Assembly (NCBI GenBank): GCA_049428505.1
Contig: JBMTAG010000001.1
Coordinates: 13,154 to 77,153 of the forward strand
Reading direction: 5' to 3'
Length of the DNA: 64,000 nucleotides
DNA from: Opitutaceae bacterium
Lineage (GTDB): Bacteria > Verrucomicrobiota > Verrucomicrobiia > Opitutales > Opitutaceae
Shown here: piece by piece, positions 1 to 64,000 of the stretch
Layout of the letters: each line of letters starts with the position of its first letter
Numbering within the stretch: position 1 is the stretch's first letter
Notes under the pieces: generated by a model
The model's database searches: none
Told to the model about the DNA's origin: nothing
Seen by the model: the letters and a program-made list of their open reading frames with translations, nothing else
Translations under genes and position numbers: made by a program

Positions 1-323
1 GGCGCCGCCGCATAGATCACGTCCAGGTAGGGGATGCCACGCTCCATCCGGTTCAGCTCGAGCCGGGCGAAGGCCTTGACCGCCCCTTCGTCGTGCCGGT
101 GCTGCTCGGCGAATTCCACGATCCGCGCCAGGACGGTATGCCGGCCGCCCACCAGGGATTTGCCCGAAACGACCGCGTCGACCAAGTCCGCCGGCATCAC
201 CGCCGCCCGTCGCAGGGCATAGGCCCGCTCGCAGACGATGAAGACGGCGGCCGCCGAGCAGACCGCGAGGGGGTAGATCAGCACGCCGGCGCCCTTCAGA
301 ACCTCAATCATCGCGAGAAGCAT
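1..323 (-). CDS. MotA/TolQ/ExbB-family proton-channel protein, N-terminal part (gene continues beyond window start)
   Basis: Not in the ORF track because it runs off the edge. Manual translation from ATG at 323..321 gives MLLAMIEVLKGAGVLIYPLAVCSAAAVFIVCERAYALRRAAVMPADLV... The first-TM pattern G-x-V-x-x-YPL...S...ER..L is typical of ExbB/TolQ. Confidence 0.55.
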   Translation of the reverse strand, partial: MLLAMIEVLKGAGVLIYPLAVCSAAAVFIVCERAYALRRAAVMPADLVDAVVSGKSLVGGRHTVLARIVEFAEQHRHDEGAVKAFARLELNRMERGIPYLDVIYAAA

Positions 324-446
324 GGGTGGAAATGACCGTGTGCGAGTCAGACGAGGGCGCGAGGGAAAAGTTCAAACGGCGGGCCACGGCGCCGGAAAAT
401 TTCACCCGCGATTGCGCGTTGCTGCCCCCTGTGCTCCTTGCCTCCG

Positions 447-722
447 ATGTCGTTCCGCTGGTCCCTCGCCCATTGCCTGCGCGGCGCCGCCTTGCTCCTG
501 CTCCTTGGGGGCCTCGGCGTCTGGCTCGCCACCGGGGCCCATCTCGGATTCACCCAGACCAGCGTCGTCACAATGCAGCGGGACGAGGTCACGGGCATCG
601 ACTATCCCCAACGCCGCCCTGGCTTTGTCGCCGGCGTAGAGTTCCCCCTGGGCACGGCCGGCGCCGCGACGGTCCTCGCCCTGCTCTCGCTCGCGGCTGA
701 CCGCCGCGGCGCCGGGGCGTGA
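447..722 (+). CDS. hypothetical small membrane protein
   Basis: ORF 438..722 (TTG) has an ATG at 447. Two hydrophobic segments are present (AALLLLLGGLGVWLATGA and TAGAATVLALLSLAA). The stop overlaps the GTG of the next gene (GTGA at 719-722). No family recognised. Confidence 0.4.
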   Translation: MSFRWSLAHCLRGAALLLLLGGLGVWLATGAHLGFTQTSVVTMQRDEVTGIDYPQRRPGFVAGVEFPLGTAGAATVLALLSLAADRRGAGA

Positions 723-1363
723 ACCCTTTTTTCCCGATGCACTACCACCACCTCGCTCGCCTCCCGATCCTTGTTGTCGCCCTCGGGCTCGCCGCCCAAG
801 CCGCCCCCCTCACCTTCGATTTCAAGGATCCGAAGGGAGTGAACAACGTCCAATTCAGCCTCGACGCCCCGCTCGAATCGATCACCGGCACCGGCACCGG
901 GATCTCCGGCGCGGTGAGCTTCGATCCCGCGCAACCCGCCGCCACCAAGGGTAAGATCGTGCTCGACGCCAAGTCCCTGACGGTGGGGAACCCGATGATG
1001 GCCGAGCATCTCCGCGGGGAAAACTGGCTCGATGTCGCCAAGCACCCCGCGATCACCTTTGAGGCGGTGAGCGTGGCGAACGTCCGGACCCAGGGGAATG
1101 TCGTGACCGCTGACGTGAGTGGAAAGCTCACCATCCGAGGCGTCACCAAGGAGATCAAGGTCCCCGTGTCATTCACCCACCTGCCCGACAAGCTGGGCGC
1201 CCGGGTCAACGATCCCAAGATCAAGGGGGATCTGCTGGTGCTGCGCGCCAACTTCTCCATCAACCGTGCGGACTTTGGCATCCAGCCGGGCAGGAACGCC
1301 GACAAGGTCGCGGAGACGATCCAGCTCTCGCTGAGCATCGCCGGCGCCGCGCCCAAGGCCTGA
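719..1363 (+). CDS. YceI-family periplasmic protein
   Basis: Signal peptide (LPILVVALGLAAQA). YceI-like core: KGKIVLDAKSLTVGNPMMAEHLRGENWLDVAKHPAITFE...KLTIRGVTKEIKVPV. Start is GTG 719 or ATG 737. Confidence 0.8.
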   Translation: MNPFFPMHYHHLARLPILVVALGLAAQAAPLTFDFKDPKGVNNVQFSLDAPLESITGTGTGISGAVSFDPAQPAATKGKIVLDAKSLTVGNPMMAEHLRGENWLDVAKHPAITFEAVSVANVRTQGNVVTADVSGKLTIRGVTKEIKVPVSFTHLPDKLGARVNDPKIKGDLLVLRANFSINRADFGIQPGRNADKVAETIQLSLSIAGAAPKA

Positions 1364-1375
1364 GCTCTGCCGCTC

Positions 1376-1404
1376 CCGGGGCGGGTCGGACCTCCCGTCC
1401 CCGG
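1376..1404. terminator. GC-rich hairpin between convergent genes (possible bidirectional terminator)
   Basis: CCGGGGCGGG-tcggacct-CCCG(T)CCCCGG lies between the yceI-like stop (1361-1363) and the trpF stop (1405-1407). There is no U-tract. Confidence 0.3.
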
Positions 1405-2073
1405 TCAGGGCGCAGCCGCGGGCCCGCCGGCCGCGTGGCCACGGATCGCCGCCGCCAGTTGAATGATCTTCGCGGCGTCCTTCACGCCGGGCCCGCTTTC
1501 CACGCCGCTGTTGACGTCGATCCAGCGTGCCCCGCTCGCGGCGAGGGCGGCGACCACGTTGTCGGGCCCCAGTCCGCCCGCGAGGATCCATTGGCGCTCC
1601 GGGTGCTCCGCCCGGCAGCGTGCGTAGTAGGACCAATCCCCCGGCTGCCCGCTGCCGCCGAAACCGGCGGGGTGGTAGGTGTCGACCAGCATCGTCCCGG
1701 CGGCGGCCAGCCACTCCGGCCGCCACGCCGAGCCGGCTGGAACCTTGGGCGCGAGCCAGAGCCGCCCGGGAGCCGCCGCGGCCCAGGCCGCGATCGTCTC
1801 CGGCGTGGTCTCCACGCGAAAGTGCACCTGCAGGTGGTCAAAACCCGCTGCGATGAGCCCGGGCAATTCCTCGGCTCGCGGTTCGACCGTCACCGCGACC
1901 TTTTGCCGCGGCGGGAGTCGAGGCAGGAGCGCGCGGAACTGCTCCAGCGCGATCCAGCGCGGGGATTTCGGATAGAGGATGAATCCGAGGTAATCGGCTC
2001 CGGCCTGATCCGCCGCCTCCGCATCGACCAAGGACCGCAGCCCGCAGATCTTGACTCGGATGCCGGCGATCAT
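1405..2073 (-). CDS. trpF: phosphoribosylanthranilate isomerase
   Basis: Internal ATG of ORF 1405..2232 gives MIAGIRVKICGLRSLVDAEAADQAGADYLGFILYPKSPR...WILAGGLGPDNV...DVNSGVE, the typical TrpF pattern. The upstream part of the ORF is Arg/Pro-rich junk. Confidence 0.85.
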   Translation of the reverse strand: MIAGIRVKICGLRSLVDAEAADQAGADYLGFILYPKSPRWIALEQFRALLPRLPPRQKVAVTVEPRAEELPGLIAAGFDHLQVHFRVETTPETIAAWAAAAPGRLWLAPKVPAGSAWRPEWLAAAGTMLVDTYHPAGFGGSGQPGDWSYYARCRAEHPERQWILAGGLGPDNVVAALAASGARWIDVNSGVESGPGVKDAAKIIQLAAAIRGHAAGGPAAAP

Positions 2074-2090
2074 CGGGCCTGCGTCTCCGC

Positions 2091-3185
2091 TCAGAAGGAG
2101 TTCACCGACCGGATGACATGCTCGACCTGGGCGTCGGTCAGTTCCGGGAAGATCGGTAAACTCAGACAGGTCTCCGCCGCCCGTTCGGCCCGGGGAAAGG
2201 AGCCCGGACCCTGGCCGAGGGCGGCATAGCAAGGCTGCAAATGCAGCGGTCGGGGATAGATCAGGTCCGTCCCGACCTCGAGCCGCGCCAAGTGGGCGCG
2301 GAGCTGATCCCGCCGCGGATGCAGCAGGGTGAATTGATGAAAGACCGAGGCCCCGTGCGCCTCGGGCGCCGGCAACCGGGTGTCAGCCAACCGAATTTCC
2401 CTGCGGTAGTGGGCCGCGATGGCCTGCCGGCGCGCCGTCCACCCGGCGAGGTGCGGGAGCTTCACGTTGAGCAGAGCCCCCTGGAAGCCGTCCATCCGGA
2501 AATTTCCGCCGATGATGTCGTGCTGGTAGCGCCGGTCGGAGCCGTGCACCCGCACGTGCCGGGCCCGGGTCAACAGCGCACCGTCGCGGGCGACGAATGC
2601 CCCCGCCTCCCCGCAGGCGCCCAGGTTCTTGGTCGGATAGAAGCTGAACGTCCCCGCGTCTCCCAGCAGGCCCACGGGTGTGTTCCGGTAACAGGCCCCC
2701 ACCGCCTGCGCGCAATCCTCGATCACGAAGAGCCCGTGCCGGCGCGCGATTGCCAGGATCTCGTCCATCCGTGCCGGTTGGCCAAACAGGTGCACCACCA
2801 CGATGCCGCGGGTGCGCGGGGTGATCGCGGCGGCAAGACGCTCCGGGTCGAGGTTGAAGCCACCCTCCTCGATGTCCGCGAAGACCGGTGTCGCGCGGAC
2901 GTAACTGATGCCCCACGCGGAGGAGATGAAGGTGAAGGGCGAAGTGATGACCTCGTCGCCCGGGCCAAAGCCCGCCAAAAGGCAGGCGACATGCAGCGGG
3001 GACGTGCCGCTGTTCATCCCGAGCACTGCCGGGTAACCTAGGGCGGAGGCAAACGCGCGCTCGAATTCCTCGACGTCGGATCCGAGGCAGAAACGGTTCG
3101 CGTCGTAGGTGGCGGCGAGCGCCGTGAGCGCCTGCTCGCGCAGGGCCCGGTGCTGCAGGGAGAGGTCGAGGAACGGGACCTTCAT
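2091..3185 (-). CDS. DegT/DnrJ/EryC1/StrS-family PLP-dependent aminotransferase
   Basis: MKVPFLDLSLQHRALREQ..., GDEVITSPFTF, FVIEDCAQAVGA, and the PLP-lysine motif FSFYPTKNLGACGEAGA. Confidence 0.85.
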   Translation of the reverse strand: MKVPFLDLSLQHRALREQALTALAATYDANRFCLGSDVEEFERAFASALGYPAVLGMNSGTSPLHVACLLAGFGPGDEVITSPFTFISSAWGISYVRATPVFADIEEGGFNLDPERLAAAITPRTRGIVVVHLFGQPARMDEILAIARRHGLFVIEDCAQAVGACYRNTPVGLLGDAGTFSFYPTKNLGACGEAGAFVARDGALLTRARHVRVHGSDRRYQHDIIGGNFRMDGFQGALLNVKLPHLAGWTARRQAIAAHYRREIRLADTRLPAPEAHGASVFHQFTLLHPRRDQLRAHLARLEVGTDLIYPRPLHLQPCYAALGQGPGSFPRAERAAETCLSLPIFPELTDAQVEHVIRSVNSF

Positions 3186-3967
3186 CGCGGCAAGGCGGCC
3201 AGGAGGGCGGCCACCAAATCATCCAACGATGGCGTGGCAGCCTCGAAGGCCACCTCCAACCCGGCCTTGCGCAGCGCCTGCGTGGTCAGCGGTCCAATGC
3301 TGCCCGCGAGCGGCCGGCGCGCCGCCGCCGTCAGCCGCAGGGCGGAGGACTGGGCCGCGTAGGATTCCACCGCGGAGGCCGAGGCGAACAGGATCGCATC
3401 CGCCCCGCCGCGGCGGAAGTCGGCGGCAGTGGCATCCGCGGCCAGGTCCGTTGGCTCCGTGCGATAAACGGGCAGGCGATCGACGATCGCGCGCGCCTCC
3501 TCCAGGCGGCGCACCAGGGTGTCACGGTTCAGGTTACCCGTGACCACAAGCACCTTGGCGCTGTCGAGGCTGCCCGTCGCGATCAGGGCCTCGGCGAGGG
3601 CGTCCCCGGTGGCCACGGCGGGCTGGCACTCGACCCGCAGATGCTGCTCGCGAATCGCCGCCGCCGTGGTGTCACCCACCGCCGCGAAGCGCAGCAGGCC
3701 GAGCGAACGGATATCGTCGAAGATCCGGTGGAACTCCTCGAAGAAACAGCGCACGCCATTGGCGCTGGTGAAGACGATCCAGTCGTAGGTGCCGAGCTCG
3801 AGCAGGACATCCGCCAGGTTCTGCTTGTCGATGTCCTTGCGGACGCTGATGAGCGGCAGTTCGAGCACCTCCGCCCCGAGGGCCACGAGGCGCCGACCGA
3901 GCTCGGGCGCCTGTTCCCGGGCGCGGGTGACGGCGATCCGCTTTCCAGCCAGGGGCGCGGCCGTCAT
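3182..3967 (-). CDS. hemD: uroporphyrinogen-III synthase
   Basis: C-terminal 261 aa of ORF 3182..4843, starting MTAAPLAGKRIAVTRAREQAPELGRRLVALGAEVLELPLI...WIVFTSANGV. The ATG at 3967 overlaps the hemC stop (ATGA). Confidence 0.8.
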   Translation of the reverse strand: MTAAPLAGKRIAVTRAREQAPELGRRLVALGAEVLELPLISVRKDIDKQNLADVLLELGTYDWIVFTSANGVRCFFEEFHRIFDDIRSLGLLRFAAVGDTTAAAIREQHLRVECQPAVATGDALAEALIATGSLDSAKVLVVTGNLNRDTLVRRLEEARAIVDRLPVYRTEPTDLAADATAADFRRGGADAILFASASAVESYAAQSSALRLTAAARRPLAGSIGPLTTQALRKAGLEVAFEAATPSLDDLVAALLAALPR

Positions 3968-4821
3968 CGGTGCAGCCCCCATTCCCGCAGCCACCGGTCG
4001 GCGGTCTCCGCCGGCGCGGCGAAATCCCCGGGCGCCAAGGTCGCCTGCCGGATACCAGCGGCCTCGTGGAAGAGATGCAGCCGGCCCTCCGCGACGTGGG
4101 CCGCGAACGCGGTCTGGCAGCCCCCGCCGAGTGCCGCCTGAAAGGCGCGCTCGATGGAGACCGCCGCATGCGTCGCGGCATCGAAGCAGCCGGCGAGCCG
4201 GGCGGCATCCGCGGCACGGCACTGGATCGCGATGGCCCCCTGCCCGACGGCAGGCACCGCCGCGTCGAACCCAAGGGGCGTGAAGGTGAGGCCGGGCCAC
4301 GCGCTGATGCCCAGCCGGTGCAGCCCGGCCGCCGCCAAAATGGTCCCGTCCGCCAGCTGCTGCTCGGCGATCTTGCGCAGGCGGGTGTCGACGTTCCCGC
4401 GGATCTCGGTGAAGGCCACTTCCGGGAACAGGCGCTGAACCTGGAGCCGCCGGCGCGGACTGCCGGTCGCGAGCACCCGCGGCGCGGTTACTCCCTCGCG
4501 GAGCACCAGCACGTCCCGCGCGTCGGCGCGGGGGAGATAGCCGGCGATCGCCAGCCCGGCCGCCATTTCCCCGGGCAGGTCCTTGGTGCTGTGCACGGCC
4601 ACGTCCGCCTCCCCGCGCAGCAGGGCCGCCTCCAACTCGCTCGTGAAGAGCCCCTTTCCGCCCTTCTGCTCCAGAGACCATTCGGTCTGCCGGTCGCCCG
4701 TGGTGACGAGGCGGAGTTCCGCAGTCTCCACGCCCAGATTGGCGCGCAGGACGGCGGCCACCATCCCGGTTTGCGCCAGGGCGAGCGGGCTCTTGCGGGT
4801 GGCGAGGGTCAGGGTCGGCAT
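3964..4821 (-). CDS. hemC: hydroxymethylbilane synthase (porphobilinogen deaminase)
   Basis: MPTLTLATRKSPLALAQT..., DVAVHSTKDLP, GSPRRRLQ, RGNVDTRLRK, and the cofactor-cysteine motif ALGGGCQTA. Confidence 0.9.
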   Translation of the reverse strand: MPTLTLATRKSPLALAQTGMVAAVLRANLGVETAELRLVTTGDRQTEWSLEQKGGKGLFTSELEAALLRGEADVAVHSTKDLPGEMAAGLAIAGYLPRADARDVLVLREGVTAPRVLATGSPRRRLQVQRLFPEVAFTEIRGNVDTRLRKIAEQQLADGTILAAAGLHRLGISAWPGLTFTPLGFDAAVPAVGQGAIAIQCRAADAARLAGCFDAATHAAVSIERAFQAALGGGCQTAFAAHVAEGRLHLFHEAAGIRQATLAPGDFAAPAETADRWLREWGLHR

Positions 4822-4885
4822 CAGGGTAAAAGAGAGGGCGCAAAGACCGTGGTCTCGGCGCCCTCGCGGAGGAATCGGCAGGCGA

Positions 4886-5914
4886 TCAGGAATAGGACGC
4901 CTGGACGCCCTTGATGTTCTTCTTGGTCATCCAGGGCATCATCGAGCGGAGGTAGGCCCCGGTCTTCTCGATCTTGTGCTTTTCCCCGGCCTTGAGCAGG
5001 GCGTGGTACTTCTTCAGTCCGCCCTTGTACTCCTTGACCCACTCCTGGGTGAACTTGCCGGTCTGGATCTCCTTCAGGATCTTCTTCATCTCCGCCTTGG
5101 TCTGGCGGTTGACCACGCGCGGACCACGGGTGATGTCGCCGTACTTCGCCGTCTCGGAGATCGAGAAACGCATCCCGGCGATGCCGCTCTCGTACATCAG
5201 GTCGCAGATCAGCTTCAGCTCGTGGAGGCACTCGAAGTAGGCCATCTCCGGCTGGTAGCCCGCCTCGACGAGGGTCTCGAAACCCGCCTGCACGAGCGCG
5301 CTGGCGCCGCCGCAGAGGACGGCCTGTTCGCCGAAGAGATCGGTCTCGGTCTCCTCCTTGAAGGAGGTCTTGAGCACGCCCGCCCGGGTCGAGCCGATAC
5401 CCTTGGCCCACGCCAGCGCGGTCTTCAGCGCCCGCTTGGACTTGTCCTGCGCGACCGCCACCAGGGCGGGCATTCCCTTGCCCTCGGCATAAAGGCGGCG
5501 GACCATGTGGCCGGGACCCTTCGGGGCGACCATGATGCAGTCGATGTCCTTGTGCAGCTTGATCAGGCCGAAGTGGACGCTCAACCCGTGGGAGAACAGC
5601 AGGGTCTTGCCCTTGGCGAGGTTGGGCAGGATGTCCTGAACGTAAACGTCCGCCTGCTTCATGTCCGGGAGGCCGACCATGATCACGTCGGCGCGACGGA
5701 CCGCCTCGGCGGTGTCGACGACCTCGAAGCCGTGCTGCTCGGCGACCGCACGGGACTTGGAGCCCGGGTAAAGGCCGATGAGGACCTTGCAGCCGCTGTC
5801 CTTGAGGTTCAGCGCATGGGCGTGGCCTTGGGAACCGTAGCCGAGGACGGCGAGCGTTTTGTTGGCGAACACGCCGAGATCGGCGTCTTTGTCGGTGTAG
5901 ACTTTGGCGGGCAT
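4886..5914 (-). CDS. ilvC: ketol-acid reductoisomerase
   Basis: Full-length match to the class I KARI pattern: [21 protein letters not shown]...FSHGLSVHF...[17 protein letters not shown]. Confidence 0.95.
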
Positions 5915-5929
5915 GGGTGAAAAGGGAGT

Positions 5930-6400
5930 TTAGCGCTTGAGGGCGAGGCGGCCGGTGCGGGCGATCTCGAGGATGCCGAAGGGCTCCAGCAGGCTGAGCA
6001 GGGCGCCGATCTTGTCGTCGGTGCCGGTGAGCTCGATGATGAGGTTATCCGGCGTGAGGTTCACGATCTTCGCGCGGAAGATGTCGGCCACCTGCACGAT
6101 CTCCGAGCGGGAACGGGCGTCGGCCCGGACCTTGACCAGCACCAGCTCGCGCTCGACCGCCTGCCCCTCGGTGAAATCCACCACCTCGACCACGTTGACC
6201 AGCTTCCGCAGCTGCTTGATGCAGAGGTCGAGCTGCGCCTCGTCGCCCTTGAGGACGGTGGTGATGCGCGACAGCGAGGCGTCGTGCGTCGGCGCGACGT
6301 TCAGCGAGTCGATGTTGAACCCGCGTCCGGAGAACATCCCGGACACGCGGGCGAGGACGCCGAACTTGTTTTCGACGAGGACGGAGATCGTGTGGCGCAT
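5930..6400 (-). CDS. ilvN: acetolactate synthase small (regulatory) subunit
   Basis: MRHTISVLVENKFGVLARVSGMFSGRGFNIDSLNVAPT... is an ACT domain, followed by the C-terminal ALS_ss_C-like part. The gene lies next to ilvC. Confidence 0.9.
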   Translation of the reverse strand: MRHTISVLVENKFGVLARVSGMFSGRGFNIDSLNVAPTHDASLSRITTVLKGDEAQLDLCIKQLRKLVNVVEVVDFTEGQAVERELVLVKVRADARSRSEIVQVADIFRAKIVNLTPDNLIIELTGTDDKIGALLSLLEPFGILEIARTGRLALKR

Positions 6401-6473
6401 GGGGAAAGGGAAGTGAGTGGCAAAAATCGGGGGGAGGCCAGCCGAAGTTCAAGCTTCCCGGGCGGAAGGCGGC

Positions 6474-6550
6474 TGGTGGACGCTGAGGGACTCGAACCCC
6501 CGACCCTCTCGGTGTAAACGAGATGCTCTAACCAACTGAGCTAAGCGTCC
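6474..6550 (-). tRNA. tRNA-Val (anticodon TAC), CCA encoded
   Basis: The reverse complement folds as a perfect cloverleaf: GGACGCT TA GCTC AGTTGGTTA GAGC A TCTCG TTTACAC CGAGA GGGTC GGGGG TTCGAGT CCCTC AGCGTCC ACCA. The acceptor stem has 7 bp and the anticodon loop is TT-TAC-AC. Confidence 0.9.
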
Positions 6551-6562
6551 GGACCGTCGCGG

Positions 6563-7612
6563 TCAGGCGCCCGCGGGCCGCAGCAGGCCCTCGCGCACCA
6601 TCAGCTCGGCGTTCTGGACGGCGTTGAGCGCCGCCCCCTTCCAAAGGTTGTCTCCGCTCACCCACAGGGCGAGCCCGTTGTCGAGGGCGGTGTCGAGCCG
6701 GACGCGCCCCACCCCGCACTTCACCTTGCGGGAGAACTCGAGCGGGGTCGGGTAACGCCGTTGCGCCGGGTCGTCCAGCAACTCCGCCCCGGCGAACGCG
6801 GCGATCGCCGCCCGCGCGGCCTCCACGGTGACCGGTCGCTCGAACTCCGCGTTCACCGCCACGGAGTGCGCCCGCACGACGGGAACCCGCACCGTCGTGG
6901 CTGAGACGCGCAGCTCCGGGAGGCCCATGATCTTGCGGCTCTCGAGCATCATCTTCGTCTCCTCGCCCGTGTAGCCGTTCGGGCCGAACGAATCCACCTG
7001 CGGGATCAAATTGAAGGCGATCGGGTACGGATAGACCTTCGGCTCCGTCGGCGTCCCCCGCACATGTCCCTGCACCTGTTCCTCCAACTCGCGGATCGCC
7101 TCGGCCCCTGTCCCGGAGACGGACTGGTAGGTGGCGGCGAAGTAACGCCGCAGGCCGAAGGCCTGATGCAGCGGCCACAGCGCCATCAGGGTCACCGCCG
7201 TCGAGCAGTTCGGGTTGGCGATGATCCCACGGTGCCGCCGCAATTCCTCCGGATTGATCTCGGGAATCACCAACGGGACATCGGGCTCCATCCGGTAGTG
7301 CGAACTCTTGTCGATCACCAGGCATCCGGCGCGGACGGCATCCGGCGCCAGCGCGCGCGTGACGGATCCGCCCGCGGCGAAAAACGCGAGGTCAACGCCG
7401 GCGAAGACCCCAGGGCGGGCTTCCTCAATGGGATAAGTCCGGCCCGCGCAGGTCACCGTTCGGCCCGCGGATCGCGCCGAGGCGAACAGCCGCAACGCTT
7501 TCAGGGGGAAACCCCGGTCGTGCAGCAAATGCAGCAGCTCTTGACCGACAGCGCCCGTGGCGCCGACGATGCCGACCGTGACGGAGGGTGAATTCACGCG
7601 GGAATCAGCCAT
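6563..7612 (-). CDS. asd: aspartate-semialdehyde dehydrogenase
   Basis: VGIVGATGAVGQELL..., active-site IANPNCSTAV, SVSGTG, RVPVVRAHS. Start is ATG 7612 (alternative GTG 7597). The longer ORF up to 7693 is unlikely. Confidence 0.9.
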   Translation of the reverse strand: MADSRVNSPSVTVGIVGATGAVGQELLHLLHDRGFPLKALRLFASARSAGRTVTCAGRTYPIEEARPGVFAGVDLAFFAAGGSVTRALAPDAVRAGCLVIDKSSHYRMEPDVPLVIPEINPEELRRHRGIIANPNCSTAVTLMALWPLHQAFGLRRYFAATYQSVSGTGAEAIRELEEQVQGHVRGTPTEPKVYPYPIAFNLIPQVDSFGPNGYTGEETKMMLESRKIMGLPELRVSATTVRVPVVRAHSVAVNAEFERPVTVEAARAAIAAFAGAELLDDPAQRRYPTPLEFSRKVKCGVGRVRLDTALDNGLALWVSGDNLWKGAALNAVQNAELMVREGLLRPAGA

Positions 7613-8141
7613 GCAGCTGGCGAGCAAAGCCGGCGCGCGACTGGGCATCAAGCCCGGAGCGCGCCTGCTGCTCGTCCGGATCGGCACCGCCACGCTGCAG
7701 CTCTACCGCGAGGACCGTCTCGTCCGCGCCTACCCGGTTTCCACCTCGCGCCGCCCGCCCTCCAATGTCCGTGACTCCCTCGGCACGCCCCGCGGCTGGC
7801 ACGTCATCGCGGAGCGGATCGGCGCCGGCCAGCCCGCCGGGATGGTGTTCCGCGCCCGCATCCCCACCGGTCGCCACTGGAGCGAAGTTCCACCCGGCCC
7901 CGACGGCCAAGCTCCGGACCTCGTCACCTCGCGGATTCTGTGGCTGCGCGGCCTGGAGCCCGGGGTGAACCTCGGCGGCGACGTCGACACCTATTCCCGC
8001 TACGTCTACATCCACGGCACCAACCACGGTGACCGGATCGGCGAGCCGCTCAGCGCCGGCTGCGTGCTGCTCCGCGACGCGGAGATGATCGAGCTGTTCG
8101 ATGAGGTCCGCGCCGGGGACCTCGTCTGGATCACCGACTGA
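7611..8141 (+). CDS. L,D-transpeptidase (YkuD) catalytic-domain protein
   Basis: Internal ATG of ORF 7557..8141. The YkuD signature is YIHGTNHGDRIGEPLSAGCVLL, with the His ... Cys catalytic pair. Confidence 0.7.
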   Translation: MQLASKAGARLGIKPGARLLLVRIGTATLQLYREDRLVRAYPVSTSRRPPSNVRDSLGTPRGWHVIAERIGAGQPAGMVFRARIPTGRHWSEVPPGPDGQAPDLVTSRILWLRGLEPGVNLGGDVDTYSRYVYIHGTNHGDRIGEPLSAGCVLLRDAEMIELFDEVRAGDLVWITD

Positions 8142-8838
8142 CGCGCGCCGCCGGCCGATCGACAAGCAAACGGTACTGCACGGCGAAGGTGCCCGCCCGC
8201 AGCGGCGGCAGCAGCAGCAGCAGCGCGCGTTCGCCCTCGGCCAGCTTCAATTCGGTGGCGAGGGCCTGATAGCTCGCGCCCCTGGAACTGGTCCGCAGCA
8301 CCAACTGGCCCGTGCGCGGCACCGCCAACGCCGGATTGGGTCCCGGCCCCGTTTTCAGCGGCCGCCCACCAAGGGTTCCCTCCAGGGCGAGCCCGCTCAC
8401 GTTCACCAGCACCAACTGGCCAGCCCGGAATCGTGTCTCCCCATCGTCCAGCACCAGCGCGCGCCAGCGACCGGCGGCCTGCTCTTCCGGCAGCAGCACG
8501 ATCAGCGGGTTCGCCATGCCCGCGGGGATCTCAGCCTCGGCCAACGGGGCGCGGTCCTGCGGGGCGATCAACCGCAACGTCGCTGGTCCCCGATACTCGT
8601 AGCGCGGGGAACGCGCGAGCGGGTAAAACCGCAGCCGGGTCGGCGGCTGCCCCGGCGCGGCGAGGTAGGAGGCTTCCGCGGGCGGACGCGGACTGAACAC
8701 CGAGAACCTCAGGGTCACCATGGCCGCGGGGCTTCCTGCGTGCAGGGTCGCACCCGTCCAGCAGCCGGCGCTCGCGGCCGCGCCGATCAGCCACCGCCGG
8801 CGCGTCTGCGGCTCGGCGCCCCTCAAGCCCGAGCTCAT
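8131..8838 (-). CDS. hypothetical secreted protein, last gene of the pseudopilin operon
   Basis: The ATG at 8838 overlaps the stop of the upstream 1080-aa gene (ATGA). Signal-like N-terminus: MSSGLRGAEPQTRRRWLIGAAASAGCWTGATLHA. Composition is beta-rich and protein-like. No family recognised. Confidence 0.5.
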   Translation of the reverse strand: MSSGLRGAEPQTRRRWLIGAAASAGCWTGATLHAGSPAAMVTLRFSVFSPRPPAEASYLAAPGQPPTRLRFYPLARSPRYEYRGPATLRLIAPQDRAPLAEAEIPAGMANPLIVLLPEEQAAGRWRALVLDDGETRFRAGQLVLVNVSGLALEGTLGGRPLKTGPGPNPALAVPRTGQLVLRTSSRGASYQALATELKLAEGERALLLLLPPLRAGTFAVQYRLLVDRPAARVSR

Positions 8839-11800
8839 AAGTCGGGCTGGGCCAGCCACCGGAAGGAGCGGATCCGGAACCGGCGGCCGTTGGCGAGGTT
8901 CAGCGGGCTCGTCAGCTCCTCCGGAAGCACCTCCGCGGCATCCCCGGTCAGGTCCCCGTTGCCCGTCGGGGGATCAAAATATTCCGGCACCCGCTGCACG
9001 ATCGCCTCGCACCAGGCGCGCCCCTCCGTCGCATTCGTGGCGGGGTTCACCGCCTCGCCGTAGGCGCGGATCGTGAAGGTGTCCGAGCGGGCGAAGAGCA
9101 CGGGCGCCAGCGCCGTCATCACGTCGCCCTGCGTGAGCCATTGGGAATTCAGCTGCACCTTGGCCTCGGGATCAAACTCCGCCACGGCGGCGTTGATCCC
9201 GCTCTCGGCGATCGCGGCCTCAAGCAGGCTGCGCGGGATCTCCCCGCCCTCCGCGTCGACCGTCGCGTAACGCGGGTGCGGCGCGAGGAAGTCCCCGACC
9301 GACAGGAAGGGCCCCTCCTCACCGTGCCGGGCCGTGATCAACTCCACGATCTTCGCCGCCAGCGCCCCGGTCTCGGTGGCAGTGAGGGTGCGCATCCCCC
9401 GGCGGAACAACTCGGTGCGAGCGACGGAACCTTCCGGATCCGCCCGCCCCGCGTCCGCCTGGTAAGTCTCCTGCGCCGTCTGCGAGAAACGCAGGAACTG
9501 CGCGTTGGTCGACTGGACGGTGGCGACGGCAGTGTCGCCGGAGGGTACACCGGTCGAGGAGGACAGACTGAGGTACCGGAAGGTCTGCGGACTGGGAAAC
9601 CGCACCCCGCGCAGCACCGCCACCCACGCGGCGACATTCGTGGAGTTCAGGTTGAAGGCTCCGGCCTGCAGGAAGAACCGGGATGAGCGTGCGTCCGCGG
9701 CGCTGACGGCGCCCGCCGGATCGAGGCCCTCCACCGTGGCCCGCAGATCGTCGACCGTCGGCTTGCGGTAGCCCACGCCGGGCTCGTACCAGCGGACGGT
9801 CCGCAGCAGCGGATTGGGCACGATCAGGTCCGCGTTCGAGGCGACGCCAGGGATCACACCCTCCCGCACTCCGGAAAAGAAGAACCGATCGAAGACGTCG
9901 CCCACCGGCAATCCATTGAGCTCCTGCCCAAAGCCCCACGAGTTCCCGATCATGAACGGCCGCTGGCCCGGCAGCCGGAAGTGCTGGGCCGCACCCAACG
10001 AGAGCAACGGGGCGCGCGGGAGCTCAAAGACGGGCACATCCTCGTTGTAGGACCGGGAGGTCGTTCCTTCCCCGCGGTCGAGCAGCCGGTCCGGAGCCCT
10101 GATGGTGCGGTAATTCACGTAGAGCGAGGGATCGTTGCCGTTCTCACCAGTCACGAAAGCCTCGCCCGGCAAGCGGCGGCGGCGGGGATCCAATCCCGGC
10201 GTGCTGAGCCAGCGACCGGGCGCCGCAGGCGTATCGATACTCTCGGCCAGCCGGAAGACGTAGGAAAACTGGGTGGAGGTCTCCTGCGCCGCCTGCGGGG
10301 AGGAGGCGAACGAGGTGACGAACTCCGGGGAGATGTAGGTCGCCAGCTTGATCGGCGCCGCCGGCGGCTCATCCGGGCCGGTGCGCGGGACCACGTAGAC
10401 GGTGACGGTGACACGTTCCGCCCCCTCCACCTCGAGCACGTGGTTATCGCTGCCCAGCTGCTCCCCGAGGGGAAGTGGACGCACCGTGGCGGCCGCTCCG
10501 GTCACATCAAGCGTCTGCGAGTAGAACTGGCTGGCGAAGCCGGTCTCCGGCGGCCGCTCGGGTTGGCTGTTGTCCGTGACGGAGCTCCACGTATACACCC
10601 GCCCCGGCAGCCACGACTGGCGATCCGGGCTGGAGCCATCAGGGGTCCACGGAAGGTTGATGATCAGGGGACGCTCCGCGAGCTCGGGATCAATCGGCGG
10701 CGAGCCGAACACGGATTCATCCTGCACCGCGAAGGAGCCCACGGGCACGGGGCTCTCCCCCTGCACATTGACCACCCGGATGGTGCGCGGCAGGCCCGTG
10801 ATCTCGAGCCGCAGATTCTCCGGCACCAGCGCGGACGTGTAGGGGTTCCAGAGGGAGACGAGCCAACGGGCAGCGAGTTCGAAGGGGCGGGCGGCCGCGG
10901 TTTCACCGGCGGTGCGGACGTTGAAGGAGAGCAGGAAGTACGAGAGTACCGGCGTGATCTGGTGCGCCCCACCCTCCCCCAGCAGCGGCGGCGTGATCCG
11001 CAGCCGGCGACGCACTGGGTCCGAGCCGTAGGCCGGCAAGATCGCCGGCGGGGCAATCGCCGCGAGCGCGGGGTCCACGGTCTCCGGATCCTCCGTCACG
11101 GTGCCTTCCGTGTACGCGGGGTAATTGGTCCACGCCGCGAACGCCGAACCGAGCAGGCCGGGGGCAAGGGAAAGATCCTGCCGGAGCCCGCCGCGCCGTG
11201 AATCGGCAAGGACCGCGAGGTTATTGGGCGACCAGACGTGGTAGTTCGCCCGCTGCAGAGGATGCCCGAGTTGGCCGTTGCCGGAGTTCCGCAGGAAGCC
11301 GAGCTGGCTGGCGGTCAGCACCCGGTCACCCGCCACCAGCGGCGCGTTGTTCGCATCGCGCGGCTCGAAGACCGGGCTGCCATTCGTGCCCGCGGCCCCG
11401 GCTCCGACCGCCAGCTGCTGCCGCACGCGGCCGCGCAGGTCCGCGGAGTCGTAGGGCGCGGCGGTGAGCGTGCCCGAGGTATCCGGAACCGCGACCGGGG
11501 CCTTGACGCCTTCATCCCCGACCCACCACGCATAGCGGCCGAACGTGGCCTCGGCGTTCGGCACCCCGGGAAGCCCGCGCGCGCGCAGATCCTGGAGCGG
11601 AACGCTGACAAACTGGGCCCGATTCGTCGTGTTGGTGGTTCCGCGGGCAACGAGATCAATCGCCCGGGCCGCCGGCGGAGCGCTGGCCGGAGTGACGGCG
11701 AGCGCGGCCGGCTCGTCGGCTCCGGTGGGCGGGGGAGCGAACTCATTGCCACTGACCAACCAGGTGAGCGGTCCCGCGCCATCCGGCCCCCAGACGCCGG

Positions 11801-12077
11801 TGTAGAACCGGGTGCCATTGACACCACCAAACGAGGCCGCGGTGGCGGTCGCGCGCTGATCCGGGCCGGCGTGGCGCTGGAGCTGGGCGAGCGCCACCTG
11901 CAGGCCGGTGAGGGCGTGCTCGCGGGCCTGCGCCTGGCGCTGGGTATTGCCCGCCACGGAGGTCTCGATGCGCGTGTAGGCGGCCAGGCCGACCAGCAGC
12001 ACCACGATGAACGCCAGCAACGTGACGACGATCAGCAGCGCGAATCCCCGCCGCGCGGGTGACCGGCGGTGGTTCAC
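8835..12077 (-). CDS. giant GspK-like pseudopilin-family protein (1080 aa)
   Basis: A GTG start overlaps the upstream stop (GTGA). The N-terminus RRG/FALLIVVTLLAFIVVLLVGLAAY resembles a prepilin-like TM helix but lacks Glu+5, as in GspK-type minor pseudopilins. WWVGDEGVKAPV (11499-11528) is reminiscent of the GspK D-E-x-g-K motif. Confidence 0.6.
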   Translation of the reverse strand: MNHRRSPARRGFALLIVVTLLAFIVVLLVGLAAYTRIETSVAGNTQRQAQAREHALTGLQVALAQLQRHAGPDQRATATAASFGGVNGTRFYTGVWGPDGAGPLTWLVSGNEFAPPPTGADEPAALAVTPASAPPAARAIDLVARGTTNTTNRAQFVSVPLQDLRARGLPGVPNAEATFGRYAWWVGDEGVKAPVAVPDTSGTLTAAPYDSADLRGRVRQQLAVGAGAAGTNGSPVFEPRDANNAPLVAGDRVLTASQLGFLRNSGNGQLGHPLQRANYHVWSPNNLAVLADSRRGGLRQDLSLAPGLLGSAFAAWTNYPAYTEGTVTEDPETVDPALAAIAPPAILPAYGSDPVRRRLRITPPLLGEGGAHQITPVLSYFLLSFNVRTAGETAAARPFELAARWLVSLWNPYTSALVPENLRLEITGLPRTIRVVNVQGESPVPVGSFAVQDESVFGSPPIDPELAERPLIINLPWTPDGSSPDRQSWLPGRVYTWSSVTDNSQPERPPETGFASQFYSQTLDVTGAAATVRPLPLGEQLGSDNHVLEVEGAERVTVTVYVVPRTGPDEPPAAPIKLATYISPEFVTSFASSPQAAQETSTQFSYVFRLAESIDTPAAPGRWLSTPGLDPRRRRLPGEAFVTGENGNDPSLYVNYRTIRAPDRLLDRGEGTTSRSYNEDVPVFELPRAPLLSLGAAQHFRLPGQRPFMIGNSWGFGQELNGLPVGDVFDRFFFSGVREGVIPGVASNADLIVPNPLLRTVRWYEPGVGYRKPTVDDLRATVEGLDPAGAVSAADARSSRFFLQAGAFNLNSTNVAAWVAVLRGVRFPSPQTFRYLSLSSSTGVPSGDTAVATVQSTNAQFLRFSQTAQETYQADAGRADPEGSVARTELFRRGMRTLTATETGALAAKIVELITARHGEEGPFLSVGDFLAPHPRYATVDAEGGEIPRSLLEAAIAESGINAAVAEFDPEAKVQLNSQWLTQGDVMTALAPVLFARSDTFTIRAYGEAVNPATNATEGRAWCEAIVQRVPEYFDPPTGNGDLTGDAAEVLPEELTSPLNLANGRRFRIRSFRWLAQPDL

Positions 12078-13168
12078 AGCGCCCCTCCCCGCAGGACGAT
12101 CCGCCGCGTGTACACCCGGGAGTTCTCATTGGCGACGCCCCACCACCAGAGCTGCGCGTTGCCATTGTAACGCTGCGGCACCGCGAGCGCGGGCGTCTGC
12201 ACCCGCTCGAGATTGGCGATCCGCTCCGCACCGGTATCGGTGAGGATGCGCACCATCACGTCGATCACCTCCGGGAAGATCCGGTTGTAGGTGGACGCCG
12301 TGGCCGCGGTGCCCGGCGGGAGGCGGGACTGGAGGGCGGCGGGCGCGTTGGACAAGCCGCCCGCGGCGGTGGCGGGGAAGAGGAGCCGGAGGCCGCCCGG
12401 GGCGGCGGGGTCGCGGACGTAGGCGCGGATCCCGAAATCAATCACGTTGTCGCCGATCACCGCGTCAAGGTTCCGGGCCGTCCCGGGCGCCAGGACGGTG
12501 CGCGGATCGCCGGTGACGTTGCTGTTGTTGGTTCCACCGCTGGTGTAGGCGGACCCGGTGAGGTTGTACCCGGATTCAAAGACGCCGGGTCGGCTGCTGG
12601 CGAGCGCGGGGCGGGTTTCGGAACGATGCAGCAGGTACGCCGTCTCAAGGTTGGCCGGATTCGTGGCCGTGTAGCGCCGGATGATCTGATAGCCCACCGC
12701 CACCGGAGCGGACGGCACGGAAATGTCCAGCGCCGCATTGGTCGCCGGTTTGCCCTGCGTGAAGAAGCGGAGCCAAACCCCCGCGGTGCCGAAGCGGGCG
12801 TCGACGATCGAGGGCGTGTTCAGCTGCAGCGAGATCCCGCCCACGGGCTTCGGGTTCCGGGGCGCAATCTGCCACAGGCCGGTGGCGCCGCCGCTGGCCC
12901 CATTGAGCACCTCCGCCGCCAGCCAGACGTTGCCGTCGTCACGGTAGAGGGCCCCCTGCAAATCCCGCTCCACTTGATCGAGGATCAGCCGCGCCTGCGC
13001 ATCGGCGCCCAGCCGCGAACTGGAGCGGGCGGCGGTCGACGAGATGTTCATCACGATCACGGCGATGAAGCCGGCCATGAAGGTCGTGATCCCGGCCGCG
13101 ACGAGGAGTTCCACGAGCGTGAAACCGGCGCGCGGGCGCGGCCCGGGGCTAATCGCTCGGGCGCTCAT
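12074..13168 (-). CDS. prepilin-type N-terminal cleavage/methylation domain protein (364 aa)
   Basis: Internal ATG of ORF 12074..13963. Class III signal: MSARAISPGPRPRAG/FTLVELLVAAGITTFMAG. The ATG overlaps the upstream stop (ATGA). Confidence 0.8.
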   Translation of the reverse strand: MSARAISPGPRPRAGFTLVELLVAAGITTFMAGFIAVIVMNISSTAARSSSRLGADAQARLILDQVERDLQGALYRDDGNVWLAAEVLNGASGGATGLWQIAPRNPKPVGGISLQLNTPSIVDARFGTAGVWLRFFTQGKPATNAALDISVPSAPVAVGYQIIRRYTATNPANLETAYLLHRSETRPALASSRPGVFESGYNLTGSAYTSGGTNNSNVTGDPRTVLAPGTARNLDAVIGDNVIDFGIRAYVRDPAAPGGLRLLFPATAAGGLSNAPAALQSRLPPGTAATASTYNRIFPEVIDVMVRILTDTGAERIANLERVQTPALAVPQRYNGNAQLWWWGVANENSRVYTRRIVLRGGAL

Positions 13169-13791
13169 CGCTCCAGCACTCCCGTGAAGTACACCACCTG
13201 CTTGCGACCGTGGTCGAAGGCAATCGGACCGCCGGCGTTTTGGGCCGACTGGACCGCGGCACCGGGGGCCACCTGGATGAAGGCCGGCCAGCGCACGCGG
13301 AGGGTGTAGACGACCGCCGGCGCGGTGGCATCGAGTTCCGCCGGAGAAACCGCGGGTTGCCGGATCAGGTCGATCTCGAAGAACTTGTCCTGGTTCGGCA
13401 TCGCCCGGTTGCGCGCATCGTACCACTGCCGACGATTGGAGGCGCCGTCGTAGATGCCCACTTCCCCGTCCCGCTTCCCGAAGAGCACCTCGGGGTAGCG
13501 CGTGCCGTCGTTCGGGTTGTACGCGCCATTCGCGTCCTTCGCCTGCACCGCCGCGGGGGACTGGATGAGGGCCAGCGCGGTCTCGAAGGGAATCGCGCGG
13601 AGGCGGGCGCGGACCGCGTCGGCGACGCGCGCGGCGGCCTCTGCATCGGCAACGCCGCCCACCGCCCGGGTCACGGGCGCGTAGAGCCCGGCCACGGCGA
13701 GCATCCCGATGCCGAAGATCACCACCGCCGCGATAACCTCCACGAGCGAGAAGCCCGCAGGCGTCCGGGAAAGGCGAAACGGGGGCCGCAT
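13165..13791 (-). CDS. prepilin-type N-terminal cleavage/methylation domain protein (208 aa)
   Basis: Internal ATG of ORF 13165..14532, giving MRPPFRLSRTPAG/FSLVEVIAAVVIFGIGMLAV. Confidence 0.8.
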   Translation of the reverse strand: MRPPFRLSRTPAGFSLVEVIAAVVIFGIGMLAVAGLYAPVTRAVGGVADAEAAARVADAVRARLRAIPFETALALIQSPAAVQAKDANGAYNPNDGTRYPEVLFGKRDGEVGIYDGASNRRQWYDARNRAMPNQDKFFEIDLIRQPAVSPAELDATAPAVVYTLRVRWPAFIQVAPGAAVQSAQNAGGPIAFDHGRKQVVYFTGVLER

Positions 13792-13793
13792 CG

Positions 13794-14552
13794 TCAGAAG
13801 CCCGTGGCGGAATCGACCATCGCGACCGCGCCGTTGCGCCGGACGAAGAGCCCGCGGACGGTGGTCGCGCTGTCGAAGGCCGGCAGGGCGTTGCCGCCCA
13901 GCACCGCGGTGGTGAGCGCGATCTTGGTGGGATTGCCGGTCGTGTTGGAGACCACGGTGCCATCCGGCCCGAACTCCAGATAATGGATGCGGCCGCTCTG
14001 ACCCTGGCGGTCGAAGAACTGATTCGTGCCGGCCGCGGTCTGCCCGCGGTAGCTGAAGCCCGTGGCCGTGAGCAGCGTGGAAACAGGCCCGGTGGCCACG
14101 TTGTTGTTCCAGCTCACCCCGGAGCGGAGGTGGTTGGTGGGCACGGGCGACGGGGGCACGACGCAGATCGGGGTCGGCAGCGACACCGCGGGGCCGGCGG
14201 CGACCCAGATGACCGACCCGTTGGGGAGGGTCTCGCGCCGGATCACCTGCAGACGGCGCAGGTACATCTGCGCGTCGAGGGCGTTGGCCGCCGGGGGCTG
14301 CTGCGCATGGATGATGAGCCGGGCAGGCGACTGGTGCAGGGCGGCCTGTGCCCGGGTGCTGGCAACCATTCCGGCGAGGATCGACTGGGCGCCCGAGAGC
14401 GCGGCTCCCGACCCGCCCCGCCCTGCCAGCGCCATCGCCCCCACCCCCGCCAGCAGCACCATCACGCCAATCACCACCAGCAATTCGACCAGCGTGTAGC
14501 CCCGGCGGAACACCGCCGGCCGCGGGGGGCAACTGGACCGGAGGGAGCGCAT
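13794..14552 (-). CDS. prepilin-type N-terminal cleavage/methylation domain protein (252 aa)
   Basis: MRSLRSSCPPRPAVFRRG/YTLVELLVVIGVMVLLAG. The start codon abuts the stop of the upstream gene. Confidence 0.8.
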   Translation of the reverse strand: MRSLRSSCPPRPAVFRRGYTLVELLVVIGVMVLLAGVGAMALAGRGGSGAALSGAQSILAGMVASTRAQAALHQSPARLIIHAQQPPAANALDAQMYLRRLQVIRRETLPNGSVIWVAAGPAVSLPTPICVVPPSPVPTNHLRSGVSWNNNVATGPVSTLLTATGFSYRGQTAAGTNQFFDRQGQSGRIHYLEFGPDGTVVSNTTGNPTKIALTTAVLGGNALPAFDSATTVRGLFVRRNGAVAMVDSATGF

Positions 14553-15299
14553 TTACTTCCAGCTGAAAATGAAGTCGGAGGCCGTGCGCGCTCCGGTCGG
14601 CAGGGAGTAGAAGGCGACGCCGACCCGCAGCCCCCCCTGCGCGACGGTGGGCAGATCGGGCGTCGTCCCGGTCGTCACCGGGCTGAGCCGCAGTCCCGTG
14701 TTGTCCGGCGGCACCACGGCGGGGACCGTGGTGATGCCATCGCCTCCGGCCCCGCCGACCTTGATCGCCCCGTCGAGGTTGCGGTCGACGAGCACCGCGA
14801 TGTCGGTGCCATCGAAGGCGTCCCGGATCAGGCCCCGCTTGGCCGACAGCGAGGCATCCGCGGTCGCGACCGGGACCATATCCGACTCGGTAAAGGTCAC
14901 GAACTGGATGCGCCGCGTGTTCTGGGCCTGCGGGGGCGGCGGGTTACCGGTCATCGTCGTCGGCAAGGCGACGCCATCGCGCCGGGCCCCGACCAGCGTC
15001 TCGTAGAATCGGTGCACCGCCGCGAGGTTGGCGCCTCCCGCCGTGTTGCCGTTGACCTTGTTCGCGCCGGCGCCCGTCGTCTCAAAGGTCGGGTAGTAAC
15101 CGTATTCCTGCCGGAAGGCTTCGATCGCACCCGCCCACTGGGCGAACTGGCCCCGGGTCTTGGCCTTCTTGGCGGCGGTCCGGGCCGAGGACGTGGTGGG
15201 CACGAGAATGGCCGCGAGGATGCCGAGGATCGCGACGACGGTCAGCAACTCGATCAGGGTGAAACCGGGACGGCGGGGAGGGGCGGGCAGGCGACGCAT
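14553..15299 (-). CDS. prepilin-type N-terminal cleavage/methylation domain protein (248 aa)
   Basis: MRRLPAPPRRPG/FTLIELLTVVAILGILAAILVP. Confidence 0.8.
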   Translation of the reverse strand: MRRLPAPPRRPGFTLIELLTVVAILGILAAILVPTTSSARTAAKKAKTRGQFAQWAGAIEAFRQEYGYYPTFETTGAGANKVNGNTAGGANLAAVHRFYETLVGARRDGVALPTTMTGNPPPPQAQNTRRIQFVTFTESDMVPVATADASLSAKRGLIRDAFDGTDIAVLVDRNLDGAIKVGGAGGDGITTVPAVVPPDNTGLRLSPVTTGTTPDLPTVAQGGLRVGVAFYSLPTGARTASDFIFSWK

Positions 15300-15312
15300 C
15301 GTGCTCGGGACT

Positions 15313-16017
15313 TCAGGGGTTGGCGTAGAGGTTGTCGACCATCTCCGCGGTCTGGGTCGCGAGGAAGAGGCCGGAGGTCACGGTGATGGGGGGGGTCTGC
15401 GTGCCGTTGGGCGCCACCTTGGGGCCCGGCGAAAACAGCACGTAGGAGGAGGCCTGCCAGCCAGCGGCACTGCGAGCGTTGCGGTAATAGTAGGAGTAGC
15501 GTCGCTCCCAAGGATCCAGCAGGCAGGCGTTCTGCTCCGGCTTGGAAGGCGGATTCGGGGCGTTGCTGACCGGCTGCAGGAACTGGTTGCTCAGGGTGCC
15601 GTTCACGGAAAAGCGACCCACCTCGATCAGGTTGGGACCATTGAGCCGGGTGGAGAGGTCACGGGCGCCAAAGGTTCCGGTCAGGCAATTGAACAGCTTG
15701 GCCTGCGCGGTCTGCACCCCCGGGCCGGTATTGCGGGCGGTCGGGGTGGCCGAGGCCTGGGTGAACTCGCCGGTCTGCGGGTAATCCCCGTAGAGGCGCC
15801 GGAAGTCCTCGAGGGCCGTCGCGAGCGCGGCCAGTTCCGCCCGGGCCCGCGCCGTCTGCGCCCGCTCCTTCACGCCGCGGATGGCCCCCACGGACAGCGT
15901 GAACAGGATGGCGACCACCGCGGTGACCGCCAACAGCTCGAGCAGGGTGAACCCGGCGCGCGCGCAACCGTCTTCCCCTCCGGAAGGGAGCGACATGGGC
16001 GGGTGAGCGCGCGGCAT
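15313..16017 (-). CDS. GspG-like major pseudopilin-type protein (234 aa)
   Basis: ARAG/FTLLELLAVTAVVAILFTLSVGAIRGVKERAQTARARAELAALATALEDFRRLYGDYP, plus LLDPWERRYSYYY, which resembles the GspG DPWG-x-x-Y-x-Y motif. An alternative ATG lies at 15996. Confidence 0.75.
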   Translation of the reverse strand: MPRAHPPMSLPSGGEDGCARAGFTLLELLAVTAVVAILFTLSVGAIRGVKERAQTARARAELAALATALEDFRRLYGDYPQTGEFTQASATPTARNTGPGVQTAQAKLFNCLTGTFGARDLSTRLNGPNLIEVGRFSVNGTLSNQFLQPVSNAPNPPSKPEQNACLLDPWERRYSYYYRNARSAAGWQASSYVLFSPGPKVAPNGTQTPPITVTSGLFLATQTAEMVDNLYANP

Positions 16018-16026
16018 GGAGGGAAG

Positions 16027-16052
16027 GACGCGGCGCGCGGGTTGACGTTACA
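16027..16052 (-). promoter_or_regulatory. ECF-type promoter-like motif upstream of the pseudopilin operon
   Basis: Minus strand reads TGTAAC-N16-CGTC followed by CTTCCC, 9 nt before ATG 16017 and 30 nt before ATG 15996. Motif match only. Confidence 0.2.
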
Positions 16053-16059
16053 GCGGGAC

Positions 16060-16092
16060 GGGACCGGGGCTGCCCGAAGCAGCTCCGGTCCC
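16060..16092 (-). terminator. strong GC hairpin downstream of acs (putative terminator)
   Basis: GGGACCGG-G-GCTGC-ccgaa-GCAGC-T-CCGGTCCC lies 35 nt after the acs stop and before the pilin-operon promoter region. There is no clear U-tract. Confidence 0.35.
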
Positions 16093-16126
16093 GCGCCTGC
16101 CGTGACCGCCGCGGCGCCGCCCGGGC

Positions 16127-18085
<1,959 letters not shown>

Positions 18086-18096
18086 GTGCGTGTCGG

Positions 18097-18133
18097 ATTG
18101 TAGGGTTTAAGGGACGCCGAAGGCGTTTTTTAT
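18097..18133. promoter_or_regulatory. AT-rich island in the divergent acs/rho intergenic region, with promoter-like hexamers and a small hairpin plus T-run
   Basis: Minus strand: TACAAT (18102..18097), 12 nt before the acs GTG. Plus strand: TTTAAG (18106-18111)-N16-TTTTAT (18128-18133). Hairpin ACGCC-gaa-GGCGT (18114-18126) is followed by TTTTT. Confidence 0.25.
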
Positions 18134-18187
18134 CCCGACCGAAGTTTCGAGCGTCAAGCCCGGGCCCTGAACCGCCACTTCCCCGAC

Positions 18188-19393
18188 ATGGATCAAACGC
18201 CTCCGTCCGCCTCCCCAGGCCTCCCGCCCGCGGCTCCTGCCGCCTCCGCTGCGCCCGCCCCCGGCGCCCCGCCGGAAAACACGATCCGCGTGGAAGGCGT
18301 GCTCGACATCGATCTGCAACGTGGTGGCAACGGCCAGCTGATCGATCTGTCGCGCGGCTGCAAACGTCGGCCCACCGACACCTTCGTGCCCAAGGAGTTG
18401 ATCCGCCGCTTCAAGCTCCGCGCCGGTTCGATGGTCGGAGGTACCGCCTTTCCGCCCGATGGCCGCTTCCCTAACCCCAAGATGCGCTTCATCGAGACGG
18501 TCGACGGCGTTCCGTTGGAGGACCGCCGCGCCCGCTTCGAGTTCACGACGCTGACGACCATCTCGCCGAACCAGCACCTGCGGATGGAGATGAAGGACGG
18601 GCGCCTCACGACTCGCGCCGTCGACCTCTTCTGCCCCATCGGCAAGGGCACCCGCGGCCTGATCGTCGCTCCGCCCCGGACCGGGAAGACCACGCTGCTG
18701 CGCGACATGGCGCTGGGCGTGCTGGAGAACAACCCGGAGTGCCACGTCATGATCCTGCTCGTGGACGAACGCCCCGAGGAGGTCACCGACTTCCGCCGCA
18801 GCGTGCCGGCCGCCGAAATCTGGGCGTCCTCCAACGACGAACAGATCGAGAACCACATCCGCATCGGCGAGCTCTGCATCGAGCGGGCCAAGCGCCTGGT
18901 CGAGGCCGGCCGGGACGTCGTGCTCTTCGTCGATTCGATCACCCGTCTCTCCCGCGCGCACAACACGGCGCGCAATTCCGGCCGCACCGGTTCCGGCGGC
19001 CTCGACGTCCGGGCCCTCGAGAAGCCCCGCCAGCTCTTCGCGACCGCGCGCCGCACCGAGGAGGCGGGCTCCCTCACCATCATCGCCAGCGTGCTGGTCG
19101 AGACCGGGAGCCGGATGGACGACGTGATCTTCCAGGAGTTCAAGGGCACCGGCAACATGGAGCTGGTGCTCGACCGCAAGTGCGCCGAGATGCGTCTCTG
19201 GCCAGCGATCAACATCGGCGCCAGCGGCACCCGCAAGGAAGAGCTGCTGATCGAAGCCAAGACCCTCGAGGGCATCCATTTCTTCCGCCGCGCGCTCGTC
19301 GCGCAGAAGATCGAGGAGGCCACCGAGACGATGATCGCCCGGCTCTCCAAGACGAAGACCAACGCCGAGTTCCTCAAGCTCATCGCCCGCTGA
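18188..19393 (+). CDS. rho: transcription termination factor Rho
   Basis: Walker A GLIVAPPRTGKTTLL, LLVDERPEEVTDF, SITRLSRAHN, FKGTGNMELVLDR, and C-terminal KTNAEFL. The N-terminus is Pro/Ala-rich. Confidence 0.95.
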   Translation: MDQTPPSASPGLPPAAPAASAAPAPGAPPENTIRVEGVLDIDLQRGGNGQLIDLSRGCKRRPTDTFVPKELIRRFKLRAGSMVGGTAFPPDGRFPNPKMRFIETVDGVPLEDRRARFEFTTLTTISPNQHLRMEMKDGRLTTRAVDLFCPIGKGTRGLIVAPPRTGKTTLLRDMALGVLENNPECHVMILLVDERPEEVTDFRRSVPAAEIWASSNDEQIENHIRIGELCIERAKRLVEAGRDVVLFVDSITRLSRAHNTARNSGRTGSGGLDVRALEKPRQLFATARRTEEAGSLTIIASVLVETGSRMDDVIFQEFKGTGNMELVLDRKCAEMRLWPAINIGASGTRKEELLIEAKTLEGIHFFRRALVAQKIEEATETMIARLSKTKTNAEFLKLIAR

Positions 19394-19489
19394 GCGCGGT
19401 CCGAATTACCGCTTGCTCCGCCCCACTTGTTGAAATTTACCCTACCTGTTTCCTCCGCCGCCTGATTCCCGCGACCCGACCCACCACGC

Positions 19490-21250
19490 ATGCATAGTTT
19501 TTCCGAGCAGTGTCTCGACATGGCCCGTTCGATGCTGGGCCACAACCTCGACTCCATCCAGCCCGACGGCACCATCCTGCCCGCGCACCAGGAGCAATCC
19601 CGGCCGGATGAACCGGGACATGTCGCCTTCGCCCTCGGCGAATTTTACCGGGCGACCGGGGAGACCACGCTCAAGGGGCACGACCTGGTCGACCTGGCGG
19701 CCCGCTGCATCACGGCGCAGATGTTCACCGAGCCCGCCGCCGAAAACGGCCTCGCGTATGCGGCCCTCGGCCTGCTCGCCTTCGGGCCCTCCAAGGAGCG
19801 CAACCCCGTCTGGGAACGACTGGTCGAGGAGACCCAGCAGCGCATCGACAAGTCCCTGCTGCACCGCAGCGACTACGACAATCACTGGCAGGCCTTCAAC
19901 ATCGCCAAGGCCGTCGCCCGCTTCAGCCTCGGTCTCTCCAAGAAGGATGAGACCTCGCGCCTGATCGAGCGGATGTGCGACCGCATCGGCCAGACGAGCT
20001 CGAACGGTTTCTTCGACGACTCGACCGAGGGCCTCGGGGGCAACTTCAACCTCTACGGGGTGATGGCGTTCGTCTTCACCCGCTCCGCCCTGCAGCTCCA
20101 CGCCAACAGCGGGGTGCGCGATCGCAAGCTGCCGACCCTCCGCACCTACGCGGAGAAATACATCAAGATGATGCCCGACCTCGTCCGCCAGGACGGTCTC
20201 GGGTGGGCCTTCGGCCGCGCCGCCGGAGCCTACGGCCAGATGCACTGCATCAGCCTCATCCTGCAGGGCCTCCGCGACGGCTGGATCGCCGACGACCAGA
20301 AGGTCAAGTACTACGACATCCTGCGCCGGTTGTTCATGTTCTTCTACGAGACCTACCTCGATCAGGAGCACGGCTTCCTCGACCTGCGCGACGAAGAACG
20401 CACCGCCTACGGCCAGCACACCACGCGGATGGCGAACTTCGATGCCGCCCGCTACCTGTGCCAGTGGTCCCGCCTGGCCAAGACCGTGCAGATGCCCCCC
20501 GGCGCTCCGAAGGTGGAACCCAACCGCACCTCGGGCCGCTTCGTCATCTTCGACAAGTCCAACCGCAAGGAGCAGGGCCTGTTCCTCTACCGCGACGCCG
20601 ACTCCGGCCTTCACCTGCAGATTCCGCTCGTCAGCTCCGGCTCCACCCTCACCAGCGACTCGCTCGCCTTTCCCCACGCCCCCGGGATCTTCGACTGGCC
20701 CAATAACGTCTATTGTCCGATCATGCTGCCCGAGCTCACGTTCGGGGAGCAGGTCACGCTGCCCGCCTTCTACGGCAAGAACTGCGTCACGGGCCTCGGC
20801 CTGCGCAACAGCTTCTTCTTCCGCTACGAGCAGCCCGAGCTCATCAATGGCCGCGAGGAGTTCGTGCGCGGCCTCGGCAGCGTGAAGGTCAACTGGACGT
20901 TTGCCGGGAACAAGATCGGCTGCGAATTCGCCTACACCGTCCGCCAGCAGGTGACGCTCGATAAGTTCCGCTACGTTCTCGCCATCGCCGCCCCCCACTC
21001 TCGCTACCGTGCCTCCGGTTCGGTGACCCTGGGCGCTCAAGGTCACCGCTGCAGCGTGGCCAAGGACGACTTCCAGGCCACCTGGCGCGAGACGGAAGTG
21101 GTGAGTGCGGACCCCGCCTACCGCACCAACTACGGCAAGATCCACTACCTGCAGTCGCTGGTCCGGGACCATCCGCTCATCATGCGGCCGGGCCAGGTGT
21201 ACCGGCTGGCGGTAAACTTCGAGCCCGACGTCGCGCGCGTGGACGCCTGA
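19490..21250 (+). CDS. hypothetical protein (586 aa)
   Basis: Balanced, protein-like composition rich in K, F, Y, N, M and W, unlike the antisense ORF. No signal peptide and no motif I can name. Confidence 0.6.
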
Positions 21251-21284
21251 GGCGCCCCGCGGCCGCCGTCTCCGGTTCCCGCCG

Positions 21285-22046
21285 ATGCTCTCCCGGCGCA
21301 TTATCCCCTGCCTGGACGTCAACGCCGGGCGGGTCGTCAAGGGCGTCAAGTTCCGGGAACTCCGGGACGCCGGGGATCCGGTGCAGTGCGCGCGCGCCTA
21401 CGATCGCCAGGGCGCCGATGAACTGGTCTTCCTCGATATCACCGCCTCGAGCGATGATCGCGGCATCATGCGGGAGGTCGTGGCGGCGACCGCGGAGCAA
21501 TGCTTCATGCCCCTCACGGTGGGCGGCGGCCTGCGTCAGGTCAGCGACATCGAGGCGATGCTGCGGAGCGGGGCGGACAAGGTCTCCCTCAACACGGCCG
21601 CCATCCGGGAGCCGCGCCTTGTCCGCGAGGCCGCCGACCGGTTCGGCGCCCAATGCATCGTCGTGGCCATCGATGCCAAGCGGGAGCCGGACGGCCGCTC
21701 CTGGCGGGTTTACACCCACGGGGGCCGCAACGCCACGCCGCTCGACGCCGTCGCGTGGGCGCGGGAGGCGGTGGCCCTCGGCGCCGGAGAAATCCTGCTC
21801 ACCAGCATGGACGCCGACGGCACCCAAGCCGGCTACGACTGCGCCCTCACCCGCGCCGTGAGCGATGCCGTGCCGGTACCGGTGATCGCCAGTGGCGGGG
21901 CGGGAACCATGGCCCACTTCGCGGAAGTGCTGGAGCAGGGCCGCGCCAGCGCCGTGCTGGCGGCGAGCCTGTTTCACTTCGGCACCTTCACCATTCCGCA
22001 GGTCAAGGACTACCTCGCCCTGCAGGGCCTGCCCGTCCGTCGCTAA
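21285..22046 (+). CDS. hisF: imidazole glycerol phosphate synthase, cyclase subunit
   Basis: [23 protein letters not shown]...[11 protein letters not shown]...PLTVGGGL...[10 protein letters not shown]...IVVAIDAK...[17 protein letters not shown]...PVIASGGAG. Confidence 0.95.
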
Positions 22047-22591
22047 CCAACCGCCGGGGCCGCGTTGTCATTCCCGGCCGCCGCCGGAGCCTTGGGGGCT
22101 CCGACCAGGACGCTGAGCTGCTCCTGGACCGCGACGAAGAACTCGGCCGTGAGCTCCCCGGCCGGCACCTCGAAGACCGCCTTGGAGCGGGCATGCTCGT
22201 AGCGAAGGCGCAGCCCGTCCGCCGACCTGCCCCGCGGCCGCAGCACCTTCTTGCGCTCCAGCATCAGCGCGAGGAACTGCAGCAGCCGGGTATTCTCGGG
22301 CGTCGGTTCGGTGGTCGGATCAGCGAGGGTGACGAACAGGCTCTCGGCGGTGAGCTTCAGGGTGCGGTCGGAGTTCTCCCCGGCCCGGCGCGGCCGGAAC
22401 GCCTGCACCCAGCGGCAGGCAACCCGGCCAGGCGGAGTGAAGGCCGCCAGGTGCTGCTCCAGGACGTCGCACCGCACGATCTCCAACGTCGGTCCGACCT
22501 GAACCAGGTGGCTGGCCACGCGGGCCCCGGCCACGAAAGGCTCTCCTGAAACCTGACAGGCGGTCGCGACGGGCTGCAGGGATAACTCCAT
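22043..22591 (-). CDS. hypothetical protein (182 aa)
   Basis: Protein-like composition. Its stop overlaps the hisF stop region by 4 nt (convergent). No family recognised. Confidence 0.45.
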
Positions 22592-22638
22592 AGACAGGCC
22601 AAGGACTAGGGACGGCCCCGCCGGAGGCTAGCCCGAAG

Positions 22639-23295
22639 ATGACGCGGGCCTGCAGAAAAACATTCCCACGACCGGAGGCCACCGCCAGCTTCAGCGGGAA
22701 CGTGGCCGCGGCGCCCTCCAACCCCTCCGACCTCCTCCTGCTCGCCGTCGACCTGCAGCCCGGGCTGCTGGCCGCGCTGGATCCGGCGGGGACCTTGGCG
22801 CGCGACTGCCGGTTCGCCCTCGCCGCCGCAACCGGCCTGGGACTCCCGGTCGCCTTCACCGAGCAGGTGCCGGCCAAGCTCGGCGCCACCCCGGCCGCCC
22901 TCCGCGCCGCCGCGCCCGCCGCCCCGGCGTGGGCGAAACAGGCCTTTTCCGCGCTGGGGGACGAGAAGATCCGCGCGGCCCTGCTCGGCCCCACCGGTCC
23001 ACGGCACCTCCTGCTCGCCGGGATCGAGACGCCCATCTGCGTCTACCAGACGGCGATCGACGCGCTCCGCGCGGACCTCGAGGTGACCGTGCTCACGGAC
23101 TGCGTGGGCGCCCGACGGCCCGCGGACGCCGCGGCCGCGCTCGACGCGCTGGCGCGGCTCGGCTGCCACCTCCTGCCGGCGGAAACCGTGTTCTACGCGC
23201 TGGTGCAAGCCGCCGGCCACCCGTTCTTCCGGGGGTTGACCGCGCTCGTCAAGGCGCGGGCCGACGAGCACCGATCCGCGGGTCCGAACTTATGA
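22639..23295 (+). CDS. isochorismatase-family cysteine hydrolase
   Basis: LLLLAVDLQ near the N-terminus, and LLLAGIETPICVYQTAIDA, which carries the catalytic Cys motif. The true start may lie downstream of 22639. Confidence 0.65.
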   Translation: MTRACRKTFPRPEATASFSGNVAAAPSNPSDLLLLAVDLQPGLLAALDPAGTLARDCRFALAAATGLGLPVAFTEQVPAKLGATPAALRAAAPAAPAWAKQAFSALGDEKIRAALLGPTGPRHLLLAGIETPICVYQTAIDALRADLEVTVLTDCVGARRPADAAAALDALARLGCHLLPAETVFYALVQAAGHPFFRGLTALVKARADEHRSAGPNL

Positions 23296-24302
23296 GCAAC
23301 GTCCCCACCCCCGTACTGGTCCGAGAGCTCAAGGCGCTGGGCACCGAGGCCAGCGGCCGGCCGTTCGCCGCCGTACTGGTGGTGAAGAAGGCCGCGCTGA
23401 AGACCGCCAGCAACGGCAACGGCTTCCTGAGCGCCGAGCTCGGCGACCGCACCGGCTCGTTCAGTTGCACCGTGTTCGGGGACAGCCCGGTCTTCGACGC
23501 CCTCCGGGCCGCGGGCGAGGGCGGCGTGGTTCGGATCGAAGCGCGGATCGACTACTACCAGGGCCGGCTTTCCCCGCGGCTGCAGCAGGTGGAGGCGCTC
23601 GGCGAGGAGGAACTGGGCGCGCCGGGCGTGATCGACAATCTCGTCGAGTTGGCCCCCGAGGATCCGCAGGCGCTCTGGGCGGAGCTCGAGGCGTGCATCG
23701 CCGCGCTCCGGCACGAGGAACTCCGGGCCGCGGTGCGCGGGGTCTTTGAGGAGATCGGGAGCACCTTCCGCTGGTCCCCGGCGGCCGTTGCGATGCACCA
23801 TGCCTACCGGCACGGCCTGCTGGAACACACCGTCCGGATGGCAAGGGCGTGTCGTGCGCTCCTGCCCCTGTATCCGGAGGTGGACGCCGACCTCGCCCTC
23901 GCCGGCATCCTGCTCCATGATACCGGCAAGGCGATCGAGTACGAGGGCTCGCTCGCCACGCGCCGGAGCCGCCGCGGGATCCTGCAGGGCCACGTGGTCC
24001 TCGGCTACCAGCTCGCCCGGAAGCACGGGATGAAGGCCCGACTGGACGCGGACCGCCTCGAGCGCCTCGAACACATCATCCTCTCCCATCAGGGCGAACC
24101 CGAGTGGGGTGCGGCCGTGTACGCGGCCACCCCCGAGGCGGTCTTCGTATCGATGATCGACAACCTCGATGCCCGCATGGGAATGGTCCAGCGCACCTTG
24201 CGCCAGGCCGCCCCGGGCGAAGAGTTCTCCGAGCGTCTCCCGGGACTCAATTCCGCCCTACTCACGAAGCCGCTGCCCGCCCCGTCCGCCCCGCCGGCCT
24301 GA
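23292..24302 (+). CDS. OB-fold plus HD-domain nuclease (YhaM-like 3'-5' exoribonuclease family)
   Basis: Internal ATG of ORF 22929..24302, overlapping the upstream stop (ATGA). The N-terminal OB-like part is FLSAELGDRTGSFSCTVFGDSP...VRIEARIDYYQGR. The HD motif is AGILLHDTGKAIEY...HIILSHQG. Confidence 0.7.
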   Translation: MSNVPTPVLVRELKALGTEASGRPFAAVLVVKKAALKTASNGNGFLSAELGDRTGSFSCTVFGDSPVFDALRAAGEGGVVRIEARIDYYQGRLSPRLQQVEALGEEELGAPGVIDNLVELAPEDPQALWAELEACIAALRHEELRAAVRGVFEEIGSTFRWSPAAVAMHHAYRHGLLEHTVRMARACRALLPLYPEVDADLALAGILLHDTGKAIEYEGSLATRRSRRGILQGHVVLGYQLARKHGMKARLDADRLERLEHIILSHQGEPEWGAAVYAATPEAVFVSMIDNLDARMGMVQRTLRQAAPGEEFSERLPGLNSALLTKPLPAPSAPPA

Positions 24303-24322
24303 ACCTCCGCCCCTTTTCCCCC

Positions 24323-25900
24323 ATGCGCCTCCCCACCCTGCTCCTCCCCCTGCTGGTCGCCGCCGCGGAAGCTGCGGCGCCCGCCGCCCGGCCGAACATC
24401 CTGTTCATCTTTTCCGACGACCACGCGCGCCACGCGATCGGCGCCTACGGCTCGAAGGTGAACCAGACGCCCCACCTCGACCGACTCGCGCGGGAAGGGA
24501 CCCGCTTCGAGCACTGCTTCGTCACGAACTCGATCTGCACCCCCAGCCGGGCCGTCGTCCTCACGGGAAAGTACTCCCACGCCAACGGGGTGCCGGTGTT
24601 CAACGTGTTCGACGGCGCGCAGCCGCACGTCGCGCGGATGCTGCAGGCCGCGGGCTACCATACCGGGATGATCGGCAAATGGCACCTGGGGAGCATGCCG
24701 ACGGGCTTCGACCGCTGGATCATCCTGCCCGGACAAGGCCTCTACCATAACCCCGACTTCCTCACGCCCCACGGCCGGCTGACGCTGACCGGCCACGTCT
24801 CGCCGCTGACGACCCGGCTTGGGATCGAGTTCCTGGAGACCCGCCCGAAGGACCGGCCGTTTTTCCTGATGCTCCACCACAAGGCGCCCCACCGGGCGTG
24901 GGAACCTGACGCCGCCAACAAAGCCCGCTTCCGCGACCGCGTCATCCCCGAACCCGAGACCCTTTGGGACGACTACGCGACCCGTCCGGCGGCCCTGCCG
25001 GAGAACCGGCAGACGGTCGCCAACGATCTGACGCGCCGGGACCTGAAGCTCGAGCCGCCCGCCGACCTGGCGCCCGGGCCCGCGCGCCAGCAGTGGCTGA
25101 ACGTGAAGCCCACCGAGGTCGAGGTCACCCAGGCGGACGGCACCCGCAAGACCCTCACCGGCCAGGAACTCGTGCGCTGGAAATACCAGCGCTACATGCA
25201 GGACTACCTCGCCTGCGTGCAGGACGTGGACGACAGCGTTGGCGAAGTGCTCGACTACCTCGACCGGAGCGGCCTCGCCCGTGATACCATCGTGATCTAT
25301 TCCGCCGACAACGGGTGGTACCTTGGCGACCTTGGCATGTACGACAAGCGCTTCATGTACGAACCGGGCTTCCACATCCCGCTGCTGGTGCGCGGGCCCG
25401 GCGTGAAGGCCGGCGCCGTCACCTCCCGCTTCGCCCTGAACGCGGATTTTGCGCCGACCTTCCTGGCGCTGGCGGGGCTGCCCGTCCCGCCGGAGATGCA
25501 CGGGCGTTCCCTCGCCCCCATCCTTCGCGGTGCGGAGCCGGCCGACTGGCGGACCTCCGTCTACTACCGTTATTACCACGACCCCGGCCACCACAACACC
25601 CGGGCGCACTACGGCGTGCGCACCGCGACGCACAAGTTGATCCACTACTGGAAGAAGGACGCCTGGGAGCTGTTCGACCTGACGCGTGATCCCAATGAGC
25701 AGCGCAATCTCGCCGGCGACCCCGCCCACTCCGGGCGGCTCGCGGAACTGCGCGCCGAGATCACGCGGCTGCAGCGCGAGCTCGGCGACACCGGGCAATT
25801 CGCAACCGAGATCCCCCGCGACGGCGTCGACGCGCCGGTGAACGTAGCCCGTTTGGGCGAAAAGGACGTGCGCGGAGCCATCGCCCTCGCCCGCCCCTGA
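24323..25900 (+). CDS. sulfatase (formylglycine-dependent, N-acetylglucosamine-6-sulfatase-like)
   Basis: Signal peptide MRLPTLLLPLLVAAAEA. NILFIFSDDH, the formylglycine motif CTPSRAVVLTGKY, GKWHLG and YSADNGW. Confidence 0.9.
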   Translation: MRLPTLLLPLLVAAAEAAAPAARPNILFIFSDDHARHAIGAYGSKVNQTPHLDRLAREGTRFEHCFVTNSICTPSRAVVLTGKYSHANGVPVFNVFDGAQPHVARMLQAAGYHTGMIGKWHLGSMPTGFDRWIILPGQGLYHNPDFLTPHGRLTLTGHVSPLTTRLGIEFLETRPKDRPFFLMLHHKAPHRAWEPDAANKARFRDRVIPEPETLWDDYATRPAALPENRQTVANDLTRRDLKLEPPADLAPGPARQQWLNVKPTEVEVTQADGTRKTLTGQELVRWKYQRYMQDYLACVQDVDDSVGEVLDYLDRSGLARDTIVIYSADNGWYLGDLGMYDKRFMYEPGFHIPLLVRGPGVKAGAVTSRFALNADFAPTFLALAGLPVPPEMHGRSLAPILRGAEPADWRTSVYYRYYHDPGHHNTRAHYGVRTATHKLIHYWKKDAWELFDLTRDPNEQRNLAGDPAHSGRLAELRAEITRLQRELGDTGQFATEIPRDGVDAPVNVARLGEKDVRGAIALARP

Positions 25901-25916
25901 CCGCGGCCGGGCAGGC

Positions 25917-26849
25917 TCAGCCCGCGCCCCGGCTGCGCGGATGGTGCTTGCGGTGGCCGTCGGCGAGCCGCCGCGGCTCCACCGCGGTGTAGATCTGGGT
26001 GGTGGAGATGCTGGCGTGTCCCAGCATCTCCTGGATCGCCCGCAGATCGGCGCCGCCCGCGAGCAAATGCGTCGCGAACGAATGCCGCAGGTCGTGCGGC
26101 TTCACTCGTGGATCGATGCCGGCGCGCCGCGCATGCGCCTTCACGATCATCCAAAGTGCCACGCGCGAAAGACCGCGGCCCCGGTGGTTGAGGAAGACGT
26201 GCCCGCGGGTGTGGGCGCGCACCAATTCCGGACGCCCCCCCGCGAGGTAGTCCCGCAGGGCGCCGCAGGCTTGCCGTCCGACCGGCACCACCCGCTCCTT
26301 GGACCCCTTGCCGAACACGCGCAACCCGCCGCCCTCGAGGTCGAGTTGCGTCAGCAGCAAACCCGCGAGCTCGGAAACCCGCAGCCCGCTCGAGTAGAAG
26401 AGTTCCAGGATCGCCCGGTCCCGCAGGGCGCGCGGCTCCGCCCCGCTGGGGGCGGTCACCAAGCGCGCCACCTCCGGTGCGGACAGCGCGCGGGGCATCC
26501 GGCGTCCCGGTCGCGGGCCGGTCAGCAGGATCGTGAAGTCATCGGTCCGCACCCCGTCGCGCACCAGCTGGCGGGCCAGCATCCGGAGCGCCGAGAGCTT
26601 CCGCGCCACGCTCGCCACGGCGTAGTCGCCCGCGGCGAGGAACTGGAGCCAGGCCGCGGCTTGCTCACCGGTGACCCCGCCCCAATCGGCCGCCCCCCGT
26701 CGGGCGAGAAAGGCGGCGGCCTGATCCAGATCACGCCGGTAGGCGGCCAAGGTGTTGGCGGAAAGCCCGCGCTCGAGCCCGAGGAAGGAGAGCAGCGCGT
26801 CGATCGGACCAGCCCAACCGCCGCGGGACCGGCTGAGGTCGTCGGCCAT
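25917..26849 (-). CDS. tyrosine recombinase, XerC/XerD family
   Basis: LSANTLAAYRRDL in the N-domain. Catalytic R...HxxR...Y: RDRAILELFYSSGLRVSEL, DLRHSFATHLL, GHASISTTQIYTAV. Confidence 0.85.
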   Translation of the reverse strand: MADDLSRSRGGWAGPIDALLSFLGLERGLSANTLAAYRRDLDQAAAFLARRGAADWGGVTGEQAAAWLQFLAAGDYAVASVARKLSALRMLARQLVRDGVRTDDFTILLTGPRPGRRMPRALSAPEVARLVTAPSGAEPRALRDRAILELFYSSGLRVSELAGLLLTQLDLEGGGLRVFGKGSKERVVPVGRQACGALRDYLAGGRPELVRAHTRGHVFLNHRGRGLSRVALWMIVKAHARRAGIDPRVKPHDLRHSFATHLLAGGADLRAIQEMLGHASISTTQIYTAVEPRRLADGHRKHHPRSRGAG

Positions 26850-26869
26850 GGCGAGCGGCCGGGAAGGGC

Positions 26870-27136
26870 CTAGTAATTCCGGCGCCGCGGCGGCGGCGTA
26901 TAGTTGGAGTTCTGCTCCTTCATCCGGAAAGTGATCCGGGCCTTTTCCAGATCGTACGGGCTCATCTCCATCTTCACCGTGTCGCCCGCGGCGATCTTGA
27001 TGAAATTCTTGCGCAGCTTGCCCGAGATGTGCGCGAGCACGATGTGCCCGTTCGACAGTTGAACCTTGAACATCGTGCCGGGCAGCACCGCGACCACCTT
27101 GCCCTCCACCTCGATCGCGTTGTTGTCAGACGACAT
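26870..27136 (-). CDS. infA: translation initiation factor IF-1 (with a 15-aa C-terminal extension)
   Basis: [64 protein letters not shown] aligns along the whole S1-like IF-1 fold. Confidence 0.95.
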
Positions 27137-27243
27137 GGGAGAACGGAAGGGCGAGCGGGAGGGAGGTGTTGGGCATATGGGCTTTCGAAACCCCTTGTAA
27201 GCCAGAAGGCGGCATCCTTAGTCAAGCTTCCCGCCCTCGTCCT

Positions 27244-27804
27244 ATGGCCGCGCCCCCGCCTCCGTGCCCGTTCCCGAAGCTCCATCCCTCGCAACTGCTC
27301 CGGGACGACGGGTTCTTCATGAGCCTTGCCTACAATCAGGCCATCGCAGCGTGGCGGGCCGGCGAGGTGCCCATCGGGGCGGTGATTGCGGTGAACGGCG
27401 AGATTGTGGCGGCCGCGCACAACACCGTGGAAGCCAACCAGGACCCGACGGCGCACGCGGAGATGCTGGCGCTCACTCAGGCGGCGGCGGCGCGAGGGGA
27501 TTGGCGGCTCGACGGGGCCACCGTCTTTGTGACGAAGGAACCCTGCCCGATGTGCTCCGGCGCGCTGCTGATGAGCCGGGTCCAACGGGTTTGTTACGCC
27601 GTCCCTGATCCCAAGATGGGTTGTCTCGGCGGCGCGACGAACCTCAACCAGCTGCCCCGGATGAACCATCGCCTTGAATTGACCGCCGGCGGGGTCCTCG
27701 AGGCGGAATGCCGCACGCTGCTGCAGGCGTTCTTCCGCGGCCGCCGCGAGGGTGCGGAGGGGGCCATCGAGGGTTCGCCTTGCCCTGCTGCGCCCGCCTC
27801 CTGA
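27244..27804 (+). CDS. tadA: tRNA adenosine(34) deaminase
   Basis: CDA-fold zinc motifs HAEMLAL and PCPMCSGAL. Start is ATG 27244 (the ORF opens at 27166). Confidence 0.85.
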   Translation: MAAPPPPCPFPKLHPSQLLRDDGFFMSLAYNQAIAAWRAGEVPIGAVIAVNGEIVAAAHNTVEANQDPTAHAEMLALTQAAAARGDWRLDGATVFVTKEPCPMCSGALLMSRVQRVCYAVPDPKMGCLGGATNLNQLPRMNHRLELTAGGVLEAECRTLLQAFFRGRREGAEGAIEGSPCPAAPAS

Positions 27805-27814
27805 GCCTCCCGGA

Positions 27815-28840
27815 ATGCGCCGGATCAAGATCGCCCAATTTGGCCTGGGACCCATCGGGAGGGAATCGCTCCGCCTCGCCGCGGAACGCGCGGACCTGGA
27901 GGTCATCGGCGCCGTGGAGATCGACCCGGAGCTGGCCGGTCGCCCGCTGGGCGAGGCCTTGGCGTGCCCGTTGCCCGGGGCGGCCCGCATCCACCCCACT
28001 TTCGCCGCGCTCACCGCCCACGCCGGTCCGCCCGAGGTCCTCCTGCACACCGCGGGTTCGGATGCCACCCGCACCTTTGCGCAGGTGCTCCCGGCGCTCG
28101 AGGCGGGGGTGAGCGTGGCTTCAACCTGCGAGGAACTGATCTTCCCCCGCCTGCGCGCGCCGGAACGGACCAGGGAGATCGACGCCCTCTGCCGCCGCAC
28201 CGGGGCCCGCGTGGTCGGCACCGGCGTCAACCCCGGTTTCGTGATGGATGTGCTTCCGCTTTGCCTGACGGGGGTCTGCCGCGAGGTCTCAGCCGTTTAT
28301 GTGGAGCGGGTCGTCGACGCCCGCACCCGCCGCCACCGGCTCCCGGCGAAGATCGGCAGCGGCCAGGATCCGGCCGAGTGCCGCGCCGGTTTCGCCGCCG
28401 GCACGGCCGGCCACGCCGGCTTCCGGCAGTCGGGCGCCCTGCTGGCCCACGGCCTCGGCTGGGCCCTCGACGAGATCCGCGAGACCTGCGAGCCGGTCGT
28501 GGCGGAGAGCCGGGTCGTGACGCCCCACTTCGACGTGGCCCCAGGCCGGACCCTGGGCTTGCACCAGCGCTGCGTCGGCCTCGCCGGCGGCGAAACCCGT
28601 ATCCGGCTGGACCTGCAGATGTACCTCGGGGCGCCGCTCCCCCACGACGCCATCGTGATCCAGGGCCGCCCCGGCCTGAACGTGCACCTCCAGGGCGGCG
28701 TCGCGGGCGACGACGCCACCGTCGCGGCGCTGCTCAACGTGATTCCCTCCCTGTTGGCAGCACCGCCGGGCGTGCGCCTGCTCACCGAGCTCCCGCTGAC
28801 CGTTGGCCGGAGCAGCCATGCCGGGACCAGGCCGAATTGA
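27815..28840 (+). CDS. NAD(P)-binding DapB-like / amine-dehydrogenase-family oxidoreductase
   Basis: Internal ATG of ORF 27752..28840, giving MRRIKIAQFGLGPIGRE (Rossmann start), then VGTGVNPGFVMD. Confidence 0.55.
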   Translation: MRRIKIAQFGLGPIGRESLRLAAERADLEVIGAVEIDPELAGRPLGEALACPLPGAARIHPTFAALTAHAGPPEVLLHTAGSDATRTFAQVLPALEAGVSVASTCEELIFPRLRAPERTREIDALCRRTGARVVGTGVNPGFVMDVLPLCLTGVCREVSAVYVERVVDARTRRHRLPAKIGSGQDPAECRAGFAAGTAGHAGFRQSGALLAHGLGWALDEIRETCEPVVAESRVVTPHFDVAPGRTLGLHQRCVGLAGGETRIRLDLQMYLGAPLPHDAIVIQGRPGLNVHLQGGVAGDDATVAALLNVIPSLLAAPPGVRLLTELPLTVGRSSHAGTRPN

Positions 28841-28845
28841 AGCCC

Positions 28846-29595
28846 ATGCCTACCGCCCGCTTGTCCACCCGTCCTCTTGCCCTGGTCACCGGCGCTGGCT
28901 CCGGCGTCGGTCGAGCCGCGACCCTGCGGCTCCTGCGCGGCGGCTGGAGCGTGGCCGCCAGCGGCCGGCGAAGCGCAACGCTCCGGGCGACTGCCGCGCT
29001 CGTGCCCGTCAGCCAACGGGCGCACCTCCATCTCCTGCCCTGCGACCTGGCGGATCCCGCGGCGATCGCGCGGCTGGCGGCGCGGGCGGGCCGGATCGGC
29101 CACCGGATCGACGCGCTCGTGAATGCCGCCGGCCACAACATCCCGCGGCGCTCGCTGGAGCTGCTCTCGCCCGAGGACTACCGGGCGGTGATGGCGGCCA
29201 ACGTCGACGGCGTTCTCGCGCTCGTGCAAGCGGTCCTGCCCATGATGCGGCGCGCCGGCCGCGGCACGATCGTGAACGTCGGGTCCGAGGCCGGCCGGCA
29301 GGCCTCGGCGAAGTCGGGGGCCGCGTACGTCATCTCCAAGTTCGGCCTGACCGGACTCACCCAGACGATCAACGCCGAGGAGCGCGACCGCGGCATCCGC
29401 GCCTGCTGCGTGTTCCCCGGCGACATCGATACCCCGCTGCTCGCGAAACGCCCCGCCGCCCCGCCCCCGGAGGCCCGGGCCCGGATGTTGCAGGCGGAGG
29501 ACGTCGCCGAGTGCATCTGGTTCGCGCTTTCCCTGCCGGCGCGGGCGAACGTCGAGGAGATCCTGGTGCGGCCCAGCCGGCCGTGGATCGGCTGA
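28846..29595 (+). CDS. short-chain dehydrogenase/reductase (SDR)
   Basis: Internal ATG of ORF 27964..29595. TGAGSGVGRA, NAAG and the catalytic YVISKFG (YxxxK). Confidence 0.85.
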   Translation: MPTARLSTRPLALVTGAGSGVGRAATLRLLRGGWSVAASGRRSATLRATAALVPVSQRAHLHLLPCDLADPAAIARLAARAGRIGHRIDALVNAAGHNIPRRSLELLSPEDYRAVMAANVDGVLALVQAVLPMMRRAGRGTIVNVGSEAGRQASAKSGAAYVISKFGLTGLTQTINAEERDRGIRACCVFPGDIDTPLLAKRPAAPPPEARARMLQAEDVAECIWFALSLPARANVEEILVRPSRPWIG

Positions 29596-29650
29596 GGGGC
29601 CGGCCCGGGGCTTGCCCCGGGCACCGCCGACACCCAGCCTCCCGCCTCCG

Positions 29651-30496
29651 ATGACGCTGCCCTTCACCGACCGCATCTGGCTCTGGCTGGCGGCGGGCCT
29701 TTATCTGGCGGGATTCATCCAGGGGTCGATCGCCCTCTTCCGGCGCGGCCGGCCGGCCGGCGGCGCGACCTACGCGCTCATCCTGCTCGGTTACCTCGCC
29801 CAGCTCGCGGGCCTCGGGCTGCGCGGTCGCGCGGTGGGCGGCTGCCCCCTGGGCAACGCCTTCGAACTCTACCAGTTCACCGCGTGGTCCGCGATCACGC
29901 TCTACCTGGTGGTCGGAGCGACCTTCCGGCTCAGTCTCCTCGGCTATTTCACCGCCTGCCTCGCGTCGGTGGTGACCCTGGTCTCGCTGCTGTTTCCCAG
30001 CTGGGACGCGGGCCCGCGCGTGCGGATCTTCGGCCATAATCCCTGGATCGAGCTGCACGCGGCGCTCGCGGTCTTCAGCTACGGGGTCTTCGCGCTGCTC
30101 GCGCTGACGTCGCTGATGTTCCTGCTCCGCCATTTCTCCCTGAAGTCGAAGCGGCTGGGCGGCTGGTTCTCGTTCCTCCCCTCCATTCGCGATCTGGACC
30201 ACATGGGCTTGCGGCTGCTCGCCGCCGGGGCGGCGATCCTGGGGTTTGCGGTCGCGGTCGGCGCGGTGCACTGGGCGCGCCCGGGAACGGTCGTGAACCT
30301 GGAGAAGGTCCTGGTGACGGTGTCCGTGGCCGGGGCTGCGTTCGTGCTGCTGTTGCTCCGGCTGCGCGGCATCCTTCTCGCCCGCCGGTTCGCGCTCGCC
30401 TGCCTGGTGCTCTACGCGGCCGCGCTGCTTTCGCTCGTCACGGTGGAACCGGGCCGCGGCCGCGGCCCGGTCCATCCGGTCCCAGCTGCCCGATGA
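29651..30496 (+). CDS. cytochrome c assembly (CcsA/HemX-like) family membrane protein
   Basis: Polytopic membrane protein with about 8 hydrophobic segments. It lies immediately upstream of hemA and overlaps it (ATGA), as HemX-like genes do in hemA operons. Confidence 0.6.
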   Translation: MTLPFTDRIWLWLAAGLYLAGFIQGSIALFRRGRPAGGATYALILLGYLAQLAGLGLRGRAVGGCPLGNAFELYQFTAWSAITLYLVVGATFRLSLLGYFTACLASVVTLVSLLFPSWDAGPRVRIFGHNPWIELHAALAVFSYGVFALLALTSLMFLLRHFSLKSKRLGGWFSFLPSIRDLDHMGLRLLAAGAAILGFAVAVGAVHWARPGTVVNLEKVLVTVSVAGAAFVLLLLRLRGILLARRFALACLVLYAAALLSLVTVEPGRGRGPVHPVPAAR

Positions 30497-31596
30497 GCAC
30501 CGGTCATCTCTTCGTGGTCGGGGCGACGCACCACCGCACGCCCATCGAGGTCCGGGAGCGCCTGGCGCTCGACGCGGACGGGGCGACCGTGCTCCGCGAC
30601 CAGCTCGCCGCGCTGCCGGGACTGCGGGAGTTCACGGTACTCAGCACCTGCAACCGCATCGAGTTCTACGGGGTCGCGGCGAGCCCCGAAGTCGCCGAGC
30701 AGGTGGGCGGGGCCTTCTGCCGGCGGCAGAATTTCGACCCGGCCGAGTTCGCCCGCTTCCGGCTGGACCTGCGCGATGCGGCCGCGCTGCAGCATCTGGT
30801 CGAGGTCGCCGCCGGCCTCGATTCGCAGATGCTGGGGGAGACGGAGATCTTCGGGCAGATGAAGCAGGCCTACGCCGCCGCCCAGGCCGCGGGGAACACC
30901 GGGCCGGTGCTCAACCGCGCGTTCCAGAAGGCATTCCAGGCGGCCAAGCAGGTGCGCACGCAGACCGCGATCACGACGGGCCAGGTGAGCGTCGCGAACG
31001 TGGCGGTCGAGCTCGCGGGCACGATCTTCGGCGGGCTCTCCGACGCGCGCATCCTCCTGCTCGGCGCGGGGGAGATCGGCGAGAAGACGGCGAAGGCGTT
31101 CCAGAGCCGCGGCGCCGCCTCCCTCACCGTCGCAAGCCGCCGGCTGGAGCGCGCGATGGAGCTCGCGACGACCCTCGGCGCCAGCGCCCTGCCCTTCGAG
31201 CAGCGGGAGTCCCGCCTCGCCGAGTTCGACATCGTGGTGTGCGCGACGTCGGCCCCGGACATCATCCTGCCCCGCGCCGCGGTGCGCGCGGCGATGGCCC
31301 GCCGGCCCGCCCGGCCGCTCTTCCTCATCGACCAGGCGCTGCCCCGCGACATCGATCCCGCGGTGGCCGAGCTGGAGAACGTGTTCCTCTACAACCTCGA
31401 TGACCTCGCGCGGATCGCGGAGGAAAACCGCGCCGCGCGCGAGGCCGAGACGCTGAAGGGCCGCGCCATCGCCGGCGAGAAGGCCCGGGCGCTCTGGCAG
31501 CAGGTCGCGGCCCAGGTCACCACCGCCGCCGGCTCCGGCCCCGCCCGTGAGCCGGCCCGGCCGGACACCGCCACGTCGGTTTCCGAGACCCGTTAG
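30493..31596 (+). CDS. hemA: glutamyl-tRNA reductase
   Basis: HHRTPIEVRE, active-site STCNRIEFY, GLDSQMLGETEIFGQMK, and the NADPH site LLLGAGEIGE. Confidence 0.9.
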   Translation: MSTGHLFVVGATHHRTPIEVRERLALDADGATVLRDQLAALPGLREFTVLSTCNRIEFYGVAASPEVAEQVGGAFCRRQNFDPAEFARFRLDLRDAAALQHLVEVAAGLDSQMLGETEIFGQMKQAYAAAQAAGNTGPVLNRAFQKAFQAAKQVRTQTAITTGQVSVANVAVELAGTIFGGLSDARILLLGAGEIGEKTAKAFQSRGAASLTVASRRLERAMELATTLGASALPFEQRESRLAEFDIVVCATSAPDIILPRAAVRAAMARRPARPLFLIDQALPRDIDPAVAELENVFLYNLDDLARIAEENRAAREAETLKGRAIAGEKARALWQQVAAQVTTAAGSGPAREPARPDTATSVSETR

Positions 31597-32768
31597 CGCC
31601 CCTCGGCCGCGGCCAGCTGGCGCGCCAGCCAGCCCGCCGCGTCGCCCCCCGCGGGCGCCGCCAGGATCGCGCGCAACCGCCGGGCATGCGCCGCCGTGGC
31701 CTCCCGCCGCCGCGGATCGTCCGCGCAGCGCCGCAGTTCCGCCGCGAGGGCGCGCGCCGTCGCCCGCCCCTGGATGAACTCCGGGTACATCTCCTCGCCC
31801 AACAGCAGGTTCGCGATGCCCAGGTAAGGAACCCGGACGAGCATCCGGCCGAGGACGTACGTCACCGGGTGGGCCCGATAGGCGATCGCGCCGGGAATTC
31901 CGGCCAGGGCGCACTGGAGCGACATCGTCCCGCTGGACATCAAAACGGCCGAGGCGCCCACGGGAGGCGCGGCCCCGCGGGGGACCTCCCGCACCGCGAT
32001 CCCAGCGTGGGGTTCCGCCGCCGTGAGCAACCGGCTGACACTCCCGCCGGGATGCAGCGCGATCGCCTCCGCCCGACCCGAGGCGCGGAAGCCGGCAACC
32101 AACCGGGGATAGATCCGCGCGACCGCCTGGCGGCGGCTGCCCGGCAACAGGAGCACGGGGCCCGCGGGATCCACGGCGACCGGCGCGCCATGCTCCGGAT
32201 CGAGGAAGGGATGCCCGACGAATTCCACGGGCAACGACGTGTCGGCATAGCACCCCGGCTCGAAGGGAAAGATGACGGCCAGCGCGTCGAGGTCGCGCGC
32301 CATGGTGAAGCGGCGCCGCGCCTTCCACGCCCAGATCTGCGGGGAGATGTAGTAGACGATCCGCACGTCCCCGCCCCCGGCCCGCGAGATGCCCTGTTCC
32401 CGCAGCGCGGCGGCGAGCCGCAGGTTCAGCCCGGGGTAGTCGACCAGGCAAACCACCTTGGGCTGGTGCTCCCGGATCCACGCGACCAGGGCCGCGAAGA
32501 GCCGCCGGAAGTAGCCGTAGTTGCGCAACACCTCGACCAGTCCGACCACGGACGAGGCGGTGAGGTCGTGCAGCAACTGGGCTCCCGCCGTGCGCAACCG
32601 CTCCCCGCCGAGGGCCGCGACCCTCCGGCCCGGCTCCGCCCGGAGCAAACGGGCCACCATCCGCCCCGCGTGCTCATCCCCCGAATGTTCGCCGGCCAGC
32701 ACCAGCACATCCGGGCGTCCCCCGAGCGGCGGAGGTAAGGGGAAGCTCACGTCAGGCTGCCGCGACAC
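31593..32768 (-). CDS. lpxB: lipid-A-disaccharide synthase
   Basis: VLVLAGEHSGDEHAG, VDYPGLNLRLA, YYISPQIWAWKARR, LLPGSR. There is no in-frame ATG near the N-terminus; the start is taken as GTG 32768 (alternative GTG 32750). Confidence 0.8.
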   Translation of the reverse strand: MSRQPDVSFPLPPPLGGRPDVLVLAGEHSGDEHAGRMVARLLRAEPGRRVAALGGERLRTAGAQLLHDLTASSVVGLVEVLRNYGYFRRLFAALVAWIREHQPKVVCLVDYPGLNLRLAAALREQGISRAGGGDVRIVYYISPQIWAWKARRRFTMARDLDALAVIFPFEPGCYADTSLPVEFVGHPFLDPEHGAPVAVDPAGPVLLLPGSRRQAVARIYPRLVAGFRASGRAEAIALHPGGSVSRLLTAAEPHAGIAVREVPRGAAPPVGASAVLMSSGTMSLQCALAGIPGAIAYRAHPVTYVLGRMLVRVPYLGIANLLLGEEMYPEFIQGRATARALAAELRRCADDPRRREATAAHARRLRAILAAPAGGDAAGWLARQLAAAEGR

Positions 32769-32781
32769 GACCAGGGGGGCT

Positions 32782-33765
32782 TCAGGCCGCGGATTCCGCC
32801 GCGCGGATCTGCTCGGTGATCGCGAGGGCCACTTCGAGGGCGCTCTTGCCCAACGCGGCGCCGACCTTGGGTTGGCTGGCCCGCGCCACGCTTTCCACGA
32901 AATGCGCCAGCTCAAGGGCCAGCGGCTCCCCTTTTTCGATGGGAATTTCCCGCACCGGGACGGCTTCCCCACCCTTGAGTTCCCCCGCGCGGACCCGGAT
33001 GGCGTGCGCGACCAGATCCTCCCGCCGCACGAGGTGGCCGGCCTGGTGCATGAAATCGAGCGAGAGGTAGGCGTCCTCCTGGAAGATGCGGATCTCGCGC
33101 GCCTTCTTGGCGCTCATCCGGCTGGCGCTGAGGTTCGCGACGCAGCCGTCGGCGAACTGCAGCCGCGCGTTGGCGATGTCCTCACTGCGGGAGAGCACCC
33201 GCACGCCCACGCTGTCGATCCGCGTGAGCGGGGCCTTGACCAGCGCGAGGACGATCCCGATGTCGTGGATCATCAGGTCCAGGACCACGCCCACCTCCGT
33301 GCCGCGCGGCTGGTAGGGGGCGAGCCGCTCCGCGGTGAGGTAGCGCGGCCGGCGAATCTCTCCCTCGAGGAACGCCATGACCGGGTTGAAATGCTCGATG
33401 TGGCCGACCTGCACGATGCGCCCGGCCTCCCGCGCCGCCGCAAGCACCTGCTCGGCCTCGGCCAGCGAGGCGCAAAGCGGCTTCTCAATCAGGAGATGAC
33501 TGCCCCCGGCCAGCAGCTGGAGCGCCACCTCCGCGTGCAGGTCCGTGGGTACCACGACGGAAACCGCGTCACAGGCGGCCCCCAGCGCGGCGAGGTCGGG
33601 GAACACGCGCCCGCCGTGGCGGCCGGCGACCTCCGCGGCGCGCCGCGCGTCCGCGTCGAACACGCCGACGAACTCCACCCCGGGCAGCGCCGCGTAGATG
33701 CGCGCGTGGTGCTGGCCGAGCGAGCCCACCCCCGCCACGCCGCACCGGATCTTGCTGGGAACCAT
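32782..33765 (-). CDS. Gfo/Idh/MocA-family oxidoreductase
   Basis: Internal ATG of ORF 32782..33873. IRCGVAGVGSLGQHHARIY is the Rossmann start, and LLIEKPL is the family EKP motif. Confidence 0.8.
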   Translation of the reverse strand: MVPSKIRCGVAGVGSLGQHHARIYAALPGVEFVGVFDADARRAAEVAGRHGGRVFPDLAALGAACDAVSVVVPTDLHAEVALQLLAGGSHLLIEKPLCASLAEAEQVLAAAREAGRIVQVGHIEHFNPVMAFLEGEIRRPRYLTAERLAPYQPRGTEVGVVLDLMIHDIGIVLALVKAPLTRIDSVGVRVLSRSEDIANARLQFADGCVANLSASRMSAKKAREIRIFQEDAYLSLDFMHQAGHLVRREDLVAHAIRVRAGELKGGEAVPVREIPIEKGEPLALELAHFVESVARASQPKVGAALGKSALEVALAITEQIRAAESAA

Positions 33766-33811
33766 GGGCGGACCGTAGCGGACCGCCCCCCGGGCGCCAT
33801 CCGAAAGCGCT

Positions 33812-34465
33812 TCAGCGCAGGATGCCCTCGTGGAGGGTGCGGGTGCTCCCGCAGCGGGCCGCGTGCGCCGCATTGTGCGTGACGAGCACGAGGCCGGTGC
33901 CGGTCGCGGCGCAGAGGCCGACCAGCAGGTCGATGACGGCCTCGCCGGTGTGCTCGTCCAGGTTGCCCGTGGGCTCGTCGGCCAGCAGGAGCCGCGGACG
34001 GTTCATCAGCGCCCGCGCGACCGCGACCCGCTGACGTTCGCCGCCCGACAGTTGGGCAGGCAAATGCCGCGCGCGCCCGGCGAGACCGACCTGGCCGAGG
34101 AGGGCCTCCGCCCGCTGCCTCGTCGCCGCGTCCGGTGCGCCGAGCATGCGCGCCGCCAGCAGGACGTTGCCGAGCGCGTCCAGCTCGGGCACGAGGTGGA
34201 ACGACTGGAACACCAGGCCGAGGTAACGGCTCCGGCGGCCGGGATCCGGCGCCGCGGCGCCCCAGCGGATCCAGCCGACGTCGGGGACGTCGAGTCCGGC
34301 CAGCAGGTGGAGCAGCGTGGACTTGCCCGACCCGGACTCGCCGCGGATCGCCAGGCTCTCGCCCGCGCCGAGGGTGAGATCGACCGCGCGGAGCACCGGA
34401 ATCCGCGCGGCGCCGCTGCCGAAGGCCTTCGCCACGCCGCCCGCCTCGAGGATCAGCTCACTCAC
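33812..34465 (-). CDS. ABC transporter ATP-binding protein (LolD/MacB-like)
   Basis: Walker A GESGSGKST, signature LSGGERQR, Walker B LLLADEPTG. Confidence 0.85.
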   Translation of the reverse strand: MSELILEAGGVAKAFGSGAARIPVLRAVDLTLGAGESLAIRGESGSGKSTLLHLLAGLDVPDVGWIRWGAAAPDPGRRSRYLGLVFQSFHLVPELDALGNVLLAARMLGAPDAATRQRAEALLGQVGLAGRARHLPAQLSGGERQRVAVARALMNRPRLLLADEPTGNLDEHTGEAVIDLLVGLCAATGTGLVLVTHNAAHAARCGSTRTLHEGILR

Positions 34466-35687
34466 TGCGCAGCGCCTCCACGGGCTTGAGCCGGCTTGCG
34501 CGCCAGGCCGGCAGCAATCCGGCCAGGGTCGAGATGGCGATTGCCGCCACCACGGTCAGGATCAGGTCGGCGGGGAGCGTGTGGGCGGGCAGGTCGGTGA
34601 AGTGGTAGAACTGGCGCAGCGTCTCCTCCCGCCCCAGCCCGCGGGCGATCAGCCGCACAAGTTCGTTGCGCCACGCCAGCACCGTGAAGCCGCCGGCCAG
34701 CCCGAGCAGCGTGCCGCTGACCCCGATCAGGAAGGCCTGCGCGCAGAAGCAGAGCGCGACGCCCCGGCGGCTCGCGCCCAGCGCGCCCAACAGGCCGATC
34801 TCCCGGGTTTTGCGCACGACGGAGATCAGCAGCGAGCTCATGACCGAGAAGGCGGCGATCACCACGATGAAGAGCAGCAGGAACGCGGTGATCGTCTTCT
34901 CCAGGTTCAGCACCCAGAGGAAGCTTTCCCACTTCCGCGTCCAGGGCAGCGCCTCGATCCCCGGTGGAAGGACGCGGCTGACCGCCGGCAGGGCGGCCAC
35001 CTCGTCCCGGCCGGGTGCCAGGCGCACGTTGATGCCATGCACCGCACGGCCGAGGCCGTAGAGCTCCTGCGCGGCCCGCAGCGTCGTGAAGGCCAGGCTG
35101 CTGTCGAGGTGCTGGTGACCGATCTCGAAGAGACCAACCACCCGGAAACGCCGCGGCAGGATCACCTCGTCCTGCTTCAGCCGCTCGAACAGCAGGGGGG
35201 AGTAAAGTTCGATCACGGTACCCACGCCGGCCCCCAGCTGTTCCGCCACCTGCCAGCTCAGGATCACGGAGTCATCATCCAGCTCCTCGAGGCTCCCGAC
35301 GCGCACGTAGCGCCCCAGCTCGGCGACGCTCCCCACGGAGAGCGGATCGAGGCCGCGCAGGAGCGGGAAGGCGGGGCGGCCCGCGGCAAGGGCGGCCACC
35401 GGGCCTTCCACGAAGGGCGACGCGCCAGCCACCCCGGGAGCGCCCCGGATGGCCGCGAGCACCGCCGCAGGGTCGTCGATCAGCCCCCGCGCCTTCACCT
35501 GGATCTCCCCTTCCGTCCGCACGATCATGCGCCGGATCTCATGCCCGAAGCCGCCCATCACGCTCGTCACGATCACGAGCACGCCGACCCCGAGCGCGAC
35601 GCCCAGCACGGAGATCGCCGTGAAGAACGGGAAGCGGCGCCCGGCGGGGAACAGCTGGCGGAGGGCGAGGTAGAGGTACCAGGGCAT
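34458..35687 (-). CDS. ABC transporter permease, LolC/LolE (FtsX-like) family
   Basis: MPWYLYLALRQLFP...FFTAISVLGVALGVGVLVIV, a periplasmic MacB-like domain, and a C-terminal FtsX segment REIGLLGALGASRR. It overlaps the ATPase gene by 8 nt. Confidence 0.85.
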   Translation of the reverse strand: MPWYLYLALRQLFPAGRRFPFFTAISVLGVALGVGVLVIVTSVMGGFGHEIRRMIVRTEGEIQVKARGLIDDPAAVLAAIRGAPGVAGASPFVEGPVAALAAGRPAFPLLRGLDPLSVGSVAELGRYVRVGSLEELDDDSVILSWQVAEQLGAGVGTVIELYSPLLFERLKQDEVILPRRFRVVGLFEIGHQHLDSSLAFTTLRAAQELYGLGRAVHGINVRLAPGRDEVAALPAVSRVLPPGIEALPWTRKWESFLWVLNLEKTITAFLLLFIVVIAAFSVMSSLLISVVRKTREIGLLGALGASRRGVALCFCAQAFLIGVSGTLLGLAGGFTVLAWRNELVRLIARGLGREETLRQFYHFTDLPAHTLPADLILTVVAAIAISTLAGLLPAWRASRLKPVEALRSE

Positions 35688-35712
35688 CGGGAGGCGCGCG
35701 CGGCGTCCGCGC

Positions 35713-37197
35713 TCAACTCCCTCCCGGGCGCAGCTGCGGGAACAGGATCACATCGCGGATGCTCTCCGCCCCGGTGAGCAAAATGCAGAGCCGGTCGATG
35801 CCAATGCCCATCCCGCCCGCGGGGGGCATGCCGTGTTCGAGGGCGAGGAGAAAGTCCTGGTCGATGTTCTGGCGTTCCTCCCCGGCCTGACGCTCGAACA
35901 TCTCCCGCTGCACATCGGGGTCATTCTGCTCGGAATAGGCGGGGGCGACCTCCATGCCGCCGATGATCAACTCGAAGACGTCGATCGTGCTCGGGTCGTC
36001 CGCCGTCAGCTTCGCGAGCGGGCAAAGTTCACGCGGCAGGTGCGTCACGAACGTCGGCTGGATCAGCGTGGGCTCGATCCGCTTGGAGAAGATCTCGTTG
36101 GTGATCTCGAACTCCTCCCACGCCGGATTGACCCCGAGGCCGAGACGCTCGGCCCCGGCGATCTTCTCGGCCTTGGAGCGACCAAACCAGTCGGCGTCAC
36201 CCGTGGCCTCGCGGATGAGGTCCTTGTACCGGACCTCGCGCCACGGGGCGCCGAAGTCGATGTCCTGGCCGCTCGGCGCGTGCCGGAGCCGAAGGCTGCC
36301 ATCCGCCGGCCGGACCACCTCGCGCACGAGCGATTCGAGCAAATCCCTCACCAGCTGCATCATGCCGCGGAAATCGGAGTAGGCCTGATAGACCTCCAGC
36401 ATCGTGAACTCGGGGTTGTGTTTCCGGGAAACCCCCTCGTTGCGGAAGATCCGCCCGATCTCAAAGACCCGGTCGAAGCCACCCACCAGCATCCGCTTGA
36501 GGCGCAGCTCGGTCGCGATCCGCAGGAAGAAGTCAGCGCCGAGCGCGTTGTGGTGAGTCTTGAAGGGTCGCGCCGCCGCCCCGCCGGGCGTCGCCTCCAG
36601 CACCGGGGTCTCCAGCTCGAGGAAGCGCCGGTCCTCGAGGAAGCGCCGGATGTGCGACACGATCCGCGGCCGGAGCAGCAGCCGCGCGCGCGATTCCGCG
36701 TTCACGATCACGTCGAGGTAGCGCTGGCGGTAGACCTGCTCCGGGTCGCTCAGCCCGTGCCACTTCTCGGGCAGGGGCCGCAGCGCCTTGGCGAGCAGCA
36801 CGAAGCCATCGACCTTAACCGTGATCTCCCCGGACTTGGTGGTGAACAGCGTGCCCTCGGCACCGATGATGTCGCCGAGGTCCAGGCGCTTGAAGGCCGC
36901 GTAGGCCACCTCCCCCACGACGTCCCGCTTGAGGTAGAGCTGGATCGGCCCGTCCTGGTCGAGGACCTTGACGAACTGGCTCTTGCCCATGTCCCGGATC
37001 GTCACGAGCCGGCCGGCGACCGCCACCTTGACCGTGTAATCCTGCCCGGGGACGTGGGCCCGCAGGGCCTGGGCGGAGGAGTGCGTGGGCGCGAAGCTCG
37101 CGCGGAACGGATCCGTGCCCGCGGCGCGGAGTTCCGCCAGCTTCTGGCGGCGGACGGCGTGTTGGTCGTGAGACTGGTCGGGTTGGGCGTCGGACAT
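35713..37197 (-). CDS. lysS: lysine--tRNA ligase (class II)
   Basis: Internal ATG of ORF 35713..37278. OB anticodon-binding part [18 protein letters not shown], and class II motifs [14 protein letters not shown]...[19 protein letters not shown]. Confidence 0.95.
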
Positions 37198-37294
37198 CGG
37201 AACGGGGGGGCACCGTGGGCTCCGCCCGGGCGGGGGGCAAACGCAATTTCCCGGGGCGCTTGCCTCCCGACCGCGCACCCGCCACGGTCGGCGC

Positions 37295-38623
37295 GTGAAG
37301 CTTTCGCGCGCGCCCTACGTCGCCAGCCGTGTTCCCCTTTCCCGCCGGAGCTTCCTGCGCTCCGCCGGCATCGGCTTGTCGCTGCCGCTGCTCCAGGCGA
37401 TGTCCCCCGTGCTCGGCCGCGCCGCGCCCCTCCCGGGACCTGCGCCCGGCGCGCCCCGGCGGATGCTCGCGATCTGCAACAACCTCGGCCTGCTCGCCGA
37501 CCAGTTCTTTCCCACGGAGGCCGGGGCCGGGTACCCGGCGTCCCCCTACCTGCGCCTGCTCGACGAGCACCGCGCGGACTTCTCGGTCTTCAGCGGCGTC
37601 TCCCACCCGAACGTCGACGGCGGGCATCCGGCCGATGTTTGCTTCCTGACCGCCGCCCCGCACCCCGGCAGCAGTTCCTTCCGCAACACCATCTCCCTCG
37701 ATCAGGTCATCGCGGAGCAGATCGGCACCCTTACCCGCTTTCCCTCGCTGACGCTCGGCGTCAACACCCGCACCCGCAGCCTGTCCTGGACTGGCAGCGG
37801 GGTCGCCATCCCCCCCGAGGACAAGGCGGCGGACGTGTTCCGCCAGCTGTTCCTGCAGGGTTCCGCGGCCGAGGTGAGCGCGCAGCTGCGCCGGCTCGAC
37901 ACCGGCCGCAGCATCCTCGACGCCGTGGCCGGCCAGGCCAGCGCCCTCCGCCGCAACCTTCCCGCCCCGGACCGCGAGCGTCTTGAGCAGTATTTCACCA
38001 GCGTGCGCGAGCTGGAGCAGCGGCTGCAGGCCTCGCGCGACTGGGAGCAGCGCCCCAAGCCGGCGGTCAGCGTGCCCGTGCCGATCGACCCGGCCAACCC
38101 CGCCGCCTACATGGAGAAGGTGCGCGTCATGTACGACCTCGCGCGACTCGCCTTCGAGACCGACTCCACCCGCGCCGTCACCCTGATGCTCGACGGCGTG
38201 AGCACCCCCGCGCTGGAGCTGGCGGACGCCACCCTGACCGACGGGTACCACAACCTCTCGCACCACGGGAAGTCGGAGAAGAAGCGGGGCGAGCTGCGCC
38301 GGATCGACGAGTGGCACATGCGCCTGCTCGCCAAGCTGCTGGCCGACCTGAAGGCGACGCGGGAGGACGGGCGTCCGCTGCTCGACCGGACGATGGTCCT
38401 CTACGGCTCCAATTTCGGCGACGCCAACGCCCACACCTGCTTCAACCTGCCGACGTTGCTCGCCGGGGGCGGATTCCGCCACGGCCGCCACCACGCATTC
38501 AGCACCGCCCACAACTACCCGTTGCCGAACCTCTACGTCTCCATGCTGCAGCGCATGGGCATTCCCGCCGAGCGCTTCGCCTCCTCCACGGGCACGCTGC
38601 GCGGACTCGAGTTCGCCGGATGA
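37295..38623 (+). CDS. DUF1552-family protein with twin-arginine signal
   Basis: GTG start. Tat-like [18 protein letters not shown]. The C-terminal motifs [10 protein letters not shown] and [11 protein letters not shown] are typical of the DUF1552 family paired with DUF1592-type proteins. Confidence 0.75.
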
Positions 38624-41322
38624 GACGCGCGGTGTTGGGACTGCTGGCCACGCTCCTGGGCGCGGCCGTCGCCGGGGCGGCGCTGCCCCCCGCCGCGGCC
38701 GCCTTCATCGAGCGGCACTGCGCGGGTTGCCACGACGACGTTGAACGCAAGGGCGGGCTCGATCTCGGCGCGCTGCGGCTGGAGGCCGCGAGCCCCGGGG
38801 ACCTGGCGCGCTGGGCCCGGATCCACGACCGCGCGGCAGCCGGCGAGATGCCGCCGGAAAACAAGGCCCGCCCCGAACCCGCCGCGCTCGCCGCCTTCCT
38901 GCGCGAACTGGGCGGGGCGCTGCGGACCGCCGAGGCGCAACGGATCGCGACCGCCGGCCGCAGCGGATCGCGCCGCCTCAACGCCCTCGAATACGAGAAT
39001 GCCGTCCGGGACCTCCTCTCCGCCCCCTGGCTCCAGCTCCGCGGCCAGTTTCCCGAGGACGGCGAGGCGCATCGGTACAACAAGGCGGCCTCCGCCCTCG
39101 ACGTCTCCCACGTCCACCTCGCCCGCTACCTCAGCGCCGCCGACCATGCCTTTCGCCAGGTCCTGAGCGTGCGGTACGCCCTCCCGCCCACCTCCCTCTC
39201 CCGTCACTACGCCCGCGATCAGCGCACCCTCACCGGCAAGTTCAGCGGCAGCATCTTCAACTCCTCGCCGGACCGGATGACCTACCCGCTCCTGGACCTG
39301 ACCACGCCGCAGCCCGAAGTCCGGCGCCTGCAGGCGCCGCTGACCGCGGGACCTGCTGACCCGGCGCTGCGGGAACGCGAGGCCGTCGGCTGGGTTTCCA
39401 GCAACTACGTCACCGGCTTCACGTACCGCTGGGACGGATTCCGCGCCCCGGTGGCCGGCCGCTACCGGATCCGCTTCAGCGGCCATACCCTCTGGACCGC
39501 CCCGGGCGGCATCGCGCAGCGTTACGCGGACGAATCGGATCGCCGGGGCACCCCGCGCCCGCCGAACCCCAACGTGCCGAACTACGACCTGCTTTCCCCG
39601 GGACGCACCGTCGAGCCGATCACCGTGTACACGCGCAACGGCGTGCTCAACCGCCGGGTCGGCGGCTTCGATCTCACGCCGGAGCCCGCCGTGCACGACC
39701 TCGGCGAGATTTGGCTGCTGGCCAACGAGACGCTCGTCCCGGACGCCTCCCGGTTCTACCGCTCGCGGCCGAACAACTTCCGCAATCCGCTGATGACGCC
39801 CGAGGGCACGCCGAGCGTCGCCTTCCGGTGGATGGAGGTCGAGGGTCCCCTGCGGGACGAGACGACGCTCGCCGGTTATCGGCTGCTCTTCGGGGACCTG
39901 CCGCTGCGTCCGGCCCGGCCCGGCGAGGGCGGCGTCGCCGTGCCGGTCGTCCGTCAACTCCCCCGGGCCGAGGGCGGCCGCAACCCCGGCCAGCGCGTGG
40001 AACCGCTCGGGGAGGAAAAGGTCGAGGTGGAGAGCGCGGACCCGGCCGGCGACGCGCGCCGCCTGCTGGCCAGCTTCGTGGCGCGCGCCTACCGCCGTCC
40101 GGTGCGACCCGGCGAGATCGACGCCTTCGCCGCCCTGTTCGACGAACGCCGGGCCGCCGGGCTCGGCTTCGCGGAGGCGCTGCTGGCCGCCTACACCGCC
40201 GTGCTTGCCTCCCCCGGGTTCCTCTTCCTCGAGGAGGCGCCCGGCCCTCTCGGCGGCCACGCCCTCGCCACCCGGCTCGCCCTGTTCCTCTGGAATTCGC
40301 CGCCCGACGCCCGCCTGCGTGCGCTCGCGGACTCCGGCGCCATCCGGGAGCCGGCCCAGCTGCGGGCGGAGACCGAGCGGCTGCTCGCGGATCCCCGCGC
40401 GGAGCGCTTCCGCGACGCGTTCCTCGATTACTGGCTCGACCTGCGCAAGATGGAGGACTCCACCCCCTCCACCACCCTCTACAACGATTACTACCTCGAC
40501 GATGCGCTGACGGAGGCCGCCACCGCGGAGACCCGGCTCTACTTCGCCGAGTTGCTCGCGCACAACCGCCCGGCCCGGCTGATCGCGGACGCCGATTTCA
40601 CCTACCTGAACGAGCGGCTCGCCCTCCACTACGGGATCAGCGGGGTCACCGGGATCGCGATGCGGCGCGTCCCGCTGCCCGCCGACAGTCCGCGCGGCGG
40701 CTTCCTGACGCAGGCCAGCGTGCTCAAGGTGACGGCCAACGGCACGACGACCTCGCCGGTCCTGCGCGGCAAGTGGATCGTCGAGCGGATCCTGGGCCTG
40801 GACATCCCGCCCCCGCCACCCGTCGCGGCCGTGGAGCCCGACATCCGCGGCGCGGTGACCATCCGGGAGCAACTCGCTCGGCACCGCGAGGATGCCTCCT
40901 GCGCCTCGTGCCATCGGAAGATGGACCCGCCCGGCTTCGCGCTCGAGAGCTTCGACGTGCTCGGCGGCTGGCGGGACCGCTACCGCGCGATCGCGGAGGA
41001 GAAGCCCGCACTCCGCGGCCTCGGCAAGAACGGCCAGCCCTTCGCCTTCCACCTCGCACTCCCGGTGGACGCGAGCGGCGAGCTGCCCGATGGCCGGCCG
41101 TTCCACGACATCCGCGAGTTCAAGCGCCTGATCCGGAGCGACGAGGAAGCGCTCGCGCGCAACTTCGCCCGGCAACTCCTGCTCTTCGCCACCGGCGCCC
41201 CGGCCCATTTCAGCGACCGCGACGAGGTCGAGCGCATCCTCGGGAAGGTCCGAGCCGAGGGCTACGGCCTGCGTTCCCTGGTCCACGCGGTCGTCGAGAG
41301 CCGCCTGTTCCGCGAGAAGTGA
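38620..41322 (+). CDS. DUF1592/DUF1588/DUF1585-type protein with two CxxCH motifs
   Basis: Internal ATG of ORF 38311..41322, overlapping the upstream stop (ATGA). Signal peptide, CAGCH at 38719-38733 and CASCH at 40900-40914. The layout is typical of PVC-group DUF1592-family partners of DUF1552. Confidence 0.75.
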
Positions 41323-41353
41323 CTGGCCACCCGCGCGGCACCGCCGCACCGGC

Positions 41354-42871
41354 CTAACCCGGACCGGCGTAGGCCGCGATCCAGGCTACGATCTGATCCA
41401 GCTCGTCCCGCGCGCTCCGTGCTCCGGCGGCGGGCGCGTGCCGGTTGAGCAGCAGCGAGAACGCCAGCCGCTCGCCACCCGCGGTGGTGAGGTAGCCGGA
41501 AAGCGCGTTGGCCCAGCGCAGCGTGCCGGTCTTGGCGCGGACATTGCCCTCGGCCGCCGTGCCCCGCAGCCGCGTGCGCAGCGTCCCGTCGCGACCCGCG
41601 ATCGGCAGGGAGGCCTCGAAGTCCCGGGCCGCGGGATGCCGCGCCATCGCCACGAGCAGGCCGACGGTGGCGCGGGCGGTGAGCAGGTTGTTCCGCGAGA
41701 GGCCGGAGCCCTCCTCAAATCGCACCTCCGACGGATCGATCCCGGTGCGCCCGAGGAATTCCCGCAGGGCCTCGAGGGCGAGCGTCTCGCCCGTGCGATG
41801 CGGCGGGGTGGACGGCCCGCGCCGCAACTCGCCCAGATGCCCGAAGACCAGGTCCGTCTCGAGGTTCTGGGACGGCTTCATGAACTCCGCCACCAGCTCC
41901 CGCAGCGGCGGGGAGACCAGCTCCCCGAGCGCCGCGGCCCCCGCGGGAACCGGGCTCGGATCCGGCCAGCGCACGGCTCGCGCCCGACCGGCGACCGCCA
42001 TCCCCGCCCGCGCCAAGGCGGCGCGCAGGGCCGCCGCATACCACTCCGCGGGCCGGGGCACCGTGACGTTGACCACCTCGGGGCGGCCTCCCGCGGGCAG
42101 CGTCCCCCAGAGATGGACCCGCGCCTCGCCCGCCAACCGGCGCACCACCACCTGCGCCGGGACGTCCCCGGCTCCCGTGCGCAGGCGGGACAGGACCTCG
42201 AGCCCCGTGTCCGGTTGGCGCCACGCGAGCGCTACGCTCCCACCCGGCGCGGGCGCCGGCGTGAGGCTCAGTTCCGCGTAGTTCTGCTCCAGGCTCACGC
42301 CGGAAAGTTCGGCCCCGTACCAGTCATTGAGGTCATCGGCCGTCCAACCCGATCCCTGCGGCGGCTGGTGGAACCAGGTGGCGTCGGCGACGAGATCCCC
42401 CTCGATCCGCCGGACGCCGGCGCGCCGCAGGACGTCCACGACCGGGCCGAAGATCGAATCGAAGGTCCGATCCGTGCCCCGCACGCGCCAGCTGGGATCG
42501 CCCCGGCCCGCGACGAACAGGTCCCCCCGCACGGTTCCGGAGGCATCCGGCGCCACCGAGGCCAGAACCGGCGTGCGGATCCGGTGATCCGGACCGAGGA
42601 CGTCGAGCGCGAGCGCGCCGGCGAACAGCTTGCTGTTGGAGGCCGGGCTCATCAACCGGCGCGGCTCGTGCTCGAACCAGACCTGTCCGGAGGCGAGGGA
42701 CACGACCTGCACCCCCCAGAGCCCGCCGCGGAAGCGCTCGTCGCGCAGGCGCCGGTCGAGTTGTTCCCGCAGTTCCGCCAGCGTGGCGGGGGGACCGGCC
42801 TCCGCCGCCCGCAGCGGGGCGTTCAACCCGAGGACGAGGAGGAGAACGGCGGGGATCAGGCGCGGGATCAC
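41354..42871 (-). CDS. dacB: D-alanyl-D-alanine carboxypeptidase/endopeptidase (PBP4, peptidase S13)
   Basis: SxxK ASNSKL and KTG AKTGTL motifs, with a signal peptide after GTG 42871 (VIPRLIPAVLLLVLGLNAPLRA). There is no in-frame ATG upstream of the mature part. Confidence 0.8.
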   Translation of the reverse strand: MIPRLIPAVLLLVLGLNAPLRAAEAGPPATLAELREQLDRRLRDERFRGGLWGVQVVSLASGQVWFEHEPRRLMSPASNSKLFAGALALDVLGPDHRIRTPVLASVAPDASGTVRGDLFVAGRGDPSWRVRGTDRTFDSIFGPVVDVLRRAGVRRIEGDLVADATWFHQPPQGSGWTADDLNDWYGAELSGVSLEQNYAELSLTPAPAPGGSVALAWRQPDTGLEVLSRLRTGAGDVPAQVVVRRLAGEARVHLWGTLPAGGRPEVVNVTVPRPAEWYAAALRAALARAGMAVAGRARAVRWPDPSPVPAGAAALGELVSPPLRELVAEFMKPSQNLETDLVFGHLGELRRGPSTPPHRTGETLALEALREFLGRTGIDPSEVRFEEGSGLSRNNLLTARATVGLLVAMARHPAARDFEASLPIAGRDGTLRTRLRGTAAEGNVRAKTGTLRWANALSGYLTTAGGERLAFSLLLNRHAPAAGARSARDELDQIVAWIAAYAGPG

Positions 42872-42976
42872 GCGGCGGAGGCTGGGCGGGAACCCGCCGC
42901 GCGGCAACGCGCTTCGGGTCCGGCCCGGGAAATTCCTCGCCTGCCCGACGCCGGGGCGGCTAGCTGCCCTCGCCCC

Positions 42977-44512
42977 ATGAATTCCTACTTCAGCGTCGGC
43001 GACTGGGTGATCATCGTCGGCTACCTCGTGGCGATGATCGCGCTGGGTGCCTGGTTCGGCAAGGACCAGCGCTCGACGCGGGATTACTTCCTCGGCAGCC
43101 GGGACATTCCCTGGTGGGGCATCGGCGCCTCCATCATCGCGACCGAGACCAGCGCGCTGACCATCATCGGCGTGCCCGCCATCGCCTATGCGGGCAACCT
43201 CGGTTTCCTGCAGATGATCCTCGGCTACGTGATCGCTCGCGTGGTCCTCGCGATCGTGATGGTCCCGCACTACCTCCGCGGCGAGATCTTCTCCCCTTAC
43301 CAACTGCTGGAGCAACACCTCGGCCGCGGCCCGCGCCGACTGGCTGGCGCCCTCTTCCTTTTTCTCGAACCCCTTTCCGCCGGGGTCCGCGTCTATGTCG
43401 CCTGCATTCCGATCCGGCTGATGCTCGGCGACGCCCTCTGCAGCCTTGGGGGGCTCGTCGACCCGATCCTCGGCGCGATCCTGCTCTTTGTCGTCCTATC
43501 CGTCGTCTACACCTACATCGGCGGGATGAAGGCGGTGATCTGGACGGACGCGGTCCAGATGGTGCTGTTCCTCGCGGGCGGGATCTTTGCACTGACCCAC
43601 CTCGCGGGCATGATCGACGGCGGGTTCGCCGGGGGCCTCGCCAAGGCGGCCGCGGCCGGGAAGACGGAGTGGCTGCGCCCTGAATTCGCCCTCGGAGCAC
43701 CTTTCAACCTCTGGATGGGGCTGATCGGCGGCACCTTCCTCGTGCTGTCCTCCCACGGGGCGGATCAGCTGATCGTGCAGCGCGTCCTCGCGTGCCGCGA
43801 CGTCGCCGAGGGGCGGAAGGCGCTCGTGTTCAGCGCGGTGCTGATCTTCCCGCTGTTCCTCCTGTTCCTCCTCGTGGGCGTGCTCCTGTGGGTCTACTAC
43901 CAGAGCCATCCGTTCCAGATCCCGCTGCCGGAGAGCCGGCCGGGCATCAAGTCCAACGACTTCATCTTCCCGATCTACATCGTGACCGAGATGCCGCACC
44001 TGCTGAAGGGCTTCCTGATCGTCGCCATCCTGGCCGCGGCGATGTCCTCCATCAGCTCGGCCGTCGCCGCCCTCGCTTCGGTGTCGACGATGGATTTCCT
44101 GAAGCCGGCGCTGCCGGGGCGCAGCGATGAGTTCTTCCTCCGCTTCAGCCGGCACTCGACGCTCGTCTGGGCCGCGGTGCTGGTCTTCGTGGCGTCACTG
44201 ACGCGCGAGGTGACCTTCGTGCTCAACGCGGCCTTCTCCCTGCGCGGCCTCACCAGCGGCGCCCTGCTGGGGGGGCTCGCGCTGGCGATGTTCGGCCGCG
44301 GGGTGGGCGCGCGGGCCGCGGTCGCCGGGATGCTGGCCTCGTTCGCCGCGATGAACGCGATCTACTGGCCCGCCGTGACGCCCGCGACCCGGGAGTGGTG
44401 GCTGCGCACCTTCGGCGGCGAGGTCTTCTGGCCGTGGTTCACCCTGATCGGCTTCCTGATCACGGTCGGAGTCGCCGCGCTGCTCCGACCCCGCCGCGCG
44501 CCCGCCGCCTAA
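42977..44512 (+). CDS. sodium:solute symporter (SSS) family transporter
   Basis: Internal ATG of ORF 41438..44512. About 13 TM segments: IPWWGIGASIIATETSALTIIGVP..., GGMKAVIWTDAVQ. Confidence 0.85.
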   Translation: MNSYFSVGDWVIIVGYLVAMIALGAWFGKDQRSTRDYFLGSRDIPWWGIGASIIATETSALTIIGVPAIAYAGNLGFLQMILGYVIARVVLAIVMVPHYLRGEIFSPYQLLEQHLGRGPRRLAGALFLFLEPLSAGVRVYVACIPIRLMLGDALCSLGGLVDPILGAILLFVVLSVVYTYIGGMKAVIWTDAVQMVLFLAGGIFALTHLAGMIDGGFAGGLAKAAAAGKTEWLRPEFALGAPFNLWMGLIGGTFLVLSSHGADQLIVQRVLACRDVAEGRKALVFSAVLIFPLFLLFLLVGVLLWVYYQSHPFQIPLPESRPGIKSNDFIFPIYIVTEMPHLLKGFLIVAILAAAMSSISSAVAALASVSTMDFLKPALPGRSDEFFLRFSRHSTLVWAAVLVFVASLTREVTFVLNAAFSLRGLTSGALLGGLALAMFGRGVGARAAVAGMLASFAAMNAIYWPAVTPATREWWLRTFGGEVFWPWFTLIGFLITVGVAALLRPRRAPAA

Positions 44513-46209
44513 CGCCCGCTCGCCGCCCCGTCCGGCGGCCGCCGGTCGAATCCGCCTTCCAGGAGGCCCTCGGCCGCACGGTGCAGGATGAGTTCCGCCG
44601 CGCCCTGGTTCGCCGGCGCCTCGAACACCGTGTGGCCCATCCCCCGCAGCAGCGCGAGGGTATCGGCGGAGAGGGCGTGGCGCTCGTGCACGATGCGGTC
44701 CGGCAGCCACTGGTGGTGAATGCGGCCCGCATCGACCGCCTCCTGGGCGTTCATCCCCCAGTCCACCACGTTGAGGATCGTGCCCAGCACCGTGTTGATG
44801 ATCGTGCGCCCGCCGGGCGAGCCGGTCACGAGGAGCAACTGACCGTCCTTCACCACGATGGTGGGCGACATGCTGGAGAGCATCCGCTTGCCCGGTTGCG
44901 CGAGGTTGGGGGGCGTGCCGATCAGGCCCTTCTCATCGGTCAGTCCGGGGGCGGCGTTGAAGTCCCCCATCTCGTTGTTCAGCAGGAAGCCGGCGCCGGG
45001 GACGACGATGTACGAACCGTACGCGTACTCGAGGGTGTAGGTCAGCGCGACCGCGTTGCGCTCCCGGTCGACCACCGAAAGGTGGGTGGTCTCCGGGGAC
45101 TCGGTGGGCCACGCGAAGGACGTGGGCGAGGAGACCGAGGCTCGCCGGAGGTTGATCGTTTGCCGCAGCTCCGCCGCATACTCCTTGGAAATGAGCCGCG
45201 CGACCGGAATGTCCGGGACGAAGTCAGGGTCGGCGACATGCCGGGCGCGGTCGGCGAAGGCCCGGCGCATCGCCTCGGCCATCCGGTGCACGACGGCCGC
45301 GGAGCCGTGGCCGAGGCTCCGCAGGTCGTAACCCTCGAGGATGTTGAGCATCTGGATGACCGCGATCCCGCCGGAGCTGGGCGGCGGCATGCCGAGGATC
45401 TGGTGCCCGCGGTACGTTCCCCGCACGACCTCCCGCTTGCGCGGCTGGTAGGCGCGGAGATCCGCCCGCGTGATCAGGCCGTCGTTGGCCCGCATCTCCC
45501 GCTCGATCAACTCCGCCGTCTCCCCGGCGTAGAAACCCACCGGCCCCTGCTCCGCGATCCGCTCGAGCGTGCGCGCGAGATCCGGTTGCCGCAGGATGTC
45601 GCCCGCCTCGTAGGGCACCCCATCCTTGGAAAACTGCGCCAGCGAGGCCGGGTACCGCTTGAACTGGGGCAGCACGCCCTTCAGGGAGCGCGCAAGGCCG
45701 TGCGTGACCTCGAACCCCTCCCGCGCCAGCCGCACCGCGGGCAGGATCAGTTCCTTCCACGGACGCCGGCCGTGCTCGCGCCACGCGAGGTGCAGCCCGG
45801 CGACGGTGCCGGGCACGCCCACCGCGCGATGGCTCAGGTGGTGGCGGTCGAAGTCATACTTGCCGTCCCGCAGCCACATCTCCGGCGAGGATCCGGCCGG
45901 CGCGGTCTCGCGGAAATCGTAGGCCTGGGGCGCCCCCGCGGCGGGGCGGTAGACGATGAAGCCGCCGCCGCCGATGTTGCCGGCCGTCGGATGGGTCACC
46001 GCGAGGGCGAACGCGGTGGCGACCGCGGCATCGATCGCGTTACCACCATCGAGCAGCACCTGATGTCCAATGCGCGAGGCGTGCCCTTCCTGGGACACGA
46101 CCATCCCGTCGCGCGCCCACACCGGAGCCGATCCGGCGAGCGCGCGGGAAGGCAACAGGGTCAGGGCGGCGAGGCCGATAACGGTGAACCCACGGGCGAA
46201 CGGAGACAT
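44509..46209 (-). CDS. ggt: gamma-glutamyltransferase
   Basis: Signal peptide, GGNAIDAAVA, the autoprocessing nucleophile region ETTHLSVVD, and GSPGGRTIINTV. Confidence 0.9.
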   Translation of the reverse strand: MSPFARGFTVIGLAALTLLPSRALAGSAPVWARDGMVVSQEGHASRIGHQVLLDGGNAIDAAVATAFALAVTHPTAGNIGGGGFIVYRPAAGAPQAYDFRETAPAGSSPEMWLRDGKYDFDRHHLSHRAVGVPGTVAGLHLAWREHGRRPWKELILPAVRLAREGFEVTHGLARSLKGVLPQFKRYPASLAQFSKDGVPYEAGDILRQPDLARTLERIAEQGPVGFYAGETAELIEREMRANDGLITRADLRAYQPRKREVVRGTYRGHQILGMPPPSSGGIAVIQMLNILEGYDLRSLGHGSAAVVHRMAEAMRRAFADRARHVADPDFVPDIPVARLISKEYAAELRQTINLRRASVSSPTSFAWPTESPETTHLSVVDRERNAVALTYTLEYAYGSYIVVPGAGFLLNNEMGDFNAAPGLTDEKGLIGTPPNLAQPGKRMLSSMSPTIVVKDGQLLLVTGSPGGRTIINTVLGTILNVVDWGMNAQEAVDAGRIHHQWLPDRIVHERHALSADTLALLRGMGHTVFEAPANQGAAELILHRAAEGLLEGGFDRRPPDGAASGR

Positions 46210-46261
46210 CCCGCGACCCTGCCGGTCGGCAGCGATGAGTCAAACGCCGCCTCCCCGGGCG

Positions 46262-47302
46262 TCAGCGCCCGGCCGCGGCGCGAAGTCGCTCCTTGGCGCG
46301 CAACATCACCCGCAGCGGGTGCAGTTCCTCCTCCGAGGTCAGCGGCATCGGCGTGCCCGCCACGAGCTGGGCGGCGAAGGCGTCGAAGTAATCCGGTCCC
46401 GGGGTGCGGTCGAGGGGCTCGCTCACGCCCTCGCGCCGGACCAGGCGCGTGCGGGCGCCGCCGTCGACCGACTCGATGAACCCGCGGGTGCCGAAGATTC
46501 GGAGGGTTTCGTTGCCGTGGGGGAGACCGGCGGCCCCCGGGTTCAGGTAATTGATCACCAGGGTCACCAACCCGCCGTTCTCCAGGCGCCCCTGGGCGAT
46601 CGCGGCGAGCTTCCCCTCCCCTTGCTCCGCCGCCGGCTTCCCGAAACCGGTCTCATCCGCGGTCAGCGCGGCCATCCGCACGCCGCCCGCGTGCTCCACC
46701 ATCCGGGCCCCGTGGATGCCGGCCTGCAGGAACAGGCCGCCATCGATCGCCTCGTCCTGCGGGCGCGCGGCCCCGTAGCGGTAGGACTTCTGCACGAGGA
46801 CCTGGACGACGTCGCCGATGTCGCCCGCCTGCACGTGCCGGCGGATGGCGGCGTAGGGCGCGACGAAGACGGTGCCCGCCATCTCGCGAAACTCGCGCCC
46901 CGAGCGGCGGGCGGCGGCCAGGATGGAGTCCAGCTCCGCCTCGGTCAGCGCGGAGGGCTTCTCCGCGTACACGTGGCGGCCCGCCTCCAGGCAGCGGATG
47001 GCGTCGCGGGCCTGATCCGCCCGCCGCGGCGAGCACAGGACGACGAGGCCGACCGCCGGATCGGCCAGCAAGGCCTCGAGTCCGGCGACGACCTTGACGC
47101 CCGCGGGCGGGTTGGTCTGGCGAACCCCGGCGACGGCGACGAGGCGGGCGTGGGGGTGATCGCGAAACTTCTCGAAGCGGAGCTGGTGTCCATTGCCGCC
47201 GTAAAGCGCGACGCCGATTCGCTCCGCCGCCGGGAGCGCGCCACCGAAGCTGGCCAGAAAGCCGAGGAGCAGGAAACGGGCCGACGCCCGGAGCGGGTTC
47301 AT
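46262..47302 (-). CDS. Gfo/Idh/MocA-family oxidoreductase with signal peptide
   Basis: Internal ATG of ORF 46262..47953. MNPLRASARFLLLGFLASFGGALPA, IGVALYGGNGH, HVYAEKP. Confidence 0.7.
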   Translation of the reverse strand: MNPLRASARFLLLGFLASFGGALPAAERIGVALYGGNGHQLRFEKFRDHPHARLVAVAGVRQTNPPAGVKVVAGLEALLADPAVGLVVLCSPRRADQARDAIRCLEAGRHVYAEKPSALTEAELDSILAAARRSGREFREMAGTVFVAPYAAIRRHVQAGDIGDVVQVLVQKSYRYGAARPQDEAIDGGLFLQAGIHGARMVEHAGGVRMAALTADETGFGKPAAEQGEGKLAAIAQGRLENGGLVTLVINYLNPGAAGLPHGNETLRIFGTRGFIESVDGGARTRLVRREGVSEPLDRTPGPDYFDAFAAQLVAGTPMPLTSEEELHPLRVMLRAKERLRAAAGR

Positions 47303-47386
47303 CGCGTTCAGGCAAACGGCCGCCGCACGGGTGCGCAACGCGAAGTCGCGCTTGCCTCCCGGCCGGCCCGGAGCCCCTTCTCGACC

Positions 47387-48160
47387 GTGCCCCGTCGCCC
47401 CCGTTTCCGCCGCTTCCTCGGGATCGACTATTCCGGGGCCGCCACGCCCGAGACGCGACTGCCCGGCCTGCGCGTCTACGCGGCGGAGGATCCGGTGGAA
47501 CCCCCGCGGGAAATCCCCGGACTGGGTCCAGGCGGGCGCTGGAGCCGGCGCGAACTCGCCGCGTGGCTCACCGCCTCGCTGGCCGCCGGCCCGCCCACCT
47601 TGGTCGGCATTGATCACGGGCTCTCGTGTCCGCTTGCCTACTTTGAACGGCACGCGCTGCCTCCGCGGTGGGACGCCTTCCTCGCCGATTTCGTCCACCA
47701 CTGGCCCGCGCACCAGCCGGGCGTGACCGTCCGCGCGCTCCGCGCCCACAACACGCGGACCGGTGATCCGCGCTGGCGGCGGCCCTGCGAGCGGCGCACC
47801 GGGGCCAAATCCGTTTTTCATTTCGATGTTCCCGGTAGCGTCGCCACCTCGACCCACGCCGGGCTCGCCTGGGTGGGCCACTTGCGCACCGAGTTGGGCA
47901 ACCGCCTCCACTGCTGGCCATTCGATGGCTGGCGACCACCCCCCGGCCGGCACGTGCTGGCGGAGATCTATCCGGCGCGCTGGAGCGCGGGCGGGCCGCG
48001 GGACGGGCGCACGCCGGACCAGCAGGACGCCTTCGCCACGGCGGCCGCCCTCGCCGCCGCGGACTTCTCGGGAGAGTTGGAAGACTGGCTCGAACCCCGG
48101 CTACCGCCGGAGGAAAAGGCCGCGGCGCGCCTCGAGGGCTGGATCCTGGGCGTCAGCTGA
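47387..48160 (+). CDS. hypothetical protein (possibly RNase H-like fold, DUF429-like)
   Basis: C-terminal part of ORF 46070..48160, whose upstream part is antisense to the previous gene. There is no in-frame ATG; GTG 47387 gives VPRRPRFRRFLGIDYSGAATPE...VGIDHGLSCP...DQQDAFATAAAL. The family call is tentative. Confidence 0.4.
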   Translation: MPRRPRFRRFLGIDYSGAATPETRLPGLRVYAAEDPVEPPREIPGLGPGGRWSRRELAAWLTASLAAGPPTLVGIDHGLSCPLAYFERHALPPRWDAFLADFVHHWPAHQPGVTVRALRAHNTRTGDPRWRRPCERRTGAKSVFHFDVPGSVATSTHAGLAWVGHLRTELGNRLHCWPFDGWRPPPGRHVLAEIYPARWSAGGPRDGRTPDQQDAFATAAALAAADFSGELEDWLEPRLPPEEKAAARLEGWILGVS

Positions 48161-48166
48161 GGGGGC

Positions 48167-49261
48167 TCACGGCAGGAGGTAAATCTCCGCCAGCGCCACC
48201 CCGGTGGCCCCGCCGACGCCGGCCACGCGCAACGTGTACGCGCCGGGGGCGAGGTTCAGCACCAGCGCGGCGTCGCGGCTGCCCGCCGCGAGCGGAAAGG
48301 CTCCCGCGTCCACCGCGGCGGTCGCCGCCTCGGCGCCCGCGGCTTGGGCCTGCCAGTTGTCGTTGGCCGCCACCACCTCGCTGCCCTGCAGCACCTCCAG
48401 GATCGGGTCCGCAAGGGCGCCGGCGACGCCGAAGGCGGTGAGTCCGGGCCCGATCGCCCGGACCAGCACGCGGCGCGGAGCGTCACCGGCCAGCACGAAC
48501 CCCGGGATGAGGACCGACTCGCCGCTGCCCACCTGCGCCCGCGTCGAGAGGTTGGCGAGCCGTCCGGCCGCCCCCGGAGCCGGCGTCTCGCCGATCACCT
48601 CGCGGGGCAGCGCCGTCACATCGAGGTCCGGGCTGGTGTTCCAGCGGCGCACCCAACCCGGCGGCGCGGGAACGGTCGTGCGGAGGATGACCGTGTTGTC
48701 GAGTTCCAGGTCCTCGCTCCAGATGAAGCTCGCGCCCGTGAAATCCTCGGCGACGTAATCCCCGTCAGGTCGGACCTGCTCGGCGGGATACTCCCGCGCG
48801 TTGGGCCAGGCGCTGTCGTCGAAGCCGGGCGCGTGCCACCCCGCGGGCAGCGGCGTGCGCTCGACGCGGGGATTGACGACATCGCGGTTGAGGGGACCGC
48901 GGTGAAACGCCTTGGCCTTCCACCGGGCGCTGGTGACGGTGCCGTCCCCGAGCCGGAGGATGAAGCCGGCGTCGCCGATCCGGTTCCCATATTCCAGCCC
49001 GGTGGCGGGCTCGGCGTTATCCTTGGCGAGCACCGCAATGGTCAGCGGGTATTCGGGCAGAATCCGCACCGAGACCTGGTTGTGCGGCAGGAAATCGATC
49101 GCATCCGCGGCCACCAGCTTCCCGTTGATGAAGACCGCGAACCAATTGTCGGCGTAGGCCGTGAGCCGGATCGTGTCGCTGAGGGTCGGCTTGACCTGCG
49201 CGCAGGCGGCGGACGTCGCCAGGACGGCCAGCAGGGCGAGCCTTCGGTGCCGCGGCGTCAT
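48167..49261 (-). CDS. secreted protein: jelly-roll-like N-domain plus one copy of the shared C-terminal module
   Basis: The ATG at 49261 overlaps the ECF sigma stop (ATGA). Signal peptide MTPRHRRLALLAVLATSAACAQ. The N-domain is a paralogue of 59739..60488, and the C-terminal module lies at 48170..48562. Confidence 0.7.
   Translation of the reverse strand: MTPRHRRLALLAVLATSAACAQVKPTLSDTIRLTAYADNWFAVFINGKLVAADAIDFLPHNQVSVRILPEYPLTIAVLAKDNAEPATGLEYGNRIGDAGFILRLGDGTVTSARWKAKAFHRGPLNRDVVNPRVERTPLPAGWHAPGFDDSAWPNAREYPAEQVRPDGDYVAEDFTGASFIWSEDLELDNTVILRTTVPAPPGWVRRWNTSPDLDVTALPREVIGETPAPGAAGRLANLSTRAQVGSGESVLIPGFVLAGDAPRRVLVRAIGPGLTAFGVAGALADPILEVLQGSEVVAANDNWQAQAAGAEAATAAVDAGAFPLAAGSRDAALVLNLAPGAYTLRVAGVGGATGVALAEIYLLP
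48170..48562 (-). repeat. shared protein module, copy 1 of 7 (131 aa, C-terminal)
   Basis: RLANLSTRAQVGSGESVLIPGFVLAG..RVLVRAIGPGLTAFGVAGALADPILEV...NDNW...GAFPLAAGSRDAALVLNLAPGAYTLRVAGVGGATGVALAEIYLLP*. Confidence 0.8.
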
Positions 49262-49869
49262 CGGCTGGAAGCGCCGTCCGCGCGTGATCCGCACAGGGTG
49301 CGGACCTCCCGGCGAAGCTGGACGCGAAGCCGGTGCAGGCGCACCTTGAGCGCGTTGAGGGTGAGGCCCGCCTCGTCGGCCATCACCCGATACGTGACGC
49401 CCGCGATGACCTGTTCGATCAGGCGGCGGTCGCGGCCCGCGCAGCGGCCAAGGGCGACTTCCAGCGCCTCCCGGACCTCATGCACGCGATCCTCCGCGGC
49501 AGGATCGGTGAGTCCCGCCCAGAAGCCGTCCTCGACGGGAATCGCGGGGCGGCAACGCAGGCGCCGCCGGTGGTCCAGCGCGCAGTTGCGCGCGAGCGTG
49601 AAGAGCCACGTCTCGAAGCGCGGGACCTCCCGCAGCAGGTGAAGTTGGGTGACCATCTTGACCCAGACCTGCTGGAGGACGTCCTCGGCCGCCCAGGGAT
49701 CGCCCACCTGGCCGCGCAGGAATCCACGGAGCCTCCGACGGTAGAGGCGGACCAGTTCTGTCTGGGCCAGCGGGTCGCCGGCCCGCGCGCGAATGACAAG
49801 CGCGGCCAGTGCCACTTCGCCGGACGGGACCGTTCCCGCCGCAACCTCGCGGGGATGAAAGGCGACCAT
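49258..49869 (-). CDS. RNA polymerase ECF-type sigma-70 family factor
   Basis: Sigma-2 region: LVRLYRRRLRGFLRGQVGDPWAAEDVLQQVWVKM...FETWLFTLARNCALDHRRR. Sigma-4 HTH: YRVMADEAGLTLNALKVRLHRLRVQLR. Confidence 0.85.
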   Translation of the reverse strand: MVAFHPREVAAGTVPSGEVALAALVIRARAGDPLAQTELVRLYRRRLRGFLRGQVGDPWAAEDVLQQVWVKMVTQLHLLREVPRFETWLFTLARNCALDHRRRLRCRPAIPVEDGFWAGLTDPAAEDRVHEVREALEVALGRCAGRDRRLIEQVIAGVTYRVMADEAGLTLNALKVRLHRLRVQLRREVRTLCGSRADGASSR

Positions 49870-49872
49870 GGG

Positions 49873-52800
49873 TCAGGGGACGTCGTACAGCTCGAGGAGC
49901 GCGACGCCGGAGGCGGCGCCCGCGCCGGAGATCTGGGCGGTGTAGGCGCCCGGCTCGAGGACCACCAGCAGGGCGGAATCGCGGGAATTGGCCGGCAGGG
50001 CGAAAGCCCCGACCTGGCCGGCGGCCGCGGCCAGCGCAACCGCCCCGCCGGCGCCCCAGTCGTCATTCAGCCTCAGCGCCGCGGCGGAGCCCTGCCGGTA
50101 CAGCGCGAGCTGCGGATCCGCAAGGACGTCCCCCACCCCGAAACCGGCGAGGGCTGGTCCCACCGCGCGGATCAGCAGTCGTTTCGGCTCGGAGCCGGCG
50201 ATCACGAAGCCCGCGATCAGCACCTCCGCGCCCGTTCCGACGCGGGTCCGGGCCGAGAGGTTGACCAGACCTGCAACCCCGGCGCCTGACCGGTGGTAGA
50301 GCTCGACCAACGCAACCCCGCTGGCGCCGGCCTTGCCGGTCAACTGGGCCGTGTAGGCCCCCGCCGCCGGCGCCGTAAGCAGTGCGGCATCGCGGCTGCC
50401 GGCAGGCAAAGCAAAGGCGCCGAATTCGGCCGCCGCGCTGGCCAGCGCCGTCGCGTCCGCCCCCCCGCCCCAGTCGTCGTTGGTCGCCAGCGCCACACCC
50501 GCCCCGCTGAAGAGGGTGAGGACCGGATCCGCCAGGGACCCTCCGACGCCAAAGGCGCCCAAGGTCGGACCCACCCCGCGGGCCAACAGGGTCGGCGGCG
50601 AGCCCCCCGCGAGCACGAAGCCCACGATGAGGGTGGCATCGCCCGCACCCGCCCCGGATCGCACGGAGAGGTTGGCCATCCGGGCGGTGCCGAGCGCCAC
50701 CCCCGCCGGGCCGGACTCCACGGTCCCGCCGGATCCGGAAACGAGCACGGAGTAGGTGCCCGCATCGGCGGCGCCCACGTTCGCCAGGGCCAGGGTCGAT
50801 CGCGTGGCGCCCGGGATCGCCACGCCCGCCTTCCGCCACTGGTAGGTCAGCGTTCCCTCCCCCGTCGCCCCCACCGTCAGCTGCACGCTCGCCCCCGGCG
50901 CCACGGTCTGGAACGCCCGCGGCTCCTCGGTGAGCACCGGCGGCCGGGCCTGCGGGGCAGAGCGGACCGCGAAGACCGGGTAGGATGACGTCATCAGCTC
51001 GTAACTGATGATCCCCTGCGCCGCCCGGTTGGGACCGTTCGCGGCGGGCACCGTGTTGTTGTAACCGAATTCGACCAGCCAGGCGCTCGTGGGCGCCGCG
51101 TTGCCGGAACGGAGCGCCGTCGAGGACCAGTAGGCGGTCGCCGGGGTCGTGGCCGACGGAAACACCAGCCGGTTGATCGCCGCCTGCGCGCCGTTCCTCG
51201 ACGCGGCCGTGGCGAGGGTGTAGTCGGTCAAGCTCTGCAGCTCGCGCACGTTCGGCAGGCGCCAATCGCCGTGGCCCGCGAGCGCGAGGTCTTCCGCGTA
51301 GGCCAGTGCGCTGGACCAAGTCATCGCGGGGGCGGGCACCTGCGTCCACATCAGCCCGGTGTCGAGGTCGGTGACCGTGCCGTCGAGATTGTTGACGTAG
51401 TGGTGCCCGTTCCCCGGGCGGGCGCCCCGCACATAGCGCGCGTGGTAGCGGAGCCGGCCGCCAGCGCTGATCGTCTCAGCCTTCGGCTTGGGCCCCAGAC
51501 CGCCGCCCGCGTTCACGCTCCAGACGCGCGCGGCGTCCGTGCCGTAGATATCGCTCGACCACCAGTACTCCGCCGCCCCCGCGGGATGCGGGGGGAAGAA
51601 GGTGGTGTTCATCGCGGGGTTGCCCTGGCCGAAGGTCATGAGGCTGAAGAGCTCCATCGGGGTCGGCAGGCGCCAGTCCGAATAACCCCCGGTATCGAGG
51701 GTAGCGGCCCGGGCGACCGCCGCCTCCCAGGTGCTCTCACCGGCATCGATCTTCTGCCACATCAGGCCGGTGACGAGGTCCGTCACCGTGCCGTCGCCGT
51801 GGTCACGGTACGCGGGCGGGTTGAGGGTGTAATCGGAGTCCTCGCCGAAGACGGGCGTCGCGTCGAGGGTCTGGCCGGTGTCGGGCAGCGCCCGCAGGCT
51901 CGGCCCACCCATCACGTAGGAAGTGATGCGATTGTTGCCGTTCTGGTACGTGGTCGTCGTCGGGCTGATGCCCGGGCGGCGCCAGGTGATCGTGAGCGTC
52001 TTCGGGTTGGCCGCCCGGTTCAGGCGCCAGCAGATGTCGTACGTCGTGGTGCCCACGACGTAGCGCATCAGGTAAGCGTCAGGAGAGGCGGGGGCGCCGG
52101 CCGACTCCACCAGGTTGCCGGCGTCGTCGGTGGCGAGGGAGGCGGGGTTGCGGTAGGCGGTGATGCGGGCGCCCGGAATCGCCTGGGCAACGTACCCCCC
52201 GGTGTTGTTCTGCCGGATGGCTTGCGTGGTGGGCTGGCCGTCGACCTGCCCGCCGAACTGGACCACCGTGCCGTGGAAGGCGGCGGGAAGATAGGGGGGC
52301 TGAGGTCCCGCCGCGTCCGTGCCGATCGCGTGGTAATGATACTTCCACGGGCCGTGGTCATGGCCGCCATCCGCGTCGAGCGCCAGGCGCGGGGAACCAT
52401 CCGGCTCGGTGTAGCCGTAGATTGGGTAGCCATCGAGGGCCCACGCTACCGGCAGGCCGACGCCCAGCACCGCCTGCAGGTGCACCGGCGCCAGGTGGTA
52501 GTGGTAGTCATCCGCGAGGCCGCAGTGTCCCCCGTAGAGGTCGAGCTCCCCGATCTCGTAGGAGACCCGGCCCCCGTTGTTGCGGGGATTGAAGATCGGC
52601 ACGCCATCGGCGCCGATCGCGATGGCCCCCCGCTGGAAGTTCCCGCCGGAGATCGGGATCGGGTTCGCCGCGGGGGTCGGCACCAGCGGCAGACGCCACA
52701 CGTTCGGCTTGCCGAACGCGAGCGACCCCTGATCCCGTTCGGGGCTGGTGAGCGAGGCGAAGTAGGAAACCGGCAGCGGCACCTGCTGCTGCCAGGAGGT

Positions 52801-53175
52801 GATGCCGACCATCAGGTTCGGCTGCCGGACCGGGTCCGGCATGCTGTCCGACTCGACGTGGAAGGTGGTCTGGTCCCAGTACGTGCGGACCTTCGGGCGG
52901 AAGGCGCCGAACGAGGCCGCCATCGCCGCTCCGTAGCCCGGGGGCGGCGCGCCGGCGGTCGCGGGCTCCGGTGCGTACGGGGCGACCACCGCGGCCGCGG
53001 CCCGGAACGGCGTCCGCGCCCGCTCCAAGGCCAGCTGGGCGAGCAGTTCGGCCCGCGCCGCCAGGACCTCCGGCGACGGCGGCTGGTCATCGTGCCAGGA
53101 ATGGGCCCCGGCCGGGGACCCACCGGCGAGCAGGGCGCCCGACAACGCGAGCAGGCGCGGGAGGATTCGCTTCAT
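49873..53175 (-). CDS. secreted multidomain protein: YHYH domain, 2x DUF1566-like, Ig-like, 2x shared module
   Basis: Internal ATG of ORF 49873..53262 (MKRILPRLLALSGALLAGGSPAGA). YHYH motifs GGHCGLADDYHYHLAP and KYHYHAIG. DUF1566-like TGLMWQK...GGYSDWRLPTPMELFSL and TGLMWTQ...GHGDWRLPNVRELQSL. Ig-like TLTYQWRKAGVAIPGA...DAGTYSV. Modules lie at 50296..50685 and 49876..50271. Confidence 0.75.
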   Translation of the reverse strand: MKRILPRLLALSGALLAGGSPAGAHSWHDDQPPSPEVLAARAELLAQLALERARTPFRAAAAVVAPYAPEPATAGAPPPGYGAAMAASFGAFRPKVRTYWDQTTFHVESDSMPDPVRQPNLMVGITSWQQQVPLPVSYFASLTSPERDQGSLAFGKPNVWRLPLVPTPAANPIPISGGNFQRGAIAIGADGVPIFNPRNNGGRVSYEIGELDLYGGHCGLADDYHYHLAPVHLQAVLGVGLPVAWALDGYPIYGYTEPDGSPRLALDADGGHDHGPWKYHYHAIGTDAAGPQPPYLPAAFHGTVVQFGGQVDGQPTTQAIRQNNTGGYVAQAIPGARITAYRNPASLATDDAGNLVESAGAPASPDAYLMRYVVGTTTYDICWRLNRAANPKTLTITWRRPGISPTTTTYQNGNNRITSYVMGGPSLRALPDTGQTLDATPVFGEDSDYTLNPPAYRDHGDGTVTDLVTGLMWQKIDAGESTWEAAVARAATLDTGGYSDWRLPTPMELFSLMTFGQGNPAMNTTFFPPHPAGAAEYWWSSDIYGTDAARVWSVNAGGGLGPKPKAETISAGGRLRYHARYVRGARPGNGHHYVNNLDGTVTDLDTGLMWTQVPAPAMTWSSALAYAEDLALAGHGDWRLPNVRELQSLTDYTLATAASRNGAQAAINRLVFPSATTPATAYWSSTALRSGNAAPTSAWLVEFGYNNTVPAANGPNRAAQGIISYELMTSSYPVFAVRSAPQARPPVLTEEPRAFQTVAPGASVQLTVGATGEGTLTYQWRKAGVAIPGATRSTLALANVGAADAGTYSVLVSGSGGTVESGPAGVALGTARMANLSVRSGAGAGDATLIVGFVLAGGSPPTLLARGVGPTLGAFGVGGSLADPVLTLFSGAGVALATNDDWGGGADATALASAAAEFGAFALPAGSRDAALLTAPAAGAYTAQLTGKAGASGVALVELYHRSGAGVAGLVNLSARTRVGTGAEVLIAGFVIAGSEPKRLLIRAVGPALAGFGVGDVLADPQLALYRQGSAAALRLNDDWGAGGAVALAAAAGQVGAFALPANSRDSALLVVLEPGAYTAQISGAGAASGVALLELYDVP
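49876..50271 (-). repeat. shared protein module, copy 2 of 7 (132 aa, C-terminal)
   Basis: GLVNLSARTRVGTGAEVLIAGFVIAGSEPKRLLIRAVGPALAGFGVGDVLADPQLALY...NDDW...GAFALPANSRDSALLVVLEPGAYTAQISGAGAASGVALLELYDVP*. Confidence 0.8.
50296..50685 (-). repeat. shared protein module, copy 3 of 7 (130 aa)
   Basis: ARMANLSVRSGAGAGDATLIVGFVLAGGSPPTLLARGVGPTLGAFGVGGSLADPVLTLF...NDDW...GAFALPAGSRDAALLTAPAAGAYTAQLTGKAGASGVALVELY. Confidence 0.8.
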
Positions 53176-53258
53176 GGGAGGAAGGATGCGGGCGGCGCGT
53201 GAAGGGCGGCGCGCGGAACGGATGAGGAACCTGTCATGTGCGGCCCGGCGGGCGGGCG

Positions 53259-55769
53259 TCACGGGACCTCGTAGATCTCGACCAGGGCGACGCCGCGGGC
53301 GTTCGCGTTCGGTCCGCTCACCTGCGCCGTGTACGCGCCCGGTTCAAGGGCGATCAGGACCGCGGCGTCCCGGCTGTTGGCGGGCAGCGGGAAGGCCCCG
53401 ACCGTGCCCGCGGCCAGCCCGATCTGCGCGGCGTTGGGCGCGGCGAGCCAGTTGTCGTTGGTCTCCAGCGCGGTGGTCGAACCCTGACGGCGAATCGTCA
53501 GTTGCGGGTCGGCGAGGGCGCCGCCGACCCCGAAACCGGCCAGCGTCGGACCGACCCCGCGGATGAGCACCTGCTTCGGCACATCGCCGGAAATCACGAA
53601 ACCGGCCAGCAGCGCGTCGCCGCCACTCACCTGGGCGCGGGCCGAAACGTTGACGAGGCGCGAAGCGCCCGCGGCACCCCCGCGCTCGTAGGCCTCGACC
53701 AGCGCCACCCCCGCGGCGGCCGTCTTGCCGGCCACGGTGGCCGTGTAGGCGCCCGGGCTGAGTTGGGCGAGCACCGCGGCATCGAGGCTCGCCGCCGGCA
53801 GCGCGAACGCCCCCGCTTGGGCCGCGGCCGAAGCCATTTCCGCGGCGTTCGCGGCGCGCCCCCAGTCATCGTTGGCCGCGACCGCGGCGCCGCCGGATCC
53901 CGTGACGGTCAGGACCGGATCGGCCAAGGCGCCGGTGACGCCGAACGCCGCCAGCGTGGGGCCGACCCCGCGGACGAGCACGGGCAGCCCGGCGCCGGGT
54001 CCCGCGACAAAGCCCACGATGAGGGAATCGTTGCCCGTCGCCGCGGTGGAACGGACGGAGAGATTCACCAGGCGGCTCGCGCCGAGGGTGAGGTTCGCCG
54101 CGGCCGAGGTGACGGCCCCGGCCGAGGTGCGCACGATCACGGTGTACGCCCCGACATCCGCGGCCTGCACCCGGGGCAAGCTGAGCAGCGAGGAGGAGGC
54201 GCCGGGGAGGTCCACGCCGTTGCGCTGCCACTGGTACGAGAGCGGCAGGGAGCTGACGGCCGTAACCGAGAAGGTCGCCGGCCCACCGACCGCGACCCGC
54301 CGCGCCTGCGGCTGCTGCGTGATCACCGGCGCGGGCGTCGCCGGTTCGAGCGCGCCGATGGTGTAGGCATAGGCGACGGCCCCGTGCTGCTTGCCCGGGC
54401 CCTCGTCCGCCGGCAGGAAGGACCGCACGTACTCGACCTTTACTCCGCCCGGCGAGACGGTCACGCGCGCGTAGCCGGAGTTGGCGACCCGGTCCCCGGT
54501 CGCGTAGGCATCGGTGTTGAAGAGCGAGTAGTTCGGATCCGCGGGATTGCCCAGCGACTGGTACACCACGCCATCGAGCTGCTGGCGAACGAAGATGTGG
54601 TCGTGGCTCTGGAAGAAGATCGTGACCTTGTTCGCCGCCATCAGCTGGTGGATGGGCATCGCCCAGCCGGGGCGCCGGGCCGCGAAGCCGGGGGAGCCGT
54701 TGCTGTTGAGCCCGCCCCACTCGAAGCGACCGGCGACGTCGATCCCGCCGCGGCCGGTGCCGAGGACGTGGTGGGCGAAGACGAACTTGTACTTCGCCCG
54801 GCTGTTCTCGAGCGTCTCCTTCAGCCAGCGGTACTGCGCGTCGCCGTGCGTGATCAACCAGCCATCCGCGGTCTTCGGTCCGCCGTAGAAGTCGCCATCG
54901 ACCACGACCGGGGATCCCCAGTAGGGATCGATCGCCACGAACAGCGCGTCGCCCCAGGTCCAGGCAAAATGGTTCCGGAGCAGGCCGATGTGGGGCACCA
55001 CCTCGGGGTTGCCGGAATAAAAAGCGTCCGGCGCGGGCTGCGGATAATGGGAGTTGCGGGCGTTCTGCGCCCAGACCGCGACGTTGTCCGGGGTCCCGTC
55101 GAGCAGGTAGCGCGCGGCCTGCTCGTGGTTGCCGTTCACCAGCACCAGCGCGGCGCCGCGGCCCGGGATGCCAAGATAGGGGCGCTGGATGCGATAGCGC
55201 TCGACGACCTGGGGCTGCGTCACGGCCCGCGGATTCGCCTGGTTGATCGTGTCGACGCTGAAATCGTCCCCGAGAAGGAAGAGGAAATCCGGCCGATCGG
55301 TCGCCACCAGCTGCATCGTCCGGGTGTAGAGCGTCGCATCGAACATGTTCCGGGTGCGCTCGGGATGGGAGTCCCCCTGCACCGCGAAGACGAAGGTGCT
55401 GCCCGCGGGACGCGCGGTCATGAAGGAATACTCCGGGCTGGCGTCGAACTCCGCCGCGCCGGCCGGACGGAATCGGATGCGGTAGTAATGCCTGGTGTTC
55501 GGCGCCAGGTTGCGCAGCTCCAGCTCCCGGGGCTGGCCGGCCGCAAACTCCAGCGTCTCACTGCGGCGGTCATAGGTGCCGGGAGCCGTGCCGTGCTCGA
55601 GGTAAGCGGCGAGCGCCGTGGAGGGCATGAGATTGGCGGCCATCACGGCATCGGTCGGGCGGCCCAGCACAAGGGTGCCGGGGAATTCGGCGGCCCCCAG
55701 CTCCGATCCGAAGCAGCAGAGCCCGAGCCCGATCCAAAACCCGAATGGAAAGCGGTGCGCATCGACCAT
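53259..55769 (-). CDS. secreted purple-acid-phosphatase-like metallophosphoesterase with Ig-like domain and 2x shared module
   Basis: N-terminal FN3-like part (NTRHYYRIRF). Metallophosphatase motifs VQGDSHPE, LLGDDFS, VNGNHE, FAHHVLG, FQSHDH. Ig-like LSYQWQRNGVDLPGA...DVGAYTV. Modules lie at 53688..54077 and 53262..53663. Confidence 0.8.
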   Translation of the reverse strand: MVDAHRFPFGFWIGLGLCCFGSELGAAEFPGTLVLGRPTDAVMAANLMPSTALAAYLEHGTAPGTYDRRSETLEFAAGQPRELELRNLAPNTRHYYRIRFRPAGAAEFDASPEYSFMTARPAGSTFVFAVQGDSHPERTRNMFDATLYTRTMQLVATDRPDFLFLLGDDFSVDTINQANPRAVTQPQVVERYRIQRPYLGIPGRGAALVLVNGNHEQAARYLLDGTPDNVAVWAQNARNSHYPQPAPDAFYSGNPEVVPHIGLLRNHFAWTWGDALFVAIDPYWGSPVVVDGDFYGGPKTADGWLITHGDAQYRWLKETLENSRAKYKFVFAHHVLGTGRGGIDVAGRFEWGGLNSNGSPGFAARRPGWAMPIHQLMAANKVTIFFQSHDHIFVRQQLDGVVYQSLGNPADPNYSLFNTDAYATGDRVANSGYARVTVSPGGVKVEYVRSFLPADEGPGKQHGAVAYAYTIGALEPATPAPVITQQPQARRVAVGGPATFSVTAVSSLPLSYQWQRNGVDLPGASSSLLSLPRVQAADVGAYTVIVRTSAGAVTSAAANLTLGASRLVNLSVRSTAATGNDSLIVGFVAGPGAGLPVLVRGVGPTLAAFGVTGALADPVLTVTGSGGAAVAANDDWGRAANAAEMASAAAQAGAFALPAASLDAAVLAQLSPGAYTATVAGKTAAAGVALVEAYERGGAAGASRLVNVSARAQVSGGDALLAGFVISGDVPKQVLIRGVGPTLAGFGVGGALADPQLTIRRQGSTTALETNDNWLAAPNAAQIGLAAGTVGAFPLPANSRDAAVLIALEPGAYTAQVSGPNANARGVALVEIYEVP
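53262..53663 (-). repeat. shared protein module, copy 4 of 7 (134 aa, C-terminal)
   Basis: SRLVNVSARAQVSGGDALLAGFVISGDVPKQVLIRGVGPTLAGFGVGGALADPQLTIR...NDNW...GAFPLPANSRDAAVLIALEPGAYTAQVSGPNANARGVALVEIYEVP*. Confidence 0.8.
53688..54077 (-). repeat. shared protein module, copy 5 of 7 (130 aa)
   Basis: SRLVNLSVRSTAATGNDSLIVGFVAGPGAGLPVLVRGVGPTLAAFGVTGALADPVLTV...NDDW...GAFALPAASLDAAVLAQLSPGAYTATVAGKTAAAGVALVEAY. Confidence 0.8.
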
Positions 55770-55789
55770 CCCCCATTCAAGCGCGGGCG

Positions 55790-55818
55790 GATGACGCCAC
55801 CGGGAAAGCTCGGATTAA
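55790..55818 (-). promoter_or_regulatory. conserved promoter-like element upstream of the metallophosphatase gene (TTAATC-N17-GTCATC)
   Basis: The same element, with the same 17-nt spacer and the same 20-nt distance to the ATG, recurs upstream of the paralogous gene at 59703..59731. Confidence 0.3.
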
Positions 55819-55832
55819 CAGAATGTCATCGC

Positions 55833-57002
55833 CTAGGGCTTCAGCCGGAAATACCGCACTGACCGCCGTCCCTCGTCCCCATAGATGGCATCGACGTCGC
55901 GGAGCGGCATGATCAGCCAAGGGGCGAAGAGCCCCTCCCCGTTCTTGGTGAAGACAAATCCATCCCCGAGCACCACGCAGGAATGGAAAACCAGCCCCTC
56001 CGGCGAGATGAAGCACGCGACGTCGCCGAAGTGTCCCGGAGCCGCCACTTCGCGGTAGTTCTGGGTCAGCTCGAGGTAAGCCGGTTGCGCGTCGAGGTAA
56101 TAGGTCTCCGGACGGGCGGCGAGGAAGTTCAGGGCGGTCCAGTTGCAGTCGGGCAAACGTCCCGCCACCGCGTCGCGCAGGGAAGGATAGGTGTAAAGCC
56201 GTTCACGCGCGAGCGGAGGCAGCAGCAGCGCGAGCTCCAGGGAATCTCCGGCGCGACCCGCGACCAAGGCCGCCAGGAGCGGCCGCGTGTCAAGGTGGCG
56301 CTCGTCCGCGGTCCAGTGGCGGAGAAAGGCCTCCTGCTGCGCACGCGCGGGCGGCTCGAGCCACAGGCGCCACGCTTGCCGCCGGGTCATGAAACGACGC
56401 GCCGCGAGGATCTCCGGCGCGGACCGCGCGGCTTGGATCAGCGCGGAGACGTCGCTGAAGCGCCAGTGCCCGCCGCGCTGCCAGCGCAGCCGGCGGACCA
56501 GATCCATCTGGGCCGCACTGAGTTCGCTGCCGCTCAGCCAGGCGTCCGGATCGCCAAAGAGGAAAAGGGGGCCGAAGTGGTCCGGATTAAGCGGGGAGCG
56601 CGCCAGTTCCGCATACACCGCCGCGCGCACCTCCGGCCGGAACTCCACCAAGAGGGCAACCGGGGGCAGCAGCGCCACACCGTCCGAGCCGACCCGGCGA
56701 ACCTCCGCTCGCCTTAGCACGGCCAACTGCGTCTCCTCCACCCCCGCGCGACGCAGCCGCGCCTCGACCTCGTCGGGCCCGATCCCCGGGAAACGCCAGA
56801 CCGGCGCCTGATCCGGCTTGGCGGCCAACTCCAGCAGCGCATCGGCCGCCTCAAGGTAAAGCGAGCGCGCCTTCAGTTGGCCGACATCCTCCCTCTCCGC
56901 CCCCGTTCCGGCGAAGCCGCCTGGCGCGAACAGGGCCGCGAACATGAGGCAGCGGACCAACCGCCAACCAAAGGCTAAGCACGGCGAGGGGGAGGATGCC
57001 AT
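55833..57002 (-). CDS. hypothetical protein with C-terminal NlpC/P60-like (papain-fold) signature
   Basis: ORF 55833..57026 opens with GTG, and in-frame ATGs lie at 57002 and 56945. The C-terminus LPDCNWTALNF...GDVACFISPEGLVFHSCVVLGDGFVFTKNG matches the Cys...GD(L/V)xxF...H...G.G pattern of NlpC/P60 enzymes. Confidence 0.5.
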   Translation of the reverse strand: MASSPSPCLAFGWRLVRCLMFAALFAPGGFAGTGAEREDVGQLKARSLYLEAADALLELAAKPDQAPVWRFPGIGPDEVEARLRRAGVEETQLAVLRRAEVRRVGSDGVALLPPVALLVEFRPEVRAAVYAELARSPLNPDHFGPLFLFGDPDAWLSGSELSAAQMDLVRRLRWQRGGHWRFSDVSALIQAARSAPEILAARRFMTRRQAWRLWLEPPARAQQEAFLRHWTADERHLDTRPLLAALVAGRAGDSLELALLLPPLARERLYTYPSLRDAVAGRLPDCNWTALNFLAARPETYYLDAQPAYLELTQNYREVAAPGHFGDVACFISPEGLVFHSCVVLGDGFVFTKNGEGLFAPWLIMPLRDVDAIYGDEGRRSVRYFRLKP

Positions 57003-57014
57003 CAAGGCCGGGAA

Positions 57015-57041
57015 GACGGCGTGCACGCGCCGGCGGTTTCA
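57015..57041 (-). promoter_or_regulatory. ECF-type promoter-like motif TGAAAC-N17-CGTC
   Basis: Minus strand: TGAAAC (57041..57036), a 17-nt spacer and CGTC (57018..57015), followed by TTCCC, 12 nt before ATG 57002. Motif match only. Confidence 0.3.
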
Positions 57042-57072
57042 GCGCCCCGCCCGTTCCCGGTCCGTGCCGACG

Positions 57073-59682
57073 TCAGGGCGCCGTTTTCGGCGCGATGGTG
57101 TAGGTGTGCGCGACCCCGCGGTTGCGCAGCGTCGCCGTCTCCTGGGTGGGCAAGGCCGCGCGCACGTACTCCACCCTGGTCTCGGCTGCGCTCACGCGCA
57201 CGCGCAGGTGGCCGGAATTAGGCAGGATGGTGCCCGTCACGTACCCCCCGTCCCGGGCGCTTCCCGTGGAGAAATTGCCCGTCCCGGGCTGGGGACATTC
57301 CTGATAAACCACGCCATCGAGTTGCTGGTATCCGTAAAAGTGATCGTGACCGTGGAAGACCGCGCTCACCCCGTGCTGCACGAGCAAGGCATGGATGGGG
57401 ACGCCCCAACCGGGGCGCTTTTCGGCGAAACCCTCCGAATCGTCCGCGTTGCGGCCGCCCCATTCGTAACGCCCCGCCGCCTCGACGCCGCCGCGCCCGG
57501 AAGCCGCCCCGCCCACGAGATTGTGCAGGAAGAGGAACTTGTGGCGCGCGCGGCTGCGGGACAAGGTCCCCCGCAACCAGTCGTACTGGGTGCGTCCAAG
57601 GCTCCAGCGCCAGTTGTCGCCCCCGTTCGCGTTCGGATTTGCCAGCGTGTTGTTGTAGGGGTCGAGGACCACGAAGAGCGCATCCCCCCACTCCCAGGCG
57701 TAATAGTTCTCCAGCAATTCCTCCTGGCCGAGGATGGTGCGTTTCTCGGCGCTACCAGTGTAGATGCCGCCGGACACCGGCGTCGGGAAATGGAGCTTCC
57801 GCGCCCGCAGATTCCAGCTGCCCACGTTGCCATTCAAACCGGGGCTGCGGTCCGCCGCGAACACGTAGCCGTACTCGCCCTCGTGGTTGCCCAGCGAGAA
57901 GAAGAACGGCACCGAATGCGCGAACTGCGCAAACTCGTTCCGCAGGGTCACCGCCCGGTACTCCACCAGCCCGTAGTTCACGGTCAGGCCCGGGATGATC
58001 GTGGACAGCTTGTCCGACATGAAGATGTCGCCGAGGTCCACGTGGAAATCCGGGCCGTCCGCCGCAATATTGCGCATCGCCAGCGCGAAGAGCCCGGGAT
58101 TTGTCGCTTCGTCCAGATGCGGGTCGGCAGTAATCGTGAAGGTGAAATCGGCCCCCGGCGCCCGCTGGGTGACGAAGCTCCGTTCCCCCCGGGCGCGAAA
58201 GACGGCCTCGCCGGGCGCCCGGTAGCGGACGCGGTAATAGTGGCGCCGCCCGGCCGCCAGCGGGGCCCCGCCCGGAGGCGCCTCGATCCGGATCTCCGCC
58301 GGCGCGCCCGCCGGATAAACCGCGCTCGCGGTGCGCGCGACGTACTCCCCGGGACTCGCCCCGAACTCGACGTAGGCCTCGAGGGTCGAGGCCGCCTCGA
58401 AATTCACGGTGACCCCGCGGTCGGTGGGGATGCCGAGGAACTCCGGGGACGTGAAGAGGGCATCCTTGAAGGTGGCTGCCACAAGGTACGCGCCGCTCGC
58501 GCTGACCCCGCGGCTGCCGGCGGCATCCACCGCCGTGACCGCATAGCTGACGGTCGCCCCGGCCGCCTGCGTCGGAATCACCGCCGCGAAGATCCCGTCT
58601 GCCGCCAGTTGGTCCTCGTGGCGGCCGTCGTCCCACATCGGCACGCTCTGCGGCGCGCCGCCGCCGATCCGGTACTCGAGCGTGGCCTGCACCGGCCGCC
58701 CCCCGTCCGGGGTCTGGATCCGCGCGGAGATGACGGTGGCGTCGAGAAAGGTCGGGATCGCCGGCTGGGTGGCGACTTCCGCGAAGGTGAAGCCGGCCGT
58801 GGACGGGGCCGGCGCCGGGGCCTCGGCGTAAACCTCCACCAACGCGGTCCCGGTGCCCCCGCCGACCCCGCTCACGACGGCGGAGTACGAGCCGGCCGGA
58901 AGGCTGGCCACAAGGGCCGCGTCGCGGCTGCCCGCGGCCAGCTCGAAGGCGCCGAACGCGCGGGCCGCGGCCGCCACCTCGGCGCCGTTCGCCGCGCTGC
59001 CCCAGTTGTCGTTGGTGGCCACCACCACGCCGCCGCGGTAGAGTGTGATGGTGGGGTCCGCGAGCACGCCGCCGACCCCGAAGGCGCCCAGCCCCGGCCC
59101 CACCGCGCGGATCAGGATGCGCAGCGATCCGGGCCCCGCGATGACGAAGCCCGGGATGAGGACGTTGTCCCCGGTCCCCACGAAGGCCCGCGTGGACGCG
59201 TTGACCAGGTAGGCGCCCGCCGCGGGCTCCGCGTCGTAGACCTCAAGCAGCGCGACCCCGGAGGCACCCGCGGGCGCCGTGACCGGCGCGGTGTAACCAC
59301 GGGGGACCAGCGAACGCACGAGAGCCGCGTCGCGGCTGCCCGCGGGCAGCGCGAAGGCGCCCACCGCACCCATCACGGAGGCGTCCGCGGCCAGCCAGTT
59401 GTCGTTCTCGGCGAGCACCGTGGCGTCGGCCAGCAGCGCCAGTCGCGGATCCGCGAGCGAACCGGCGACCCCGAACCCCGCCAGCGCCGGTCCGACCGCC
59501 CGCACCAGCACCGGCTTCGCCCCCGCCCCGGCCACCACGAAGCCCGAGATCGGCGTGCCGGCGGCACCCCCGACGGCAGCCCGGGTGGCCAGGTTCACCA
59601 GCCGGGCGGAAGGCGGCTCCGCGGCCGACACGAGCAGGGCGGGCAGCAGCGGGAGCAGGAGCAGGCGGCGAAACAGGCGCAT
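57073..59682 (-). CDS. secreted metallophosphoesterase with 2x shared module at the N-terminus
   Basis: Signal peptide MRLFRRLLLLPLLPALLVSAA. Modules lie at 59236..59607 and 58828..59211. Beta-rich FN3-like spacers follow (RRHYYRVRY). Metallophosphatase motifs ITADPHLD, LGDIFMSD, LGNHEG, FLHNLVGG, FHGHDH. Confidence 0.8.
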   Translation of the reverse strand: MRLFRRLLLLPLLPALLVSAAEPPSARLVNLATRAAVGGAAGTPISGFVVAGAGAKPVLVRAVGPALAGFGVAGSLADPRLALLADATVLAENDNWLAADASVMGAVGAFALPAGSRDAALVRSLVPRGYTAPVTAPAGASGVALLEVYDAEPAAGAYLVNASTRAFVGTGDNVLIPGFVIAGPGSLRILIRAVGPGLGAFGVGGVLADPTITLYRGGVVVATNDNWGSAANGAEVAAAARAFGAFELAAGSRDAALVASLPAGSYSAVVSGVGGGTGTALVEVYAEAPAPAPSTAGFTFAEVATQPAIPTFLDATVISARIQTPDGGRPVQATLEYRIGGGAPQSVPMWDDGRHEDQLAADGIFAAVIPTQAAGATVSYAVTAVDAAGSRGVSASGAYLVAATFKDALFTSPEFLGIPTDRGVTVNFEAASTLEAYVEFGASPGEYVARTASAVYPAGAPAEIRIEAPPGGAPLAAGRRHYYRVRYRAPGEAVFRARGERSFVTQRAPGADFTFTITADPHLDEATNPGLFALAMRNIAADGPDFHVDLGDIFMSDKLSTIIPGLTVNYGLVEYRAVTLRNEFAQFAHSVPFFFSLGNHEGEYGYVFAADRSPGLNGNVGSWNLRARKLHFPTPVSGGIYTGSAEKRTILGQEELLENYYAWEWGDALFVVLDPYNNTLANPNANGGDNWRWSLGRTQYDWLRGTLSRSRARHKFLFLHNLVGGAASGRGGVEAAGRYEWGGRNADDSEGFAEKRPGWGVPIHALLVQHGVSAVFHGHDHFYGYQQLDGVVYQECPQPGTGNFSTGSARDGGYVTGTILPNSGHLRVRVSAAETRVEYVRAALPTQETATLRNRGVAHTYTIAPKTAP
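58828..59211 (-). repeat. shared protein module, copy 6 of 7 (128 aa, N-terminal region of its protein)
   Basis: YLVNASTRAFVGTGDNVLIPGFVIAGPGSLRILIRAVGPGLGAFGVGGVLADPTITLY...NDNW...GAFELAAGSRDAALVASLPAGSYSAVVSGVGGGTGTALVEVY. Confidence 0.8.
59236..59607 (-). repeat. shared protein module, copy 7 of 7 (124 aa, directly after the signal peptide)
   Basis: ARLVNLATRAAVGGAAGTPISGFVVAGAGAKPVLVRAVGPALAGFGVAGSLADPRLALL...NDNW...GAFALPAGSRDAALVRSLVPRGYTAPVTAPAGASGVALLEVY. Confidence 0.8.
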
Positions 59683-59702
59683 GGAGCATGCTGGCCCGAA
59701 CG

Positions 59703-59731
59703 CATGAAGCGCCGCGGCGGGCTCCGATTAA
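59703..59731 (-). promoter_or_regulatory. conserved promoter-like element upstream of the metallophosphatase gene (TTAATC-N17-TTCATG)
   Basis: Counterpart of 55790..55818, with identical spacing to the start codon. Confidence 0.3.
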
Positions 59732-59738
59732 AGCCCTG

Positions 59739-60488
59739 TCATCCGCCCTTGCCGGCATCCCCCGGGCGCACGATCTCGGCCGGCAACTCCAGGTCCGGCT
59801 TGGTGGTCCACCGGGGGCGCCACTCCGGACGCTCGATCCGCGTCCGGAAGACGACGGTGTTGTCGAGGTCGAGGTCGCCCGTCCAGATGAAGCGGGCCCC
59901 GGCGAAATCCGCCTGACCAAAGGCCTCCTTCGGCCGGACGCGCTCGACGGTATACTCCACCGCGGGCGACCAGTCCGCGTCGTCAAAGTCGACGGCGTAC
60001 CAGCGGGCGGGCAACGGCTGGCGCTCGACCCGCTTTTCGCCCCCGGGTCCCGCCACGGGCCCGCGGAAGAACGCGCGCGCCTTCCACGAGGCATTGGTCA
60101 CCGTGCCGTCGCTGAACTTGAGGATGAAGCCGCCGTCGCCGATGGACGTCCCGTACTCGTGGCCGGTGCGCGGGTCCGCGTTGTCCATCGCGAGGACCGC
60201 GATCGTCATCGGGTATTCCGGCAGCAGGTCGACGGAGACGACGTTGTGCGGCAGGAAGTCGATCGGATCCACCGCGACGAGGCGCCCGTTGACGTAGAGG
60301 GCGAACCAGTTGTCCGCGTAGACGTTCGCGCGGATCGTGTCCCGCAGCGTCGGCTTGATCACCCCCGCATCCGGGCCCGGGGCCGCCTTTCGGCCCGGCC
60401 GGGGCCGGCTGCCCTCCGCGGGAGCATCAGCCCCCGCGAGGAAGGGGACGCACAGGAGGGCGAACAGGATCAGGCGTGGCGAGTTCAT
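59739..60488 (-). CDS. secreted jelly-roll-like protein, paralogue of the N-domain of 48167..49261
   Basis: ATG at 60488 (the ORF opens with GTG 60500). Signal peptide MNSPRLILFALLCVPFLAGADA. About 60% identity by eye to the other copy: KPTL.DTIR...YADNWFA...NG.LVA.D.IDFLPHN.VSV..LPEYP.TIAVLA.DNA.P.TG.EYG..IGD.GFIL...DGTVT.A.WKA.AF.RGP. Confidence 0.7.
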   Translation of the reverse strand: MNSPRLILFALLCVPFLAGADAPAEGSRPRPGRKAAPGPDAGVIKPTLRDTIRANVYADNWFALYVNGRLVAVDPIDFLPHNVVSVDLLPEYPMTIAVLAMDNADPRTGHEYGTSIGDGGFILKFSDGTVTNASWKARAFFRGPVAGPGGEKRVERQPLPARWYAVDFDDADWSPAVEYTVERVRPKEAFGQADFAGARFIWTGDLDLDNTVVFRTRIERPEWRPRWTTKPDLELPAEIVRPGDAGKGG

Positions 60489-60533
60489 CCCCCATGGCAC
60501 GCCCGCCGGATGTGCGGTTCACTCGCAAACACA

Positions 60534-62348
60534 TTACGGCTCATTCATCCCGGGCGTTCTCCGACGGCGCAGCACCCACAGGTCGCCCTGCGGCGAATCG
60601 AACGGGTGCCTTCCCTCCGCGCTCGCGACGGGCTCATACTCCCGGTCGATCCACGCCAGCAGCAGCTTCCCCTCGCCTTCCCGTTCGCCGTAGCGGTTCA
60701 CGCCGTATTCCCGCAGGTCCCGGGTCAGGGCGACGACCCAGTCCGGCGGGCGGGCCTCGAGCTGCTGCACGAGGGCGGCCTCCGCCTCCCCCCGCAGGGC
60801 GAAGGAGAACAGGAAGAATGGCGGCACGGGGCTGGGCATACGGGTGAGGTAGTTCAGCATCAGGCCCTCCGGCAGCACGAGCAGCGTCCCCGTGGCGCCC
60901 TCCCGGCGCAGGACCTCCTGCGCGAAGTTCAGCCACGCGCCGTACGGTCGGGGCGGCGGCCGGGCGAGGAAGGCGTCCGCACCGGAACCCACGCGGAGCA
61001 CCCGCGAGGCCAGCTCCGCGCGCGACGCGGCGACAATCTGGCTGCCGTACCCCAGGAGCATCCCGGCCGCCGCCAGGATCAGCACCCGGCGCCCGGCCAC
61101 GGAACCGGAGGGGAGCACCCGCGGCCACTCGACCACCAGCACGGCCGAGAGGACCATCAGGGCCAACGCCGCCTGGTAGAAACCGAAATGATGCAGCCGG
61201 CCGTGCAACATCATCCGCGCCATCAACCCGGCGGCCAGCGTGGCCAGCAGGAGGCGCTCCGGACGCGCCCCGGCGCGCCTCCATGCGACGAACGCAAGGT
61301 ACAGCAGCAGCAGCCCCAGCCAGCTTCGCGGCACACCATCGCCCACGTGCGGCTGGCGCGCCGCCAGGCAGAGCACGCTCAGCCCGCCTCCGGCCGCGAC
61401 CGCTCGGAGGACCGGACGGCGGATCGCGCCGATCCGGTCCCCGAGGAGCGTCAGCGCGAGCAGCGTGACGAGCGCCCCCGCCGTCCATTCGAGATGCTCG
61501 CGGAAATTGGTCCACGGCGCGTTCCAGCCGGAGAGCAGGGCCTGAAAGTGACCATCCACGGCGGCACCCGAGGAAACCATCCGCCACGCGGTGGTCGCCT
61601 CGCTCCATCCCCGCATCCAGCCGCCGTCGCGCGCCGCGCGGAGCGCCAGAAGGCAGATGGGCAGGAGCGTGCCCGCGACGGCGGGCAGCACCGAGGCGCC
61701 GGCCACGGGAAGCCCGCGGCGGCGGGCGCAATGCACCGCGACGGCTCCCACCAGACCGCCCGCCAGGATGAACTCGGGCTTGAGCACCCAGCAGAGACCC
61801 CAAGCGAACCCCGCCGCCCCCGCCCACGCCGGGCGCCCCGAGCGCAGCCAGGCACTCGCCCCGAACGTGAGCGCGAGGACGGCGAGCATTCCGTGCGTGA
61901 CCTCGTGCGCGTAAGGAAAAGCATAATTGTAATTTCCGGTTTCCCCCAGCTGCGTGAATCCGCAGAGGGTCACGAACACTGCCCCGGCCGTCGCGGCCCC
62001 CCGCCAGCCCCACGCGCGCCGGAACAGGATCACCACGAGCACCAGGATCGCGGCGAAAATCACCAGATTGGCCGTGACCAGCGTCATCAGCCCCGGCCCA
62101 AAGCACCGGAAGAGGAGCCCGTTCCACTCCTGCGACCACGGCCCGTAGACGCCGTCTACCTCCCGGTAGAGGCGATCCCCGCACGCCAGCCGCCAGGCCG
62201 TGTAGAGCTCCCGCCCGGAGTCGACGATCTCGTCGGGCCAGCGACGCCACGAGAGCACCAGGAAGGGCGACGCGAGGCCCAGCAACGCGGCGGTCAGCAG
62301 CGCAGTGCCGAGGGAACGGAGTCGCGGACGGAATGGGCGATCAGGCAT
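60534..62348 (-). CDS. polytopic membrane protein, GT-C-fold (ArnT/PMT-like) glycosyltransferase candidate
   Basis: Internal ATG of ORF 60534..62621 with GGAG 9 nt upstream. At least 11 hydrophobic segments. The first loop WPDEIVDSGRELYTAWRL resembles the DE-containing loop 1 of GT-C enzymes. The C-terminal domain is soluble. Confidence 0.5.
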   Translation of the reverse strand: MPDRPFRPRLRSLGTALLTAALLGLASPFLVLSWRRWPDEIVDSGRELYTAWRLACGDRLYREVDGVYGPWSQEWNGLLFRCFGPGLMTLVTANLVIFAAILVLVVILFRRAWGWRGAATAGAVFVTLCGFTQLGETGNYNYAFPYAHEVTHGMLAVLALTFGASAWLRSGRPAWAGAAGFAWGLCWVLKPEFILAGGLVGAVAVHCARRRGLPVAGASVLPAVAGTLLPICLLALRAARDGGWMRGWSEATTAWRMVSSGAAVDGHFQALLSGWNAPWTNFREHLEWTAGALVTLLALTLLGDRIGAIRRPVLRAVAAGGGLSVLCLAARQPHVGDGVPRSWLGLLLLYLAFVAWRRAGARPERLLLATLAAGLMARMMLHGRLHHFGFYQAALALMVLSAVLVVEWPRVLPSGSVAGRRVLILAAAGMLLGYGSQIVAASRAELASRVLRVGSGADAFLARPPPRPYGAWLNFAQEVLRREGATGTLLVLPEGLMLNYLTRMPSPVPPFFLFSFALRGEAEAALVQQLEARPPDWVVALTRDLREYGVNRYGEREGEGKLLLAWIDREYEPVASAEGRHPFDSPQGDLWVLRRRRTPGMNEP

Positions 62349-62436
62349 CGCCCAGTCTCCGCCGGGCGGATGAACCGCGGGCGGCGCAGGGCCATTACAA
62401 AGCTGAGAATACCCGCCCGCGGAACGTGAACCGGCG

Positions 62437-63192
62437 ATGAACACACTGTCATCACCCGCGGCTTGCCGGCCGCGCGGCCCGCGCTTCCCTTGCCTCGTGA
62501 AAATCCTGCTCCTCGAGGACGACCGGAAGCTCGCCGCGCTGGTCCGCAAGGGGCTGGAGACGCAGGGCTTCGTGGTCGACGCCTGCAATGACGGCCACGA
62601 GGCGTTCACCCTCGCCTCCACCCGGGCCTACGACGCGCTCGTCCTGGACGTGATGGTGCCGGGGCGCGACGGGCTGAGCATCCTCCGCGGGCTGCGCGCC
62701 CAGCGCCGGCCGGTGCCCGTGATCCTGATCACGGCGCGCGGCGCCCTCCCCGAGCGGCTCGAGGGCCTGAACCTCGGCGCGGACGATTACCTCACCAAGC
62801 CCTTCTACGTGGATGAACTGGTCGCCCGGCTCCACGCGGTGATGCGGCGCGCCGCGGGCACCCCGCTCACCCTGGTCGAGAACGGCCGGGTGACCGTGAA
62901 CCTGCTCACCCGCGAGGTGCGCGTCGGCAGCGAGGCGGTTGACTTGACCGCCCGGGAGTTCGCGCTGCTCACCTACCTGATGCGCTCCCCCGGCCAGACC
63001 TTCACCCGGCCGCAGATCTGCGAGCACGTCTGGAACTACCACTTCGACCCCGGCACCAACCTGGTCGACGTCTACATCCAGCGCCTGCGGCGCAAGCTGC
63101 GCGAGGGCGAGGAGGGCGGCCTGATCGAGACCATCCGCGGGGTGGGTTACCGGGCCCGCCCCGTGCCGGCCGCGCCGCGCCCCGCCCCGTGA
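62437..63192 (+). CDS. OmpR-family two-component response regulator
   Basis: Receiver KILLLEDD...LVLDVMVPGRDG...ADDYLTKPF, plus a winged-helix LTAREFALLTYLM...VDVYIQRLRRKL...IETIRGVGY. GTG 62497 (VKILLLEDD) is a more typical start than 62437. Confidence 0.9.
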   Translation: MNTLSSPAACRPRGPRFPCLVKILLLEDDRKLAALVRKGLETQGFVVDACNDGHEAFTLASTRAYDALVLDVMVPGRDGLSILRGLRAQRRPVPVILITARGALPERLEGLNLGADDYLTKPFYVDELVARLHAVMRRAAGTPLTLVENGRVTVNLLTREVRVGSEAVDLTAREFALLTYLMRSPGQTFTRPQICEHVWNYHFDPGTNLVDVYIQRLRRKLREGEEGGLIETIRGVGYRARPVPAAPRPAP

Positions 63193-64000
63193 CCTCCTTC
63201 CGCGTCCGGCTCGCCCTGCTCGTCGGCGGCACCACCGCCGCGCTCCTGCTGGGCGCCGGCCTGGTCGCCTGGAACCTCGCCTCCGGCTTCAACCTCGAGC
63301 GGCTCGACCGCGAACTCCACGAGCTCGCCCGCCGGAACCTCGTGCGCGTCCCCGGCCCGGGCAACTGGGGCCGGCTCGACGCCGCCCTCGCCCTCCTCGG
63401 CCACGGCGAGGGCCCGCCCGCGTACGTGATCTGGGCGCGCACCTACCAGCGCGACGAGTACCGTTCGCCGGGCTGGCCCGCCGAACTGGATCCCGCCACC
63501 CTGCCGGTCCCCGCCGCCTATGAGGGCGGAATCACCCTGACCGAACCGCCGCCGCCCCCGCGGAAAAGCAGCCTCTCCGCGCAAAACCCCTCCCTGCCGA
63601 TCCGCCAGACCGCCTTCCGCACCGTCGCCGCGGGCGGCTCCACCTGGCGCCTCGCGGTGACCGGCAACCCGTACACCACCCTCGTGCTCGGCGTCCGCCT
63701 CGAGGAGTCGACGCGCGACCTCGACCGGCTGCGCGACCGCTACCTCGCGGCCGTGCCCGCGGTGCTGCTGCTCGTCGGCCTCGGGGCGTGGTGGCTCGCC
63801 ACGCGCGCGCTCCGCCCCGTCGCCGCCCTCACCGAGGCCGCCGAGTCGATCACCGCGCAGGGCCTCGCGCAGCGCATCGCCGCCCCGGCCTATGACCGGG
63901 AATTCGGCCGGCTCGTCACCGTGTTCAACGCGATGCTCGACCGGCTGGAACGCTCCTTTCAACAGGCCCGCCGCTTCAGCGCCGACGCCTCGCACGAGCT
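63189..64000 (+). CDS. sensor histidine kinase, N-terminal part (continues beyond window end)
   Basis: Not in the ORF track because it runs off the edge. GTG 63189 overlaps the regulator stop (GTGA). TM1 LALLVGGTTAALLLGAGLVAW, a periplasmic segment, TM2 plus HAMP (AVLLLVGLGAWWLATRALRPV...FNAMLDRLE), and H-box RRFSADASHEL. Confidence 0.8.
   Translation, partial: MTSFRVRLALLVGGTTAALLLGAGLVAWNLASGFNLERLDRELHELARRNLVRVPGPGNWGRLDAALALLGHGEGPPAYVIWARTYQRDEYRSPGWPAELDPATLPVPAAYEGGITLTEPPPPPRKSSLSAQNPSLPIRQTAFRTVAAGGSTWRLAVTGNPYTTLVLGVRLEESTRDLDRLRDRYLAAVPAVLLLVGLGAWWLATRALRPVAALTEAAESITAQGLAQRIAAPAYDREFGRLVTVFNAMLDRLERSFQQARRFSADASHE

Follow-up and report, generated by a model that had tools for sequence, protein, structure and literature searches.

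Seven copies of one module on four signal-peptide proteins

Within the window, by which we mean the whole 64,000-nucleotide stretch of Opitutaceae DNA that was analyzed, one protein module recurs on four otherwise different proteins with signal peptides, and the question raised by this locus is what such a module is for. Translation of seven minus-strand intervals gave seven alignable segments of about 130 amino acids, with 34 invariant columns and a mean column identity of 66%. An HMM built from the seven copies and run against all six reading frames of the window matched the same seven at 160–189 bits and found no eighth copy above noise, which agrees with the number and placement of copies given in the preliminary description of this DNA. 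A broader HMM, made from 47 sequences of which 43 came from other organisms, again matched only those seven (126–149 bits), three of them being absent from the model. The family to which they belong counts 18,139 representatives (clusters at 50% identity) at E ≤ 1e-3 and 9,977 at E ≤ 1e-30, with close relatives of the module in Opitutaceae and a variant in Chthoniobacterales. Because thousands of homologues exist elsewhere, chance resemblance can be excluded, and the module is a real domain.

All four carriers are encoded on the minus strand. Carrier A (48167–49294; an ORF of 375 aa with a likely start at M12, position 49261) consists of a signal peptide, an unnamed domain of about 210 aa and a single module, copy A1 (48170–48562; 149–181 bits), which forms the extreme C-terminus, runs to the stop codon with EIYLLP, and resembles the second copies of pairs. 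Carrier B (49873–53262; an ORF of 1129 aa with a likely start at MKRIL, position 53175) combines a signal peptide, a YHYH domain, two Lcl_C (DUF1566) domains and an Ig domain (50713–50943) with a module pair, in which copy B1 (50296–50685) is joined by the 8-aa linker HRSGAGVA (50272–50295) to the terminal copy B2 (49876–50271), ending in ELYDVP and stop. Carrier C (53259–55769; 836 aa) has a signal peptide, a purple-acid/PhoD-like metallophosphoesterase and an Ig domain (54087–54329), followed by copy C1 (53688–54077), the 8-aa linker ERGGAAGA (53664–53687) and the terminal copy C2 (53262–53663), which ends in EIYEVP and stop. In carrier D (57073–59682; 869 aa), whose metallophosphoesterase is paralogous to that of C, the pair lies at the opposite end: copy D1 (59236–59607) directly follows the signal peptide (about 59623–59682) and is joined by the 8-aa linker DAEPAAGA (59212–59235) to copy D2 (58828–59211), after which come a Pro/Ala-rich linker, a choice-of-anchor X motif and the phosphoesterase head. 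The pair of protein D starts at residue 26 and is preceded by MRLFRRLLLLPLLPALLVSA and then AEPPSA. All six paired copies were matched by the HMMs, and the linkers, the three ends at stop codons and the position behind a signal peptide, all noted earlier, were read again from the translations. A crude test of hydrophobicity and charge found signal-peptide-like N-termini on all four carriers.

A module-less paralog of the N-terminal domain of carrier A is encoded nearby (59739–60500, minus strand; 253 aa, 58% identity over 212 aa), and the module is therefore an optional add-on, gained and lost as a modular part. The co-directional array also includes a gene for an ECF sigma-70 factor, lodged between B and A (49258–49869, minus strand), the position of which is syntenic in three related loci (L001, L015 and L066).

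The tandem pair as evolutionary unit

Compared pairwise, the copies share 48–64% identity in protein and 59–67% in nucleotide sequence, while dS between them is 0.7–1.4, near saturation, and dN/dS is 0.28–0.67. These values therefore indicate old duplicates held by purifying selection, as had been supposed, and not a recent DNA repeat. Copy B2 is closest to C2 (64%), and B1 and C1 are likewise closest to each other across proteins; the likeness of B2 to C2 argues that the pair was duplicated as a unit. Orthologous loci retain copy number and position at 63–73% identity, and an ortholog of carrier A with its one module is retained in two of them (L001 and L002).

The same unit is seen across the family. 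Among 150 representatives, 111 proteins carry two copies, 33 carry four, two carry six and four carry three, and in the related loci two copies were found in 104 of 116 carrier ORFs. The linker within a pair measures 5–16 aa family-wide, with a mode of 7, and HMMs for first and second copies classified 79% of held-out copies correctly. The evolutionary unit is the tandem pair, with a linker of about 7–8 residues.

A new family inside a known fold class

Searches of Pfam 2025, NCBIfam 2026 and PDB sequences gave no above-threshold match to the module. The only named sequence models with any signal on it were NCBIfam NF038127 (DVUA0089 family, FDP_fam), which gave E 0.005–0.07, and Pfam PF23623 (GBD_IRG7_N), which matched one homologue (E 3.5e-5, 24.3 bits against a cut-off of 27); these models covered the module partially and gave a signal in few members (3 of 47). 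Membership of NF038127 was rejected, since the 13.5 and 17.3 bits on proteins A and C fall below the curated cut-off of 29 and only part of the module is covered. PPC (PF04151) was rejected at 8–10 bits against a cut-off of 25.9, with no match at E ≤ 0.1 on the four carriers, and so was profile homology to the collagen-binding domain (CBD) s3b of ColG, for which hhalign of the module, using an s3b sequence verified against the PDB, returned a probability of 0.5% and E 0.12 over 12 aligned columns. The type IX C-terminal domain (CTD; Por_Secre_tail, PF18962/TIGR04183) gave no Pfam or NCBIfam match on the window proteins and E 0.13 on one homologue fragment. Tripartite sorting signals (PEP-CTERM and similar) were set aside on the grounds that the proteins end in E-x-Y-x-x-P right after the last strand, with neither a hydrophobic helix nor a basic cluster, and membership of a CBM family (CAZy) on the grounds that no CBM Pfam model matched and that glycoside hydrolases were absent from the 25 commonest partner families listed for 62 carriers. 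Pfam, profile and homologue comparisons thus did not connect the module in sequence to any family of binding domains, and no characterized domain matched at the family level. The module, which the preliminary description could not assign to a named family, is a new unnamed family inside a known fold class.

The fold class itself is read from predicted structures. An AF2 model of copy C2 (pLDDT 95.9, pTM 0.90) shows an eight-strand beta-sandwich of the jelly-roll type with two short helices, in line with the PPC- or CBM-like sandwich suggested earlier. For the single module, the best Foldseek match in the PDB was the PPC domain 5sv5 (E 9.5e-5, TM 0.51/0.63); further matches were C-CPE, the C-terminal domains of Tk-SP and KP-43, ColG s3b and a porphyran CBM, and the entries 1nqj, 1nqd, 2o8o, 4hpk and 5iku also matched the module or pair model. 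With TM of about 0.5–0.6 and roughly 10–14% identity, these nearest solved folds are alike at class level only. As modeled, the class is that of PPC, the collagen-binding domain of clostridial collagenase and the claudin-binding domain of C. perfringens enterotoxin. The PPC and ColG domains (s3a/s3b of Hathewaya histolytica, 1nqj and 5iku; B. anthracis 5sv5), which supplied the top matches, also resemble the module in being terminal parts of secreted proteins and in occurring at times as tandems, and s3b shares with it an L-x-P-G-x-Y...V motif in the penultimate strand. They differ in size, the module having about 130 aa with two inserted helical segments whereas CBD/PPC chains of solved structure and the PPC profile of Pfam have about 70–115 aa, and the N-terminal E-x-N-D calcium motif of the ColG CBD is, by eye, not apparent in the module sequence. 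By prediction (pair model: pLDDT 94, pTM 0.87), the two modules of a pair pack together into one rigid body with two lobes. In the PDB this model comes closest to the ColG tandem CBD 5iku (E 3e-6), but its lobes are arranged unlike those of s3a–s3b (TM 0.30).

Placement at the ends of exported proteins

Terminal placement is the rule in the family, which is restricted to proteins of the signal-peptide type, and the independence of position, tandem arrangement and varied heads described earlier all recur there. Of 150 representatives, 137 have a module at their very C-terminal end, and terminal copies stop exactly three residues past E-x-Y in 316 of 360 cases, with a conserved tail [E/N][L/V][P/Q] that differs from the D-[L/A]-x found at this point in internal copies. 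So fixed an end on exported carriers with very diverse heads could mean that the C-terminal pair is a secretion or sorting domain, recognized by an export or attachment machinery of the outer membrane and perhaps then cleaved off or covalently linked. The type IX CTD is a precedent, being a small beta-sandwich with a precise end that closes many exported proteins of one phylum which are otherwise unrelated, and protein D also has the choice-of-anchor X motif, a domain type defined by a link with alternative sorting anchors. However, 34 of the 150 representatives have the pair immediately behind the signal peptide; 28 of these have pairs at both ends, and six, protein D included, have a pair only there. 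Moreover, a type IX CTD would be single and exclusively C-terminal, whereas the module comes in twos, fours and sixes, and even makes up nearly entire proteins (e.g., P0128, P0132, P0145 and P0157), which fit a binding function of its own and do not fit a tag. Against a dedicated partner, no neighbor gene recurred across 80 related loci, the commonest occurring in 6; Por_Secre_tail and other sorting-domain HMMs did not match, and Verrucomicrobiota are not known to have type IX secretion. We consider this reading improbable. The earlier argument against a cleaved sorting signal stands insofar as copies at the N-terminus, proteins made of modules only and the tandem arrangement weaken the case for such a signal, but the striking constancy with which terminal copies end keeps some form of sorting alive.

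A candidate binding handle

All seven copies represent a single ancient domain of about 130 residues that folds independently, with the tandem pair as its working unit. Our preferred reading, to which we give about an even chance, is that this pair serves as a non-catalytic binding handle. Binding or retention is the most likely function, and a glycan from the envelope or matrix of the cell itself is, we infer, the probable ligand. Carriers would first be exported by Sec, after which the pair would attach them to a polymer, and on proteins with several pairs the attachment would be multivalent. In the window, the proteins attached in this way would be two phosphoesterases, one YHYH/DUF1566/Ig protein and one small unnamed protein. 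SLH domains and jelly-roll CBMs offer a parallel, as repeated terminal modules (N or C) common to many unrelated exoproteins of one organism, but they are unrelated in sequence, SLH also in fold, and the module is rarely partnered with glycoside hydrolases.

The ligand might instead lie outside the cell, with the module acting as a carbohydrate- or mineral-binding domain through which enzymes and adhesin-like proteins reach polymers or particles in the environment. CBMs and a collagen-binding domain in the same fold class, the invariant W72 in an N-D-N-W loop, and the two secreted phosphoesterases among the window carriers are consistent with this. The partners found in 62 scanned carriers fit it less well: they are mostly Ig, He_PIG, NHL/beta-propeller and PKD domains, with occasional enzymes including some phosphoesterases, so that most heads are Ig or propeller types without an obvious substrate, while glycoside hydrolases and lyases are not common, the nearest approach being the accessory domain CHB_HEX_C_1 in 2 of the 62. 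With no CBM family matching in sequence either, we hold an external substrate to be rather unlikely.

Sandwiches of this class also act as structural, stabilizing or sorting domains, and the PPC domains of secreted peptidases are reported to be removed after export. A PPC-like accessory role, in which the module would aid folding, solubility or stability during export and then be removed, would suit the PPC domain as best fold match on the predicted model, the jelly-rolls at the C-termini of the subtilases Tk-SP and KP-43, the strand motif in common with ColG s3b, and the faint signal of the PPC HMM, with which 2 of 47 diverse members reached E ≤ 1 (best 0.0028). Yet the carriers in the window bear phosphoesterase, YHYH/Lcl_C/Ig or unnamed heads, and the 25 commonest partner families listed for the 62 carriers include no peptidase. 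Placement at the N-terminus or at both ends, module-only proteins and obligate pairing are not habits of PPC, and the strong conservation of many polar residues of surface type points beyond a chaperone role, so that we find this account very doubtful. The conserved polar positions of the module are R9, R35, D52, N69, D70, W72, S97, D99 and E129.

Equally hard to credit is self-association, by which pairs on different molecules, or at both ends of one protein type, would bind each other into fibers, a surface layer or a matrix: proteins with pairs at both ends (28 of 150), module-only proteins with three or four copies, the systematic difference between first and second copies, and the clustering of two to four carriers within 12 kb in 27 of 80 loci speak for it, but the single terminal pair of most carriers lacks the valency for polymerization.

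The binding handle that we prefer leaves one feature aside, in that a simple binding module does not explain the fixed tail, which would also fit recognition of a free C-terminus by some machinery. We therefore put forward, as a tentative and on balance unlikely proposal, that the rigid pair and the fixed [E/N][L/V][P/Q]-COOH end form the recognition element of an undescribed surface-display or attachment system specific to Verrucomicrobiota (Opitutales, Chthoniobacterales). If so, this system would be the functional counterpart of the type IX C-terminal domain or of SLH anchoring, and thousands of otherwise unrelated exoproteins would be localized by its recognition of the pair.

An unnamed domain family carried by four exported-type proteins

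Four minus-strand genes of the window encode proteins that, on translation, contain one or more copies of a domain of about 130 residues (hereafter the module): carrier A (48167-49294, 375 aa), carrier B (49873-53262, 1129 aa), carrier C (53259-55769, 836 aa) and carrier D (57073-59682, 869 aa). The seven intervals that a preliminary description had listed (A1, B1, B2, C1, C2, D1 and D2, numbered by their order in each protein) could be aligned across about 130 residues, and 34 columns of the alignment are invariant. Precisely these seven, and no others, were retrieved from the window by an HMM built from the seven copies and run against all six frames of the 64 kb (160-189 bits), as well as by a broader HMM built mostly from foreign sequences (126-149 bits). 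The translation also bears out the finer points of that description, namely the three 8-residue Gly/Ala linkers, the ends EIYLLP, ELYDVP and EIYEVP directly before the stop codon in three carriers, and the pair (two tandem copies plus a short linker) immediately behind the signal peptide of carrier D. A crude test of hydrophobicity and charge found signal-peptide-like N-termini on A, B, C and D (4/4), in keeping with the proposal that the carriers are exported.

At the start of the module, N-x-S/T followed by R opens six of the seven copies (NLS, NVS or NAS, e.g., 53647-53655, minus strand), whereas copy D1 begins with N-L-A-T-R. By strand alternation, this sequon-like motif should face outward. 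We considered an N-glycosylation reading the less likely one, because divergent family members have lost the motif; its role is probably structural.

The family extends far beyond this locus. A word-indexed search with the seven-copy profile gave 1,348 matches, the best of which were hypothetical proteins from Opitutaceae and other Verrucomicrobia, with no Pfam domain over the module among the top matches. An exhaustive search of 1.84 billion representatives yielded 18,139 proteins at E<=1e-3, of which 9,977 also passed E<=1e-30, and a scan of species genomes with the seven-copy alignment confirmed more than 503 relatives. The best 80 of these all come from Opitutaceae, Opitutae or Verrucomicrobiota, among them the cultured Opitutaceae bacterium EW11, strain D2-102 and Horticoccus sp. 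23ND18S-11. The module recurs several times in a genome: in these 80 loci alone, 10 carrier genes belong to one groundwater MAG. An abundant variant subfamily (NISTR...GDNVLIGGFI...NDNWK...ESAI) is annotated, where named, as Chthoniobacterales, and one outlying carrier is labelled as a Pseudomonadota MAG. In Pfam and NCBIfam, no named family scored above threshold with the carriers, the pair or any of 47 diverse module copies; profiles of 7 and 47 sequences produced only chance-level matches to periplasmic binding proteins among PDB sequences, and we found no literature on the module. We conclude with good confidence that the module is a real, ancient and independently folding domain family without a name in current sequence libraries.

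The tandem pair as the unit of the family

Among the 150 best representatives, 111 proteins contain two copies, 33 four, 4 three and 2 six. A copy lies at the extreme C-terminus in 137 of the 150, a pair directly behind the signal peptide in 34, and pairs at both ends in 28, while a pair at the N-terminus only, as in protein D, occurs in 6. Some proteins are close to module-only, consisting of a signal peptide and three or four modules (representatives P0128, P0132, P0145 and P0157). The linker within a pair measures 5-16 aa (mode 7), and there are consistent differences between first and second copies: HMMs specific to each position assigned 79% of held-out copies correctly. We have good confidence that a tandem pair, predicted to be rigid, is the unit of the family.

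The C-terminal end is equally regular: 316 of 360 terminal copies stop exactly three residues past the E-x-Y of the last strand (in the window at 48170-48178, 49876-49884 and 53262-53270), with the tail [E/N][L/V][P/Q]-COOH and a final P in 189 of the 316. Internal copies are followed by D-[L/A]-x, with D at the first of the three tail positions.

Pairwise identity among the seven window copies is 48-64% for protein and 59-67% for DNA, with dN/dS of 0.28-0.67 and dS of 0.7-1.4, which is near saturation. Because of this nucleotide identity and the near-saturated dS, a recent DNA repeat was rejected, and the copies are old duplications, as had been proposed. The closest copies across proteins are B2-C2 (64%) and B1-C1 (60%), and not the partners within one protein, so the pair was duplicated as one unit. 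The novelty lies in a family that is unnamed, very large and unusual in its architecture of obligate pairs at either end; the fold class itself is well known.

Partner domains and gene neighbourhood

In 62 full-length carriers, the most frequent partner domains were Ig_3/I-set (21), He_PIG (7), NHL (5), SBBP propeller repeats (5), PKD (4), BiPBP_C (3) and Metallophos (2), and the 25 commonest partner families contained no peptidase or glycoside hydrolase family. The head, or non-module part, of B comprises YHYH, two Lcl_C and an Ig domain; that of C, a purple-acid/PhoD-like phosphoesterase and an Ig domain; that of D, a choice-of-anchor X motif and a Metallophos domain; and that of A, an unnamed domain of about 210 aa. 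A's head is 58% identical to a nearby 253-aa protein (59739-60500, minus strand) that has no module. The phosphoesterases C and D are paralogs, sharing 38% identity over 481 aa, yet one bears the pair at its C-terminus and the other at its N-terminus. These two comparisons show that the module is an add-on: proteins can acquire it, lose it or carry it at a different end.

Several features of the heads deserve record. The unnamed domain (48563-49261 and 59739-60500, minus strand; motif YADNWFA..NG.LVA.D.IDFLPHN), for which we obtained no family assignment, is also present in the related loci L001, L002 and L041. The Ig_3/I-set domains of B (50713-50943) and C (54087-54329), both on the minus strand, are fused about 3-5 residues from the module pair, and Ig plus pair may form a larger shuffled cassette. 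The choice-of-anchor X motif (protein D residues 347-375; 58558-58644, minus strand) matches NCBIfam NF041940 above cut-off (E 3.6e-7), a domain type whose defining trait is that it occurs with alternative C-terminal anchors; despite this motif, protein D has no C-terminal anchor and bears its pair at the N-terminus.

The carrier genes lie in a long co-directional array with very short gaps (48167-62621, minus strand), in the order 695-aa multi-pass membrane protein, 253-aa paralog, D, 397-aa protein, C, B, ECF sigma factor and A; the presence of two phosphoesterases makes it look like a surface phosphate-scavenging operon. The order D/C/B/ECF-sigma/A is syntenic in the Opitutaceae MAG loci L001, L002, L003, L014, L015 and L041, at 63-73% identity and with module copy numbers preserved. 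Clustering of two to four carriers within 12 kb was seen in 27 of 80 related loci, and no non-carrier gene family recurred beside carriers in these 80, the commonest being a sulfatase-like ORF (6/80). The 695-aa ORF (60534-62621, minus strand) is rich in hydrophobic segments and matched nothing in Pfam, NCBIfam or the PDB sequences; by eye, we had the impression that its D-E-containing first loop recalls GT-C glycosyltransferases. The 397-aa protein (55833-57026, minus strand) has no Pfam or NCBIfam match and, unlike its conserved neighbours, no homologue in the 80 related loci. Elsewhere in the window, a 1003-aa protein (38311-41322, plus strand) carries the PSD/PSCyt set (DUF1587, DUF1595, DUF1592, DUF1588 and DUF1585) that is characteristic of Planctomycetes and Verrucomicrobia, in agreement with where the window is placed taxonomically.

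Predicted fold and its relatives

AlphaFold2, given a 46-sequence alignment, modelled the single module with pLDDT 95.9 and pTM 0.90 as eight strands and two short helices. The best Foldseek match in the PDB was the pre-peptidase C-terminal (PPC) domain of B. anthracis collagenase (5sv5; E 9.5e-5, TM 0.51/0.63), followed by the DeCLIC N-terminal domain, the C. perfringens enterotoxin C-terminal domain and the subtilase jelly-rolls Tk-SP, SubHal and KP-43, and further by GOLD domains, the collagen-binding domain (CBD) ColG s3b and a porphyran CBM. The suspected resemblance to PPC/CBM-type sandwiches is thereby upheld for the predicted fold, and we place the modelled module in the PPC/CBD-like beta-sandwich class with good confidence. 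The likeness is one of fold class, with TM about 0.45-0.65 and identity of 6-17% for all of these matches, and no sequence-level link to named domains was significant: Pfam PPC, GBD_IRG7_N and NCBIfam NF038127 scored below threshold, and an hhalign comparison with ColG s3b lacked significance (probability 0.5%), aligning only the L-x-P-G-x-Y...V strand motif. Viral structure models gave generic jelly-roll matches only. The pair was modelled with pLDDT 94 and pTM 0.87, values implying that its two lobes take up a defined relative orientation in the prediction; its best PDB match, the ColG tandem CBD 5iku (E 3.3e-6), reached a TM of only 0.30, so the lobe arrangement differs.

In its behaviour, the module comes closest to terminal modules of the PPC/collagen-binding or CBM type. 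It cannot be shown to belong to PF04151, since neither the HMM, nor the profile-profile comparison, nor an association with peptidases connects it to that family, and by the tests run it is neither a T9SS CTD nor a CAZy CBM.

Function and significance

We regard a non-catalytic binding or retention module as the preferred reading, with about even confidence. A binding activity of its own fits the fold class, the placement at either or both ends, the presence and absence among paralogs, the multivalency and the module-only proteins better than a disposable tag would. A sorting or secretion domain, whose main support is the fixed C-terminal tail, seems unlikely to us, and we give the binding of external substrates a similarly small chance. 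Still less probable are a PPC-like aid to folding that is later removed by cleavage and, to the same low degree, a self-association module. A PEP-CTERM-type signal was rejected because the module proteins have neither a transmembrane segment nor a basic tail. The boldest reading, which we regard as improbable, is that pair and fixed tail make up a surface-display system that has not been described before and is confined to Verrucomicrobiota.

Verrucomicrobiota abound in soil and freshwater, yet to our knowledge little is known of their cell-surface organisation. The module marks at least 18,000 protein clusters and recurs several times per genome, and thus points out a great many proteins that are presumably secreted or exposed at the surface. 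Naming the domain through an HMM would immediately improve the annotation of Verrucomicrobiota genomes, and this would be the main benefit should the module turn out to be just one more PPC-like binding domain. Whether a dedicated sorting route exists could be approached through the fixed C-terminal tail, a simple and testable handle, and the ligand, once found, would reveal how these bacteria keep phosphatases and adhesin-like proteins at their surface.

Follow-up and report, generated by a model that had tools for sequence, protein, structure and literature searches.

Eight consecutive minus-strand genes, designated g1 to g8, constitute a genuine and, by its promoter-like elements, co-regulated cluster of genes for secreted proteins in an Opitutaceae bacterium from fresh water. 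Comparison with related loci (identified by L numbers) reveals the array to be a local, elaborated form of a gene set that is present in at least two phyla and has no published description. The initial annotation of the window (the whole 64-kb stretch of DNA analyzed here) did not recognize the gene combination as a described system, and we likewise found no paper in the literature that describes it. That annotation viewed the array as a dedicated, co-regulated extracytoplasmic gene set, and this part of its interpretation stands. Its view of a shared module as the unifying feature and its comparison of the enzymes with purple acid phosphatases are not supported.

Gene products of the array

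The eight open reading frames lie at the coordinates originally assigned and exhibit coding-type GC3 values (~0.85–0.91). By these coordinates, the genes from g1 to g7 are separated by exactly 45, 56, 70, 63, 83, and 3 nt, and the start of g8 lies over the stop of g7 in a 4-nt ATGA overlap, as reported earlier. On its downstream side, the array is bounded by a conserved convergent gene on the plus strand (47417–48157). Most of the earlier domain assignments proved correct in profile, fold, and motif checks.

The first gene, g1 (60534–62348, minus strand, as are all genes of the array), encodes a clade-specific polytopic membrane protein with at least eight hydrophobic segments between residues 13 and 440, as judged by hydropathy, and a soluble C-terminal domain of ~160 amino acids. 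It has no match in Pfam, NCBIfam, or PDB, and no HMM or PDB search supported its designation as a GT-C protein. The product of g2 (59739–60488) is a secreted, single-domain protein that belongs to a β-sandwich family designated g2-like, the anchor of the conserved core described below. This protein has no Pfam or NCBIfam hit; ~60 columns are invariant in an alignment of 29 family members. The same domain (~60% identity) is found in g8 (48167–49261) together with a signal peptide and one module. In g8 the domain was modeled as a jelly roll whose best fold hits are Ca-dependent lectin/CBM67-type proteins; these hits, as well as those of the module, are to generic β-sandwiches and lack significant sequence support. 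The architecture of g8 is common in Opitutaceae and shows no linkage to a sigma factor outside this array.

Two paralogues that share ~38% identity, g3 (57073–59682) and g5 (53259–55769), encode metallophosphatases. The g3 protein contains a signal peptide, two modules, a choice-of-anchor-X-like segment, and an FN3-like domain followed by the metallophosphatase (Metallophos, 33.3 bits; cut-off, 21.5); in the g5 protein, a signal peptide precedes the FN3-like domain and metallophosphatase, an Ig (Ig_3) domain, and two modules. All five metallophosphatase motifs are intact, and there is weak similarity to PhoD and Pur_ac_phosph_N. The tyrosine motif of purple acid phosphatases is absent, which does not support the earlier description of the enzymes as similar to that class.

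The secreted product of g4 (55833–57002) consists of a ~240-amino acid N-terminal domain and a C-terminal NlpC/P60-like papain-fold domain of ~120 amino acids. Its AF2 model has a pLDDT of 89, and NlpC/P60 domains account for nearly all of its top Foldseek hits. The C-terminal domain falls into the fold class of NlpC/P60 peptidoglycan endopeptidases (for example, PDB 4xcm, 3h41, and 6b8c), and its invariant Cys286 and His340 occur in the expected order. Unlike these enzymes, g4 yields no Pfam NLPC_P60 match even at E ≤ 10, its Foldseek E-values are weak (0.015 or worse), and its N-terminal domain is without known relatives. The g4 family, of which Verrucomicrobiota genomes contain at least 549 members, is characterized by an invariant DC.W...GD...H...FTKNG pattern.

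The product of g6 (49873–53175) contains a signal peptide, a YHYH domain (26.9 bits; cut-off, 25), two Lcl_C (DUF1566) domains (154 bits), an Ig (Ig_3) domain, and two modules; two YHYH motifs and an HDH are present. An ECF sigma factor (TIGR02937, 52.3 bits; cut-off, 42.9) is encoded by g7 (49258–49869). Its nearest NCBIfam models, SigZ and the Rhodopirellula/Verrucomicrobium type, both scored below cut-off, and no anti-sigma gene was found near g7. Because g7 starts 3 nt past the stop of g6, its co-transcription with g6 and g8 is probable. Orthologues of g7 occupy the equivalent position in L001, L140, L133, and L007-9.

Promoter-like elements and the adjacent two-component system

As annotated initially, an OmpR-family response regulator (62437–63192, plus strand) and a sensor histidine kinase (63189–64000, plus strand; cut by the window end) are transcribed divergently from g1. 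This divergent arrangement recurs in L093, L104, L128, L156, L168, and L089, and orthologues of the kinase at 54–90% identity adjoin related clusters. The regulator, a member of the OmpR/PhoB family, is nearest to the CopR/CusR/CzcR subfamily (TIGR01387, its best hit at 207.6 bits, below the cut-off of 279.2), whereas PhoB scored 186.5 against a cut-off of 296.2. The kinase contains a ~165-amino acid periplasmic segment between two TM helices, followed by HAMP and the start of HisKA; its best NCBIfam match is a partial hit, below the curated cut-off, to TIGR01386 (heavy-metal sensor kinase).

Five genes of the array are preceded by related minus-strand elements. Response-regulator-type boxes with a -10-like hexamer lie upstream of g3 (59702–59742; ATGACA-N5-TTAAT-N19-TCATGC, 19 nt to ATG; conserved in L001, L092, and L093), g5 (55789–55829; ATGACA-TTCTG-TTAAT-N19-TCATCC, 19 nt to ATG; conserved in L001, L090, and L007-L009), and g6 (53197–53237; ATGACA-N6-TCATC-N18-TCACGC, 21 nt to ATG; conserved in L001 and L002). 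The promoter-like element of g1 (62368–62409; TTCTCA-N5-GTAAT-N20-TCATCC, 19 nt to ATG) sits in the 88-nt region common to g1 and the regulator gene, and its GTAAT half-site is that published for CopR/CzcR (PMC11195947). A variant element of g2 (60508–60548; ATGAAT-N5-GTAAT-N20-CATCC, 19 nt to ATG) overlaps the last codons of g1. The hexamer TCATCC is far from TATAAT; the same box occurs with a recognizable TAATNT -10 in sigma-less loci that have an orthologous regulator. In 2.2 Mb, all 15 hits of the strict bipartite box fall at homologous junctions, compared with none in 20 shuffles, and the box is found nowhere in the window outside the array junctions. In L006 and L007-9, a box immediately precedes the unit that contains the sigma gene. 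Both its geometry and its half-sites match published pmra-box and CopR/CzcR/CusR boxes.

These shared elements, which are predictions from sequence, argue for the co-regulation proposed in the initial annotation; the array is probably organized in five promoter-defined units and not as a single eight-gene operon. In the model that we propose, a CopR/CusR-like regulator would bind the ATGACA-N5-(T/G)TAAT box, which stands in for a -35 element, and activate five promoters that give rise to units g1, g2, g3-g4, g5, and g6-g7-g8. An AAC...CGTC promoter before g4 would in turn be driven by the ECF sigma factor that the g6-g7-g8 unit supplies. A candidate ECF-type element (57015–57040, minus strand; (T)GAAACC-N16-CCGTC, ~40 nt before ATG) fits this pattern (PMC6767563). 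It is found in 8/8 clade members in which g4 accompanies this sigma factor, with a divergent spacer, against a background of 0.004 per 290 nt. This pattern suggests a cascade that leads from the two-component system through the sigma factor to g4, a predicted cell-wall-type hydrolase.

The conserved core and its clade-specific variation

The initial annotation proposed that a common module ties the gene set together. HMM scans of the 64-kb window, translated in all six frames, located seven copies of this ~133-amino acid module within 48173–59610 and none elsewhere: one in g8 (48173–48571; 187 bits), two at the C-terminus of g6 (49876–50691; 191 and 185 bits), two at the C-terminus of g5 (53262–54083; 197 and 181 bits), and two at the N-terminus of g3 after the signal peptide (58825–59610; 186 and 168 bits), all on the minus strand. 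Yet the module is present in 18,378 protein clusters (50% identity), where it accompanies Ig, propeller, lyase, and other domains of many unrelated exoproteins, and it is missing from most versions of the conserved core. The module is a generic exoprotein appendage and not the tie of the gene set. It resembles PPC and collagen-binding β-sandwiches in its tandem, mostly C-terminal placement on secreted proteins; fold comparison gave compact matches to PPC and ColG collagen-binding domains, with TMt values of 0.58–0.63, and NCBIfam NF038127 ("DVUA0089 family") was a weak hit (E 0.0048). It differs from these domains in that it has no significant Pfam or PDB sequence match and no Pfam model, also occurs N-terminally (g3), and forms a very large family.

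The real link of the set is a conserved core. As we envisage it, this core would combine a YHYH-domain protein, often with Lcl_C, EF-hand, or PEBP domains; the very strongly conserved, lectin/CBM-like jelly-roll g2-like protein; a metallophosphatase (MPE) with an FN3-like N-domain that appears catalytically intact by its motifs; and, usually, a formylglycine-type sulfatase. Among 83 g2-like loci, YHYH is present in 64, sulfatase in 51, MPE in 41, a related response regulator in 23, and a related kinase in 19; g1 is linked in only 4. In 31 of the 64 loci, a single ORF encodes a fusion of YHYH and g2-like domains (for example, L132), and PEBP anion-binding and EF-hand domains are present in fused relatives. 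The core sulfatases carry CxPxR, the formylglycine motif by which true sulfatases are typically marked. In our survey of neighbors, neither a glycoside hydrolase nor a transporter recurred beside the core.

The core is found in Verrucomicrobiota and in one Bryobacteraceae genome. In the latter (L089), the regulator and kinase are divergent from MPE, g2-like, YHYH, Lcl_C x2, and sulfatase genes; the genes overlap by 4 nt, and YHYH and Lcl_C are separate genes. An Opitutaceae MAG (L006) contains YHYH, sulfatase, MPE, g2-like, g4, and sigma genes whose products bear no modules. The core is wired to a divergent OmpR-type two-component system or an ECF sigma/anti-sigma pair, with CpxR-like systems in some other lineages. 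Recurrence of these families in two phyla, often near an OmpR-type two-component system, bears out the earlier idea of a dedicated extracytoplasmic set that includes the divergent regulatory pair.

With somewhat better than even confidence, we consider the array a clade-specific elaboration of this conserved, signal-regulated extracytoplasmic gene set, with regulation and function as proposed here. In the window version, the metallophosphatase (g3, g5) and the g2-like protein (g2, g8) would have been duplicated, YHYH and Lcl_C fused (g6), and g1, g4, and the orphan ECF sigma factor g7 recruited, while four proteins would have gained the generic secreted-protein cassette of the lineage, Ig and β-sandwich modules. 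The sulfatase found in most core loci is missing from the window. Gene order, the conservation of which was in question, is fully kept only in relatives at ~80% identity, which also retain the Gfo/Idh/MocA and GGT genes on its flanks; other relatives show a rearranged, shortened, or deleted array. Most of the array has been lost from sibling lineages, which indicates that it is dispensable. In L007-9, g4 and the sigma gene are the pair retained after loss of the remainder. L140 has the array and lacks g4, ~75 g4 homologues in other genomes stand alone with no sigma factor detected by similarity, and the vast majority of core loci lack g4, g1, and the sigma gene.

Proposed function and relationship to known systems

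The least certain part of this explanation concerns what the proteins do. Secreted or surface-held proteins may bind an anionic, probably glycan-like polymer of the envelope or extracellular space through their g2-like and Lcl_C domains, and the metallophosphatases, together with the sulfatase in other lineages, would strip phosphate and sulfate esters from it. In the absence of a recurring glycoside hydrolase or transporter, the substrate is a guess. A metal cation is a plausible signal for the kinase; the CpxR-like and ECF/anti-sigma wiring of other lineages indicates that the input may not be conserved.

An unlikely alternative is that the system senses Cu, Ag, or Zn in the manner of CopRS/CusRS/CzcRS and that the His-rich YHYH and other proteins buffer envelope metal rather than act on esters. 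The subfamily scores of the regulator and kinase point in this direction, as do the resemblance of the boxes to CopR (CTGACAn5GTAAT) and CusR (AAAATGACAAnnTTGTCATTTT) sites, closest in L006, the YHYH and HDH motifs of g6, and the EF-hands of fused relatives. However, those scores are under the subfamily cut-offs, and no recognized metal-resistance gene (multicopper oxidase, CopB/C/D, RND efflux, or P-type ATPase) lies in or near any of ~170 loci. This alternative also leaves the conserved hydrolases without a role and the same core under other regulators in other lineages.

Quite improbable, too, is a Pho-type regulon in which the metallophosphatases, and elsewhere sulfatases of the alkaline phosphatase superfamily, free phosphate in scarcity. 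Phosphoester scavenging, suggested in the initial annotation, agrees with two secreted, by their motifs catalytically intact metallophosphatases with weak PhoD/Pur_ac_phosph_N similarity, with the anion-binding PEBP domains and the EF-hand domains of fused relatives, and with the ATGACAG half-site of the box, which on the opposite strand reads CTGTCAT, the core of the Pho box. This reading is weakened because the two-component system is not PhoBR-like: other subfamilies outscore PhoB, and the kinase, unlike PhoR, has a large periplasmic segment and HAMP. Moreover, genes for phosphate transport, including Pst and PhoU, do not recur among the neighbors, and the core sulfatases have the motif of true sulfatases.

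We regard as still more doubtful that the locus primarily remodels the envelope or peptidoglycan under envelope stress, with g4, g1, and the sigma factor at its heart and the exoproteins as accessories. Retention of g4 and sigma in L007-9, the ECF-type promoter before g4, the Cys/His pair in its NlpC/P60-like fold, and the SigE/CseBC precedent favor this idea, whereas the scarcity of these three genes among core loci, the g4-less array of L140, and the solitary g4 homologues oppose it; the signal that crosses phyla is YHYH, g2-like, sulfatase, and MPE, not g4. Least probable of all is a chance neighborhood of unrelated secreted-protein genes, in which recent ancestry explains conservation and the motifs are lineage-typical promoter features, since despite the fluid array, the generic module, and full order restricted to close relatives with equally conserved flanks, the same families adjoin with overlapping reading frames in another phylum, 31 loci carry a YHYH–g2-like fusion, and the box marks only these junctions.

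Among known systems, the two-component system and its predicted boxes share features with the CopRS/CusRS/CzcRS heavy-metal systems and their boxes (PMC11195947) and with PmrA-type class II activation, in which the box replaces the -35 element (PMC10570014). The regulator and kinase score best against the former subfamily; the two hexamer half-sites (ATGACA-N5-TTAAT or GTAAT) are 5 nt apart at the -35 position, ~19 nt upstream of the -10-like hexamer, and a box occupies the divergent intergenic region common with the regulator gene. In contrast to those systems, scores are under curated cut-offs and the predicted targets are not metal-resistance genes.

The C-terminal domain of Legionella Lcl (DUF1566/Lcl_C) binds sulfated glycosaminoglycans (PMC11162425). 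The g6 protein carries two such domains, and in other lineages (L089) the gene for the Lcl_C protein adjoins a sulfatase gene in one operon. Unlike Lcl, g6 lacks a collagen-like repeat and joins the domain with YHYH, Ig, and modules in one protein. Because the bacterium lives freely in fresh water, Lcl_C does not imply host adhesion.

CseBC-SigE of Streptomyces coelicolor (ECF39) provides a precedent for an ECF sigma factor without an anti-sigma that is transcribed under two-component control (PMC8999054, PMC6767563). The window sigma factor likewise lacks a cognate anti-sigma; the regulator-type box upstream of its unit indicates that the neighboring OmpR-family system probably supplies its transcription, and its predicted target, a gene for an NlpC/P60-like protein of the cell-wall type, is preceded by an AAC...CGTC promoter. 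The window sigma factor differs in that it belongs to another phylum, is not placed in any ECF group, and is encoded amid exoprotein genes, at a distance of 12 kb from the two-component system rather than in the same operon. A CseA-like lipoprotein is lacking, and four exoprotein units appear to be under direct control of the regulator as well.

Organization and products of the array

Eight consecutive minus-strand genes, designated g1 to g8 in order of transcription, occupy positions 48167–62348 of the window. They encode a membrane protein (g1, 60534–62348), a protein whose domain recurs in g8 and is here called g2-like (g2, 59739–60488), two metallophosphatases (g3, 57073–59682; g5, 53259–55769), an NlpC/P60-like protein (g4, 55833–57002), a YHYH-Lcl_C protein (g6, 49873–53175), an ECF sigma factor (g7, 49258–49869), and a g2-like protein that also bears a ~133-aa beta-sandwich module (g8, 48167–49261). 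The boundaries proposed in the initial annotation were borne out; the codon-position GC pattern of the ORFs is that of real genes, and the spacings of 45, 56, 70, 63, 83, and 3 nt plus one ATGA overlap are exact. The OmpR-family response regulator and histidine kinase transcribed divergently from position 62437 were likewise recovered, the kinase containing HAMP and HisKA domains and running past the end of the window. All array proteins except the sigma factor begin with signal-like segments. The window has ~70% G+C, and the rest of it carries ordinary chromosomal genes (acetyl-CoA synthetase, Rho, LpxB, a LolE/MacB-type permease, LysRS, and an unlinked sulfatase). Close homologues belong to freshwater Opitutaceae/Opitutae metagenome-assembled genomes (MAGs).

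The ~860-nt “gap” 3′ of g8 is filled by a conserved convergent gene (47417–48157, plus strand), so the array ends at g8. The ~250-aa product of this gene has no Pfam match on record and no signal peptide, and is 80% identical to a 257-aa product in L002, a related locus. Two other large ORFs with coding-type GC3 and no Pfam match at E ≤ 1e-5 lie at 8835–12125 (minus strand; 1096 aa) and 19490–21250 (plus strand; 586 aa).

The domains ascribed to the larger exported proteins are present: Metallophos in g3, an Ig domain and a metallophosphatase homologous to that of g3 in g5, and YHYH, two Lcl_C domains (formerly DUF1566), and Ig in g6. The description of g8 as jelly-roll-like is supported by a structural model with two beta-sandwich domains (pLDDT 87.5). 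PDB sequence searches with g1, the metallophosphatases, the YHYH region, and the g2-like domain returned nothing significant, and a permissive Pfam scan (E ≤ 10) of g1, g2, g4, g8, and the module returned nothing usable.

Purple acid phosphatases have a tyrosine ligand, responsible for their chromophore, in a GDxxY motif. The metallophosphatases g3 and g5 had been called purple-acid-phosphatase-like, a label that their motifs support only in part: all five metal-binding motifs (D[PS]H, GD.F, GNH[ED], H[HN], and [GS]HDH) are kept in both proteins and in three homologues, but the tyrosine is absent from g3 (GDIFM), g5 (GDDFS), and the homologues (GDTFM). The match of g5 to PF16656 (Pur_ac_phosph_N, FN3-like) has an E-value of 0.0044 and 18 bits, below the cut-off of 30. 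Residues 347–375 of g3 (57073–59682, minus strand), between the modules and the metallophosphatase, give a short match to the NCBIfam “choice-of-anchor X domain” NF041940 (29.8 bits; cut-off 25).

The layout of g1 is compatible with its putative GT-C label, which calls for a polytopic membrane domain (8–13 TMs) followed by a soluble extracytoplasmic domain. Residues 13–440 contain at least eight hydrophobic segments, and a hydrophilic tail of ~160 aa follows. Homologues share an invariant “WPDEIVDSGRELY” after TM1, which we take to resemble GT-C first-loop motifs. Neither the single sequence nor a 3-sequence profile of g1 found a Pfam, NCBIfam, or PDB match.

The NlpC/P60-like assignment of g4 stands at the level of fold and residue pattern, but no sequence model recognizes the protein; Pfam NLPC_P60 gives no match even at E ≤ 10. 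A confident AlphaFold (AF2) model (pLDDT 89), computed with an alignment of 31 sequences, predicts a papain-like alpha+beta fold. NlpC/P60 domains make up nearly all of its top 50 Foldseek matches in the PDB (probability up to 0.99; TMt 0.4–0.6; E-values 0.015 or worse). Among the 31 family members, Cys286, His340, and Asn354 are invariant and Asp347 is nearly so, which suggests a catalytic-type Cys followed by His and a third polar residue. The database gene model (P0001) is 14 residues shorter than the start originally chosen.

The identification of g7 as an ECF sigma factor was correct. It contains only regions 2 and 4, as in group 4 of the sigma-70 family, and residues 36–188 score 52.3 bits against TIGR02937, above the curated ECF cut-off of 42.9 (Pfam Sigma70_r2, 55.7 bits). 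The best group-level NCBIfam matches, SigZ and TIGR02989, are both under cut-off. ECF sigma factors are canonically encoded next to a cognate anti-sigma factor. None adjoins g7: the downstream gene g8 is exported, the next gene is convergent, and the upstream gene g6 encodes an exoprotein. We considered g8 as a non-canonical anti-sigma factor and rejected it, since it has a signal peptide, two extracytoplasmic beta-sandwich domains, and no cytoplasmic anti-sigma domain; moreover, g8-like genes occur elsewhere without an adjacent sigma factor. An anti-sigma gene hidden in the 860-nt gap was rejected because the convergent gene fills it.

Gene order in relatives and the conserved core

Because of its position in the middle of the array, g4 served as the first anchor for assessing conservation. 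At least 549 homologues were found in species-representative genomes, essentially all in Verrucomicrobiota, and 80 loci were fetched. About 75 of the 80 have no other array gene within 10 kb. As the anchor of a conserved cluster g4 was rejected, its partners among these species-genome loci being confined to a close clade and to L006, a locus from an Opitutaceae MAG.

Gene order is conserved in part. L001 and L002 (~80% identity) keep the entire order, and since the flanking Gfo/Idh/MocA and gamma-glutamyltranspeptidase genes are retained as well, this amounts to plain synteny. Elsewhere the array is shortened or rearranged. In L007–L009 (g4 85–89% identical), only the last 35 codons of g3, g4, one Lcl_C-domain fragment, and the sigma gene remain above an unchanged downstream flank, an arrangement suggestive of a deletion scar. 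In L140, the array lacks g4 and includes one additional metallophosphatase, and in L133 the sigma gene directly follows a g3-like gene. These losses and rearrangements, together with the mostly partnerless g4, indicate that the eight-gene order is young and fluid. At L009:6558–7528 (also in L007 and L008), the fragment of one Lcl_C domain is fused to the promoter box and start codon of g5; the resulting 313-aa ORF has Lcl_C (31–95) in frame with the sigma factor (Sigma70_r2, 154–220).

Stand-alone g4 homologues show features of their own. The element TGAAAC-N16-18-CGTC also lies upstream of three distant ones (42–45% identity; L012, L013, and L011), and a further g4 homologue is divergent from an ECF sigma/FecR pair; members of the g4 family outside this clade may thus also be under ECF control. 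Two more stand-alone homologues (~45% identity) adjoin a small EF-hand protein (L003:9066–9386; L004:8713–9033) with a sulfatase and a TonB-dependent receptor a few kb away, faintly echoing the EF-hand and sulfatase theme of the core described below.

The initial annotation had regarded the ~133-aa module as the thread that ties the array together. This idea has to be given up, for the module is generic and is absent from most loci of the core. A module HMM recognizes seven copies (g8 has one; g3, g5, and g6 have two apiece), and the window translated in six frames yields no others. When a profile was run exhaustively against 1.84 billion representative proteins, the module turned up in 18,378 clusters at 50% identity (10,163 at E ≤ 1e-30), usually as a C-terminal tandem pair on proteins of 276 to 6,689 aa. 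In a Pfam census of 50 carriers, Ig was present in 20, forming the same cassette of Ig plus two modules as in g5 and g6; other carrier domains included He_PIG, NHL and other propellers, pectate-lyase-like, Calx-beta, phytase-like, metallophosphatase, and Lcl_C. Because it spans 18,378 clusters and many unrelated extracellular domains, the module is a generic secreted-protein appendage of this lineage, and its density in the array reflects the fact that the carriers there are all exported. It has no Pfam model; its match to NCBIfam NF038127 (DVUA0089 family) is weak and below cut-off (E 0.0048), and its sequence profile finds nothing significant in the PDB. A resemblance to PPC/collagen-binding beta-sandwiches comes from the fold matches 5sv5, 1nqd, and 3afg, whose assignment to one domain is uncertain because the query was the whole two-domain g8 model.

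A different set of genes recurs more widely. On one strand, L006 encodes YHYH (51% identity to the N-terminus of g6), a sulfatase with no counterpart in the array, a metallophosphatase (43% to g3, 41% to g5), a g2-like protein (63%), g4 (52%), and an ECF sigma factor (45%); none of these proteins bears the module. In L089, a Bryobacteraceae locus, an OmpR-type regulator and a kinase diverge from a compact operon with 4-nt overlaps, in the order metallophosphatase, g2-like, YHYH, Lcl_C x2, and sulfatase. The g2-like domain, which either stands by itself or is joined to other C-terminal domains, is unusually conserved, with 60–65% identity even in Bryobacterales and ~60 invariant columns.

Scanning metagenome contigs with a g2-like alignment gave at least 432 relatives. 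Eighty loci were retrieved, and neighbours were tabulated by tblastn at 83. YHYH is a neighbour at 64 of the 83 loci (37 of the 44 that span at least 8 kb), a sulfatase at 51 (35 of 44), and a metallophosphatase at 41 (27 of 44). A related regulator and kinase were found at 23 and 19 loci (15 and 15 of 44), the module at 12 (9 of 44), g1 at 4 (1 of 44), g4 at 3 (1 of 44), and the window-type sigma factor at 3 (2 of 44); the sigma and regulator counts are lower bounds, because tblastn misses divergent members of both families. Of the 64 loci where both YHYH and g2-like occur, 31 encode them in a single ORF, always with YHYH first; the L132 version of this fusion carries EF-hands and a PEBP domain as well.

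Window members of this core are YHYH plus Lcl_C (g6), g2-like (g2 and g8), metallophosphatase (g3 and g5), and the divergent two-component system. No sulfatase is linked to the array, the sole window sulfatase being 24 kb away. That gene (24104–25900, plus strand) encodes an unlinked formylglycine-type enzyme with Sulfatase and SGSH_C domains and a CTPSR motif; its identity to the L089 core sulfatase is only 27%, and no regulator box precedes the gene.

Among 126 other neighbouring ORFs surveyed in an unbiased Pfam census, ECF sigma factors were the commonest extra family. Loci without a two-component system have a canonical ECF sigma gene immediately upstream of g2-like, YHYH, sulfatase, and metallophosphatase, followed by a gene for a ~320-aa single-pass protein in an anti-sigma-type layout. 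With a two-component system at some loci and a sigma/anti-sigma-like pair at others, one core appears to be wired in two ways in different lineages. The pair is found at L163:8324–9843, L166:8380–9836, L153:3844–5315, L115:3807–5299, and L131:4066–5558, with sigma factors of 172–191 aa; the ~320-aa membrane protein has no Pfam match and probably represents an anti-sigma family not yet described, whose conserved periplasmic domain ends “...FHHE.HH”.

The fusion partners of g2-like domains (P0276, P0282, P0283, P0271, P0288; L132:7322–10600) are lineage-specific. They comprise a TIGR03437-type C-terminal domain (JGI naming), EF-hand plus PEBP, and, in a protein of 1092 aa, the arrangement YHYH-EF-hand-PEBP-EF-hand. 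The TIGR03437 tail may thus be the counterpart, in role, of the Opitutaceae module. Just past the kinase, L132:3623–5053 is a neutral/alkaline ceramidase-like gene (PF04734). This family has three matches among neighbours in the census, and the equivalent kinase-adjacent ORFs L108:679–2109 and L119:3515–5050 are probably the other two. L132 also has FMN-dependent dehydrogenase and TruD genes inserted between sulfatase and metallophosphatase.

Putative regulator boxes and promoters

Spacers between the array genes are short, and a sigma-70 promoter and terminator consensus scan found no convincing terminators and no promoters. Examination of the array as a single operon revealed within it five conserved promoter-like elements with a regulator box and one ECF-type element. 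A 13-mer common to the spacers upstream of g1, g2, g3, and g5 ends exactly 13 nt before the ATG. Alone it was discarded as a specific signal (9 matches in the window against 6.6 expected); only the extended bipartite pattern is specific. This element reads ATGAC(A/G)-N5/6-T(T/C)A(A/T)(T/C)-N17-20-TCA(T/C)(C/G)C, with the start codon ~19–21 nt farther on. In its strict form the pattern has 15 matches on both strands of 2.2 Mb and none in 20 shuffled controls, and all 15 lie upstream of g3, g5, or g6 homologues of this clade. The box is ATGACA-N5-TTAAT before g3 and g5 and has the variant half-site N5-GTAAT before g1 and g2; none lies directly upstream of g4, g7, or g8.

Four sigma-less loci (L104, L128, L156, and L168) have a regulator 71–77% identical to that of the window. 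Their regulator-operon intergenic regions contain ATGA(A/C)(G/A)-N5-TTAAT-N19-hexamer-N20-ATG, with the hexamer a recognizable -10 element in three of the four (TAATCT, TAATGT, TAATTT) and TCACGG in L104. Because these relatives with an orthologous regulator keep the geometry together with a TAATNT hexamer, the upstream box is predicted to track the regulator, and TCATCC would be the GC-shifted -10 of an activator-dependent promoter. We also considered TCATCC as an ECF -10 read by g7; the presence of TAATNT in sigma-less relatives led us to reject this in favor of a GC-shifted housekeeping -10.

The array boxes share the geometry of PmrA-type class II promoters, in which two hexamers 5 nt apart replace the -35 element (PMC10570014). 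Their half-sites match those of the published boxes of CopR (CTGACAn5GTAAT), CzcR (GAAACn6GTAAT), and CusR (AAAATGACAAnnTTGTCATTTT) (PMC11195947). By these half-sites they would belong with heavy-metal two-component boxes, which are of the TGACA-N5-GTAAT type or palindromic (TGACAA-NN-TTGTCA). The box upstream of YHYH in L006 is AGAATGACAGGACTGTCATTTTC.

A separate element, (T)GAAACC-N16-CCGTC, lies in the g3-g4 spacer ~40 nt before the g4 start codon. It is present in all eight clade members that have g4 and this sigma factor, within an otherwise divergent spacer (background 0.004 per 290 nt), and its sequence agrees with the AAC...CGTC pattern known for ECF promoters (PMC6767563). Regulator-type boxes precede the g6-g7-g8 unit, the remnant sigma unit of L007–L009, and the sigma gene of L006, in the latter two cases directly before the sigma-containing unit. 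With the divergent regulator and kinase at the same locus, g7 is predicted to be regulated transcriptionally, in the manner of ECF39-like (SigE/CseBC) sigma factors.

In the most economical model, the kinase and regulator would activate five promoters, serving g1, g2, g3-g4, g5, and g6-g7-g8. The sigma factor g7, made from the box-driven g6-g7-g8 unit, would then drive g4, giving a putative cascade from two-component system to sigma factor to g4.

Candidate functions and relation to known systems

A more far-reaching reading, which we offer tentatively, is that the YHYH/g2-like/sulfatase/metallophosphatase set may be an undescribed, widespread (hundreds of loci, in at least Verrucomicrobiota and Acidobacteriota), signal-controlled extracytoplasmic machine with one specific substrate, repeatedly rewired between two-component and ECF/anti-sigma control. 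The often-fused dark families YHYH and g2-like would be its recognizing or catalytic heart. Activity is the weakest part of the analysis: we infer that the set may bind an anionic polymer outside the cytoplasm and remove its ester groups. The CxPxR formylglycine motif is present in the core sulfatases of L089 and L006. Among the best fold matches of the g8 model are a Ca-dependent lectin and a rhamnosidase with a CBM67 domain. No glycoside-hydrolase genes recur near the core. In Legionella Lcl, a C-terminal region containing Lcl_C (DUF1566) recognizes sulphated glycosaminoglycans, and the authors suggest that DUF1566 may serve carbohydrate recognition or trimer formation (PMC11162425).

We consider the rival readings less likely. 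The set could instead remodel the cell envelope. A role in metal handling would agree with the regulator boxes and with the best-scoring models of the regulator and kinase, which are those of the heavy-metal subfamily at scores short of its cut-offs (regulator, TIGR01387, 207.6 vs 279.2; partial kinase, TIGR01386, 78.9 vs 292.6); however, no metal-resistance genes recur near the core. A Pho-type scavenging set would account for the metallophosphatases, but the regulator scores 186.5 against 296.2 for the PhoB model, the kinase has a periplasmic segment and HAMP, and neither pst nor phoU is among the recurrent core neighbours; the two-component system is not PhoBR-like. Nor do we favor a mere neighbourhood of unrelated genes.

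The machine proposed here would give a testable functional context to YHYH (PF14240), for which we found no experimentally assigned function, and to the g2-like domain, for which neither Pfam nor NCBIfam offers a model even though ~60 positions are invariant and homologues number in the hundreds; YHYH and g2-like are fused in about half of loci, with ester hydrolases alongside. The module family also merits a model of its own, since it marks secreted proteins of Verrucomicrobiota across its many clusters. The array offers a tractable regulatory case in a little-studied phylum, a putative CopR/CusR-like box regulon with an orphan ECF sigma factor and a single predicted target, to be contrasted with the same core operon under an ECF/anti-sigma pair in other lineages. 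Should the hydrolases indeed target sulphated or phosphorylated polymers, the system would be relevant to C, S, and P turnover by abundant freshwater Opitutae.

The initial annotation did not recognize the combination as a described system, and our literature searches agree, having yielded no account of the gene set and no functional study of bacterial YHYH proteins. The YHYH/g2-like/sulfatase/metallophosphatase set, the g2-like family, and the module family appear to be undescribed. There is no sign yet of a new mechanism, and the parts are of known kinds: an OmpR-family two-component system, an ECF sigma factor, a metallophosphatase, Lcl_C, Ig, and an NlpC/P60-like fold. Precedents exist for the inferred regulatory logic, too. 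ECF sigma factors that are transcriptionally regulated by two-component systems form a known class, typified by SigE/CseBC (PMC8999054), and the cascade proposed for the array, as read from sequence, resembles it; in overall kind the array would be a signal-controlled exoprotein regulon.
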